Part shown: positions 1 through 38,341 of the stretch, one piece after another
Layout of the letters: each line of letters starts with the position of its first letter
How positions within the stretch are numbered: position 1 is the stretch's first letter
Virus record (IMG/VR): IMGVR_UViG_3300020045_005409
Location: 1 to 38,341 of that record
DNA length: 38,341 bases
Direction: 5' to 3' (one strand)
From: a virus
Lineage: Duplodnaviria > Caudoviricetes
Translations under genes and position numbers: made by a program
The notes under the pieces: generated by a model
What the model was told of the DNA's origin: nothing
Seen by the model: the letters and a program-made list of their open reading frames with translations, nothing else
The model's database searches: none

Positions 1-718
1 AGTACATACCGGCGAAAGTATTCCAATCTCCAAGTCTCCACGCTTTCCATAGTTCTATGTCCGTGCCCTTGAGAGCATCCAACATCTTTATGTATCCAGG
101 ATCGTTCTCTTTGAGAATAGGGTTGTCGTCTACAGAACCGGGTAAAAATATTCTAGTCCTACCCGATATATCATCCTCAAACAAAACACCCCCATGCGGC
201 TCCTTATCAATTCTCCACCTTTTCATAACCCATACATGACCATGGCCGCCGGGGTTAGTAGTCGCCATCACCCTGGGCTCCAACCCGGGTACAGTAGAAC
301 GGCAAGAAGCTATTAGCTGTAGATATCTCTTTTCATCTGGTATTTGGGTGAGTTCCTCGATTAATTGTCTTTGATACTCCTGACCTTGGTACTTGGTATA
401 GGCATTATCGTCCTTAAGATGCCCGGCCTTAATGGTGTATCCACTAGGAAACTTTATGTTTCCGGGATTACCAGTAACCACACCACCATACCTCTTGTAC
501 CAAAATCTAGCACGGTCCAGCCAATCTCCAAGATCATCACTATTCTTACGGATAACTAGTGCACGAGCTCTCGGTTCATTTATTAGATATGGCTTAGCTA
601 GCCACATGACGCCACCGTCTGTCTTTCCAGGTCCACGAGATCCTCCCGCTAAAGTCTCAAAGGCCTTGGACTGGAGCATCTTGGTCTGCATCCCGGGGAA
701 CGGTTTCCACTCGATCAC
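1..718 (-). CDS. terL: Terminase large subunit, N-terminal ATPase part (runs off window)
   Basis: Not in the ORF track. Manual translation from GTG at 718 (GTGA overlap with the terS stop): MIEWKPFPGMQ...Walker A GGSRGPGKT...Walker B QLIEELTQ...motif III ATTNPGGHGHVWV...DNPIL...GDW; open to the window edge. Confidence 0.93.
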   Translation of the reverse strand, partial: MIEWKPFPGMQTKMLQSKAFETLAGGSRGPGKTDGGVMWLAKPYLINEPRARALVIRKNSDDLGDWLDRARFWYKRYGGVVTGNPGNIKFPSGYTIKAGHLKDDNAYTKYQGQEYQRQLIEELTQIPDEKRYLQLIASCRSTVPGLEPRVMATTNPGGHGHVWVMKRWRIDKEPHGGVLFEDDISGRTRIFLPGSVDDNPILKENDPGYIKMLDALKGTDIELWKAWRLGDWNTFAGMY

Positions 719-1107
719 TTTTCTTCTGGTATATATATCGTCGGTAGTTCTATCTTCTCTCCCTTGCTAGTTAGGTCCGTCTCGCTTTTGTCTCTCATGC
801 CGTGATTATTCATAAGAAGCAATTTAACGATTGTTGAGTTCACCTCCTTGCCACCATATATACCATCATCTATCAAAACTTCCTCCTGTTTTTCCATTAT
901 CTTTTCCAAAGCGTCGGAAAAATCTTTGTGTAACTTCGCCCATTCGTACAAACTATCCTTACTCACTCCAATGTACCTAGCAAAGCTAACTATCTTAGGT
1001 AAATGTGTCTGTTCCCTACCAGTCGTCTCCAGATACTCATCGACCATCAGAATATACTTGGGGTCATATTTAGTCGGTCTGCCTTTTCTACTGGGTATAT
1101 CCGCCAT
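715..1107 (-). CDS. terS: Terminase small subunit
   Basis: GRPTKY N-terminus, HTH-like FARYIGVSKDSLYEW, C-terminal DLTSKGEKI; directly upstream of terL. Confidence 0.85.
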   Translation of the reverse strand: MADIPSRKGRPTKYDPKYILMVDEYLETTGREQTHLPKIVSFARYIGVSKDSLYEWAKLHKDFSDALEKIMEKQEEVLIDDGIYGGKEVNSTIVKLLLMNNHGMRDKSETDLTSKGEKIELPTIYIPEEK

Positions 1108-1123
1108 ATATAGTCACATTATA
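1108..1123 (-). promoter_or_regulatory. -10 box (TATAAT) 10 nt upstream of terS ATG; near-leaderless promoter
   Basis: Minus strand CACTATAAT-GTGACTATAT-ATG. Confidence 0.55.
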
Positions 1124-1137
1124 GTGCATAAATACCT

Positions 1138-1272
1138 TTCGGGTTTCTATACGATTCGCACTTCCCTTTTCACCAAAAGCCCCCCTCTCGTGCCTAGCTA
1201 GTGGGGGAGAATGGTAGCGGGGGAGTGGGGGATTAACCCCTTCGGGTTTATATACTCCTTACTTTCGGGTTT
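1138..1272. repeat. Three copies of TTCGGGTTT with G5/C6 tracts upstream of terS
   Basis: TTCGGGTTT at 1138, 1241 and 1264; G5 runs at 1203-1231; C6 run at about 1180. Confidence 0.6.
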
Positions 1273-1528
1273 TATTCAGTTCGTCCAGAACACTAGTCAT
1301 AGCCTCATCTTCCTCTTTTAGCCAGGGTGCATCTCTAAACTTGATCTCTTGAGCAGTAGGTCTCTCTACAGCCCCTATTCTATTGTCTTTTAGGGGGTTC
1401 AATTTACTTAGCTTCTTGCCTAGGGACTTTCTCCACTCACCAGTACTCTCACCAACGCTACTCCTACCCAAAACATAGCCTATTAGGATACAGGTTATCG
1501 ATAAAACACTGGTTATGTATTCATTCAT
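1259..1528 (-). CDS. Hypothetical membrane-anchored protein
   Basis: Likely start MNEYITSVLSITCILIGYVLG (hydrophobic N-terminus), overlapping the upstream stop. Confidence 0.65.
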   Translation of the reverse strand: MNEYITSVLSITCILIGYVLGRSSVGESTGEWRKSLGKKLSKLNPLKDNRIGAVERPTAQEIKFRDAPWLKEEDEAMTSVLDELNKTRK

Positions 1529-1847
1529 TGTCCTTATAATACTGGTTTTCCACCCATACTGGCTTAGCATTCTTAACCTCTTCTCTTGAGACTCTACCTT
1601 CCCTAACCATCTGTTGTACAGACTCGGGATATTTAGTTACATACTCCTTGCTCAAGCTAGATTCCCTAAAAGGTTGCAAAATATCTGTTTTATATACTTT
1701 TCTGTCCTCTTTTATACCATCACTCGTTACTTCTATAGTCTCCTTTATTCTATCTGCTTTATGTTTATCCTGGCACTCCTGGCAGTATGTCCAGCCAATG
1801 GGGTGAGTGAATAGACCCTCATTCCGGTTACAATTTAGGCAGATCAC
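1521..1847 (-). CDS. Hypothetical Zn-finger protein
   Basis: CLNC...CQEC; GTGA overlap with the groEL stop. Confidence 0.7.
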   Translation of the reverse strand: MICLNCNRNEGLFTHPIGWTYCQECQDKHKADRIKETIEVTSDGIKEDRKVYKTDILQPFRESSLSKEYVTKYPESVQQMVREGRVSREEVKNAKPVWVENQYYKDNE

Positions 1848-3433
1848 TTCTTTACATTATCTTCTGGTCTCTCATCTCCCACCACCGCCGCGCCGGTTGT
1901 GATTAACTGAATAGCTACACTAACGGCAGTCTTAATGGCACTGGTAGGTACGAGGGTGGGATCGATGATACCCTCCTTGACCATGTTTTTAAATTGTCCG
2001 TCAGTGACGTCTAATCCGTAAAGATATTCGGCTTCAGACCACTCCGCTAACTTTTCTCCACCATCAAACCCAGCATTCTCGACGAGTTTCTTAAATGGCC
2101 TGGCAAGTGCGTCGAATAGTATCTTATGTCCTAACTTATCCTTATCTAGCACCTCTCTAGCTGTTAGATACACCGTCTCACCTCCTGGCACTATTCCATA
2201 TTTAGTAGCGGCTTGAGTAGCGGCCACAGCATCTATAGCACGTTCTTTCCTCTCATTCGTTTCCACTTCAACTTCACCACCAATCTTGATGACGGCAATT
2301 CCATTGGTTAGTTTTCCATATCTCTCTCTTAGTTTCTGCTTGTCCCATTCTCCAATCTCTGGGTCTTCTCCTTGAGTCTTAATTACCTGAATTCGTTGTA
2401 ATACATCGTCTTTATGACCAGCACCACCCCTGATTATTGTCGATATCTTACTTGAGATGATCTTCTGGGCATGTCCCAAGTCGTCAAACTTAAGCTGATC
2501 GAATTTCATATTGGCGTCACGAGATACGAACTTAGCTCCAGTCATGGCGCAGATATCTTGAAGGACATCTCTCTGATGCTGAGCTACACCTGGGGCGCGT
2601 ACCGCTATGCCTAGGAACTTGCCCTCTATCTTGGAATTCAGGAGTACTTGTAAGAAGTCACCGCCTATTTCTGGAGAGATGAATAGCATTTTGTTTACTC
2701 CATTTGGTACAACTTCGCTCTCTAAAAATTTGGCCACCTGGCTTATGTTTTGAAGTGGTATATCAGTTACTAGGATGTGACAGTCCTCAAGTACAGCTGT
2801 CATGCGTTCGCGTTCTGTCGCCATGAACTCGTGGGCATATCCCTTGTCTATCTGCATACCCTCTTGCATCTCAACGATAGTATCGGCGGCTTTGGACTCC
2901 TCAACGGTGACTATTCCTTCCTCACCAATCTTATGGACGGTCTCTGCTATCAACTTACCAAGTTCGGCGTCTCCTGCCGAAACCGTGGCCACGCTTATTT
3001 TCTGTTCTAGTGTCTTTATGGGACGGGATAGTTTCTCTACTTTGGCAATGACAAGCTTACTAGCTTCTTCCATCTCTCGCCTTAGCGACATGCTATTAAC
3101 CCCACCAGATACAGCCTTGAGGGCCTCTTTAAGTATGGCCTGAGCTAATACCATAACGGCGGTTGTACCGTCACCCACAGCATCCCTTTGTTTCTTGGCC
3201 GCTTCTTGAATAATCCTAGCTCCTAGAGAGGCATAGGGGTCACGAGGCTTAACCGATTCTGAAACTGAGACTCCATCGTGTAGTACGACCACCGCATATC
3301 CCTTGTCTATAGCTACGTTCTTACCACGAGGACCAAGAGTGGTAGTTGTAGCATCACATACTAGGTTCACGCCCTCCATTAGCTTAGCTATCGCCTCATC
3401 TCCTAAAGTAACCTGGGTAAACTTACTTGTCAT
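1844..3433 (-). CDS. groEL: Chaperonin GroEL (Cpn60), phage-encoded
   Basis: TLGPRG, DGVSV, GDGTT, IDAVAAT (catalytic Asp equivalent), GIVPGG and GIIDP motifs; likely start MTSKF at 3433; no GGM tail. Confidence 0.96.
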   Translation of the reverse strand: MTSKFTQVTLGDEAIAKLMEGVNLVCDATTTTLGPRGKNVAIDKGYAVVVLHDGVSVSESVKPRDPYASLGARIIQEAAKKQRDAVGDGTTAVMVLAQAILKEALKAVSGGVNSMSLRREMEEASKLVIAKVEKLSRPIKTLEQKISVATVSAGDAELGKLIAETVHKIGEEGIVTVEESKAADTIVEMQEGMQIDKGYAHEFMATERERMTAVLEDCHILVTDIPLQNISQVAKFLESEVVPNGVNKMLFISPEIGGDFLQVLLNSKIEGKFLGIAVRAPGVAQHQRDVLQDICAMTGAKFVSRDANMKFDQLKFDDLGHAQKIISSKISTIIRGGAGHKDDVLQRIQVIKTQGEDPEIGEWDKQKLRERYGKLTNGIAVIKIGGEVEVETNERKERAIDAVAATQAATKYGIVPGGETVYLTAREVLDKDKLGHKILFDALARPFKKLVENAGFDGGEKLAEWSEAEYLYGLDVTDGQFKNMVKEGIIDPTLVPTSAIKTAVSVAIQLITTGAAVVGDERPEDNVKK

Positions 3434-3740
3434 CAACATCTGATTCGTCTTTTTTGGTAACAACTTCTGACAGCTTTGCAATTATTTGATAATAGGGTAC
3501 AGCACGGTATGGTAAATGATCTACATCAAACGTCTCCTGTGCATAACGATGAATGATTACATCTCCTACGCTAACGGGGCATACACGCTTGTTACCGTGG
3601 TCATCAAGATATTCATCACCTACAGCTATTACTTTTGATTTCTGAGACTCTCCCACTTCTTCCTTAATACTCGAAAATGTCTGATCTGGGACATATGGTT
3701 CGCAAATAACAAAACCTGGAAGTGGAGATATTTTTCTCAT
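3423..3740 (-). CDS. groES: Co-chaperonin GroES (Cpn10), divergent
   Basis: ISPLPGFVIC...KVIAVG.....G.RVCPVSVGDVII...IIA; immediately upstream of groEL. Confidence 0.88.
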   Translation of the reverse strand: MRKISPLPGFVICEPYVPDQTFSSIKEEVGESQKSKVIAVGDEYLDDHGNKRVCPVSVGDVIIHRYAQETFDVDHLPYRAVPYYQIIAKLSEVVTKKDESDVDDK

Positions 3741-3759
3741 AATTAAGTTTGCTTTAATC

Positions 3760-3788
3760 GCCTGCCTAAGCTACTAGACCAGACAGGC
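3760..3788 (-). promoter_or_regulatory. Leader hairpin upstream of groES
   Basis: GCCTGTCTGG-loop-TTAGGCAGGC on the minus strand, no U-tract. Confidence 0.55.
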
Positions 3789-3795
3789 TAACGAT

Positions 3796-3824
3796 AGTTT
3801 AACTTATAAATATATGACCGTCAA
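3796..3824 (-). promoter_or_regulatory. Sigma70-type promoter for the groES-groEL unit
   Basis: TTGACG-N17-TAAACT on the minus strand. Confidence 0.65.
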
Positions 3825-3827
3825 CAC

Positions 3828-3836
3828 TGATATAAT
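3828..3836 (+). promoter_or_regulatory. Extended -10 promoter (TGATATAAT) for the HTH gene, near-leaderless
   Basis: TGATATAAT 8 nt before ATG 3845; divergent from the groES promoter. Confidence 0.65.
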
Positions 3837-3844
3837 AGCCATCA

Positions 3845-4162
3845 ATGTCACCACTCCGCTCCCAAGCCACTGAACTCCGCAAACAAGGTCTTACTTTTCA
3901 CGAAATTGGTCAAAGGTTGGGGGTTACTAGACAGAGGGCGTTCACTTTGATTACAGGCAACAAAGCAATTCATCGATACGCTTACAAGCATGCACCCGAG
4001 ATCTTCAATAAAACTTACTGTCAAAACTGTGGGGCAGAAGAACCGAACACGTTTATCTTGCTTGATCCTACCAAAGAACTCGCACCCGATAACCTAATCA
4101 AACTCTGTAAGTTGTGCGGGATTAAGATCGTATCCAAGAGAAGAAACTACAAGAATAGGTAA
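3845..4162 (+). CDS. HTH DNA-binding protein with C-terminal Zn/HNH-like domain; candidate regulator
   Basis: LRKQGLTFHEIGQRLGVTRQRA (sigma70-region-4-like HTH); CQNC...NLIKLCKLC without catalytic His. Confidence 0.75.
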   Translation: MSPLRSQATELRKQGLTFHEIGQRLGVTRQRAFTLITGNKAIHRYAYKHAPEIFNKTYCQNCGAEEPNTFILLDPTKELAPDNLIKLCKLCGIKIVSKRRNYKNR

Positions 4163-4181
4163 TTGATCTAGTTTGATGTAG

Positions 4182-4209
4182 TTGATTCGTTGTATAGATG
4201 TGTTATAGT
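4182..4209 (+). promoter_or_regulatory. Promoter with extended -10
   Basis: TTGATT-N16-TATAGT with TG at the extended position. Confidence 0.55.
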
Positions 4210-4331
4210 TTCATTACAGTTATTAAGACTGTGGATGGGATCGTTGTAATGAATAATATAGCTACTTTTGGGAGGTGCTGTGTTTCTGTTATTCTTACAG
4301 CACGCACCACATCCTAAGAGTAGCTTTTTTT
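4210..4331 (+). terminator. Structured leader ending in an intrinsic terminator (attenuator)
   Basis: TTCATTACA/TGTAATGAA stem; 14-bp AGCTACTTTTGGGA/TCCTAAGAGTAGCT stem enclosing GTGCTGT/ACAGCAC, followed by a T run and then GTG. Confidence 0.7.
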
Positions 4332-4601
4332 GTGACTTGTAAGTACTGCCAATCAGACAGAGTAGTTCCAGTTAAGTTGCTTGGTTATGGACCTAAGGAT
4401 GGTGTTGTGTACCACTACAAGCTAATCTGCCAATCGTGTAAGAAACAGCGCTTCGTTAAGAGAACTCAAACAAACTTCGACACTTTCGTTAATATAACCT
4501 GGACCAAGTCCAAATCATTCATAGCAAATCAAACAGTTAAACGATTATCGGCAGACTCACCAGGCTGTTTGGTTGAAGATAGGTGGGAGACAAAACCCTG
4601 A
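4332..4601 (+). CDS. Small Zn-ribbon protein
   Basis: In-frame GTG directly after the U-tract: MTCKYC...ICQSCKK. Confidence 0.6.
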   Translation: MTCKYCQSDRVVPVKLLGYGPKDGVVYHYKLICQSCKKQRFVKRTQTNFDTFVNITWTKSKSFIANQTVKRLSADSPGCLVEDRWETKP

Positions 4602-4869
4602 AAGAGGTGGTGAGAGCATGGTTAGCTTCCTGCTAAGCAAACGAAATAGCAGGGCGTGACTGGGAGACCAGGCTGTAGAGTGAACAGCACCGATCTAGTA
4701 AGACACACGGATACACGTAACGAAGTGAAACGACTAGACAATAGCACTTGCAAGGTAACGGAGAGAAAACCGACTAATTACCCCACAGACAATATACGAG
4801 CATTAAACCCCGTATTGGCCCTATGCGTTCTTGGGAGGATAACTTGGTGGTGAATAACCACCGTTTAAC
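4536..4869 (+). ncRNA. Large multi-branch structured RNA candidate (about 330 nt)
   Basis: Closing pair GTTAAACG(4536)/CGTTTAAC(4862); internal stems CTCACCA/TGGTGAG, CCTGCTA/TAGCAGG, CTGG-GAGA-CCAG, GCTGT/ACAGC, TCTAGT/ACTAGA, GGTAA/TTACC, GGTGGT/ACCACC. Confidence 0.55.
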
Positions 4870-4949
4870 CAGTTAACCGAATAATATTTTTTGAACAGGG
4901 GTCTAAGGGGAATTGACTGGGGGTTGGAAGACTACTTCTTTGCTTACAG

Positions 4950-4995
4950 GTACACAACAAGTACAGAATGAGTACAGGACGGGTACAGAAGTGCA
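4950..4995 (+). repeat. Iteron-like GTACA repeats at 11-bp spacing (putative origin)
   Basis: GTACA at 4950, 4961, 4972 and 4983 (plus GTGCA at 4991), followed by an AT-rich tract to about 5110. Confidence 0.6.
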
Positions 4996-5110
4996 CTTAG
5001 TTATTGCGCATTATTAAGGATCAACCTTATACTCACGAAAGAATAACGGGAAAATTTATTCAATTGTTATTGGCGTAATAACTATATCAAACAGTATCTT
5101 ACTTGCTATA

Positions 5111-5139
5111 TTGACAGTTGTCAACACGGCTAGTAGACT
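5111..5139 (+). promoter_or_regulatory. Early sigma70 promoter with palindromic operator; leaderless
   Basis: TTGACA-N17-TAGACT, 6 nt to ATG 5146; TTGACA-GT-TGTCAA inverted repeat over the -35. Confidence 0.75.
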
Positions 5140-5145
5140 AGAGGC

Positions 5146-5394
5146 ATGATAAACACATACAAAGGTTTTAAAGGTTTTGTTAGAAGGTTGAAATGTTTTT
5201 TTCTAGGACACACAGATAAATTCACACCGGAGGAGATGGAGCAGGGAGTGCAGGAGCTGTTGGATAATATAAAGAAAACGAAAGATAAGGAAGCATTTGA
5301 GAAGTTTGTTCGCAAAGAAACTAAGAAGCTGGTTAAGACTTACATTAAAGAGAACAGATATTGCCCTAGGTGTGGCAAGAATAATATTAGGTAA
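5146..5394 (+). CDS. Small Zn-binding protein (DUF1660-like)
   Basis: LKCFFLGH...YCPRCGK. Confidence 0.65.
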   Translation: MINTYKGFKGFVRRLKCFFLGHTDKFTPEEMEQGVQELLDNIKKTKDKEAFEKFVRKETKKLVKTYIKENRYCPRCGKNNIR

Positions 5395-5398
5395 AGCT

Positions 5399-5653
5399 AT
5401 GAAAATAACCGAAAAGAAACTGAGAAAAATAGTTAGACTTGCTTTAAGAGGGGCTTATGAGAACATATGCGACGTTATAACAGCCGAAGAACTAAAGGAT
5501 GAGCCGGTAGTTGCTACGCTTGAGGTAGATTATGGATTTACGGATAAGGCTGGCGATACTATCAAGTGCGAGAGATGCGGTAAGTTTATTTCTAAGGGAG
5601 AAAACGTAGTCCACTGGTGTACACCTCCACACGACCACCCCCCATTCCAATGA
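5399..5653 (+). CDS. Hypothetical protein with C-terminal Zn finger
   Basis: Start MKITEKK; CERC...HWC. Confidence 0.6.
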   Translation: MKITEKKLRKIVRLALRGAYENICDVITAEELKDEPVVATLEVDYGFTDKAGDTIKCERCGKFISKGENVVHWCTPPHDHPPFQ

Positions 5654-5907
5654 CCTTCCTTGAATGGCTAGACACTAAAGTAAAAGAAGAACGGGAGCTG
5701 TACCGACTGGCTAAGGACGCAGGAGACACTGCTACCATGAGTGAGTGTTTAGAGCGGGGCAAGAGGTATCGCTGGCAACTAGATATGTTTAGTGAGTTCA
5801 AGAAGGCTAGACTAGCGGAGGAGATAGAATTAAGGAGATCAAACGAACATCTACTAACAACAGAAGAGATGAGCACGCCAGACCTAGAACAGGTATTTCA
5901 GGAGTAG
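5650..5907 (+). CDS. Hypothetical protein
   Basis: ATGA overlap with the upstream gene; MTFLEWL... Confidence 0.6.
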   Translation: MTFLEWLDTKVKEERELYRLAKDAGDTATMSECLERGKRYRWQLDMFSEFKKARLAEEIELRRSNEHLLTTEEMSTPDLEQVFQE

Positions 5908-5910
5908 AAT

Positions 5911-6420
5911 ATGATTATGAATAACGTCCCTGAGGCCAAGTTACTGCCAAATAGAATAGACGAACTATCACCTAGAAAAAGGAAAAACCTACTGGATAAA
6001 CTGATAGGAAAAATATTCAGTGGGTTTGAGCTAACTGAGGTGGAAAAGAGGGCAGTCGAGATCTTGGCGGAAAAAGAAAGAATAGATATGGCGTTTTTGT
6101 CTAGAGTCGGTCCAGACTTTAGTGACATTCTGAACAAAAGTCTTTTTAGGAAACTTAGTCTATGGGAAAGATTCCTCAATTTCTTAGGTATAAAATCTGT
6201 TTTGACAAGTAATAAACTAGATGAGTTGTGGAATAAACGACCGGATAGCCTTAAGAGCGACGGACCTTACCGGATGCCCAAAGATTTGGCCAGAGAATTA
6301 TCTAGAAAGGGGTCTTGCCAACTGGTTGACGGCGATAGATATTACTTTCAGAGGAAGTTAAATGCAAAATTAATTGACTCCTTCTTAAACGGTAAAAAAC
6401 TAAATGCCCGTCCCTCGTGA
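5911..6420 (+). CDS. Hypothetical protein
   Basis: 169-aa ORF in a tightly packed early operon. Confidence 0.65.
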   Translation: MIMNNVPEAKLLPNRIDELSPRKRKNLLDKLIGKIFSGFELTEVEKRAVEILAEKERIDMAFLSRVGPDFSDILNKSLFRKLSLWERFLNFLGIKSVLTSNKLDELWNKRPDSLKSDGPYRMPKDLARELSRKGSCQLVDGDRYYFQRKLNAKLIDSFLNGKKLNARPS

Positions 6421-6991
6421 ATGGAAAAGATCATTTGAACCGGACTTCTCCGAAGAAGCCGACAATGGCCACGAAGTAAAGACAGGGCTTTCACAAAGAC
6501 AAAAACAATGGTTGGTTAGAGCATGGACAGATCACTATGGCTTTGTACCGGATGCAGTGCCTAGGTATTCCGAAGAGAGAGGATTCTTCTTAGTGCCAGT
6601 AATTAACTGTGAGTGGCACCATGTTTGCAACCAAGGGTTTTCTAAACGGGTGATAAGTGAAGATCCCGACCGTCCCGAGAATTTGGTACCTGTTTCAAGC
6701 CGAAGCCACACTGGCAAAGGTAGGACGTGGCAAGATGAGGAGGATGATTTGTTTCTGATACACCCTGATACGCTAGAAGCCCTTAAACAGTGGGGATTAT
6801 TCAAGAACGACCAAATAGCTAACCCAATACTTGCAATGGTTTCTGAGAGGGCCAGACTAACCCACAGTGGCATTCTTTACCACGACTCAAGACTAGACAA
6901 CCACTTTAGGATGATGGCTGAGATAGTTACTGACAACTACATGGCGTTACACCCGGAGGACAGATGGCCTGCTGTCAAACATAGGAAGTAG
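6404..6991 (+). CDS. Hypothetical protein, possible divergent HNH-fold nuclease
   Basis: CEWHHV...DRPENLVPVSSRSH pattern resembles an HNH core. Confidence 0.5.
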   Translation: MPVPREWKRSFEPDFSEEADNGHEVKTGLSQRQKQWLVRAWTDHYGFVPDAVPRYSEERGFFLVPVINCEWHHVCNQGFSKRVISEDPDRPENLVPVSSRSHTGKGRTWQDEEDDLFLIHPDTLEALKQWGLFKNDQIANPILAMVSERARLTHSGILYHDSRLDNHFRMMAEIVTDNYMALHPEDRWPAVKHRK

Positions 6992-7060
6992 TAATGTCAA
7001 CGGAATAATTGTGGCAGGAATTGTGGTATGTGCAGTGCCAAAAATCTACTGTCTAGTGTA

Positions 7061-7096
7061 TGCCCTATTGACAGTGGGGTATTGACGAGGTATATT
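7061..7096 (+). promoter_or_regulatory. Early sigma70 promoter, copy 1 of a 27-bp repeat
   Basis: TTGACA-N17-TATATT; TGCCCTATTGACAGTGGGGTATTGACG identical to 9016-9042. Confidence 0.8.
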
Positions 7097-7127
7097 AAAG
7101 CTAGATTAAAAATTAGAAAAAAATTAG

Positions 7128-7331
7128 ATGAAAAAGGATAGTAGTTTCCCAAGGATCGAGAGTTACTTTCACTGTAGACACTGTATGAGTGGACAGTTAG
7201 CATGTGGTTTTACCAAAGAAGGATTGCAAGTATATTGCGAGACTTGTTCTATGAACGTCATAGACCTGGACTTCATGGGACAGAAGGTTAAACCTTATGA
7301 AAAGTTAGTATTAAAAACCATAAAAAATTAG
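7128..7331 (+). CDS. Small Cys-rich hypothetical protein
   Basis: HCRHC...YCETC; A-rich leader TTAAAATTAGAAAAAATTAG. Confidence 0.7.
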   Translation: MKKDSSFPRIESYFHCRHCMSGQLACGFTKEGLQVYCETCSMNVIDLDFMGQKVKPYEKLVLKTIKN

Positions 7332-7333
7332 AG

Positions 7334-7606
7334 ATGACAACAAACTTTGATCTGCTCCGAGAAGAGATACAAGATTCAGTTAGAAAATTCCTCAAGACCA
7401 CCACTGTTAAGACAGAAGTTCCTCAATCCGAACCTGGGTTGTATCCAGAATACAACTATGACGAGAGAGATCTGACTGATGAAGACTACAAGAACATAGA
7501 TTACGAGATTCACGCATTCCTAGAGAACCTAAAGGACTGGGCTGATGAGGATAAACTTAGTAATCAGAGAGTAACTGACTATTACAAAGCATCAAGAATA
7601 ATATGA
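7334..7606 (+). CDS. Acidic hypothetical protein
   Basis: ORF in operon, ATGA-coupled to the next gene. Confidence 0.65.
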   Translation: MTTNFDLLREEIQDSVRKFLKTTTVKTEVPQSEPGLYPEYNYDERDLTDEDYKNIDYEIHAFLENLKDWADEDKLSNQRVTDYYKASRII

Positions 7607-8220
7607 CAAACCTACAAGAAACAAACACCAAACTAAGAAAGAAAGCGATATCGCTCAAGGGTAAGCAGTATGTCCTAGTATCCGACCGTATCCTAGCTTT
7701 CAACGACATGTACCCCAATGGATATATCCAAACCAAGATAGCCTCTTACAAGGACGGCAAGGTTATTGTCAAAGCCAAGGTAACACCAGATGTTACAAAC
7801 CCCACTAGAGCCTTCACAGGGTACTCACAAGCCGATGAAGCGGTGGGGATGGTGAATAAGACTAGTGCGCTTGAGAATGCCGAAACTAGCGCCGTAGGTC
7901 GTGCCTTGGCAATGATGGGTATTGGGGTCTTAGATTCAATAGCTTCTGCAGATGAAATGAGAAAAGCTGGAGTAAATAACCTAGTGAAGTCATGGAAAGA
8001 TAATCATGAACCGTCCGACGCTTCGTCTGATACCATGACAGATCCACCAGCAAACAGTCTGTTCTGTAAAGAGCACGGCTGCGATGTGCCAGAAAGAATG
8101 AGTAAATCTGGAAACTCCTACTGGGGTTGTACCGCCGGAGGTAAAATGCATTTCTTGAATCATCCTGGACAGGCAGAGAAGACTCAAGATTATGCAGACG
8201 ATCAGAAACTAGCTTACTAA
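7603..8220 (+). CDS. Rad52/Sak-like single-strand annealing protein
   Basis: KGKQYVLVSDRI...SALENAETSAVGRALAMMGIG...IASADEM; C-terminal C/H Zn motif. Confidence 0.7.
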   Translation: MTNLQETNTKLRKKAISLKGKQYVLVSDRILAFNDMYPNGYIQTKIASYKDGKVIVKAKVTPDVTNPTRAFTGYSQADEAVGMVNKTSALENAETSAVGRALAMMGIGVLDSIASADEMRKAGVNNLVKSWKDNHEPSDASSDTMTDPPANSLFCKEHGCDVPERMSKSGNSYWGCTAGGKMHFLNHPGQAEKTQDYADDQKLAY

Positions 8221-8221
8221 T

Positions 8222-8506
8222 ATGAAAACTAAGTACGTTAAAGAAACTAAGTACTGGGTGATTAGGATAAGCCGCGATGAGTACTCAAGGTACGTTGACT
8301 TGATACAAGCTAACCGCGATATCAGAGGTGAGTTACTAGGGATGCTGATAGGTAAGGCTAAGCCTCTCCGTAAGTACACTCTATGTAAGCACTGTGGTAA
8401 GAAGATCGCGGCAGGAGATCTGTGTGATGTTCCATTCAGATCAGGTAACTGGCATAAGGATTGTGATAAAGAAGCAGAGAGAATACTAATCAAAAAGATA
8501 TCATGA
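8222..8506 (+). CDS. Hypothetical Zn-binding protein
   Basis: CKHCGKKIAAGD...WHKDC. Confidence 0.65.
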   Translation: MKTKYVKETKYWVIRISRDEYSRYVDLIQANRDIRGELLGMLIGKAKPLRKYTLCKHCGKKIAAGDLCDVPFRSGNWHKDCDKEAERILIKKIS

Positions 8507-8634
8507 GAATCATAATGCTTCGAGCTAAAATTAAGACAACTGGTGAATGGATGAGGTGGCCTGAACAGTATCCTCCCGGTGAATCGGTTATGAAGTTACT
8601 AGACATGAGTACACTAGAAATAGTTATTAAATAA
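8503..8634 (+). CDS. 43-aa protein resembling a YopX-like N-terminus
   Basis: Below the ORF-track cutoff; MRIIMLRAKIKTTGEW...; ATGA overlap. Confidence 0.5.
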   Translation: MRIIMLRAKIKTTGEWMRWPEQYPPGESVMKLLDMSTLEIVIK

Positions 8635-8635
8635 C

Positions 8636-8692
8636 ATGGCAAAGAGACACCAGAAAAGGATTAGACAGAAGAATAAGAGCGGACATAAGTAG
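8636..8692 (+). CDS. 18-aa basic micropeptide
   Basis: MAKRHQKRIRQKNKSGHK; starts 1 nt after the upstream stop. Confidence 0.35.
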   Translation: MAKRHQKRIRQKNKSGHK

Positions 8693-8749
8693 GCCTCTCT
8701 CCTGGCCAGTCTAGTTTCTCTAATTCTAGGCTGGCTGTGAGAGTGGTTT
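8691..8749 (+). promoter_or_regulatory. Long interrupted hairpin (RNase III-like processing or stability site)
   Basis: AGGCC/GGTTT, CTCTC/GAGAG, GGCCAGTCTAG/CTAGGCTGGCT. Confidence 0.6.
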
Positions 8750-8765
8750 ATTAAAATAAAAATAT

Positions 8766-9014
8766 ATGCAAACACTTAAATACTTAGATAAAGACGACCT
8801 AGAGGAGAACTTGTTACATTCTGCTGGTCTGATTGGTGACGAGGTAGACGGTCTGTCAAATGAGATATTGCAGATATTTAAGGAACACGGTACGTTTTCT
8901 GGTATGGAGAACGACGAAGAGATGGATGAGTGGTTTGAAAAGACTGGGTATTTCGACGTGCAAGCTAAATGGGAGAAGAAGATACTGAAAAGGGTGTTTG
9001 ATTGTCTGGTTTAG
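8766..9014 (+). CDS. Acidic hypothetical protein
   Basis: 82 aa, D/E-rich, A-rich leader. Confidence 0.7.
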   Translation: MQTLKYLDKDDLEENLLHSAGLIGDEVDGLSNEILQIFKEHGTFSGMENDEEMDEWFEKTGYFDVQAKWEKKILKRVFDCLV

Positions 9015-9015
9015 T

Positions 9016-9051
9016 TGCCCTATTGACAGTGGGGTATTGACGGTATAAAGT
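9016..9051 (+). promoter_or_regulatory. Early sigma70 promoter, copy 2 of the 27-bp repeat
   Basis: TTGACA-N17-TAAAGT. Confidence 0.75.
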
Positions 9052-9054
9052 GAA

Positions 9055-9203
9055 TATAGTTCTTTTAAATAACGAATCAAGCAAGAACCACAAACCCCTC
9101 GCCGTAGCCCTCTTGCTGGTTCTGAAGTCTAGCTAGGATTAGTCTTTGCAGGCCGTTCACTTCCTGCTCGTAAGATTGACCGTGGCTTGACCTTAGAGCT
9201 ATA
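9055..9203 (+). ncRNA. Structured RNA domain 1 (four-way junction)
   Basis: TATAGTTCT/AGAGCTATA, TCAAGC/GCTTGA, AGAACCA/TGGTTCT, AGTCT/GGATT, AGTCTT/AAGATT enclosing GCAGG/CCTGC. Confidence 0.6.
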
Positions 9204-9209
9204 GAACTT

Positions 9210-9391
9210 TAAATACTTGGGTAGCGCAAATAGGGAGCGTAACGTTATGTAGCTACAACTTAGGAAACGTGCATCTCTACAGTAGGTCGACTCATTATCG
9301 ACTGGCTAGAGATCATTAGTACTCGTGCAGGGTGACTGTACTCGACTTCGGGAGAAGACAAATAGAGTCAAATCCCTGCCCCAAGTGTTTA
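9210..9391 (+). ncRNA. tRNA-Leu(UAG)-like cloverleaf with three insertions (non-canonical or pseudo-tRNA)
   Basis: Acceptor ACTTGGG/CCCAAGT, TA, D-arm GCGC..GCGT, anticodon stem ACGTT/AACGT with loop ending CT-TAG-GA, long variable arm, T-arm GCAGGG..TCAAAT-CCCTGC. Confidence 0.6.
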
Positions 9392-9419
9392 GTGTTTTAT
9401 TAAAAATTAGAAAAATTAG

Positions 9420-10043
9420 ATGAAAAACAAAAGTAAGTTTAGAACCCACGAGATTATCTTGATGGGATTTTGGATAGTGTTGTGGATCGCATTATTAAGT
9501 TACGCTATTTACAAATATGGATGGTCTAAGTCTGTTTCTACTCCTCTCGTTAGTCCTCTTGATGGCGTATGCCGTCAGACTGGCGAAGAAAGTCACTTCA
9601 ATAGCGTCGAATTGCCAACGTGCGAACAGTATCTTGAATACAAGAATTCTGGAACTGTCAAACAAGGTAGTGACGCAGGCGAAAGAGTTGGAACTCATGT
9701 CAGGAGTATTACAAAAGTTAGCTGTGAGACCCCCAAAGGATACCTCGAGTGCAAAGCCTACAAAAAAGAAATAACCTGGGAGCAGTACAAGGTCATGTAC
9801 GCCATCGCTATGGCCGAGAGTAGGTTTAGACCTAATGCTACTAATGTCAATAAAAATGGATCGATTGACAGAGGAATTTTTCAAGTCAACGATAAGTTTC
9901 ATCCAAAGCTGACTAATGACCTAGCTTTCTCGTTCAAAGAGAACATAGACTATGCTATAAAACTCATGAAGAGAAGCGGATTCACACCGTGGTCAGCATT
10001 CAAAAATGGTTCGTACGTTAAGTTCTTAGCAGAAGCAGAATGA
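9420..10043 (+). CDS. Membrane-anchored lytic transglycosylase (SLT/lysozyme-like)
   Basis: N-terminal TM helix; AIAMAES (catalytic Glu), NKNGSIDRGIFQVN, GFTPWS. Confidence 0.85.
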   Translation: MKNKSKFRTHEIILMGFWIVLWIALLSYAIYKYGWSKSVSTPLVSPLDGVCRQTGEESHFNSVELPTCEQYLEYKNSGTVKQGSDAGERVGTHVRSITKVSCETPKGYLECKAYKKEITWEQYKVMYAIAMAESRFRPNATNVNKNGSIDRGIFQVNDKFHPKLTNDLAFSFKENIDYAIKLMKRSGFTPWSAFKNGSYVKFLAEAE

Positions 10044-10333
10044 AAGTAACTTGCTGGAATTCAAACATCATCTTAATGGCTGAGAGCGAGCAGGACTCCT
10101 ACTGGTTAAATGACTGGTGGTACAGATTTGAAGATAGGAAATCACTTGTTAACCATACAGATTTAATTATTGGAGAGTTTGACACAGATGGAACACTGAA
10201 AATACTTAACGAATACCACAATCCAATAGAGAAGAAAAAGGACAACTACTATTATGTTGAGACAGATCACGTCGCAAAGTGTGGTGTAGAAGGCCAACTG
10301 GTAGGAATAAAAATTAGCAGTTACTTAAACTAA
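10040..10333 (+). CDS. Hypothetical protein
   Basis: ATGA overlap, operon context. Confidence 0.65.
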   Translation: MKVTCWNSNIILMAESEQDSYWLNDWWYRFEDRKSLVNHTDLIIGEFDTDGTLKILNEYHNPIEKKKDNYYYVETDHVAKCGVEGQLVGIKISSYLN

Positions 10334-10336
10334 AAT

Positions 10337-10489
10337 ATGATAAACAAACTTATTTGCTGGATACTAGGACACATAATCACCTACGAAGGGGATCCCCAAT
10401 GGGAAATACTGTCCGATGGGGCAAGAATCAAAAGGTGGAAAGTTGGTTGGTATACGCGATGCCCCAGATGTGGTAAGAAACTAGATTAA
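10337..10489 (+). CDS. 50-aa DUF1660-like protein
   Basis: Below cutoff; MINKLICWILGH...TRCPRCGKKLD. Confidence 0.65.
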   Translation: MINKLICWILGHIITYEGDPQWEILSDGARIKRWKVGWYTRCPRCGKKLD

Positions 10490-10493
10490 AGAT

Positions 10494-10802
10494 ATGAAAC
10501 AACTAATTGAGAAGATTGACAAGGAATTTGATAATAAGTTTGCAGTTATCCACTCTCCGTGGGGTGACGACTTCAGCTGGGCTGATAATGCTGACAGTCA
10601 AGCGACTAAAATTAAGAACTTCATCCACCAGTCCGTGCAAGAGGCTGTAGAAGCTGAGAGAGAGCGGTATAGAGTTTGGGTAGAATACGAAGTTATTGGT
10701 ATGTTCGGAGGCAGTAACCCAGAGGAGAGAAAGAAAATGAGAACAAGACTAGACGATTACGAGGCCTTCTCAATTATGCAGGAGAGGATAAAAGGAGAAT
10801 GA
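10494..10802 (+). CDS. Hypothetical protein
   Basis: Operon context; IKNFIHQSVQEAVEAERER helix. Confidence 0.65.
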   Translation: MKQLIEKIDKEFDNKFAVIHSPWGDDFSWADNADSQATKIKNFIHQSVQEAVEAERERYRVWVEYEVIGMFGGSNPEERKKMRTRLDDYEAFSIMQERIKGE

Positions 10803-10996
10803 AAACTAAACAACCACCTATGCCACCTACTCTAGAAAGAATCGGCATACTAGAGACAGTAGAAACGGAAAAAGAGATTGAGACAAACATCGTCATGCTT
10901 GTCACTCGAGCCAGGATGGACGGCGGGGAAATCAGGTTTAGGGTTGGATGGATGAAATGTAAATTAATTATAGAAAACATACACGATTATGACTAA
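10799..10996 (+). CDS. Hypothetical protein
   Basis: ATGA overlap; AAGGAG upstream. Confidence 0.6.
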   Translation: MKTKQPPMPPTLERIGILETVETEKEIETNIVMLVTRARMDGGEIRFRVGWMKCKLIIENIHDYD

Positions 10997-11507
10997 ACAA
11001 CCACTCTATTACGAGATCATCTTGAATCAGGGATACAAAACTAAAGTAGACAAGATTGATTTCGATTACTTTGAAAATACTAGACTGAGTGTGAGGATCA
11101 ATCGCGGCATACCGAGGGCTGTTTATTCACACTGGGATAAGACAAAAAAGAAACATGTCGTAGAGCTTGTTTCCAGGTTAATAACTAGAGCCCCTAAAGG
11201 TATGGTAGTTGATCACAAAAATAGAGATACTCTGGATAATAGACGATCGAATCTCAGAATATGTACAAGAGTGCAGAATCAACAAAATAGAGGCGTATTC
11301 AAAAGTAATACTTCGGGATACAAAGGGGTTTGGTTCAGAAAGGAGAGAGACAAATGGTACTGCGTGGTTAAGACTGGGGGTAAACGCACATATCGTGGTG
11401 GTTTTTCTACCAAAGAAGAGGCGGCAATTGAGTACAACAACGTGGTGCGTAAGTTGTTTGGCGAGTTTGCTTTTTTGAACAAAGTTAATAATTACATATC
11501 TCAATGA
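10989..11507 (+). CDS. HNH-AP2 homing endonuclease
   Basis: VDHKNRDTLDNRRSNLR (HNH_3); NTSGYKGV...YRGGFSTKEEAAIEYN..LFGEFAFLN (AP2). Confidence 0.9.
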   Translation: MTKQPLYYEIILNQGYKTKVDKIDFDYFENTRLSVRINRGIPRAVYSHWDKTKKKHVVELVSRLITRAPKGMVVDHKNRDTLDNRRSNLRICTRVQNQQNRGVFKSNTSGYKGVWFRKERDKWYCVVKTGGKRTYRGGFSTKEEAAIEYNNVVRKLFGEFAFLNKVNNYISQ

Positions 11508-11884
11508 AGACTAGAGAACCCTTGTACTATATTGTTTTAAAAGAACTGCCTGGTATTCCAGTGGGGAGTAAGATGTACAAAAAGGAGGGTGATTATTATT
11601 GCACTAACCCCCTCCTTAATAGTAAATCTACTTTTGAAATATGGGAATGCTATCTTTATCCGTGTTGGTTTAAACCTGTGTATAAGAAGAGGAGATGGAG
11701 GCCGGCATACGGAGAAACCTATTACGGTATCTCTTCGTATGGAAGTATATGCCAGGGACCCTGGCTGAGCGACACGGTGGATGAAGACTACTACCGTTTT
11801 GGTACAGTCTTCAAAACTCGTGAACTCGCCGAGAAAGCTAGAGATAAGGTGAGGAAAGTTTTATTAAGTTGTAAGCACTCGTAA
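11504..11884 (+). CDS. Hypothetical phage protein
   Basis: WRPAYGETYY...FGTVFKTRELAEKA type C-terminus. Confidence 0.7.
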   Translation: MKTREPLYYIVLKELPGIPVGSKMYKKEGDYYCTNPLLNSKSTFEIWECYLYPCWFKPVYKKRRWRPAYGETYYGISSYGSICQGPWLSDTVDEDYYRFGTVFKTRELAEKARDKVRKVLLSCKHS

Positions 11885-11904
11885 ATTATTAAATAATTAA
11901 AAAT

Positions 11905-12207
11905 ATGAAGACAATAACTGTCGATGGTGTGAAGTACTCTCCAGTGGCCGAATCTGGAGATTTAAAAATAGTCATTCTCCAAAGAGGATGGATTATGGTT
12001 GGTAGATTAGAAAAGAAAGGTAGTGATTGTAAACTACACGATGCTTCAGTGATAAGGAACTGGGGAACCACAAAAGGTCTGGGTGAGATAGCTATGGGAG
12101 GGCCAACCAAAGATACTAAATTAGATGAATGTGGCGGAGTGGTGGAATTCGATTATTTAACGGTTGTGGCCTGCATTAGTTGTAACGAAGACAAATGGAA
12201 GAAATAG
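11905..12207 (+). CDS. Conserved phage hypothetical protein
   Basis: IVILQRGWIMVG...IRNWGTTKGLGEIA; directly upstream of a Gly-X repeat ORF. Confidence 0.75.
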   Translation: MKTITVDGVKYSPVAESGDLKIVILQRGWIMVGRLEKKGSDCKLHDASVIRNWGTTKGLGEIAMGGPTKDTKLDECGGVVEFDYLTVVACISCNEDKWKK

Positions 12208-12386
12208 CCGAGAAGAGAACCATAAACTTCGAGGACTCTAAATCATCATTTGGCAACGGCGACGGCGACGGCAACGGCTACGGCGACGGCGACGGCAACG
12301 GCGACGGCAACGGCTACGGCGACGGCGACGGCAACGGCGACGGCGACGGCAACGGCGACGGCAACGGCTACGGCGACGGCGTATGA
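12195..12386 (+). CDS. Gly-(Asp/Asn/Tyr) repeat protein
   Basis: 63 aa, mostly GD/GN/GY. Confidence 0.7.
   Translation: MEEIAEKRTINFEDSKSSFGNGDGDGNGYGDGDGNGDGNGYGDGDGNGDGDGNGDGNGYGDGV
12252..12380 (+). repeat. Hexanucleotide tandem repeat (GGC-DAC) x21
   Basis: GGCAAC/GGCGAC/GGCTAC units. Confidence 0.95.
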
Positions 12387-12673
12387 CCCTAGCCGCTAAA
12401 CTACGTCCTATCCTCAAAGAAATAGAAGAGACTATCTGGGATCACGAAGCGATGTATCCTGGTGAACCAATTGAATGGACACGGGAGGACTTGATATCGT
12501 CCCTAAAGGTCGTTATGAGTACGTGTTTGGTCTTAGGAGTCAAGAAGATGGAAACAGAGGGAAATAGTCATGAAGACGATCTAAACAAAACCCTATTATT
12601 CGGGCACGCCATGAGCAAACTAATAAAAGACTTCACCGGTGAAGATCCTAAGACTTTCTACACTAAATCCTAG
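12383..12673 (+). CDS. Hypothetical protein
   Basis: ATGA overlap. Confidence 0.65.
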   Translation: MTLAAKLRPILKEIEETIWDHEAMYPGEPIEWTREDLISSLKVVMSTCLVLGVKKMETEGNSHEDDLNKTLLFGHAMSKLIKDFTGEDPKTFYTKS

Positions 12674-12926
12674 TTAATACGCTAGGGTGGACACTTGCCA
12701 CTCCCTCACCGTCATCAAACCTAACTAGAACCTCACCACCAAAGCCTACGCCTGGACGCATACCGTTGACTCTATCTCTATACCCTACGGCCACACCATG
12801 CTTGATTGATCTTGAACCATAAGTTACTGTCACTCTGTACCACCGGTCTTCTGGGAGGAAGTTACACAAACAATCGTACTCTTGACCTTCAAAGATGACA
12901 GGAGCTTTCGGTTCGTATTCTTTCAT
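12663..12926 (-). CDS. Hypothetical protein, lone reverse-strand gene in the early region
   Basis: TATAAT 6 nt before ATG 12926 (leaderless). Confidence 0.6.
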   Translation of the reverse strand: MKEYEPKAPVIFEGQEYDCLCNFLPEDRWYRVTVTYGSRSIKHGVAVGYRDRVNGMRPGVGFGGEVLVRFDDGEGVASVHPSVLTRI

Positions 12927-12932
12927 GGCCAA

Positions 12933-12964
12933 ATTATACCCCTATTGACAGGGGGTAATAAAAT
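12933..12964. promoter_or_regulatory. Divergent leaderless promoters flanking a CCCTATTGACAG operator-like site
   Basis: Minus TATAAT at 12933-12938; plus TAAAAT at 12959-12964; partial copy of the 7061/9016 repeat between them. Confidence 0.55.
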
Positions 12965-12969
12965 TGAGT

Positions 12970-13278
12970 ATGGGACTAGAAAGAGAAGATGGTTTTAGTT
13001 TTTACGTTCTTAGAGTTGGTACTTATGAGAAGCTAAAGTCAGGTGATTTTATGGTGGCTGTTACATATACCGACCAAGACAAACTACACGTCAAGTACAT
13101 GGGGTCGGTAGTTGAGTTGGCCGATGGGCTGTTTGCAAAAGCTATGATAGACAGATTGTGTCTAGAAGAAGAGGAAAACAAAGAGGCTGTATTTATACTG
13201 TTCAGCAAACATGATTGGGAAAATAACCGTGATATGTTAGGCCCATGGGGAGAGGAAACAGATGACGATGACGATTAG
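12970..13278 (+). CDS. Hypothetical protein with acidic C-terminus
   Basis: ATG 5 nt after TAAAAT. Confidence 0.6.
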   Translation: MGLEREDGFSFYVLRVGTYEKLKSGDFMVAVTYTDQDKLHVKYMGSVVELADGLFAKAMIDRLCLEEEENKEAVFILFSKHDWENNRDMLGPWGEETDDDDD

Positions 13279-13624
13279 CCCTAGATCAGAATACAACGAG
13301 CAGTGTACGCTGGTTGAGTACCTTGACCTTCTTAAGGCCACAGGTAAGATACTGATGTATACAGCCCTTCCAAACAATCTATTTACCAAATCGTGGTCAC
13401 AGAAGGTTAAACAGAAGAGACAGGGGCTAAAGCCTGGTTTTCCAGATCTAGTTATCGTCACAAAAGACAAGGTCATATTCCTAGAGATGAAGAGAGTTAG
13501 GGGAGGAGTGCTATCAGATGAACAGATGGTGTGGCTAGAGGCACTCAAAGGCAAGCAAACAGTATCAGGAGTAGCGAAGGGATTTGATAAGGCTAAGGCT
13601 TATTTAGATGAGGTCTTGGGTTGA
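13262..13624 (+). CDS. VRR-NUC domain nuclease (Holliday junction resolvase-like)
   Basis: SE...Q...GLKPGFPDL...FLEMKR..GGVLSDEQ..W. Confidence 0.88.
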   Translation: MTMTISPRSEYNEQCTLVEYLDLLKATGKILMYTALPNNLFTKSWSQKVKQKRQGLKPGFPDLVIVTKDKVIFLEMKRVRGGVLSDEQMVWLEALKGKQTVSGVAKGFDKAKAYLDEVLG

Positions 13625-13854
13625 ACATAAAGACTAGTCCCGCTCCACTTGCTGAATAGGTCCGCAAGCATACCGTAGAAGGCATACAAGGCCACTAGGG
13701 CGGCTGCTTCTCGAGATGTACCCATTTGCAACTGTGCAAAGAAGATCGCCACTATGGGAGCGGTGAACTTCAAAAGGTTCACCCAGAATTTCTTAACATC
13801 TTGAGGGATGAGTTCGTTCTTGGGGGATACGACTATTTCGTTTGTTTTTGCCAT
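13600..13854 (-). CDS. Putative holin (two TM helices)
   Basis: Two hydrophobic segments, at the end of the lysis cassette. Confidence 0.55.
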   Translation of the reverse strand: MAKTNEIVVSPKNELIPQDVKKFWVNLLKFTAPIVAIFFAQLQMGTSREAAALVALYAFYGMLADLFSKWSGTSLYVQPKTSSK

Positions 13855-13876
13855 GTTTTTTGCTTACTACTAATAT

Positions 13877-14014
13877 CTACACCCCAGAAATGTTTCTTAA
13901 TATAGTCTTCTTGTTTCTATTCAAGGCACGTTTTACCTCCATAATAAGTTTGTCTAGCTTATTGACGTCTCTCGCTGCCTCTATGTTTGGGATGTAAGTC
14001 ACTTTTTTTGCCAT
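13877..14014 (-). CDS. 45-aa basic hypothetical protein
   Basis: Below cutoff; MAKKVTYIPNIEAARDVNKLDK...; fills the gap between endolysin and holin. Confidence 0.45.
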   Translation of the reverse strand: MAKKVTYIPNIEAARDVNKLDKLIMEVKRALNRNKKTILRNISGV

Positions 14015-15102
14015 ATGCTTTTAAATCTTTCAACTAATAGATTCAATAAGGGTAATTCTACTGCTACAGAGTGATTTGTGCGAAGGGTCCTGATGAGGTT
14101 TACAACAGACTCGTTATCTTCAACCACGTATCCAACACTTCTAATAGCTTTGTAAAGTTCTTCACGTTCACGCTTGAGGGAGTCATAGTCACGACCTAAT
14201 CTAACTTGAGCGGCGTCTAACTCTTTCCACTTAAGGGTTAGCTCGCTTACTTGTTCGGCCAGTGCTTTGATTTGTTTTTGTGCGTCTGGTAGTTTGTCAG
14301 CCTCAACAACTAAGTCATTGACGGCTTTTAAGATTCTTGGTAGGTCTTGGGTACAGTCTAAGGCAGTAGCCACACTAGACTTGTAGTTAGCCAGCTCCTC
14401 ACGCAGTTTGTTGTTTTCAATTCGGTTAGATTCTGCCTCACGCATTAGATCACCTTTGAGAGTCCCTACAATGCCCTCTAAGTCTTTGATTCGAGCATTA
14501 GCGTTAGTTAGGTCAATTTCTCTTTTTGGGAGCAGATTGTAGCGTTCCACAGCCTCACGCACATCACCTTCGGTCAGGATTTTATTGTCGTCTAGGATCT
14601 GCAAACGTATATCCATAGTTTCCTTAACGGGACTTTTTATATGAAAAACTCTAATCCCAAGGATCCCACCAAGTGTACCATAACGCTTTGATAGCCTATC
14701 GTCTGTGCCTGTCCACGGGTCACCAATGAGGGGGTCAGCGTCAACGCTCTTCAGGAGTACGAAGTGAGTTCCCGTCCCACCAATACCCTTGGCTGATACT
14801 TTACATACCGTTATGGTCTCAAAACCAAAATGAAGATCAGTGTAAGGCTCCATAGACTTGAATGAGGTGAAAATGTCACCCCATTTAGAGACGATGTTAC
14901 CTACATCTATGTAGTTTTTAAATTCACCAGTCCATAGGTTTCTGTCCTTGAGTTCCCTGTTGAGAGTTGAGGGAGTAAAGCTGTAACCGGCTAGATTAAG
15001 ACCCTCACAAAGAGAGGTGAGGTAACAACCGTATGCCCCAATATTTCCACTTCCAAAGCCCATTATCTCTAAATTCCATTTGGGGTCACGTTGACTTAGC
15101 AT
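13999..15102 (-). CDS. Putative endolysin: C39-like cysteine peptidase plus long coiled coil
   Basis: SQRDPKW, GCYLTSL (Cys), GTHFVL (His), IGDPW (Asp); heptad-rich C-terminal half. Confidence 0.75.
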   Translation of the reverse strand: MLSQRDPKWNLEIMGFGSGNIGAYGCYLTSLCEGLNLAGYSFTPSTLNRELKDRNLWTGEFKNYIDVGNIVSKWGDIFTSFKSMEPYTDLHFGFETITVCKVSAKGIGGTGTHFVLLKSVDADPLIGDPWTGTDDRLSKRYGTLGGILGIRVFHIKSPVKETMDIRLQILDDNKILTEGDVREAVERYNLLPKREIDLTNANARIKDLEGIVGTLKGDLMREAESNRIENNKLREELANYKSSVATALDCTQDLPRILKAVNDLVVEADKLPDAQKQIKALAEQVSELTLKWKELDAAQVRLGRDYDSLKREREELYKAIRSVGYVVEDNESVVNLIRTLRTNHSVAVELPLLNLLVERFKSIWQKK

Positions 15103-15106
15103 AGGT

Positions 15107-15364
15107 CTATTTTACTCTTAACATATCTTTTATCTCTTTTATATCTTCTTTTATGGGTGTAAGCACCTCTACCATTAGCTCTTTATCAGCCTTTTGGGCA
15201 TCAAGTATCTCAATGTTCTTCTCTATCGCTTCTACCTGCCTAGTAAGAGAGACCAGACCAACCTGAAGAGTAACAATAGCAACGACACCCACAATAATTC
15301 CAGCAATGATCTTGTCAGTGAATGAAGAAAAGAGTTTGTCTTTGAGAGTGTTCTGTCCAGCCAT
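15107..15364 (-). CDS. Single-TM membrane protein (holin/lysis accessory)
   Basis: IIAGIIVGVVAIVTLQVGLV followed by coiled coil ending IKEDIKEIK; upstream of the endolysin. Confidence 0.6.
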   Translation of the reverse strand: MAGQNTLKDKLFSSFTDKIIAGIIVGVVAIVTLQVGLVSLTRQVEAIEKNIEILDAQKADKELMVEVLTPIKEDIKEIKDMLRVK

Positions 15365-15431
15365 ATACCTATAGTATGTAATTGATACTCAAATGATGAC
15401 TTGTTTTTTTAAAGAGTGCATGGGAGTTATC

Positions 15432-15743
15432 CTATGCTCCCTTATTGCCGGAGGTCATATGAGCTAATTTACTCAACGCTTTAAGGCGACCGTCAAGAGC
15501 TTTTATTATAATATTAGCTTCTGGGGTATTCATAGGCATAGCAGAGTTACCTAGACCACCAGCAGGACTACCTTGTGGTTGTGGTAATGGCTGTGATGGT
15601 TGAGTGGCTTGATTGACGGTAGTTGCGGCATTAGATACTTGTGAAGTAGCACCACCGCCTTGACTGCCACGACGGGAAATCGCCGCTTGAAGTTCAGGAC
15701 TCATTCCACCTATTGCACTGCCAAAAGATCCTGTATTGTCCAT
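15432..15743 (-). CDS. Hypothetical virion-associated protein
   Basis: G/Q/P-rich; preceded by a conserved leader. Confidence 0.7.
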   Translation of the reverse strand: MDNTGSFGSAIGGMSPELQAAISRRGSQGGGATSQVSNAATTVNQATQPSQPLPQPQGSPAGGLGNSAMPMNTPEANIIIKALDGRLKALSKLAHMTSGNKGA

Positions 15744-15800
15744 ATATAAAAAAGACTCCCGTTAAGGAGTCTATAGTGACTTAATGGTTTGATTATAGCA
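15744..15800 (-). promoter_or_regulatory. Late promoter-leader-terminator element 1
   Basis: TGCTATAAT-N6-ATTA-AGTC-ACTATA-GACT-CC TTAACG GGAGTCT TTTTT ATAT ATG. Confidence 0.85.
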
Positions 15801-15814
15801 AATAAGGAGTCTGT

Positions 15815-16039
15815 TTATCTGCCGTTCTTTTCTAGTTCACTTTCAAACTGGTTTGACAACGTACTCACTTTTTTTACTAGCTCGAGGTAGGCCGAGGACA
15901 GTCCCTCACTTTCCGATTCACTTAAAGTGTTCATTGGATACTGTTTATTAAGCGTGGTATAGGAAAAAGAAATCTGTGATATCGCCTGCAAGAAATCCCT
16001 GAATCTTAACAGTTTCTGTGTAGTCTCCAATTTCATCAT
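15815..16039 (-). CDS. Hypothetical helical protein (moron-like)
   Basis: Own TGCTATAAT promoter 8 nt upstream; flanked by 14-bp direct repeats. Confidence 0.65.
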   Translation of the reverse strand: MMKLETTQKLLRFRDFLQAISQISFSYTTLNKQYPMNTLSESESEGLSSAYLELVKKVSTLSNQFESELEKNGR

Positions 16040-16059
16040 CGATGATGATTATAGCAAAT

Positions 16060-18012
16060 CTATTGTAGACCGTAGTCCGCAAACCTACGCTCCAGATCCT
16101 GAATCTTGTACAAGGCAGATTCCGGAGTGTCTTTCCATGTTGGTAGATAAGCCTCTAAATACGATTTCATCTCTGCTGGGGGGATAGCGGCTCCGGATTC
16201 CGGCCTTATTACAGCCATAATAACTTTCTCTGCCATAGATCTGTATTGTGGGTCTATTACTCCACCGGTTAGGGTACTCTTCTTCATCTTATCTAGTTTC
16301 AGACCAATCAATCTTCCGGAGTTATCATATATACCAAAATCTCTCTTTATCTGATCTAGGTTTCTCATTCCACCTTTCACAAGAACAGTCTGTGCCTGTG
16401 TCAGGGGGGTTCCGGCCTTTGGTTGAGCGTTTATTGAACTTTGATACTTGGTTTCTCTCTCTAACATGCTATACAAGTATTCCGCCGACTTCTTATCTCC
16501 AGCACTGAGAGCCTTTTGATATCCAGCCGCTATCTGTTCAGGGGTGTAACCGGATAAAGTCTTTTGAGGTATAATCTCTTGCTGATGGTTACTTTGATCG
16601 TATGGTGCATTTCCGCTCTGTTCGCTACCTATGCTATTTTGTTGTTGATCGGATGGTTGTTCGAAATTTGGCAGACTTGGAAGTCTAGCTGATACCTGTC
16701 CAGAGACTTGAGACGCTAACGGATTGGCCGACCTTTCCCCTATCCCCGTTGCTATTTGACCGGTCTTTTGTAAACCGGCTCCAAGTACGTCTTGAGCCGT
16801 CTGTAGCTTTCCGGCCGGCAGTGTAAATCCAGCCGCTCTGACAGTAGGAACAGTTTTCCTTGACCTACCTAAAGATTCTGCCGCATCGTATAAGTGACTT
16901 TCCTGAGTTGTGAGACGTTTTACGTCCGGGTGAGCTTTAGCTAAGACATCATCTAGTGTCTGCCTGGCTTTAGCTATAACGTAGTCTGTATCGTTGAGTG
17001 GCATTTTGCTTTTTATCTTCCTGGCCACGGCTCCGAAGTCTCCGTTTACCTGTTTCTTTAGGTTATACAGATTGACAGAGTCTATTGTTCCCGCATCTCC
17101 CATCAAGGACTTGATGTAACCATCCACTTCTTGTATGGCATTTTCGGGTAGTATTTCCTTTCTCCTGATAGAATCTTTAAGATTACTTATAAGATTGTTC
17201 TTAATTTCCTGGGAGTTAAATACCTTGTTATCTTTGGACAATATGCTCGATATTTTATTATTCATCTCGCTCATCCTAGGCTCTAACATTTCGTATTTCT
17301 TTTGTGCATTTCCTAAGATATTTAGATCGTCCAAAGTCTTTTGGATGGCCTTTTCTTTAGAGGCACCGGCTATGTCTGACTTGACATATATCTTAGACAC
17401 CCCCGATCTAGTTTCGGTTCCGGACTTCTCTACGAATCTACCCACTTTACCTAATACCTTAGATCCACCATGTAGTAAACCGGCACCTATTGCCCCAGTG
17501 GCGGCCCCCCCTATAGTTTCCTTTAGTGCTTTCTCCGGATTGTTCAAGTCCGCCTGAGATAGAGATTGTAGGCTTCCGACGGCCGCTCCAGGAAGCAAGG
17601 ACTTTGTGGCTAATCTACTTAGTGCCCCAGCTCCAGCCTTAGCTTTACCAAACGGGACGGCATAAGACATTACGTTTAAGCTGTCTTGAACTTGCTGTAA
17701 CCCTGCCTTACGAGGATCTTCGACCGACATCTTAGGCAACACATATCTAGCCGCTTTTTCCAGGGCTCCCTGTTCTCCACCTTTTCTGTTGGTAGCTAAT
17801 GCCCCCAGTGCCAGTCCAGTACCTATGATGTTCCTGCCAGTCCTCCAAAATGGGTTAACAATAGATTTACCTATATTGAGTAGCGCGCCTCCTGCCTTTT
17901 CAGTAAATGATTGAGGCTGTTGCTGAATAGACGGTAGTGGAGTTTGAGCCGCCATTCCTGGAGCATCTGGTACGTCGATCAATCTTCCCTGTGATTGTGA
18001 ATATACTTTCAT
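16060..18012 (-). CDS. Internal virion / DNA ejection protein
   Basis: 650 aa, A/G-rich helical with GAAxG segments; podovirus position between tail and lysis genes. Confidence 0.65.
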   Translation of the reverse strand: MKVYSQSQGRLIDVPDAPGMAAQTPLPSIQQQPQSFTEKAGGALLNIGKSIVNPFWRTGRNIIGTGLALGALATNRKGGEQGALEKAARYVLPKMSVEDPRKAGLQQVQDSLNVMSYAVPFGKAKAGAGALSRLATKSLLPGAAVGSLQSLSQADLNNPEKALKETIGGAATGAIGAGLLHGGSKVLGKVGRFVEKSGTETRSGVSKIYVKSDIAGASKEKAIQKTLDDLNILGNAQKKYEMLEPRMSEMNNKISSILSKDNKVFNSQEIKNNLISNLKDSIRRKEILPENAIQEVDGYIKSLMGDAGTIDSVNLYNLKKQVNGDFGAVARKIKSKMPLNDTDYVIAKARQTLDDVLAKAHPDVKRLTTQESHLYDAAESLGRSRKTVPTVRAAGFTLPAGKLQTAQDVLGAGLQKTGQIATGIGERSANPLASQVSGQVSARLPSLPNFEQPSDQQQNSIGSEQSGNAPYDQSNHQQEIIPQKTLSGYTPEQIAAGYQKALSAGDKKSAEYLYSMLERETKYQSSINAQPKAGTPLTQAQTVLVKGGMRNLDQIKRDFGIYDNSGRLIGLKLDKMKKSTLTGGVIDPQYRSMAEKVIMAVIRPESGAAIPPAEMKSYLEAYLPTWKDTPESALYKIQDLERRFADYGLQ

Positions 18013-18013
18013 G

Positions 18014-18925
18014 TTATGGAGCTACTTGGTACCACTGTCTACCATCTGTATACCATCCGTTTTTAATAGTTCCAGGTGCTGCACTATATTGTGGTTGTGC
18101 ATTAGACGATGACGTTTGGCCACCACTTAGATACCCGGAGGCATTGCTACCTGATGATAAGTAACTAGTTGGGTTTACTCCACCCCCGCTAGAACTTCCA
18201 TACGTCGATATCACCTGACCAGTTTGTGTATTAATAAGCTTCTTCTGACCATTTACTTCGATTATCTGAGTGTCTGGTGATTGTTGACTTAGTGATGCTT
18301 GTTGTACGTTTAACTGTTTCTGTCTTTCGAAGTTAGACTCTGCCATCGACAGTTCGTGAGCTCTGTTTTTCTCCGCCTCGCTTAGTTGAATACCGTTTTG
18401 TATCTTACTGATAATCGCAGAAAGTTCGTTTTGGTTGTCTTGGGAGTACAAGCTAGTTTCACGAGCATTACGTTCGGCTAGCATACCCTGTTCAGCATTC
18501 AAGGGGATAAGCCCTCTCTGGAACTGATTCTCTGCATATCCTAGTCTTCTGCCAAGCTCGCCTTCTGCATTTAATGCCTGTTCAGAAGCTCTTTGGGCAG
18601 CCGGTGCCAATTCGGCCTGTTTAGTGCCAACAACTCTTGCGAGCTGATTTGCGTTAACATCGAAACCTGTTGTTGCCTTAGAATACGTGTCCGGTAGTGC
18701 TCTCAGGTTCTCCTGCATGGATGCGGCGTTTTGTCTTAAAGCAGGAAGTCCTAGTTCAGCGCCAATGCGTTGAGACATAACCTCCATAGACGGTTGAGAC
18801 GAAACATAGCCACCAAGTTTACCTAAGAAATCGCCAGATCTGGTGTCTTGACCCGCAAGAAGTTCGGCTGTTCCAGCTCTCTGTTTCTGTACTGTATCGA
18901 CTGCTTGATTGAGGTTGGGCTCCAT
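18014..18925 (-). CDS. Internal virion / ejection protein
   Basis: Q/A-rich helical 303 aa; synteny. Confidence 0.6.
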   Translation of the reverse strand: MEPNLNQAVDTVQKQRAGTAELLAGQDTRSGDFLGKLGGYVSSQPSMEVMSQRIGAELGLPALRQNAASMQENLRALPDTYSKATTGFDVNANQLARVVGTKQAELAPAAQRASEQALNAEGELGRRLGYAENQFQRGLIPLNAEQGMLAERNARETSLYSQDNQNELSAIISKIQNGIQLSEAEKNRAHELSMAESNFERQKQLNVQQASLSQQSPDTQIIEVNGQKKLINTQTGQVISTYGSSSGGGVNPTSYLSSGSNASGYLSGGQTSSSNAQPQYSAAPGTIKNGWYTDGRQWYQVAP

Positions 18926-18984
18926 ATAACAAAAAGACCCGCTTTTGGCGAGTCTATAGTGACTTAATTAGCTAAATTATAACA
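18926..18984 (-). promoter_or_regulatory. Late promoter-leader-terminator element 2
   Basis: TGTTATAAT-N7-ATTA-AGTC-ACTATA-GACT-CGC CAAAA GCGGGTCT TTTTGTTAT ATG. Confidence 0.85.
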
Positions 18985-18986
18985 CT

Positions 18987-19832
18987 CTAGACCACCGGTA
19001 ACTCCACATAATTTATCCATGTAGGTTGTACACCAGTTCCAGACGTGTTTATGTAAACAGAGTCTCCCGCATTTAAAGCACCCAAGTTTTCTGGGAAAGA
19101 TGTGCCAGAAGCATTATTGGCGACAGCAGACTCCGGCTGGAAACGGTGGTTCTGCGATGGTGACTGTCCGGCAGGAACTACATAGAACCCCACGGTCCTA
19201 GATCCACCAGAAGTGTTTATATACCAGAGGGCTGAATACCAGAACAGGTGACCTATATCATTAAGTATCCAGGCCATCTTACCCGGAGGGACCTGATATA
19301 TCAGGTTGTATCCACTATTAAGAGATTCAAGCAGGCGTGCGCAATATAAAGGTGAGTCACTGCTGACTTCCATCCCTGATCCAAAGACATTAAGACCGGC
19401 CGCGGTTGAATTGATGGTTAAGGATTCTCCGCCTCGGAGGACTATCTGCCTTACTGCTGTCGAAAATGAAGTACTAGATAAGGCTGTTGTGGCGGTTAAC
19501 CTAACGTAATTACCACCTATCTTCAACTGAGAATATAAGCTGATAGATCCACCAGTCGGGTTGTATGATCTGAAAAATGTTATCAGACACTTTCTACCCT
19601 GTGGGCAGGTGTATATATCATAGTTTCCGCTAGGTATTCCTCCATCGCTTATCCTCACGTATTTGACATTGTTAAATAAGGGCATGGTGGGAGGTATTAC
19701 ATCTTCACCCAGATGCCTTACTTTTATTGTCCCCGGTATGATGTCTAGCTGAGATAACCTCCGGCTTTTTAAGGCATCGACTTCTTGTTGTAGTTTGTCT
19801 AATTTATCAGACAGGACTGTAGTGTCATCCAT
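18987..19832 (-). CDS. Tail needle/spike-like protein
   Basis: N-terminal coiled coil plus two similar beta-sandwich repeats (IYTCPQGR / IYQVPPGK; LRGGESL / LNAGDSV). Confidence 0.55.
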   Translation of the reverse strand: MDDTTVLSDKLDKLQQEVDALKSRRLSQLDIIPGTIKVRHLGEDVIPPTMPLFNNVKYVRISDGGIPSGNYDIYTCPQGRKCLITFFRSYNPTGGSISLYSQLKIGGNYVRLTATTALSSTSFSTAVRQIVLRGGESLTINSTAAGLNVFGSGMEVSSDSPLYCARLLESLNSGYNLIYQVPPGKMAWILNDIGHLFWYSALWYINTSGGSRTVGFYVVPAGQSPSQNHRFQPESAVANNASGTSFPENLGALNAGDSVYINTSGTGVQPTWINYVELPVV

Positions 19833-22800
19833 ATCTGCCTTCAGTTTGGTTACTATTGGCTATTGCCAAGACCGAGTTTAGCGTGGGTGATGTGGAGACC
19901 GATGTAGTCATGTCTATAGCCACTTGCATAGAATTGTACCTACCCTTAGTTGTTAGCAGCCTTACCACCTCATCACCAACTGCGGGGTCGTTAGTGTTAG
20001 CTATCCAATCAGAGTCTGCGTCTCTCTTGAACTTGATGTTTATAGACTCTCCGGTTAGTAGTGGATCAAAATTGGCTACTATTTCGGTCAGTTCCTTTTC
20101 TTTCCAGTTGCTATTGCTCTCGTCTACCAGGAACTCCATGGTGGCGGTAGGATAAGGGGCATTTGTTGTGAGTAGGTAGTCTACTCCATAAGACACGTTA
20201 TCTTGCCACCCGATCAGTAGTCTATTGCCCACTTTAGTAACCAAGCCTATGCTAACAGTCGAACCAGTATTGCCCGTGGATATAGGATAGTCATAGGTCA
20301 ATATATCTTGATATCGTCTATTGGTTGATCCATAGGTATAAACCCCTTTTCCGATAGCGGTGGAGGTGCTAGACCCAGACACACCAAACCTGATTAATGA
20401 ATTCCACATGCAAACCGCACCTGGGTACACCTCAGCCGCGTCGTCACCAATTAATGGTAATTCCTTAATCTTCTCGGCAGTATCTCCACCTACAAATACC
20501 AGCTGTTGCTGTTGTGGCCCCGCCCAAATAAATAACTTTCCCTCGGAAGATAGTAGGGCGTTAACCCCACCTTGAGGTATCTCTATAAACGTGTTAAATG
20601 TAGGCGAGTAACCGTCCCAGAAATATATCCGGCCTTGGTTGTTAAGATCATCCCCCTTAGTCACTCCAATAGCTAAGTATTCCCTCCACAGCTCCAAACA
20701 TCTAACTTTGTATCCTGCCGCCAATACGATCTTGTTTGGCTCGTATAGGGGATACTCGAACTTGGCTACGTGGCGTTCGTTACCGAATACGATGAAGTTG
20801 AGGAACTGTAGACCCGGATGCCATGATGTATCTTCAACCAAGAACTGATAGTAAGTTCTGTAAGATACACTTTCTAAGTCTGAGGCTGTTGTCGTGGTGA
20901 CTGTACCATCGGCCACCGTAGAAGTAATATGGAAATGGTAAGCGTTGGTAAAGTTAGTCAAAGGCCTCCACACACTTGAGAAAGTGAATTCATAATACCC
21001 CGTTGTCATATCGGCATTAGTAACGGTCTTGGTTGCTATTACATTGTTGAGCGAATCATGAACTGTTAGAGTCCAGTTACCAGTACCTACAGCCGCTACA
21101 AGGACAGCGATAGACTTTTGGGGGTCTTTGTTGGGAGTAAATGTCTTCCTGGCAGTAGAAGCTTCTGATATGGCCGTAGGGGTAGTGTAAGTATTTCCCG
21201 AAGTTGTAGCCTGCTGGTCAATATCCAACCTTGTCGTCGGCGAGGCAAAGGGTACATTTGTAGTAAATACTGGCGATCCGGAAGCCGTTAAGTTGTTAGC
21301 GTTAGCGGTGGAGTCATTAACATCATCATTCAGCTTGTAATAAGCCGCGAGTCCGGTGGTGTTAGTGGATATTTGGGTTGTCATTCCACTTACAAAGTCT
21401 GATGCTGACCTAACAGTGTTGAATACTCTTACCTCGTCAATAAGACCATCATAGAAGTGCTGAGCCGCTCCTGCTCCGTCAAAGTCACATCCTATGTTAA
21501 ATACTGAAGCGTTATCACTAATTGCAGTTAACGCGCCAGTTGTAGATCCAAGAGATACACCGTTTAAATAGAATGTTGCTGTACTCGTACTTGCAGTCCA
21601 TGCCACCGCTACGTGTTGCCATACGCCTGTTGTAATAGTGGCAGGTTTAGTCAAGTTCTCTGAGTTGGTTCCATTCGACGACACAGATAGCATCAAAGTA
21701 TAGCCATCCACACTACCCAAACTATTGTCTTGAGTAACATTGAGGGTGGGTGAAGTAGTCCCCGTGTAAGATGTGTAGTAGTCAAGATGGTTTCTGCCTG
21801 TTGACCCTGCTCCACCGTCTCCAGCTGTCTCGTCTTCTGATGTACCACCACTCCCACCGCCTGCAGTTACAAGACTAGACCCTAGTGTAGCGACTTGGCT
21901 CTTGATCATGTTCGACCCACCTGCACCACCACCTCCACCAGCTCCGTCAATTGAGCCATTATTACCAGCAGTTCCTGCAGACGTCACCGATCCGGTAATG
22001 GTAACAGTAGTGCCCGCTATCCAGCATATACCGCCTCCAATACCACCCGCACCTCCACTACCGGTGGCAGATAAGGCTCCTGATCCACCTCCACCACCAA
22101 ATACCATAGTCGTAAGGTCAGCAGACCCCGCGGCAATACCACCCGCACCACCAGTTCCGGATCTATCTGTTTGTCCCCGGGTTCCGGCGGAGCTGTTTCC
22201 ACCTCCACCACCACCGCCAGTTCCGTTATTTCCGGGAGCCCAATATCCACCTCCACCACCGTTGCCGTTATAAGAACTTGACTCAGTATCTGCCGCACCA
22301 GACGTCCCTTCTCCCTGTTTACCACTAGTGTCGGTGGATGTAATCTGCGTAGCCCCCCTGAATCCCTTACCCGATGCTGTTATGGTTCCTGTTACTGTCA
22401 CTGTTCCACTGGCTAAGAATCCAATGATACCCCCCACCGTACCGTTCCATGCCTTGGCGGTGTAGGTTATGCCTGAGTTTATAGTTACATTCGTATATTG
22501 CTTCAAGACTCTAACCTGTGCCCCTGATGTATATGTAGCATTCAAGGCGTCGACTAGGGTTATAGTGCCGGCTGTATACGATTGGATCTTGTTCTTCTGC
22601 CAGGTTCCTGCACCTGTCCCTCGGGACTGATGAATCAGTATTATTTGGCCAGTAGTGAACGAAGCGTTAGTAGCAGACAGTGATGATGTCCCAGACGTTC
22701 CCGTACAAGCAGAGTCGATAGGAGCTTCGGTTGTATTACTAGATATAGTAAGGGCTCCGTCCGAACCGTCACCAAAATAGTTCGACACAGTACCTATACC

Positions 22801-23433
22801 AAATTTATACGATCTTATATTTCCATTTTCAGTCCACTTAGACACTAGTGTCATTTGACCACCAGAGGCCGGCAAGCTTTCCGGATATACCTGAGCCTCG
22901 ATAGATAGATTGCCAGTTATAGATAACGAGGCCGTATCAGCTCGTGAGGCGTACTGGGAGCTACCGGCTTCGAGATCTAGGGAGTTAGTGTTGAGTGGTA
23001 CTCCACCCTGTGATCCAAAGAAATCATCAACAAAGGTTGGTGTACCGGATAACTTTCCATACCTACCTATAACTTTATCGCCTGCATAATACAAAAAGTC
23101 ATCCTCTGCCGAATATACCAAACCATTACCATGAGAGTTGGGTACTGATCTTAGTAGAGAATATGCGCCTGCGGATGTTCTCTTGTACAAGTTACCAGTA
23201 TTACCATACATGTACAAACTCCCATCCGATGGTGATTCTTCAGACCACTTAGGTAAGTCTGTTATGACAGTTCCCGACTCTTTGATAGTTCTCGGAAGTA
23301 TAGTAACCTGTCTAGGGTCGGTACGCACGTCTACAGACCTTCCGAAAGCATATGAATCCTGTATACCCTCGCTAGAGTAATCAGCGATACCTCCATTGAA
23401 TCTCTCTATCGGTTTTAGTATTTCGTTAGCCAA
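19825..23433 (-). CDS. Tail nozzle/stabilization protein with inserted LamG and Gly-rich domains
   Basis: F.GGI N-terminus and propeller-like C-terminus typical of podovirus nozzles; LamG motifs WQHVAV, FYLNG, FYDGLIDEVRVFN; Gly-rich block. Confidence 0.7.
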   Translation of the reverse strand: MANEILKPIERFNGGIADYSSEGIQDSYAFGRSVDVRTDPRQVTILPRTIKESGTVITDLPKWSEESPSDGSLYMYGNTGNLYKRTSAGAYSLLRSVPNSHGNGLVYSAEDDFLYYAGDKVIGRYGKLSGTPTFVDDFFGSQGGVPLNTNSLDLEAGSSQYASRADTASLSITGNLSIEAQVYPESLPASGGQMTLVSKWTENGNIRSYKFGIGTVSNYFGDGSDGALTISSNTTEAPIDSACTGTSGTSSLSATNASFTTGQIILIHQSRGTGAGTWQKNKIQSYTAGTITLVDALNATYTSGAQVRVLKQYTNVTINSGITYTAKAWNGTVGGIIGFLASGTVTVTGTITASGKGFRGATQITSTDTSGKQGEGTSGAADTESSSYNGNGGGGGYWAPGNNGTGGGGGGGNSSAGTRGQTDRSGTGGAGGIAAGSADLTTMVFGGGGGSGALSATGSGGAGGIGGGICWIAGTTVTITGSVTSAGTAGNNGSIDGAGGGGGAGGSNMIKSQVATLGSSLVTAGGGSGGTSEDETAGDGGAGSTGRNHLDYYTSYTGTTSPTLNVTQDNSLGSVDGYTLMLSVSSNGTNSENLTKPATITTGVWQHVAVAWTASTSTATFYLNGVSLGSTTGALTAISDNASVFNIGCDFDGAGAAQHFYDGLIDEVRVFNTVRSASDFVSGMTTQISTNTTGLAAYYKLNDDVNDSTANANNLTASGSPVFTTNVPFASPTTRLDIDQQATTSGNTYTTPTAISEASTARKTFTPNKDPQKSIAVLVAAVGTGNWTLTVHDSLNNVIATKTVTNADMTTGYYEFTFSSVWRPLTNFTNAYHFHITSTVADGTVTTTTASDLESVSYRTYYQFLVEDTSWHPGLQFLNFIVFGNERHVAKFEYPLYEPNKIVLAAGYKVRCLELWREYLAIGVTKGDDLNNQGRIYFWDGYSPTFNTFIEIPQGGVNALLSSEGKLFIWAGPQQQQLVFVGGDTAEKIKELPLIGDDAAEVYPGAVCMWNSLIRFGVSGSSTSTAIGKGVYTYGSTNRRYQDILTYDYPISTGNTGSTVSIGLVTKVGNRLLIGWQDNVSYGVDYLLTTNAPYPTATMEFLVDESNSNWKEKELTEIVANFDPLLTGESINIKFKRDADSDWIANTNDPAVGDEVVRLLTTKGRYNSMQVAIDMTTSVSTSPTLNSVLAIANSNQTEGRYG

Positions 23434-23441
23434 GTTATTTA

Positions 23442-24401
23442 TTAGCTAATTGTTGTTGACCATATCTTCCAAGTGGGGGATGAAACATTAGGCCCTCTCC
23501 TTACAAGGGTTTTTCTGTCCCTACTCTTATATCTATTTACCAAGCCAATTAGACCTCCTACCACTTGATTGCTACCAAATTGTCTGATGCTATTATTCAT
23601 ATCCCCAGTCCAAAATTTGTTGTTAAAAGCTGTACCCTTTTCCGTATCGTTTCTTAATCCAGAGTAATAATCTGCCGCTGTGCCGTCTGGCAGGATAACG
23701 TGTGCCTCTTCTGGTATATCGGGGGATTCACCTATCAGGTAGGTTAAGCTAGCGGCTGTAGCCGCATTCCACTTCTGGGTGAGTTCTATAGATGTAGCCG
23801 AGGTATAACTAGCTACCTTGTACCAATAACCTTGACCCGGGCTCGATGCAGAAGTAATCTGCAGCCATCTACCGACCATTGCCGAGGTGAATGTAGTACC
23901 CGAACCAGTGACCGTCTCGTCACCATTGGTCATTGTCACTGTGCCGGTAGTGTAATCATCAACAGACAGACTTCTATCTCTATTAAAAGAATTTATCGTT
24001 ATTGTGTAAGCGGCTTGAGGAATGGGCCAAATACCGTAATCGTCTTTGCGTGGGAATAAGAACTGAGGGACGGATGATGGTTGAATTGTCATCGCATTCA
24101 ATAGATTCCATGTATGCTGAGAATAAATCGTAGTTAGGGGATACACTACTGACCCTATAGTTATAGTTACTTCATCTAAGCTCTGTATACCTACAGGATT
24201 ATCGTAATACTGCTGTGAGGCCACTGTGGTATCGGTAGAAGCGGTACTGTTTATGTACTCTGCTAATGAACCGAATATCAATTGATACCTATTGGCCAAG
24301 TTGTAGTTAAAATCTGCCAGTAAACTAGTGTCGCTCATCTGATCAGACTTGCCTATATTCCTAAAGTGTGCCTCCTTGATTCCTTGGTACGTGAGTCGCA
24401 T
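23442..24401 (-). CDS. Head-to-tail adaptor / tail tubular protein with beta insertion
   Basis: Likely start MRLTYQ at 24401; IWPIP motif, ESPDIPEEAH; upstream of the nozzle gene. Confidence 0.65.
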   Translation of the reverse strand: MRLTYQGIKEAHFRNIGKSDQMSDTSLLADFNYNLANRYQLIFGSLAEYINSTASTDTTVASQQYYDNPVGIQSLDEVTITIGSVVYPLTTIYSQHTWNLLNAMTIQPSSVPQFLFPRKDDYGIWPIPQAAYTITINSFNRDRSLSVDDYTTGTVTMTNGDETVTGSGTTFTSAMVGRWLQITSASSPGQGYWYKVASYTSATSIELTQKWNAATAASLTYLIGESPDIPEEAHVILPDGTAADYYSGLRNDTEKGTAFNNKFWTGDMNNSIRQFGSNQVVGGLIGLVNRYKSRDRKTLVRRGPNVSSPTWKIWSTTIS

Positions 24402-24463
24402 GAGAGTAAAAAAAAGACCGGCCATCTCTGGTCGATCTATATTGATCTAATGAGTCAATTATA
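24402..24463 (-). promoter_or_regulatory. Late promoter-leader-terminator element 3
   Basis: TATAAT-N6-ATTA-GATC-AATATA-GATC-GACCA GAGA TGGCCGGTCT T7 ACTCTC ATG. Confidence 0.8.
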
Positions 24464-24467
24464 CACG

Positions 24468-25007
24468 CTAAGCTCCCACACCAAGCAGTCCTAACTTACC
24501 CACAGGTACTACTGTAGTACTCTCATAATATTCTTTGAAATAAGCGTCGTCATTAACGCTAGGATCGTTATCACTCCAAGACCCACCATCATAAAAAAGA
24601 AGAACTCCATTAGCATAAGGATTAGCGGGGGTAGTACTAGAACAGCTCAGATAGAAGTAGTTATCGTCATCCAAGGCTGTAGTTCTAGATATAACCAACC
24701 AATAAGTTGTTCCTCCATCCAACTTTGGCCCTCCAGTAAATGTGTATGTCACGTCCGCACCCGCACTGGGGTTTTGAGTCGCGTCGGCGGCTTGGATAAG
24801 TGAACCAGGAACTCCGGCATTATTTGAATAGAGTTCCATCTTAATCTGACCCGTCGGAGAAGCTTCCACATCGGTCCTGATAATGACTTGAGACATGAAA
24901 GCGGACACACTTGGTAGAAAAGATTGAGCCTGTCTTTGAGAGAAACTGTTGCCGAACGAATAAGCGTTATCAACAGTAGCCTGTTGCTGATCTAAGATGT
25001 TTGCCAT
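24468..25007 (-). CDS. Virion beta-sandwich protein (choice-of-anchor R-like)
   Basis: AQSF...ELYSNNAGVPGSLI...LDGGTTYWLVI...YANG. Confidence 0.6.
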   Translation of the reverse strand: MANILDQQQATVDNAYSFGNSFSQRQAQSFLPSVSAFMSQVIIRTDVEASPTGQIKMELYSNNAGVPGSLIQAADATQNPSAGADVTYTFTGGPKLDGGTTYWLVISRTTALDDDNYFYLSCSSTTPANPYANGVLLFYDGGSWSDNDPSVNDDAYFKEYYESTTVVPVGKLGLLGVGA

Positions 25008-25009
25008 TT

Positions 25010-26485
25010 CTATTTGTAATACACCATAACCTCGAGGGCAGTAGACGGCGCACTATTCCCTCCACCAGTTGTGGCAGCGGCAATAGACATGGCTGTATCG
25101 AATGGAATACCTGCAAGTATCTCTATGTTTGCCCCCGAAGATGCCGGAATACAGTACACCAGTTTGGCCGTGGTAGTACCAACTGTCACACTAGCAGCGG
25201 CTACATTATAGACAAGAATATATACAGCTGAAGTATTGGGGTTGTAATAGTAGTAACCTCCAAATTTACCAGCACTAGCTTTAATCACTTGGGCAGAGTT
25301 GGTCAAGGCGGTATACGTATCACCGGAAGTGAAGTTACCGACACTCCAACCGCCTGTCGTTCTAGGTTGTATATCGACATCACCAATTAAGTTGGTACCA
25401 GCTGCAATAGACGTTACGTCCACATCTCCGATATCAACCCCCGAGTTCGCGGCCAACTTACCGATAGCATTAGTGCCGGCTGGTAGGGCGTTAGTAATAG
25501 ATGTAACAGCAGTGACTGTGGATACCGTAGTTATTGTCCCCGAGACTATATCAACATTACCTATATTGTTATCTCCCGCCGCAATAGACAATATATCTAC
25601 ATCTCCGATGTTGTTCGTTCCAGCATTCAAACCTACCAGACCAGTGCCGTTAGTCGGCAGTTCTACTCTTAGCGCACCCGTAGCAGTACCAGATCCGGTA
25701 ACTGGCTGTGTTCCGTTCCAATCCACCGATAGTGATGAAGAGTTATCTCCTACCTGAATGGGAGTCATAGAGGTCACCCCTTGGATAGTCAATACACCTC
25801 CAGCTGGAGTACCGGCCGAACCACTACCATCCGTAGTTATGACATTCCCCGAGTCGTTGATCCCCACTTCATCCCAAATACCAGATTGTGTCACCGCCAC
25901 AATCGGCATAGTGAGGACATCTACCTGCAATTCACCACTACTATCCGTCTTTACAACCTGTGGATTAGTACCGTCTTGCCCCAATATGGCTATACCTTTA
26001 GTTACCGTGCCTGATCCGCCTGTATACACGGTGTCATCTATAAGCTCCACTGCGGTCTTTATAGATCCCGAATTGGCTTCTGTCCAAGTGCCAGACTGAG
26101 TGGCGGCAACAGTACCATCGACCGTGATTGAGTTACCAGAGTCGTTTATACCTACCTCGTCCCACGTGCCAGACTGAGTTACAGCTACCGTGGCTAATGG
26201 TGTGAGAGTCGTTATCTGAGCGGCGGTCAATACAACCGGAACAGATGAAGCAGCCAGAGCCTGACCCAGAGCAGGGGTTTTGGTATCAATCGACGCTAGG
26301 GATGTATTACCGGTGTCCTGTTTAGCTGATGTAGCAAGACCAGTAGTGTCAATAGAAATACTCCCGGATATGACTATACCGTGAGTGGTGGGATCGGCAT
26401 ATAATGCAACCGGTGTAACACCGTCTACATTTGATATACCTAGTAGTGTTGGTATTCTGTTTCCGTCTCGTTTAGCTTCGGCCAT
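25010..26485 (-). CDS. Fibre-like virion protein with internal repeats
   Basis: Repeats VAVTQSGxWDEVGINDSGN x2 and IGDVD(I/V) x3-4; N-terminal AKRDGNR motif. Confidence 0.7.
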   Translation of the reverse strand: MAEAKRDGNRIPTLLGISNVDGVTPVALYADPTTHGIVISGSISIDTTGLATSAKQDTGNTSLASIDTKTPALGQALAASSVPVVLTAAQITTLTPLATVAVTQSGTWDEVGINDSGNSITVDGTVAATQSGTWTEANSGSIKTAVELIDDTVYTGGSGTVTKGIAILGQDGTNPQVVKTDSSGELQVDVLTMPIVAVTQSGIWDEVGINDSGNVITTDGSGSAGTPAGGVLTIQGVTSMTPIQVGDNSSSLSVDWNGTQPVTGSGTATGALRVELPTNGTGLVGLNAGTNNIGDVDILSIAAGDNNIGNVDIVSGTITTVSTVTAVTSITNALPAGTNAIGKLAANSGVDIGDVDVTSIAAGTNLIGDVDIQPRTTGGWSVGNFTSGDTYTALTNSAQVIKASAGKFGGYYYYNPNTSAVYILVYNVAAASVTVGTTTAKLVYCIPASSGANIEILAGIPFDTAMSIAAATTGGGNSAPSTALEVMVYYK

Positions 26486-26542
26486 ATAAAAAAAGAGACC
26501 CTCGAACCCGAGAGTCTATAGTGACTTAATACCCCAATTATA
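26486..26542 (-). promoter_or_regulatory. Late promoter-leader-terminator element 4
   Basis: TATAAT-N6-ATTA-AGTC-ACTATA-GACT-CTCG GGTT CGAGGGTCT CTTTTTTT AT ATG. Confidence 0.85.
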
Positions 26543-26544
26543 GC

Positions 26545-27078
26545 TTACTTCTTCAACACATCTAACTTATTTGCTATTTCTTGAAGCCTTTCCTTTTCCG
26601 TGTCTAGTTCCTTTTCACGTTGATCTAGTTTGTCTTGCCTAATTTTATCCATTAACATCTCTTTCTTGAGAAGCTTTTCACGGTGGTCTAGTTCTTCAGC
26701 AACCTTCTTCATTTCCTCCAGCTCCTTTTCCTTATCGGATATGGCCCTCTCTCTAATATCTAGGTTGGTCTGTTTATCCGAGATGACCTTTTCTCTCTTG
26801 GAGAGTTCTTCAAGTTTATTGTTTATTTGCGCAAGTCTGGCCTTGTCCTTATCCATCTCTAGTAACCTAGTTTCAACCATCAGGTTATCTGCGGATAGCT
26901 TTAGGTTAGCTTTATTTAGGTCTAGCTCTCTCTTATCTAATAATTTAGTTTTTTCTCCCAATCTTACATCCAATTCCTTAATCAATTTATCCTTCTTATC
27001 AATGGAATCGGCCCACTCTATGAATGCGGTAATATTGCGGGATAAAACATCAAAAGATGATTTAATGTCGTCTATCAC
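26545..27078 (-). CDS. Coiled-coil protein
   Basis: LDKRE/LDHRE/LDQRE heptads. Confidence 0.75.
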   Translation of the reverse strand: MIDDIKSSFDVLSRNITAFIEWADSIDKKDKLIKELDVRLGEKTKLLDKRELDLNKANLKLSADNLMVETRLLEMDKDKARLAQINNKLEELSKREKVISDKQTNLDIRERAISDKEKELEEMKKVAEELDHREKLLKKEMLMDKIRQDKLDQREKELDTEKERLQEIANKLDVLKK

Positions 27079-27299
27079 TTCTTGGGCTTATGGTCTTTGA
27101 ATACTTTCCCTGGTTCTTCTTTGGGGATTGTACCTATACCTTGCGATATAGCCACCGAAAAACTACCATCCTTGTTAAGGACAAACCTTGGAGACGAGAC
27201 CACCTGTAGTTGGTACTTATCACAAAGAAACTTATAGTCTTCCAGAAACTTTTCTGGGGTTAAGTCGCTCACACCTATCACCTTGTCTATATCTGACAT
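27075..27299 (-). CDS. Hypothetical protein
   Basis: TGATATAAT 6 nt before ATG (leaderless). Confidence 0.7.
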   Translation of the reverse strand: MSDIDKVIGVSDLTPEKFLEDYKFLCDKYQLQVVSSPRFVLNKDGSFSVAISQGIGTIPKEEPGKVFKDHKPKK

Positions 27300-27319
27300 T
27301 GAGTAATTATATCATCGGA

Positions 27320-27850
27320 CTACATCCCCATTGCAAAGATATTCAGTGATCGGACATTACAATCACCGGCATCAGTTATATTACCCACATACAGTTCTAG
27401 GTAATCACCATAATTCATATCTATCTCACAGTGCATGGCCGTACTTCTTGAGTCACTGGCATTTATGACTTTAACCAAAACTTTTGAGGCTGCCTCTACT
27501 ACTCCATTTTTGGCTATACCAAATACAAAAGTATCATTGGCCTCCTCTGGAGCGATGGTAATGGTACAAGCAACATGAAATACCCTGCCTACAGTCTCAA
27601 TGTATCTTAATCTTCCGTTATCGGATCCACCATTGTCGAAGCCGCATGAGCAGTCAGCGTTGAGTGTGGTAGTGGCGGCAGCTTTAACCATATTGGTTGA
27701 TCCGTCAGATTGGGCAGAAATGACCACGGCCGTGCCAGTCGTATCAAAGTAAGAAACTTCCCCCATTGGAAGTAGGACTCTACCGTTAAAAGTGATGTCA
27801 CCATTCGAGTCTACCTCGACGGCATTGCTTGATGGGATTAGTTTTTTCAT
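27320..27850 (-). CDS. Virion beta-sandwich (C1q/TNF-like) head domain protein
   Basis: GRLRY...FHVACTITI...IAKNG...GDYLELYV pattern. Confidence 0.55.
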   Translation of the reverse strand: MKKLIPSSNAVEVDSNGDITFNGRVLLPMGEVSYFDTTGTAVVISAQSDGSTNMVKAAATTTLNADCSCGFDNGGSDNGRLRYIETVGRVFHVACTITIAPEEANDTFVFGIAKNGVVEAASKVLVKVINASDSRSTAMHCEIDMNYGDYLELYVGNITDAGDCNVRSLNIFAMGM

Positions 27851-27853
27851 AGA

Positions 27854-28219
27854 CTAGACTAGATAACCGTATACGTCGATCGTAGCTGTTCCTGCCGCAG
27901 TAGCACCGGTAGAAACGGTTATCTGGAAGGCCGTGCCTGCTGTAGTAGCCGTATATGAGGTATTCTCAGTAGCATAAATAACCCTGAATGTGGTTGAGGC
28001 GGTAGTCATGCCTGAAAGATCAACCGTCTGTCTCCAACCAGTAAAGTCATAGTCTGTACCGCCGGCGAGCGAAGCCGAGTTGTTTCTGATTACTATATGA
28101 GTAATGATAGCCGTCTTACCAGCTGGGACTGTGTATAGGGTCGTACTAGCCACCGTCTGCATATCCACACCCGTGGTGGTTGATAAAAGTGTACTAGCGA
28201 TGGTATTTAATGCGGCCAT
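27854..28219 (-). CDS. Thr-rich virion protein
   Basis: TLYTVPAGKTAII...IDVYGYLV. Confidence 0.65.
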   Translation of the reverse strand: MAALNTIASTLLSTTTGVDMQTVASTTLYTVPAGKTAIITHIVIRNNSASLAGGTDYDFTGWRQTVDLSGMTTASTTFRVIYATENTSYTATTAGTAFQITVSTGATAAGTATIDVYGYLV

Positions 28220-28238
28220 AGTTATATTTTATATTTTT

Positions 28239-28487
28239 TTAATCATTATTCCAAACTACTTCGCCAGAGTTAACGACAACTTCGTCTTCATAAGTAACTG
28301 CCAGGTCTAGTCCGTGGACCCTTTTGAAGTCTCCTCCTGATAAAGACTTTGCTACATATAGTTTAGTGGTTCCAGTTTCAATAGCCAGCTCACCAATTTG
28401 ACGTGCATACGTTGTCGAAGCAATCAGATTTGCTCTTGTATCATCTCCAACAATTATAGCTTGTGCAAACCTGTGACTATTTGCCAT
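28239..28487 (-). CDS. Small virion protein (fibre N-terminal-like motif)
   Basis: GELAIETGTTKLYV resembles the tail-fibre GExxxxTDTxxLY motif. Confidence 0.55.
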   Translation of the reverse strand: MANSHRFAQAIIVGDDTRANLIASTTYARQIGELAIETGTTKLYVAKSLSGGDFKRVHGLDLAVTYEDEVVVNSGEVVWNND

Positions 28488-28698
28488 GTATTACCTCTAA
28501 ATTATGTAAAGTTTCCTCTAAATCGGAATGAATTAGTTCACAAGGGGGATACCCTAATCCAACTCTTCTCTCTGTCTGCGTCACAATAACAAAACGACTA
28601 TCATCGCCTTGATAGACTTCGATGATCTTGTCTTTCATCTTGTCGTACTTATCCTTGATGCTCTTTTTCTGTTTTGTAAAGTCAATAGGTTTTTTCAT
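28477..28698 (-). CDS. Hypothetical protein
   Basis: Overlaps the neighbouring gene in the operon. Confidence 0.55.
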   Translation of the reverse strand: MKKPIDFTKQKKSIKDKYDKMKDKIIEVYQGDDSRFVIVTQTERRVGLGYPPCELIHSDLEETLHNLEVIHGK

Positions 28699-28700
28699 AG

Positions 28701-29537
28701 TTAGATATTAGTTCCTGTACCCAGACATGGGGAGGTAGGTTTTAAATTAAAATTAAAATTGGTTACATCTCTTAAAAGCGGATCGGACGTGATAACCCCC
28801 GTGCCAGTTGGGGCACTGGTCAATAGATAATAGTCGCTATACGTTGAGTTCCGTGTCGCAGACCCCAAAAGATGGGTTAGTGTTCCTCCAGAACTATTAA
28901 CCATAATGTTGTTTTTCTCAGTAATGGTATATCCAGCTCCCGCAAATGCAAATATACGTGGAACAGCACTGCCCCCCGTAACATTAAAAACCCAAGTGCA
29001 ACTGTTTAAAGTGAACGTTGCCGTTCCTCCATCGCAGTAAACTATTCCCTGAGCAGAACCGCCCGCCGTGCTATGAGTAATATTCCTAAGCATGCATGTA
29101 TTAAAGGTAAAGGATTTTCCGGGATCTGCTCTAAAAAGTGCATAGGAATAAATAATATCTCCGTAGGTATTGTTTTTAAATTGACAAAAGTTAAAAACAA
29201 AGTCGCCCGCAAATGCTCTGAAGTTTCCATTAGCTATCCCCGTCATCCCAGAAAAAACAATGCCCGTTAATGTGACAACTACTCCGGCAGTATTTATATA
29301 ATATTGAGCAGACGCATTACCAATCGTTACACTCCCGTTCGTTGTTGCGTTATAAGTCATTGTTTTGCTAAACGTTACACTTGCCATCGTGTATGTCCCG
29401 TTTGCCAAAATAACAGTATCTCCCGCTATTCCAGAAGCCTGTGTCTTTGCAACTGTCAACCAAGGTGTAGCAATGTTTTGAGCCTGAGCGTACGTATAAG
29501 AATCTGATCCTGTGGGTGATAAATATATAGTAGCCAC
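28701..29537 (-). CDS. Pectin-lyase-like beta-helix protein
   Basis: IYLSPTGSD...PWLT...AGDTVILANGTY...SDPL...FNLKPTSPCLGTG. Confidence 0.75.
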   Translation of the reverse strand: MATIYLSPTGSDSYTYAQAQNIATPWLTVAKTQASGIAGDTVILANGTYTMASVTFSKTMTYNATTNGSVTIGNASAQYYINTAGVVVTLTGIVFSGMTGIANGNFRAFAGDFVFNFCQFKNNTYGDIIYSYALFRADPGKSFTFNTCMLRNITHSTAGGSAQGIVYCDGGTATFTLNSCTWVFNVTGGSAVPRIFAFAGAGYTITEKNNIMVNSSGGTLTHLLGSATRNSTYSDYYLLTSAPTGTGVITSDPLLRDVTNFNFNLKPTSPCLGTGTNI

Positions 29538-29538
29538 G

Positions 29539-29733
29539 CTAGTACCCTCCTTTCTCTAAATTTATATTTCCATAATCGTAGTTAAAATTGCATGACGGGC
29601 AAAGCTCAATGTAATCGTTTACATCCCGAAAATATCTGTGGGATATGTTTGCTAGATGGGTATAGCATCTACCGTCCCTAGTCTCTTTTGAGGCTCCACA
29701 TTCATTGCATCTCTTTTTTATTTTATTTGCCAT
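29539..29733 (-). CDS. Small degenerate HNH-like protein
   Basis: CNEC...ANISHRYFRDVNDYIELCPSC. Confidence 0.5.
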   Translation of the reverse strand: MANKIKKRCNECGASKETRDGRCYTHLANISHRYFRDVNDYIELCPSCNFNYDYGNINLEKGGY

Positions 29734-29748
29734 AATATTTTTCCTAAA

Positions 29749-30336
29749 TTAAGTTGCTGATATTGTTCTTCCCCCTATCCAATCTCCTGCGGGATAGGCT
29801 CCCATATCGTTGGTATAGGAATGAGTAAGTGGAAGTCCGTTTAATCCTAAATCGTTAATACTGTTTCCCGTCATTACCTCAATGTATCTTGTAAATCCTA
29901 CTGGTAAGTGTTCGAGTGCGTATCCATATGATGAGTTCTCTCGAAAGACGAAGTTAGAAACAATGGTGTTCCAGGTACCGTTAACATAAATCTGCAATGT
30001 GCTCCCAGACGCTCTCAAAGGGATACGAGTAGCACTAGCATTAGTTGTATCTACGTTGGAGCCAATATAGCAATCGGATAGGGTTTTTTGAGAGACCCAA
30101 TCAGTGTCTATCCCAATTAGAGAGTTGTCTTGGGTGTAACCCATATCTACACCAGTACCAGGACGAGTGAGTAGTTTGAGGGGATGGTAGTAGAGTGTTC
30201 CACCTTGCCAGATCAGCATTTCCGACGTATCAGTAGTAAATCCCAAAACAGTAGAGGTTGTGCTTAGAGCCTCGATATTGGCTCTCGTGTCTACTTTGAT
30301 CTTGAATGGTGCCGCAGCGAAGGGTAAGAGTGCCAT
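29749..30336 (-). CDS. Hypothetical virion protein
   Basis: LGFTTDTSEMLIW; LQIYVNGTW; structural-gene context. Confidence 0.65.
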   Translation of the reverse strand: MALLPFAAAPFKIKVDTRANIEALSTTSTVLGFTTDTSEMLIWQGGTLYYHPLKLLTRPGTGVDMGYTQDNSLIGIDTDWVSQKTLSDCYIGSNVDTTNASATRIPLRASGSTLQIYVNGTWNTIVSNFVFRENSSYGYALEHLPVGFTRYIEVMTGNSINDLGLNGLPLTHSYTNDMGAYPAGDWIGGRTISAT

Positions 30337-30827
30337 TATGATCCAAGAAAACTAATAACATCTGCGGAAGTACCGATAGCGTATAACGTGTTTGTGTTGT
30401 TTCCAGCGTAAGAAACACTTGCTCCGGGTTCAAGAATATAACCATTTCCTGACCCATCAGCCGTTGTGGTGACTCCAGATCCTCCTAATAGAACGTTGGC
30501 GGTATTTGTAGACTTGGCCGTGATGATTACTCCATTGATTAGAGTATTGGTTTGTAGCTGAACAGCAGAACCAGTCATAGCCTTTTGGCCGACTAGAGGA
30601 GATGAAGAGAGGGCGTTGGCGGTAACTTGAGTCTTTTGAGAACCGTCTGTTTGATTGGCAGAAGTAGCGGCTCCTGTTGGTAAAGGTACCGTGCCGGATA
30701 TACTAGCCTGTACTAATACCTCTCCAGTAACTGGGTCAACTGCCGCGTTAGCAGGTGTGGCCATGTCAAGGGAAGACACCCCGATCAGGGTAGTTACTCG
30801 GTTGTCATCTCTCTTTGCGTTTGCCAT
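30336..30827 (-). CDS. Short fibre-like virion protein
   Basis: N-terminal AKRDDNR motif, LPTGAATSANQT, C-terminal beta domain. Confidence 0.7.
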   Translation of the reverse strand: MANAKRDDNRVTTLIGVSSLDMATPANAAVDPVTGEVLVQASISGTVPLPTGAATSANQTDGSQKTQVTANALSSSPLVGQKAMTGSAVQLQTNTLINGVIITAKSTNTANVLLGGSGVTTTADGSGNGYILEPGASVSYAGNNTNTLYAIGTSADVISFLGS

Positions 30828-30890
30828 ATAACAAAAAAGACCCTATCCCGTTAGAGATAGAGTCTATATCGACTTAATATCTAAATTATA
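30828..30890 (-). promoter_or_regulatory. Late promoter-leader-terminator element 5
   Basis: TATAAT-N6-ATTA-AGTC-GATATA-GACT-CTATCTC TAAC GGGATAGGGTCT TTTTTGTTAT ATG. Confidence 0.85.
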
Positions 30891-31134
30891 CTTGCGATCT
30901 CCGTTGTAGTCGAGCTTCTGTAGCTTCTATATTCTTTTCACGTGCATCAAGCAGTTCTTTGCGCTCACGAGATATTACTTTTTCTTTCTCGACGATACGT
31001 TCACGATTGGCCAACTCCTCCTCCTGTAGTTTAAGATCCTCCTCTTTAGACTTGATCGCTGTATAGACCTTATATGCTTCATCCAAAGCACTCTCTAAAT
31101 CAGCAATCTTTTTAGCTAGTTCTTCAGGATTCAT
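30886..31134 (-). CDS. Coiled-coil protein, paralog of 26545-27078
   Basis: ELANRERIVEKE...LDAREKNIEATEARLQ. Confidence 0.7.
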   Translation of the reverse strand: MNPEELAKKIADLESALDEAYKVYTAIKSKEEDLKLQEEELANRERIVEKEKVISRERKELLDAREKNIEATEARLQRRSQV

Positions 31135-31393
31135 TTACTTCTATCTCTTCTTTAATCTTACGCATTTTATCTTCACTTAGCCTGCTTACATCCCTATCGT
31201 TAGCAACCTCCTCAACTAGATGTTTAATCATGTGATCTGCAAGGTAAGTGGGAAACGTCTCAATTTCCATAGACCTAATGACATATTCCACCTGGGTATT
31301 GTCATCATTGCGATACTTAGCCCTGAAGTCTCGAGATAGGGGGTTAAATACCGACTTTGGGGCGTCGTTTCTCTTCATCCACCTTACGTCCAT
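31124..31393 (-). CDS. Hypothetical protein
   Basis: VFNPLSRDF...FPTYLA motif shared with 31543-32193. Confidence 0.65.
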   Translation of the reverse strand: MDVRWMKRNDAPKSVFNPLSRDFRAKYRNDDNTQVEYVIRSMEIETFPTYLADHMIKHLVEEVANDRDVSRLSEDKMRKIKEEIEVNES

Positions 31394-31550
31394 CTTCTAG
31401 TTGCTGAATGGCTTCTAATAATAAAATAGATAATTCCAGTTGGCTCTTGGGAGTAATCTTGCCGAAAGTATTTAGACTCTCAAGATAGGTTCTGAATGAC
31501 ATATCGAGCATCGGCATCTCGAATAACTCTTGTAGCTTATCCTTAATCAT
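31344..31550 (-). CDS. Hypothetical protein
   Basis: Overlapping operon packing. Confidence 0.6.
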   Translation of the reverse strand: MIKDKLQELFEMPMLDMSFRTYLESLNTFGKITPKSQLELSILLLEAIQQLEDGRKVDEEKRRPKVGI

Positions 31551-32193
31551 TAGTTACCTCCGCCTCTAGGTCTTTCTTGCTTGTTCTTGGTGCTTTCTTA
31601 GCCTCGAATGTCACTGTAGTGTCCTGTACGGGCTGTTGTGATACTTGGACGGTGTCTGATACCTTTCGATTATTAAGTCCTTGGAGAATCTTAACTTCGT
31701 CTGGGGTGATATCTACTTCACCGGCTCTAGAGTTGGTCCTTTCTATGTCATCTTTACCAAACTCGTAGACTACACCGATCCATAGCTTGTCATATATGTC
31801 CACAGACTTTTTATAGTCATCTGTTCTCGGATATTCGGGAGTCATGTATGTTTCCTGGTTCTCTTCGTACTTGCTCTTGTAATCAGCAAAGCCCTTGGTC
31901 CGTCTCTCGGCCAAGAAATCATCGTGTCTCTTTTTATTCTCTGATTCAATGATGGCTACTTTCATATCCCGACAGTAGGCAGTAGCGACATATCTAGGTA
32001 CATCTTTAGTTGAGTTAGCTGGAAAGCGATGCATTTGAGTCTCCCACTTAACATAAAAATCTTTGTCAGTTGGGTTCAGCACTCTAATAACGTCGTTAGC
32101 TCTTCGCCTCATTTCTGCATGCCAAGCCTCTTCCTTGCCCGTTCTAGGTTGTGATACGCCGCCATCGGCATTTATGTTTGGGAAGTCGTCCAT
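31543..32193 (-). CDS. Hypothetical protein
   Basis: 216 aa; VLNPTDKDF...VPRYVA. Confidence 0.7.
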   Translation of the reverse strand: MDDFPNINADGGVSQPRTGKEEAWHAEMRRRANDVIRVLNPTDKDFYVKWETQMHRFPANSTKDVPRYVATAYCRDMKVAIIESENKKRHDDFLAERRTKGFADYKSKYEENQETYMTPEYPRTDDYKKSVDIYDKLWIGVVYEFGKDDIERTNSRAGEVDITPDEVKILQGLNNRKVSDTVQVSQQPVQDTTVTFEAKKAPRTSKKDLEAEVTND

Positions 32194-32195
32194 TT

Positions 32196-32348
32196 TTATT
32201 TGTCTTTAGTAATTTCTGCTTCTTTACCAGACAAGACTACGTTAAGACGTTCAGCCAGGGAAACTATTATCTTTGCATTCTCGAAATTATACGAACATTG
32301 AGCGATCACTGCTAACAAAACTTTGATTTCTTTAGGTGTAAGTTCCAT
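32196..32348 (-). CDS. 50-aa hypothetical protein
   Basis: Below cutoff; MELTPKEIKVLLAVIAQ...; TGATATAAT at 32370-32378 upstream. Confidence 0.6.
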   Translation of the reverse strand: MELTPKEIKVLLAVIAQCSYNFENAKIIVSLAERLNVVLSGKEAEITKDK

Positions 32349-32381
32349 ATCTTAGGATTATCTCCCAAGATTATATCATTC

Positions 32382-32885
32382 CTACAATCCCGAGTCTGCC
32401 ACGCTCCCATCAGTCCCCCAGGGGCACCAGATGCAATAGTAGTCAATTACCCCCGATGTAATGTTACTAGTAGCCACTGTCATGATAATGTCCTGTCCGT
32501 TTAGAGCGTATTCGGGTAGATTGTCGGCGGCGGCAGACTGTTCACCCAGAATGAAGTAAGCCCCTACAGTAGCGTTATTGATAACATAGTCACCTGAGTT
32601 AATATCTACCGCATCTTCGGTTGGTAAATAGATTGTGGTGGCTCCAGCGATACCCACAGCGTGAGTGCCTGTACCGGCCAAGTTAGTTGTGCAAATTCCA
32701 AACACTCTGGCTCTAACTGACCCAGTAACGGTGAATATTGCGGCTCCATCCAAGGCTCCTCCATCATCACCCCAGGCATCGGTAGTAGCACCAGCGAATG
32801 TAATCGTCTTCTTGGTGATTATTCCGTCCGTCCAAATCGGTACACGATTAGCGTCCCTGTAAAAGGCAGAGGTTATTGTAGCCAT
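32382..32885 (-). CDS. Virion beta-sandwich/spike protein
   Basis: RDANRVP N-terminal motif; IFTVTGSV...SGVIDYY. Confidence 0.65.
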   Translation of the reverse strand: MATITSAFYRDANRVPIWTDGIITKKTITFAGATTDAWGDDGGALDGAAIFTVTGSVRARVFGICTTNLAGTGTHAVGIAGATTIYLPTEDAVDINSGDYVINNATVGAYFILGEQSAAADNLPEYALNGQDIIMTVATSNITSGVIDYYCIWCPWGTDGSVADSGL

Positions 32886-32903
32886 ATTTAAACTACCTTA
32901 GTA

Positions 32904-33875
32904 TTAGTCAACCGTTGGGTTGATGGCCTGTCCGACTGCGTTAGCAGTGGCCGTGTATTGGGTTGTCCAAATTCTTCCTGACGCGGTCGACTCCCAGTTA
33001 TCGATTCCAACTAGCAGTTGGTCACCGGTTAGAAGAACATGTCCAGTTGTTGTCTGTGTCGCTAGGTTCATACATGCGGCGATTTGAGCGGCATCGTTGG
33101 AAGTAAAGTTGTACCACAGACAATCATTGAATCTTACCCATCTGTCTATAGAGTTGGCTTCTGAGAAGTAAATGTGTCGTGGGGTTGTAGCGTCACTAGA
33201 CATAATGAATTGACACCCGTCAAACACGTTTCTTGAAGCGGCAGATGCAAATTCAACAGTGTAGTTTGCGGCTGATCTGTCAAAAGTATCAGCTCCAAAA
33301 GTACAACCGGAGAAAGTGTTCTCTTGCGCGCCCGAAAGTACCAGGGCACGTGCGGCAGTGTCATCTCCAGTGGTTGCATTCAAAGAACCCTTAAAGTCAA
33401 CACCGATAAATGAGTTGTAATCTCCAGTAATAGTCACGGGGACGTTAATGTCGGTCGTACCGTTAAAAGTAAGATTCTTGAAGATACAACCATTCTCGGA
33501 GATAGTTAGCGATCCACCAGTACCAAAGGAGATACCAGCACGAGCATCCTGAAAGGTAGGAGCGGCGTTACCAACTAAATGAGTAAACCTCTTTGCCCAT
33601 GTAATAGCTGTCGTCTCAGCGGCTCGACCGGTTCCACCGGTGGGGACAATCAAAACTACATCGTGATAACCAGAAGTAGCTAGAGCATAACCAGCGGAGA
33701 CTGTAGCTAGGGCATCATCCAAAGATGATCCACCAGCACTGTCACTTCCACCACTAGGGTCGACATAGATAATCTTACCTACATATGGCAGTCCCAGCAT
33801 ACCTGCTAGGTCTTGTGGCATAATCTTCGCGCCATATCTCATGGCTGGAATGTGATCGCTTAGTTTTAAGCTCAT
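32904..33875 (-). CDS. Beta-helix (pectin-lyase-like) virion protein
   Basis: IYVDPSGGSD...ALAT...; repeated NxFxGCxF rungs; AAGGAG SD. Confidence 0.7.
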   Translation of the reverse strand: MSLKLSDHIPAMRYGAKIMPQDLAGMLGLPYVGKIIYVDPSGGSDSAGGSSLDDALATVSAGYALATSGYHDVVLIVPTGGTGRAAETTAITWAKRFTHLVGNAAPTFQDARAGISFGTGGSLTISENGCIFKNLTFNGTTDINVPVTITGDYNSFIGVDFKGSLNATTGDDTAARALVLSGAQENTFSGCTFGADTFDRSAANYTVEFASAASRNVFDGCQFIMSSDATTPRHIYFSEANSIDRWVRFNDCLWYNFTSNDAAQIAACMNLATQTTTGHVLLTGDQLLVGIDNWESTASGRIWTTQYTATANAVGQAINPTVD

Positions 33876-33937
33876 TTTTTATTTCTCCTTTTACACTCTC
33901 CCGTTACGAATCGGGGTCAAATGTGAGTAATTTTTAA

Positions 33938-34681
33938 TTAGTCGATACAAAGTTCTACAGGTACTGGTACGCCTGAGTCGTTAGCTTGCATAGCTCTACC
34001 GACGGTGTTGCATTTACCAGTTCCCGCTACGTTTACACCTACATACCCAGCGGTTGCACCTGGTACTCCGACGTCTGAACCTGCGGCGAATGTCGAACTG
34101 TCTGAATAGACTGCGGCTACACCCTTGGTCTGAAGCCATCCATATTCTCCGGAAGCGACTGGGTAGATAGCTACACCAGCGACTGTGGCAGTAAGAGTTG
34201 TGGCGGCTTTGACGACTCCACTCCATGGACTCCTACGAAGAGTCACTTTAGTGGAAGTGGTCCAAGCAGTTGCTAGAGGCCTATCTAGAGTGAACACCAA
34301 TGCTGCACCAGAACCACCAGTGGTGTGTCCGGTGATGGTGTATTCATTTCCCACATCTGGGGTAACTCTTACACAAACCGTGCCACCGTTGAAGTCACCT
34401 GCGGCGACAGTTGTGGTTCCGTTAGTGATGTTAACAGTTTGCTCAGCTCCACCAGTTGCAATTGCACTTGCGGTCACAGCCATGTTATTGAACTGGGTAT
34501 CGATAACTGGACCCTGGTACACATCTCCGACCACCAATAGTTCACCGGCTCTTACATACCTAAATGCTTTACCGTGTTTACCGTACAGCAACTGACCTAA
34601 CTCATAGTGATAGTCTGGTTGTGTGCTGGAGCTATATAGGTTTGCATTAGAGATTACTCCTGTACCTGTTATTTGTGCCAT
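33938..34681 (-). CDS. Capsid decoration/cement-like protein
   Basis: Directly after the MCP; GKAFRYVRAG, YGWLQTKG motifs. Confidence 0.6.
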   Translation of the reverse strand: MAQITGTGVISNANLYSSSTQPDYHYELGQLLYGKHGKAFRYVRAGELLVVGDVYQGPVIDTQFNNMAVTASAIATGGAEQTVNITNGTTTVAAGDFNGGTVCVRVTPDVGNEYTITGHTTGGSGAALVFTLDRPLATAWTTSTKVTLRRSPWSGVVKAATTLTATVAGVAIYPVASGEYGWLQTKGVAAVYSDSSTFAAGSDVGVPGATAGYVGVNVAGTGKCNTVGRAMQANDSGVPVPVELCID

Positions 34682-34711
34682 ATGTTTTTATTAGTTTGTT
34701 TGTAAATAATA

Positions 34712-35806
34712 TTAGACACTTGTAATACCAGTTAACCTACCATTTCGGCGTGATTCCCATGCACACATCTGTCCAATGACGTAGAAGCGACCGATGGTTC
34801 CCGCTTGGTTAGGCAAGATCATATCTTTCTGATAGAACCAACCATTGTATTCAGATGGCATATCGAGTGAATCTGCACCTACGGATTCGTAAGCCTTAGC
34901 TGTTCCTAGGTTAACTTTCTCAACCATACCCTTGTATTTAGCAGGTACTATTGATCGACCGACCCAACCAAAGGAGTCTTCATTCAAGAAGAGCAAGTAA
35001 CCAGGTGTACAGAAGTCATCGGCGATGATTGGCTTGCTTCTGTATTGAATAGAATTGAAGCCTGCACCGTTCTGAGCTTTATCACCACGATTGACACTGT
35101 TTGCTCTTATACCCAGTCTGTCATACCCAACGGCATCGTATGTTTGACGTACGTTTGGCTGAAGAAGCTGTTCGTAGAGACTGAACACGGCTTTGGTGGT
35201 TACACCAATATTGGTGTTGGATGGCATGAGGGATGCTGCACGAGTAGCATCATCAAGAGTCGCCATCTTGGCGAGGGTCAATGACCCACCAGAAGCTGTA
35301 TCAGTAGCATTCAATTGAGAATAGGTTGCACGAGATTGACCACCGATTGTTCCAGTGTCCTCAACGATGATACCAAGACCGTTGGGTCTGTTAGCAGTAC
35401 CGTCAGCGTATACAGCAGAACCGAGGCGTTGCAAAGCTTCTGCGGCGGCTTTCTCATATTTGAACACGTCAAGGTTGATGGTTGCGGTTGAACCCACGTT
35501 AGCGAAATCCTCAAGCATGATACCGACCTTTGGCTGGGTGAATGCTGTGTGTGCATAACTTAGTACGATGGTCGTGTTGGTAGCAGAACCGTTGAGGGTC
35601 TCAAGACCTACGAAGAACTCACCTTGAGTGTCAGCAACTACATCGACGGTGTAATCCATCGTCTTGCCTTCCATCTGTTCACCCTTGGACATGACACGAG
35701 AGTAAAAAGTGGGAGCGTTCAAAATGTTGTCAACTACCTTTGCGTGTAGTTTTCTTTCATTGAAGTTATCTACTCTGTTTCCGTATTGAATTCCGTCGTA
35801 TGCCAT
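34712..35806 (-). CDS. Major capsid protein
   Basis: 364 aa after the scaffold; KVVDNIL, DGT..PNGL, IGGQSRATY, GFNSIQYRSKPIIAD, RRNGRLTGI. Confidence 0.85.
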   Translation of the reverse strand: MAYDGIQYGNRVDNFNERKLHAKVVDNILNAPTFYSRVMSKGEQMEGKTMDYTVDVVADTQGEFFVGLETLNGSATNTTIVLSYAHTAFTQPKVGIMLEDFANVGSTATINLDVFKYEKAAAEALQRLGSAVYADGTANRPNGLGIIVEDTGTIGGQSRATYSQLNATDTASGGSLTLAKMATLDDATRAASLMPSNTNIGVTTKAVFSLYEQLLQPNVRQTYDAVGYDRLGIRANSVNRGDKAQNGAGFNSIQYRSKPIIADDFCTPGYLLFLNEDSFGWVGRSIVPAKYKGMVEKVNLGTAKAYESVGADSLDMPSEYNGWFYQKDMILPNQAGTIGRFYVIGQMCAWESRRNGRLTGITSV

Positions 35807-35838
35807 ATTTGGTTTTTGTTTTTTATAATAGTAAGCAT

Positions 35839-35899
35839 AAAAAAAGCCACCCGGTTAGGGGCGGCTTATATTAGCCTACTTTAGTTAGGAAGAATTTTA
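35839..35899 (-). promoter_or_regulatory. Late promoter-leader-terminator element 6 (variant, before MCP)
   Basis: TAAAAT...GTA-GGCT-AATATA-AGCC-GCCC CTAACC GGGTGGC T7. Confidence 0.75.
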
Positions 35900-35918
35900 C
35901 ATCCGTGTGGATGGTGTG

Positions 35919-36479
35919 TCAAGAAGACTTACGAAGGAAAGTACCGAACAGTCTCTTGGCCGCATCCTCATAGGCCTCGCTGGCTTCAATCGCTGTTAAA
36001 TAATGACCTAAGTGAATATTTTTACCGTCTTTTCTAATTTTGGCACGGAACATGCCGTTCTTTCGTCTCATCTCCACCCCCCGATACCCGGTTGTATTAT
36101 TTTTATTCATCTTTCTATTCCTCATATTCTCGGCATGAGTACACACCCTTAAGTTTTCTTTCCTACAATCCAATGGATTACCGTTAACGTGGTCTATTTC
36201 ATCACTCCCCTTATACCCCAGGACAAACCAATACAGCATGACCATTTTTTCTACCCGCTTGTACATCCTAACCTCTCCAGACACAGTTGTATATTTAGCA
36301 GTCTTTATCACATTGGTGAATTTACATGTTGGTTCCCAGGTAGAACCGTTAAATCTCCTGTGTGGATAAAGACAGCCGGACTTAGATTTGAAGAAGCGCC
36401 ATTTAAATTGAGATATGCGGTCATAATCGTCACTGTCTACCGTAGCAGACACGTCCCTACCAAGCGGTATAAGTTCCAT
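35919..36479 (-). CDS. HNH-AP2 homing endonuclease
   Basis: IDHVNGNPLDCRKENLR; NTTGYRGV...HLGHYLTAIEASEAY. Confidence 0.9.
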   Translation of the reverse strand: MELIPLGRDVSATVDSDDYDRISQFKWRFFKSKSGCLYPHRRFNGSTWEPTCKFTNVIKTAKYTTVSGEVRMYKRVEKMVMLYWFVLGYKGSDEIDHVNGNPLDCRKENLRVCTHAENMRNRKMNKNNTTGYRGVEMRRKNGMFRAKIRKDGKNIHLGHYLTAIEASEAYEDAAKRLFGTFLRKSS

Positions 36480-37282
36480 TACCTTTTACCAAAGAACGAC
36501 CAGGGTCTCTTCAGCTCTCTATAGTCAATCTCTTCGTTGTCGTTAGGTGAGCTGTTACCCTTACCCATAGTCACGGGCGCATCTGCCCCTGCTGGTTGAG
36601 CGCTTGGTCTCTTATAGTGAAACGCATACACCTCTTTGATCGAGTAAACAGGTGGCTTACCCTCAGCTATCCTCTTGTTATTAGTCTCCTGCATGGCTGT
36701 AAACAAGGCTTTTCTCTCCAAGACACCTTGATCGTTAGGATTGTCTTTGTCTTTTATGGCTGTCAGCTTACCGTCGTCATACAGCTCCTTGAGTTGCATA
36801 TCCACCACATCGTTGTACTTCTTGATCTGTTCTTCCTCAATACGCTTGGTCTCGGCTTCTGCTTTAGATCTTTGCTCTTCAGCTAATCTTTGCTTATCTT
36901 CTAGTGCTTGAAGTGCTCTCTCGGTAGCATTCTTCTCTATCTCTCTAAAAGCATCCTCCCATGTCGGCTCCTTACCCTCGGCCTTAGCCTTATCTAGATA
37001 TTCTTTAGCGGGGTCATAGTTCTTCTTAGCTTCTTCTTTTAACCTATCTTCCTCTGCCTCTAGTCTGGCTTTCTCAGCTTCTTGTTGAGCTAATATCACC
37101 TTATCCGCCGTTTCTTTGGCAACCTGCTCAGCAAGAGCTTTAGGATCTAGTTCTTCTTCTTTTTCTACTTCTGTGTCTTCGGGGGCTTGTACTTCTTCTT
37201 TCTCTTCAACATCGGGCTTGTGCAAGTCTGAGTATGAATAACCAACTTCTTCGACCTCTACATTTGGCTTTATATCATCCAT
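36479..37282 (-). CDS. Capsid scaffolding protein
   Basis: Acidic helical protein between portal and MCP; TGATAAAAT promoter 9 nt upstream. Confidence 0.75.
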   Translation of the reverse strand: MDDIKPNVEVEEVGYSYSDLHKPDVEEKEEVQAPEDTEVEKEEELDPKALAEQVAKETADKVILAQQEAEKARLEAEEDRLKEEAKKNYDPAKEYLDKAKAEGKEPTWEDAFREIEKNATERALQALEDKQRLAEEQRSKAEAETKRIEEEQIKKYNDVVDMQLKELYDDGKLTAIKDKDNPNDQGVLERKALFTAMQETNNKRIAEGKPPVYSIKEVYAFHYKRPSAQPAGADAPVTMGKGNSSPNDNEEIDYRELKRPWSFFGKR

Positions 37283-37297
37283 ATACGGCCAATTTTA

Positions 37298-38221
37298 TCA
37301 CAGTGAAGATGGTGAAGCGGGTACTCCTATGGGTGGTTGAGGGGTAGCACTAGTGTCCATAGGAGATGGTCCTTGTGGTGCTGGAGCGCCCCCAGGAGGT
37401 GGAGGAGGGGCCATCTGCCCATCAGGTGGCGTACCATTCAAGGCTTGACCCATCTGCTGTACGTTATCCATACCCATCACGTACTTAACCATGTACCCCA
37501 TGGGATCGGTAGTGAATAGCATCATCTTCTGAGTCCTGCCCTCTGGATCGGTCATACCCATGTCCTCGTAGAAAGTCATCGGATCGATCATCTTTAGTTT
37601 AGCCATCTCCATAGCATTACGTTGTGCCTTGAGCTTATCGGTTGAAGAAGACTTTATCATAACTTCCATACCGTCCTCGATCATGTCGCTTCGTAACCTC
37701 ACATAGACCATAGAGCCTTTTGCTCCCAACACCTGCCTTAGATGTTCCTCTGTATACCTAAGCTTAATGAACTGCATCTGCCACTGAGCCATCCACTCTG
37801 AGCAGGTGTTGATCGTATCCATTACTAAATCATCAGCTCTAGTGAAGTCTGCTTCACGAGCTATCTGGTTACTGGTGGCCACATCAGACTGCAAGTCACC
37901 ACGAATGGCGTTAGCACCGGCCATAGAGAACATCCTTTGTCTCGTTATATCCACGTTGTTGAACTGGGCCGCATCTGGCCTCTCAGGGACAATCGCCTTG
38001 TGAACATCGTTAAGGTTGCCATGCACTAAAGCATCCAACTTGGGATTATCTAGGTCCAGCATTTGTACAGCCGCGGCGTCCATACCGCTTTCCTGGCTCC
38101 ATATGTGTTTAGTTCTAGATTTCAGAGTGTCTACAATCTGTTTCTCCTGGGTATCTATGCCTTCTTGGTTACGTAAGTTCTGTTCTATACGTGAGGTTTC
38201 GTCATAAGGAATCTTGCCCCA
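37298..38221 (-). CDS. Portal protein, C-terminal part (frame broken near the window end)
   Basis: Position before the scaffold; ATSNQIARE, IKLRYTEEH, IDPMTFYEDM, P/Q-rich tail; in-frame stops just above 38275. Confidence 0.75.
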   Translation of the reverse strand, partial: WGKIPYDETSRIEQNLRNQEGIDTQEKQIVDTLKSRTKHIWSQESGMDAAAVQMLDLDNPKLDALVHGNLNDVHKAIVPERPDAAQFNNVDITRQRMFSMAGANAIRGDLQSDVATSNQIAREADFTRADDLVMDTINTCSEWMAQWQMQFIKLRYTEEHLRQVLGAKGSMVYVRLRSDMIEDGMEVMIKSSSTDKLKAQRNAMEMAKLKMIDPMTFYEDMGMTDPEGRTQKMMLFTTDPMGYMVKYVMGMDNVQQMGQALNGTPPDGQMAPPPPPGGAPAPQGPSPMDTSATPQPPIGVPASPSSL

Positions 38222-38341
38222 CCGCCAAGAAAGAAGAATCTGCTGACCTAGCAGAACCTGAATACAACCCAGCACTATCAGAAGTGCCCACTAAGGATGG
38301 TGAAACGTCAGACAAGTGGGAAAGAATAGAGGGGGTTGTGT

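What the first reader, a model, noticed from the sequence alone, without database searches (positions are those of the whole stretch)
4536..4869. About 330-nt multi-branch RNA overlapping the 3' end of a small Zn-ribbon gene
Seen: an 8-bp long-range closing helix (GTTAAACG/CGTTTAAC) plus TTATC/GATAA enclose at least eight hairpins. These include a GNRA-capped CTGG-GAGA-CCAG and a possible pseudoknot (loop GCAT 4800 with ATGC 4823). The interval has little convincing coding potential beyond 4601. Inference: a large ncRNA that I cannot assign to RNase P, tmRNA, group I/II intron or hammerhead classes. It could be a replication primer RNA or an RNP partner of the overlapping Zn-ribbon protein.
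Basis: partly seen in the sequence, partly recalled or inferred. Interest (0 to 1): 0.72.

Follow-up and report, generated by a model that had tools for sequence, protein, structure and literature searches.

The report
Phage origin-like spacer beside zinc-ribbon gene
This non-coding stretch of a bacteriophage genome folds only modestly and shares short sequence blocks with one distant phage; it is likely part of the place where the phage starts copying its DNA rather than a large stand-alone RNA.

Summary
The helices named are in the sequence, but the 334-nt fold is no better than shuffles (RNA z -1.3). The 8-bp closing helix drops from probability 0.86 to 0.0 once short flanks are added. There is no Rfam match. 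The record is a 38-kb phage with a capsid related to a Saccharibacteria phage. The Zn-ribbon gene belongs to a real family, and its conserved part ends near 4540. ORF 4656-4853 has no homologue. One distant phage has the same cassette: promoter, terminator hairpin, Zn-ribbon gene, spacer. Its spacer shares colinear blocks with this one (p 0.003-0.03), including a doubled box with a CG-GNA-closed mini-hairpin core. The shared order runs past 4869 into G-tracts and an 11-bp-phased repeat array (4950-4990). In another phage the gene sits between a truncated initiator and a DnaB helicase; no initiator was found here. Best reading (0.4): a replication-origin priming element acting as RNA and/or single-stranded DNA. 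Two relatives lack a downstream spacer, and only two copies are known, so structure is not shown by covariation.

The parts
4182..4209 (+). sigma-70-like promoter with TG extension, likely start of the early transcript
   Evidence: consensus scan, 9 of 12 matches; 5 found against 4.0 in shuffles, so weak alone; a promoter-like site lies at the same place in L127
4255..4331 (+). leader hairpin followed by seven T, ending at the start codon; likely terminator or attenuator
   Evidence: 29-nt arms; z -4.64, 0 of 200 shuffles; similar hairpin before the gene in L127, z 6.3
4332..4601 (+). Zn-ribbon gene; likely start GTG 4332, not 4275; conserved part ends near 4540, the tail is not conserved
   Evidence: 30 hits at E<=0.001, alignment, model pLDDT 94.7, codon scores
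4527..4574 (+).
   Evidence: pair probability 0.79-0.95
4536..4543 (+). 5' arm of the 8-bp inverted repeat
   Evidence: sequence; a 5-bp counterpart at the same place in L127, 9% chance
4629..4669 (+). core block shared with L127: CCTG/CAGG helix, then GC, R-TGACTGGGA-R-ACC
   Evidence: best local alignment, p 0.009 against 2000 shuffles; CCTG/CAGG pairs at 0.75-0.98 in L127
4660..4738 (+). cluster of three stable hairpins; the two after 4671 have no counterpart in L127
   Evidence: pair probabilities 0.84-0.99 in three contexts, lost when the gene is folded along; gap in the anchored alignment
4719..4734 (+). first copy of the doubled box, with an A-C-GAA-G-T mini-hairpin core
   Evidence: two copies in L127 with a G-C-GAA-G-C core
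4757..4774 (+). second copy of the doubled box, 38 nt downstream
   Evidence: 18 identities in 22 columns
4780..4924 (+).
   Evidence: main helices 0.91-0.99, but z only -1.38; one of two places on the + strand with three G4+ runs in 40 nt
4862..4869 (+). 3' arm of the 8-bp inverted repeat, inside the shared block CACCGT-W-TA
4950..4993 (+). four GTACA boxes at 11-bp period, iteron-like
   Evidence: TRF period 11, 3.7 copies; strongest 11-nt-phased repeat of the window
4998..5139 (+). A+T-rich stretch ending in a second promoter-like site (5111-5139)
   Evidence: GC 0.33; 10 of 12 matches

Best explanation
The stretch is a non-coding spacer after a Zn-ribbon gene that is likely the priming part of the phage's replication origin, running from about 4590 to 4990 rather than 4536-4869. 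Shown: the order promoter-like site, terminator hairpin, Zn-ribbon gene, spacer with a doubled box, G-tracts, 11-bp array, A+T-rich stretch. Also shown: a like order in one distant phage. Inferred: read-through of the leader terminator would make a transcript of about 700 nt. Its G-rich 3' part would stay hybridised to the template next to the array, as ColE1 RNA II does. The Zn-ribbon protein would bind the array or the folded strand. Host enzymes would trim the hybrid to a primer, and the boxes on the displaced + strand would fold as DNA mini-hairpins that help load host priming proteins. Whether the hairpins act as RNA, as single-stranded DNA or both is open.
For: Context: in L250 the gene lies between a truncated initiator (phrog_2562 E 7e-9 for the L248 copy; Pfam Lin1244_N) and a DnaD-like loader fragment plus a DnaB-like helicase. 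One homologue is fused to an RNase H-like domain (phrog_531 E 2.9e-4). No initiator, primase or helicase among 24 window ORFs in Pfam or 29 in PHROGs. Anatomy: 11-bp array; lowest-GC 400-nt window of the first 16 kb at 5001-5400 and cumulative GC-skew minimum at 3801-4200. Relative: colinear blocks, p 0.003-0.03 over nine settings; the doubled box twice in each spacer and nowhere else in 1.13 Mb of fetched sequence; a G-C to A-T exchange around C-GAA-G; four mini-hairpins in the L127 spacer, the densest cluster in its 20 kb. Literature: phased iterons beside an A+T-rich region, and ColE1 priming (PMC5043065, passages); mini-hairpins at G4 and ssiA priming sites (PMC13037366, passages).
Against: Only two copies of the spacer are known and the similarity is weak: in natural-sequence controls 1-3 of 540 windows reach the score, the syntenic one included where it does. 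The box and array patterns were drawn after seeing them. The window has one mini-hairpin with two pairs, which is not an enrichment. The L127 array is weak: 16 of 19,967 positions reach it. TRF lists two other period-11 arrays in the window. The skew minimum coincides with the divergence of transcription. L248/L250 and L251 have no downstream spacer, and their upstream spacers do not resemble this one. Two complete phages with related capsids also have no annotated initiator, yet lack the gene and the motifs. The boxes lie upstream of the G-tracts, while the ColE1 primosome site lies downstream of its origin (recalled). No expression or replication data.
Confidence: 0.4

Rival explanations
1. 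An ordinary, loosely constrained intergenic spacer; its hairpins and its likeness to L127 are mostly chance.
For: z -1.3 and -0.4; GNRA count as expected; helices change with the bounds; p only about 0.01 for one comparison.
Against: A 550-nt gap in a dense phage genome; the doubled box in both spacers; the 11-bp array.
Confidence: 0.2
2. A stable, trans-acting structured RNA of a new class, cut out of the early transcript and bound by the Zn-ribbon protein.
For: Stable hairpin cluster 4620-4739; GNRA loops at the shared GG-GARA-CC and in L127; CCTG/CAGG helix in both; a 5-bp closing helix at matching ends in L127 with one exchange on both sides; all four settings of the gene have a long non-coding neighbour.
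Against: No overall stability; the closing helix is displaced by flanks and the L127 helix has 9% chance; the consensus fold of the anchored pair is poor (-7.6 kcal/mol); upstream spacers of L248 and L251 are unrelated in sequence.
Confidence: 0.15
3. A cis-regulatory 3' UTR or leader of the early operon, in which alternative folds control read-through, processing or translation of the Zn-ribbon gene (autoregulation).
For: Mutually exclusive helices; a long colinear fold-back of 4572-4770 onto the gene's first half and start codon (0 of 500 shuffles in hand-picked bounds); conserved leader terminator.
Against: The fold-back ranks 11th of 947 positions in the window, has p 0.03 in neutral bounds and is absent in 3 of 3 relatives.
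Confidence: 0.15
4. A self-splicing intron or a small inserted element at the end of the gene.
For: 12-bp helix with U-G pairs between the gene's end and 4563-4574, like a group I P1; CAGTTAA repeated at 4534 and 4870 around the inverted repeat; removal of 4536-4869 would leave a short C-terminus like those of homologues (read).
Against: No Rfam intron hit at E<=10; no TAGTC partner downstream of either GACTA; no GTGYG start or domain V seen; single copy; the shared blocks run past 4869.
Confidence: 0.05
5. A coding or decayed coding region: ORF 4656-4853 or a read-through extension of the Zn-ribbon frame.
For: The ORF and the matching ATG in L127 are both in frame with the Zn-ribbon gene and begin MTG[KR]P.
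Against: The L127 frame stops after 11 codons; no homologue; no family hit; codon score 0.007 without frame preference; four stops of two kinds lie between the two frames; single-base gaps in the shared block.
Confidence: 0.05

Closest known systems
ColE1 RNA II primer replicon
   Same: No recognisable initiator; a promoter several hundred nt upstream of an origin-like site; a foldable transcript; an RNase H link in one homologue of the neighbouring protein.
   Different: No sequence likeness; no antisense RNA I shown; a protein gene lies inside the transcript; an iteron-like array follows; found in a phage.
ARRPOF, GEBRO and PAGEV motifs (PMC5737381, passages read)
   Same: Non-coding elements of 223-349 nt tied to replication regions, where RNA and single-stranded DNA cannot be told apart by computation.
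   Different: No cmscan match; those are plasmid motifs defined on many sequences, this rests on two.
Iteron origins (lambda, P1, F, RK2; PMC5043065, passages read)
   Same: Direct repeats in helical phase followed by an A+T-rich stretch, with transcription running into them.
   Different: Repeats are 11 bp with a 5-6 base core; no Rep or O protein; the only candidate binder is a 70-residue Zn ribbon.
Single-strand initiation sites with DNA mini-hairpins (G4 origin, RSF1010 ssiA; PMC13037366, passages read)
   Same: C-GNA-G cores in repeated boxes on one strand, with a stem exchange between the two phages.
   Different: Clear in L127 (four), weak in the window (one); no primase gene; no similarity beyond the core.
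Large bacterial ncRNAs (GOLLD, ROOL, OLE, HEARO)
   Same: Phage location, length, A-rich linkers.
   Different: No Rfam match, no tRNA nearby, no significant stability, no covariation shown.

Membership tests
Any Rfam 15 family (4227 models) | score at the gathering threshold, or a credible E-value | tested here: not met
   0 hits in the window; at E<=10 in 4150-5200 only three chance hits, none in 4536-4869; one chance hit in four related loci. That ARRPOF, GEBRO, GOLLD, ROOL, OLE, HEARO, RNase P and intron models are among the 4227 is recalled.
Group I intron | P1 helix with a U-G pair at the 5' splice site | tested here: met
   12-bp helix 4527-4538/4563-4574 with U-G pairs
Group I intron | P3/P7 core with a downstream partner for GACU and a G-binding pair (consensus recalled) | tested here: not met
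   GACTA at 4732 and 4772 has no downstream TAGTC; no Rfam hit
Group II intron | GUGYG start, domain V, AY end (recalled) | tested here: not met
   starts GTTAA, ends AC; no domain V hit
tRNA or tmRNA | ARAGORN call | tested here: not met
   0 genes
ColE1-type RNA-primed replicon | no element-encoded initiator | tested here: inconclusive
   none among 29 ORFs, but most ORFs are unassigned and the record is 92% complete
ColE1-type RNA-primed replicon | persistent RNA-DNA hybrid cut by RNase H to a primer | not testable with these tools
   G-tracts present; needs biochemistry
ColE1-type RNA-primed replicon | antisense RNA I against the primer's 5' end | tested here: inconclusive
   no - strand promoter match between 4200 and 5060 in the consensus scan; such scans miss sites
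Iteron origin | helically phased direct repeats next to an A+T-rich stretch | tested here: met
Iteron origin | cognate initiator that binds the repeats | not testable with these tools
   no known initiator; the Zn-ribbon model matches only generic ribbons
Single-strand initiation site | clustered mini-hairpins on one strand | tested here: inconclusive
   four in L127, one in the window
MITE or non-autonomous insertion | terminal inverted repeats, target duplication, further copies or empty sites | tested here: inconclusive
   8-bp inverted repeat with CA on both sides; one copy only; no close relative to show an empty site

The most novel reading that the evidence does not exclude
A minimal phage replicon in which a 70-residue Zn-ribbon protein and the folded RNA transcribed behind its gene replace the initiator protein: an RNA-primed, protein-assisted origin cassette that moves between phages of candidate-phyla bacteria and lands in replication modules, breaking the resident initiator gene.
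Probability: 0.15. Interest if true: 0.8.

Novelty: new variant of a known kind. Interest (0 to 1): 0.4.

Why it matters
This phage and two complete phages with related capsids show no recognisable replication initiator, so how they start replication is open. A defined 1-kb cassette with a small, well-modelled protein makes that testable. If instead the spacer is a stable RNA, it would be an uncatalogued class. As a large ornate RNA closed at 4536/4869 it is not supported.

Tried and rejected
DNA similarity: none in phages and only chance-level rows. Zn-ribbon tblastn in phages: none. Exact 17-mer in viral contigs: 0. Hairpin pattern: 120 loci fetched of about 1200, none alike by nhmmer. Core pattern: 120 of about 310; those visible in the cut output were coding chance matches. 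The stricter pattern gave 3, of which one is L127 and two are coding. Genome scan for the gene: 0; for the spacer motif: 10 rows, read as chance. GroES relatives: 5 weak loci without the gene. A region of MW202566 with mini-hairpins is not similar (p 0.25 and 0.57). Gene fold-back rejected. One further box match in G028 lies beside what reads by eye as a tRNA 3' half. Sequencing runs: none was listed. Fold searches: no Foldseek match at E<=0.001 and best Z 3.6. Atlas: unnamed clusters only. Rows dropped: P0012 (repeat artefact) and P0015 (nine stretches, not inspected) from all alignments, P0016 from A1. Earlier findings: four look-ups, nothing shown. Cluster look-up could not be made. Paper searches (listings only) showed no description of this element; subscription journals are not covered. 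The supplement of PMC5737381, with the consensus drawings of ARRPOF, GEBRO and PAGEV, was not read and may bear on the comparison.

Full report
Setting. The window is a whole virus record, 38,341 bases, linear, 92% complete. Genes on the - strand up to 3740 include a small terminase, groEL and groES; a run of small + strand genes starts at 3845. The capsid protein finds three phage records, among them a Saccharibacteria (TM7) phage at 32% identity and MW202566, which also has groEL. A host among the candidate phyla is inferred from this, not shown.

Check of the observation. All named elements are in the sequence, and the MFE has nine hairpin loops. The fold is not more stable than shuffles: z -1.30 as RNA and -1.23 for 4500-4900. 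The opposite strand gives -2.52 and the + strand as DNA -2.15. The closing helix has probability 0.86 in the exact bounds and 0.0 in three wider ones, because a 12-bp hairpin (4527-4574) takes its 5' strand. Such 8-bp pairs occur 2.5 times per kb here. One GNRA hairpin is what chance gives. Only 4620-4739 is locally stable (z -3.2). Rfam gives nothing, nor does ARAGORN.

The gene. A full-library search with residues from 4332-4538 gave 30 proteins at E<=0.001; 27 were aligned and 32 homologues. The family has two CxxC pairs, a G-x-G-x-K-x-G-x-V-Y-H-Y-K hairpin and an invariant Trp, and most members end within about 25 residues of that Trp. So the part of the ORF that overlaps the finding is a non-conserved tail. 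The listed start at 4275 lies inside a leader hairpin; GTG 4332 is the likely start. The model is confident (pLDDT 94.7) and resembles generic TFIIS/RPB9/NrdR ribbons only weakly. One member is fused to an RNase H-like domain. ORF 4656-4853 has no homologue, no family hit and no codon signal.

Relatives. Scans gave three further settings of the gene: L127 (the same sequence as L249), L248/L250 and L251; none in genome contigs. L127 repeats the cassette: promoter-like site, similar leader hairpin with a T run (z 6.3), gene, a spacer of about 370 nt, next promoter. Its spacer shares with the window a 36-column block (p 0.009) and a colinear chain of shorter blocks (p 0.003-0.03). In natural controls 1-3 of 540 windows score as high. 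A box of 15-18 nt with a C-GNA-G core occurs twice in each spacer and nowhere else in 1.13 Mb of fetched sequence. Among 48 records it occurs twice in L127's record and once in one other. The pattern was drawn from the four copies, so this shows specificity only. The L127 spacer is not stable either (z -0.78, -0.43; DNA 0.11). In L248/L250 and L251 the long non-coding stretch lies upstream of the gene and is unrelated in sequence; its strong folding scores include the leader hairpins. In L250 the cassette lies between a truncated initiator and a DnaD-like fragment followed by a DnaB-like helicase; a mis-assembly there is not excluded.

Origin-like anatomy. Downstream of 4869 lie three G-tracts (4898-4924), four GTACA boxes at 11-bp period (the strongest such phasing in the window), an A+T-rich stretch and a promoter-like site. 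The cumulative GC skew is lowest at 3801-4200, which is also where transcription diverges. No initiator, primase or helicase was found among 24 ORFs in Pfam or 29 in PHROGs. Against this: two other period-11 arrays are listed; the L127 array is weak; the window has only one two-pair mini-hairpin in the spacer; and two complete phages with related capsids lack the gene and the motifs though they too show no annotated initiator.

Mechanism. Most likely (0.4) the spacer is the priming part of an origin. Read-through of the leader terminator would give a transcript whose G-rich end stays on the template beside the array. The Zn-ribbon protein would bind there. Host enzymes would make the primer, and the boxes on the displaced strand would fold as DNA mini-hairpins. 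The order of parts and their partial conservation are shown; every functional step is inferred, by analogy with ColE1 and iteron origins (PMC5043065, passages), mini-hairpins at priming sites (PMC13037366, passages) and the replication-linked ARRPOF, GEBRO and PAGEV motifs (PMC5737381, passages). Rivals: ordinary spacer 0.2, trans-acting RNA 0.15, cis-regulatory UTR 0.15, intron or insertion 0.05, coding 0.05. A long fold-back onto the gene looked striking but ranks 11th of 947 positions and is absent in three relatives.

Verdict. It is not a member of any family tested. It likely works like known origin elements, in an arrangement that my paper searches did not show (listings only). Two copies are too few to prove a structure. 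Interest 0.4.

Noticed in passing
window 4182-4331: Leader with a strong hairpin and seven T ending exactly at the start codon; better conserved in L127 and more stable than the reported region.
   Followed up: partly
window 1844-3740: The phage carries groES and groEL next to its packaging genes, as does MW202566; the TM7 phage has an annotated chaperonin too.
   Followed up: partly
L248 71-95 and 526-550; L250: A 24-nt promoter-like repeat truncates a Lin1244-type initiator gene and opens the terminator-spacer-Zn-ribbon cassette; L248 and L250 diverge right after the gene.
   Followed up: partly
L248 690-956 and L251 90-300: Structured non-coding stretches upstream of the gene with short shared words seen by eye (around GATAGTC and ATTTGACCCT); overall similarity not significant (p 0.11).
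   Followed up: partly
L248 166-263 and L251 1-96: A related leader hairpin with a T run in both (p 0.007); it recalls targets of c4-type antisense RNAs (label recalled, no Rfam hit).
   Followed up: no
window 4534-4540 and 4870-4876: CAGTTAA direct repeat at 336-nt spacing around the inverted repeat.
   Followed up: partly
window 4913-5015: A 33-codon open frame over the 11-bp array has a gene-like codon score (0.21); it may be the remnant of an initiator's iteron linker.
   Followed up: partly
window 7102-7135 and 7175-7324: A second period-11 array, next to the most stable 150-nt window of the early region (z -4.7).
   Followed up: no
window 12252-12381: A 6-nt tandem repeat, 21.7 copies, that would encode a Gly-Asp/Asn run.
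   Followed up: no
L268 7846-8243 and 13946-14254 (- strand): Two very stable non-coding regions in the TM7 phage (z -6.5 and -9.3 on 8 shuffles); the first holds a tRNA-like 3' end by eye.
   Followed up: no
proteins P0016 and P0014: The Zn-ribbon domain is fused to an RNase H-like domain in one protein and to a longer C-terminal part, helix-turn-helix-like by eye, in another.
   Followed up: partly

Follow-up and report, generated by a model that had tools for sequence, protein, structure and literature searches.

Hairpin–terminator leaders before virion gene blocks of a phage probably infecting Patescibacteria: a candidate local antitermination switch

INTRODUCTION

In textbook accounts, phage late genes are controlled by Q-type antiterminators, activators, phage sigma factors or phage polymerases. 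The viral contig analysed here (the window, all 38,341 nt of IMG/VR record IMGVR_UViG_3300020045_005409) raises the question of what a small hairpin, repeated in six leaders before late genes and overlapping a predicted terminator in each of them, might do, and of what might read it. No description of such an element was found in the literature searched.

RESULTS

Six leaders in the window share one plan

The initial annotation had placed six leaders on the minus strand, each composed of a -10 box, a 4-bp mini-hairpin and an overlapping predicted terminator. All six were confirmed, with one correction: the gene behind the 24402 element begins at 24401. The leaders and the genes that follow them are:

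35837..35922, minus strand: element 1, before the major capsid gene; -35 box TTGACA, -10 box 35899-35894, mini-hairpin 35876-35863
~35867-35846, minus strand: element 1 terminator, U-tract from 35845
34712..35806, minus strand: major capsid protein gene (phrog_9953, E 2.5e-25), the target gated most consistently
30828..30890, minus strand: element 2; -10 box 30890-30885, mini-hairpin 30874-30861, terminator U-tract from 30838
30336-30827, minus strand: ORF behind element 2, putative fibre-type module
26486..26542, minus strand: element 3; -10 box 26542-26537, mini-hairpin 26526-26513, U-tract from 26494
25010-26485, minus strand: ORF behind element 3, putative fibre-type
24402..24463, minus strand: element 4, before an adaptor-like gene (ATG at 24401) and a 1202-aa gene; -10 box 24463-24458, mini-hairpin 24447-24434, U-tract from 24415
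18926..18984, minus strand: element 5; -10 box 18981-18976, mini-hairpin 18964-18951, U-tract from 18937
18014-18925, minus strand: ORF behind element 5, putative ejection-type
15744..15800, minus strand: element 6; -10 box 15797-15792, mini-hairpin 15781-15768, U-tract from 15755
15432-15743, minus strand: ORF behind element 6, with presumed lysis genes

The -10 boxes are of the sigma70 type, reading TAAAAT in the capsid leader, with TTGACA 17 nt upstream, and TATAAT in the other five. The mini-stems and loops are GGCT-AATATA-AGCC, AGTC-GATATA-GACT, AGTC-ACTATA-GACT (three copies) and GATC-AATATA-GATC, and TA precedes each. The stem starts 10–11 nt after the -10 box (17 nt in the capsid leader), and the U-tract starts 9–14 nt before the ATG (39 nt in the capsid leader). 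When a detector relying on structure only was run on the window, it returned these six elements and no others; 30 dinucleotide shuffles of the window gave two elements in total, neither of them with a -10 box. Seven distinct terminators were predicted on the minus strand, six of which are the leader elements. Comparison with Rfam, proposed earlier as a check on novelty, gave nothing at the gathering score; the only two hits at E ≤ 10 were weak and irrelevant. An exact 16-mer scan of viral contigs produced 25 matches, none with a -10 box and a terminator, and these were put down to chance. As for the modules named in the initial annotation, library matches back two of the labels, that of capsid by phrog_9953 and that of adaptor by PF24175 at a score under the cut-off; the labels of fibre, ejection and lysis are presumptive.

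Pairing is kept in related phages while the stems change

Of 47 loci from related phages, 42 have an orthologous element ahead of the capsid gene, and their stem pairs are of 29 different kinds; among host terminators the corresponding count was 25 of 274. The mini-hairpin was detected in 50 of 76 promoter-plus-terminator units on the late strand, in none of eight on the early strand, and in none of 29 from 400 kb of two Patescibacteria contigs. The proposal that pairing persists amid sequence change was upheld: all four pairs vary on both sides, and 88% of cells are paired, a figure inflated by the picking of alignment rows for pairing; sliding controls gave 31–52%. A DNA palindrome serving a dimeric repressor was ruled out, since stems differ inside one phage yet pairing is kept.

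The stems are uninterrupted and of 3–5 bp, and overlap the terminator by 2–7 nt in all 50 units (a detector condition). The RMUAUA hexaloop proposed from the window is not a fixed feature; family-wide the loop has 5–7 nt (5 nt in 25 of the 50 called loops), with A first (50/50, again a detector condition) and UA usually last (46/50). Most units have a single hairpin that begins between roughly +2 and +5, tandem hairpins being seen in G009 and L039 only. The U-tract goes with the hairpin in its position, whereas its distance to the ATG varies from 6 to 115 nt. Within a phage, loop length was identical in 46 of 46 pairs (20.8 expected; 0/10,000 permutations) with stems that differ, a uniformity that excludes the G010 and G006 copies among the 26 of 76 late units left uncalled. 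Between phages it differs, with at least three to four changes along the capsid tree. In the uncalled copies of G010 a fixed TAGGTT precedes a mini-stem that contains U-U mismatches; those of G006 have other loop lengths and a first base that is not A. Two sets of loci count against the scheme. G009 and L039 lack a terminator ahead of the capsid gene yet keep hairpins, with a ribosome-binding site predicted inside a stem, and G009 retains both of the zinc ribbons described below; L214 and L215 have the ZN85 gene and a capsid promoter plus terminator with no recognisable mini-hairpin. Mini-hairpins at terminator-less promoters showed no clear late-strand enrichment (~19/445 versus 7/284, hand count).

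All 47 leaders that were folded behaved alike: the mini-hairpin dominates while the transcript is short (p > 0.5) and has gone once the leader is complete (p < 0.1); as computed, the terminator displaces the first-formed mini-hairpin, with a median gap of 5.7 kcal/mol (range 1.5–9.3 between copies). The terminator/antiterminator logic suggested in the initial annotation is supported by covariation in relatives, by this folding order, and by the absence of the mini-hairpin from early-strand and host promoter–terminator units.

A proposed local switch, and late promoters that bypass it

The leaders very probably constitute a real RNA switch, and the reading we favour, as a fairly probable one, is local antitermination by a phage protein, most likely ZN85. 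Host RNA polymerase would start 6 nt past the -10 box, the predicted start site, and would stop after ~40–55 nt at the overlapping terminator. When the phage protein bound the first-formed mini-hairpin, the 3′ strand of the latter would stay out of the terminator stem, allowing readthrough. Each block has its own promoter and its own copy of the switch, so antitermination here is probably non-processive, in contrast to that by lambda Q or N.

The earlier idea of one switch turning on all modules together is unsupported or goes too far, for the late promoters at 32375, 27311, 16053 and 1123 of the window are ungated, as are most of those in G007, G009, G012, G016 and G017. The promoters look real from their spacing: among 137 late-strand TGnTATAAT sites, an ATG lies exactly 6 nt on in 36 and 5–7 nt on in 56, compared with 1–6 at other distances. 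With some late promoters ungated, the term 'master switch' says too much, and the conserved core is the leader of the capsid gene. Against the model, the ungated promoters of ZN85 itself and of many further late genes leave it without a source for any delay in a putative timing role.

ZN85 is the leading candidate reader

That the reader of the hairpin is phage-coded is probable, and we lean towards ZN85 as its identity. This zinc ribbon of ~85 aa is encoded at the same place in all 18 relatives, the gene order being terminase, ZN85 and portal-type gene. The best candidate reader would thus be encoded outside the window, in the missing terminase–portal stretch, where synteny places ZN85 in this phage. 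The features concerned are:

1..720, minus strand: putative N-terminal part of the large terminase, cut off by the contig end and assigned from the sequence at that end and from gene order
37298..38341, minus strand: C-terminal part of the portal-type gene (labelled by synteny with MW202566), entering from the other contig end
1521..1847, minus strand: ZN108, a 108-aa zinc-ribbon protein after groES-groEL, second candidate reader

The ZN85 alignment contains four putative zinc-binding cysteines (CxxC...Cx(2-4)C), and in 11 of 18 relatives the gene has its own ungated promoter (TATAAT/TATACT) 6–7 nt before the start. Searches of Pfam, PHROG, NCBIfam, PDB and folds returned nothing beyond generic zinc-ribbon noise; the predicted model (pLDDT 92) is all-beta, with a best fold-match Z of 2.4 and no clear match. 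Weak hairpins were observed over some leaderless start codons, at 27299 and 18012 in the window and at ZN85 of G009, G011 and G020. An autoregulatory hairpin over the ZN85 start was discarded as a candidate, being present in just 3 of 18 relatives, where codon constraints could explain it.

The nearest annotated phage, TM7 phage DolZOral124_53_65 (MG269973; host Saccharibacteria; capsid 32% identical), resembles this one in groEL and in size and differs in having neither the element nor ZN85. Throughout its clade, a sister clade of TM7 phages, the terminase adjoins the portal with no ZN85 (23 loci), and no strict element was found in 25 loci (433 kb). These phages are near-identical, and the co-loss of ZN85 and element amounts to essentially one evolutionary event. 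Among distant relatives, MW202566 combines a zinc-ribbon gene at the terminase–portal position, matching ZN85 (E 7e-10), with a leader bearing a bulged hairpin-in-terminator; a search for relatives of its capsid gene found none. L184 has a hairpin-in-terminator leader and, at the terminase–portal position, a zinc-ribbon gene whose product matches ZN85 weakly (E 0.004-0.016).

The same RNA switch might instead be read by ZN108 or by a different conserved late protein, perhaps to feed back on assembly, which we regard as unlikely. ZN108 is present in 17 of 18 relatives, heads the packaging block and has conserved basic and QP-x-R-x-G residues; its relatives at E ≤ 0.001 number 335, and its Atlas neighbours are hypothetical viral proteins. 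It matched no family, PHROG, PDB sequence or fold (best Z 2.9). Against it, weak ZN108-like remnants (E 3e-4 to 6e-3) persist in the element-less TM7 clade, though the zinc part is missing in MG269973, and its tree needs five loop-length changes; the ZN85, capsid and portal trees need four each, counts that do not separate the candidates. The other ORFs suggested earlier fared worse than 1521: that at 15815 matched 2 of 18 relatives, and those at 3845 and near 4332 and 8636 had no match among those listed in the 18 relatives.

The host and the possibility of a host reader

The host is probably a member of the Patescibacteria (CPR). A reading in which the hairpin is recognised by a host protein, or by host RNA polymerase and its Nus machinery, so that the phage borrows a host system, would fit with the finding of no known antiterminator family in the five phage genomes searched and with the 29 promoter-plus-terminator units seen across 400 kb of host contigs. 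A near-match to the element before trmD in G062 also speaks for it. We nevertheless consider it very unlikely: none of the 29 host units has the mini-hairpin, loop length is specific to the phage, and a covariance model run on 101 host-phylum genomes (~62 candidates scored per genome) gave one weak match with a stem mismatch, this comparison being indirect in that these genomes may not include the true hosts. A search for ZN85 in 401 host-phylum genomes gave a phage contig as its sole real match.

Comparison with known systems

The antiterminators lambda Q, AlpA and those of GTAs are processive factors that load on polymerase by way of a DNA element together with a sigma-dependent pause. As in those systems, late genes lie here behind a constitutive sigma70 promoter with a terminator directly after it; what differs is that the conserved feature is a transcribed hairpin before each block and not a DNA element of that type. 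Across the 50 pooled units no position from -42 to -17 was conserved, just RTGn before the -10 box, and TAnnnT, sought as a fixed -10-like pause, was spread over 15 positions with at most 3 of 50 units at each.

The logic is closer to that of BglG, SacY and LicT, where the RAT hairpin, stabilised by the protein, takes up bases that also belong to the 5′ arm of the intrinsic leader terminator and acts locally and non-processively. RAT is described as 29–33 nt long, with two internal loops and a 6–10 nt overlap (PMC5393181; PMC12591593), whereas the present hairpin has 11–16 nt, lacks internal loops in the main family and overlaps by 2–7 nt, and its targets are phage virion genes. The CAT domain (PF03123) was found in none of five phage genomes, the E. 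coli and B. subtilis controls being positive. The targets of the ANTAR proteins EutV, NasR and AmiR likewise have small hairpins with loops of ~6 nt, A at position 1 and a terminator overlap; they are dual hexaloops with A1 and G4 (PMC8934654), whereas here G4 occurs in 0 of 50 loops, half the loops have 5 nt and the hairpins are single. The ANTAR domain (PF03861) was not detected in five phage genomes, with the control genomes also below cut-off, nor among the 66 window proteins.

Mu Com offers a parallel for the reader. This small phage C4 zinc-finger protein binds a hexaloop hairpin with a variable 3–4 bp stem beside a competing structure, remodels the neighbouring structure, and activates translation of one gene, reading CC(N)2-3GAG (PMC6483171). 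Here, by contrast, the predicted output is transcription of up to six blocks, and the loops are AU-rich, with GAG in 0 of 50. PF10122 (Zn_ribbon_Com) was absent from five genomes at E ≤ 1 and from the families of 17 ZN85 members among the first 25 of 31 matches listed.

Loading of a processive N/Q/Alp-type antiterminator by the hairpin, or Com-like translational control, with the overlap secondary, appears highly improbable. The terminator-free hairpins of G009 and L039, with their predicted ribosome-binding site, and the weak hairpins over leaderless starts (27299, 18012; ZN85 of G009, G011 and G020) are what it would explain; the lack of a conserved upstream DNA box and of a fixed-position pause, the overlap in all 50 units (with the detector condition noted above) and a U-tract that follows the hairpin and not the ATG speak against it. 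Least probable is factor-free tuning, in which the mini-hairpin is a co-transcriptional kinetic trap setting a fixed terminator leak and hence virion stoichiometry: it accords with a mini-hairpin that forms first, an energy gap that varies between copies and the many late promoters that need no switch, but it requires no conserved loop, and the loop bases and phage-fixed length described above argue otherwise.

DISCUSSION

Read as protein-gated antitermination, these leaders would add a new late-control route, joining a RAT-like switch per virion block to a Com-like zinc-ribbon reader. We put forward tentatively, as somewhat doubtful, the broader view that this route is widespread, a tiny zinc ribbon encoded next to the terminase and portal genes reading a 14-nt hairpin at each assembly block and opening terminators locally, with phage-specific loop codes, where other phages use a processive antiterminator, an activator or their own polymerase. 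If true, it would rank as the smallest known antiterminator gated by a protein and as one of the earliest examples of a defined regulatory circuit in Patescibacteria phages, and it would assign a function to small unannotated genes at terminase–portal junctions. Because the parts are tiny (a 45-nt leader and an 80-aa protein), the promoters of sigma70 type and the loop variants natural, the proposal lends itself to direct tests in E. coli, and orthogonal switches for transcription could be built from such parts. For the viruses of uncultured CPR bacteria it would also open a way into the study of gene control.

The six leader elements of the window

The initial annotation described six minus-strand leader elements, each consisting of a -10 box followed by TA and a 4-bp mini-hairpin whose 3′ strand overlaps a predicted terminator. 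When the sequence was re-read, all six were present as described, and the Rfam comparison proposed as a check returned no match to any described motif. A detector with no requirements beyond pairing, a loop ending in TA and a U-tract returned exactly these six in the window and nothing else; 30 shuffles of the window rendered two elements in total, neither with a -10 box. The elements account for six of the seven distinct terminators predicted on the minus (late) strand. Element-like hairpins without a terminator also lie over two minus-strand start codons, at 27299-27285 (ATG-TC-AGATATA-GACA, downstream of a leaderless TATAAT at 27311) and at 18012-17998 (TGAA-AGTATA-TTCA, at 18011); these are possibly translational sites, or possibly chance.

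The record is linear and 92% complete, starting within the large terminase and ending within a portal-type gene; a terminase-portal stretch of roughly 2 kb, a size deduced from relatives of 39-44 kb, is absent. Other features are as follows.

Window: capsid gene, phrog_9953 match
Window: groES-groEL, adaptor-like gene and HNH genes, from annotation of the proteins
1521-1847 (-): ZN108, a 108-aa zinc ribbon, in 17/18 relatives
1844-3740 (-): groES-groEL, heading the packaging block; kept in 13-14/18 relatives and the TM7 phage, missing from relatives G007, G008 and G009
3752-3800 (-): hairpin of 8 bp, lacking a U-tract, that separates groES from a TTGACG-17-TAAACT promoter; back to back with the leaderless HTH gene at 3845
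12195-12386 (+): 63-aa ORF, mostly Gly-Asp/Gly-Asn/Gly-Tyr repeats
31124-31393 and 31543-32193 (-): two conserved unannotated proteins, apparently paralogous, sharing an NP-L/T-x-x-DF motif; in nearly all relatives

The host probably belongs to the Patescibacteria. This is suggested, rather than proven, by a Patescibacteria bin containing one complete relative (three others are in unrelated bins), by the nearest annotated phage infecting TM7 (capsid identity 32%), and by the numerous leaderless genes. No integrated copy was found among the loci fetched by capsid-protein searches. The consulted part of 10.1101/2024.03.08.584096 describes patescibacterial phages as few and unclassified, and makes no mention of promoters.

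Conservation in related phages

Relatives were gathered by capsid-protein searches. The 47 capsid leaders scored comprised 29 from a first set of 30 loci (L057, a duplicate, was dropped) and 18 from a later set of 56, whose other loci were duplicates or had no upstream DNA. Under a relaxed test, 42 of the 47 had a mini-hairpin with an overlapping terminator, and 29 different stem pairs occurred among them. Of 274 host terminators, 25 passed this test. The misses were L034 and L143 (loops starting with G; the strict detector nonetheless calls L034), L148, and L038 and L039 (terminator absent). In a set made up of the window, the 18 relatives fetched and another 11 loci, the mini-hairpin occurred in 50/76 late-strand promoter-plus-terminator units and in 0/8 early-strand ones; 400 kb taken from two Patescibacteria contigs gave 0/29. 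Counting against the element are uncalled copies in relatives G010 (U-U mismatches after a fixed TAGGTT) and G006 (mixed loop lengths).

The mini-stem covariation claimed initially was also found in homologues: in a model-fitted alignment of 43 matches, both partners vary in all four pairs and pairing holds in 88% of cells, a value inflated by selection of the matches for pairing (slid controls, 31-52%). Loops were of 5 (n = 25), 6 (n = 23) or 7 nt (n = 2) in the 50 units. Their length was equal in 46/46 within-phage pairs (20.8 expected; reached in 0/10,000 permutations); on the capsid tree it shifted a minimum of 3-4 times. The sequence plan, the overlap and the covariation are observed directly and, judged by these comparisons, the element is a genuine phage RNA element that is strongly conserved, with the capsid gene as its constant target.

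Several loci depart from this arrangement. L038 (genome G009) and L039 bear tandem mini-hairpins without a terminator ∼90 nt upstream of the capsid ATG, and an AGGAGG site whose predicted pairing partner is an upstream CCCCU; transcriptional control may have been swapped for translational control. L058 has two hairpin-terminator units in tandem (63-170) upstream of the capsid gene. The distant relative L212 bears a different conserved leader, AAGGCC-R-CCGCC...GGCGG-TCTTTT, in four copies (178, 7096, 8890, 11954), none with a clear mini-hairpin. In the host genome G062 (L101, 1494-1565), TATAAT precedes a near-element, whose stem has one mismatch, and then a terminator immediately upstream of trmD (PF01746). 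Among L030, L033, L124, L129, L133, L140 and L154, the capsid start codon is ATC, ACG, ATT or ATA where others have ATG; some other relatives use TTG.

Promoters, folding and known systems

Among 137 late-strand TGnTATAAT sites, ATG lay exactly 6 nt downstream in 36 and 5-7 nt downstream in 56, a spacing that makes them likely real leaderless promoters and so places +1; the mini-hairpin would then begin near +2 to +5. In the 47 of 50 units folded (in three the stem started upstream of the assumed +1), the mini-hairpin was computed to dominate the short transcript and to give way once the leader is complete. Imposing it on the complete leader cost a median of 5.7 kcal/mol (1.5-9.3), which should be within a protein's reach. 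Neither a conserved DNA box at -42 to -17 nor a pause-like motif at a fixed position was found in the 50 units, which counts against a Q or AlpA mechanism.

As far as the consulted parts of the sources go, BglG/LicT-RAT shares the element's working logic, but the RAT shape is missing and no CAT domain was found in five phage genomes (PMC5393181, PMC12591593); ANTAR targets share A1 of the loop, but their G4 and dual hairpin are missing (PMC8934654). Mu Com resembles the element and ZN85, an ∼85-aa zinc ribbon of the relatives, in hairpin format and C4 zinc protein, but its loop motif is unlike and the element's predicted output is transcription (PMC6483171); ZN85 did not match PF10122. No description of such a phage system was found in the open-access literature searched.

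Candidate readers of the mini-hairpin

An all-versus-all comparison of 19 genomes revealed two small conserved zinc ribbons, both late-strand, and no conserved early-strand regulator. ZN108 matched no known family or fold. ZN85 (79-150 aa) is present in 18/18 relatives, invariably in the terminase-portal interval, the stretch absent from the window. Its gene has its own ungated -10 box (no terminator leader) in 11/18, and in several phages ends directly upstream of a gated portal leader. The structure model is confident and all-beta, without a match among solved folds. ZN85 is doubled, with a tandem second zinc-ribbon domain, in G001, G013, G014 and G021, a clade in which all loops are 5 nt. 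In 401 genomes of G001's phylum, ZN85 and ZN108 matched the phage contig only (a second ZN85 match, a 21-aa frame with stops, was discounted).

Outgroups distinguish the two, in a single contrast. In TM7 phage MG269973 and its clade, the terminase adjoins the portal in 23 loci and ZN85 is absent, while weak ZN108-like remnants are retained; no strict element was found in 433 kb from 25 loci, and none of the 14 capsid leaders seen contained a terminator. In the distant relative MW202566, ZN85 is present, and the capsid gene is preceded by a strong terminator that contains a bulged hairpin. L184, which is closer to the TM7 phage, encodes a zinc ribbon of 73 aa in the position of ZN85, matching it weakly, and has GGC-AUAUA-GCC embedded in an 11-bp terminator. 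Counting against ZN85, L214 and L215 have it with a promoter-proximal terminator and no clear mini-hairpin, and G009 keeps it with hairpins but no terminator; the loop-length tree test did not favour it.

Proposed mechanism

Most likely, the polymerase would transcribe the mini-hairpin first. With no reader, the terminator would displace it and transcription would halt after 40-55 nt; a bound reader would block the terminator base from forming, so that the gene block is transcribed. We infer the start, stop, reader and timing of this switch. Since the elements are six of the seven predicted late terminators, the reader would likewise permit readthrough of transcripts arriving from upstream. 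The proposal that six modules are switched on together does not hold in full: the element is not a complete master switch, the window's late promoters at 32375, 27311, 16053 and 1123 being ungated, as are most of those in G007, G009, G012, G016 and G017. The best reading of the element is a switch in which a protein gates the terminators of virion genes; ZN85 is the candidate reader.
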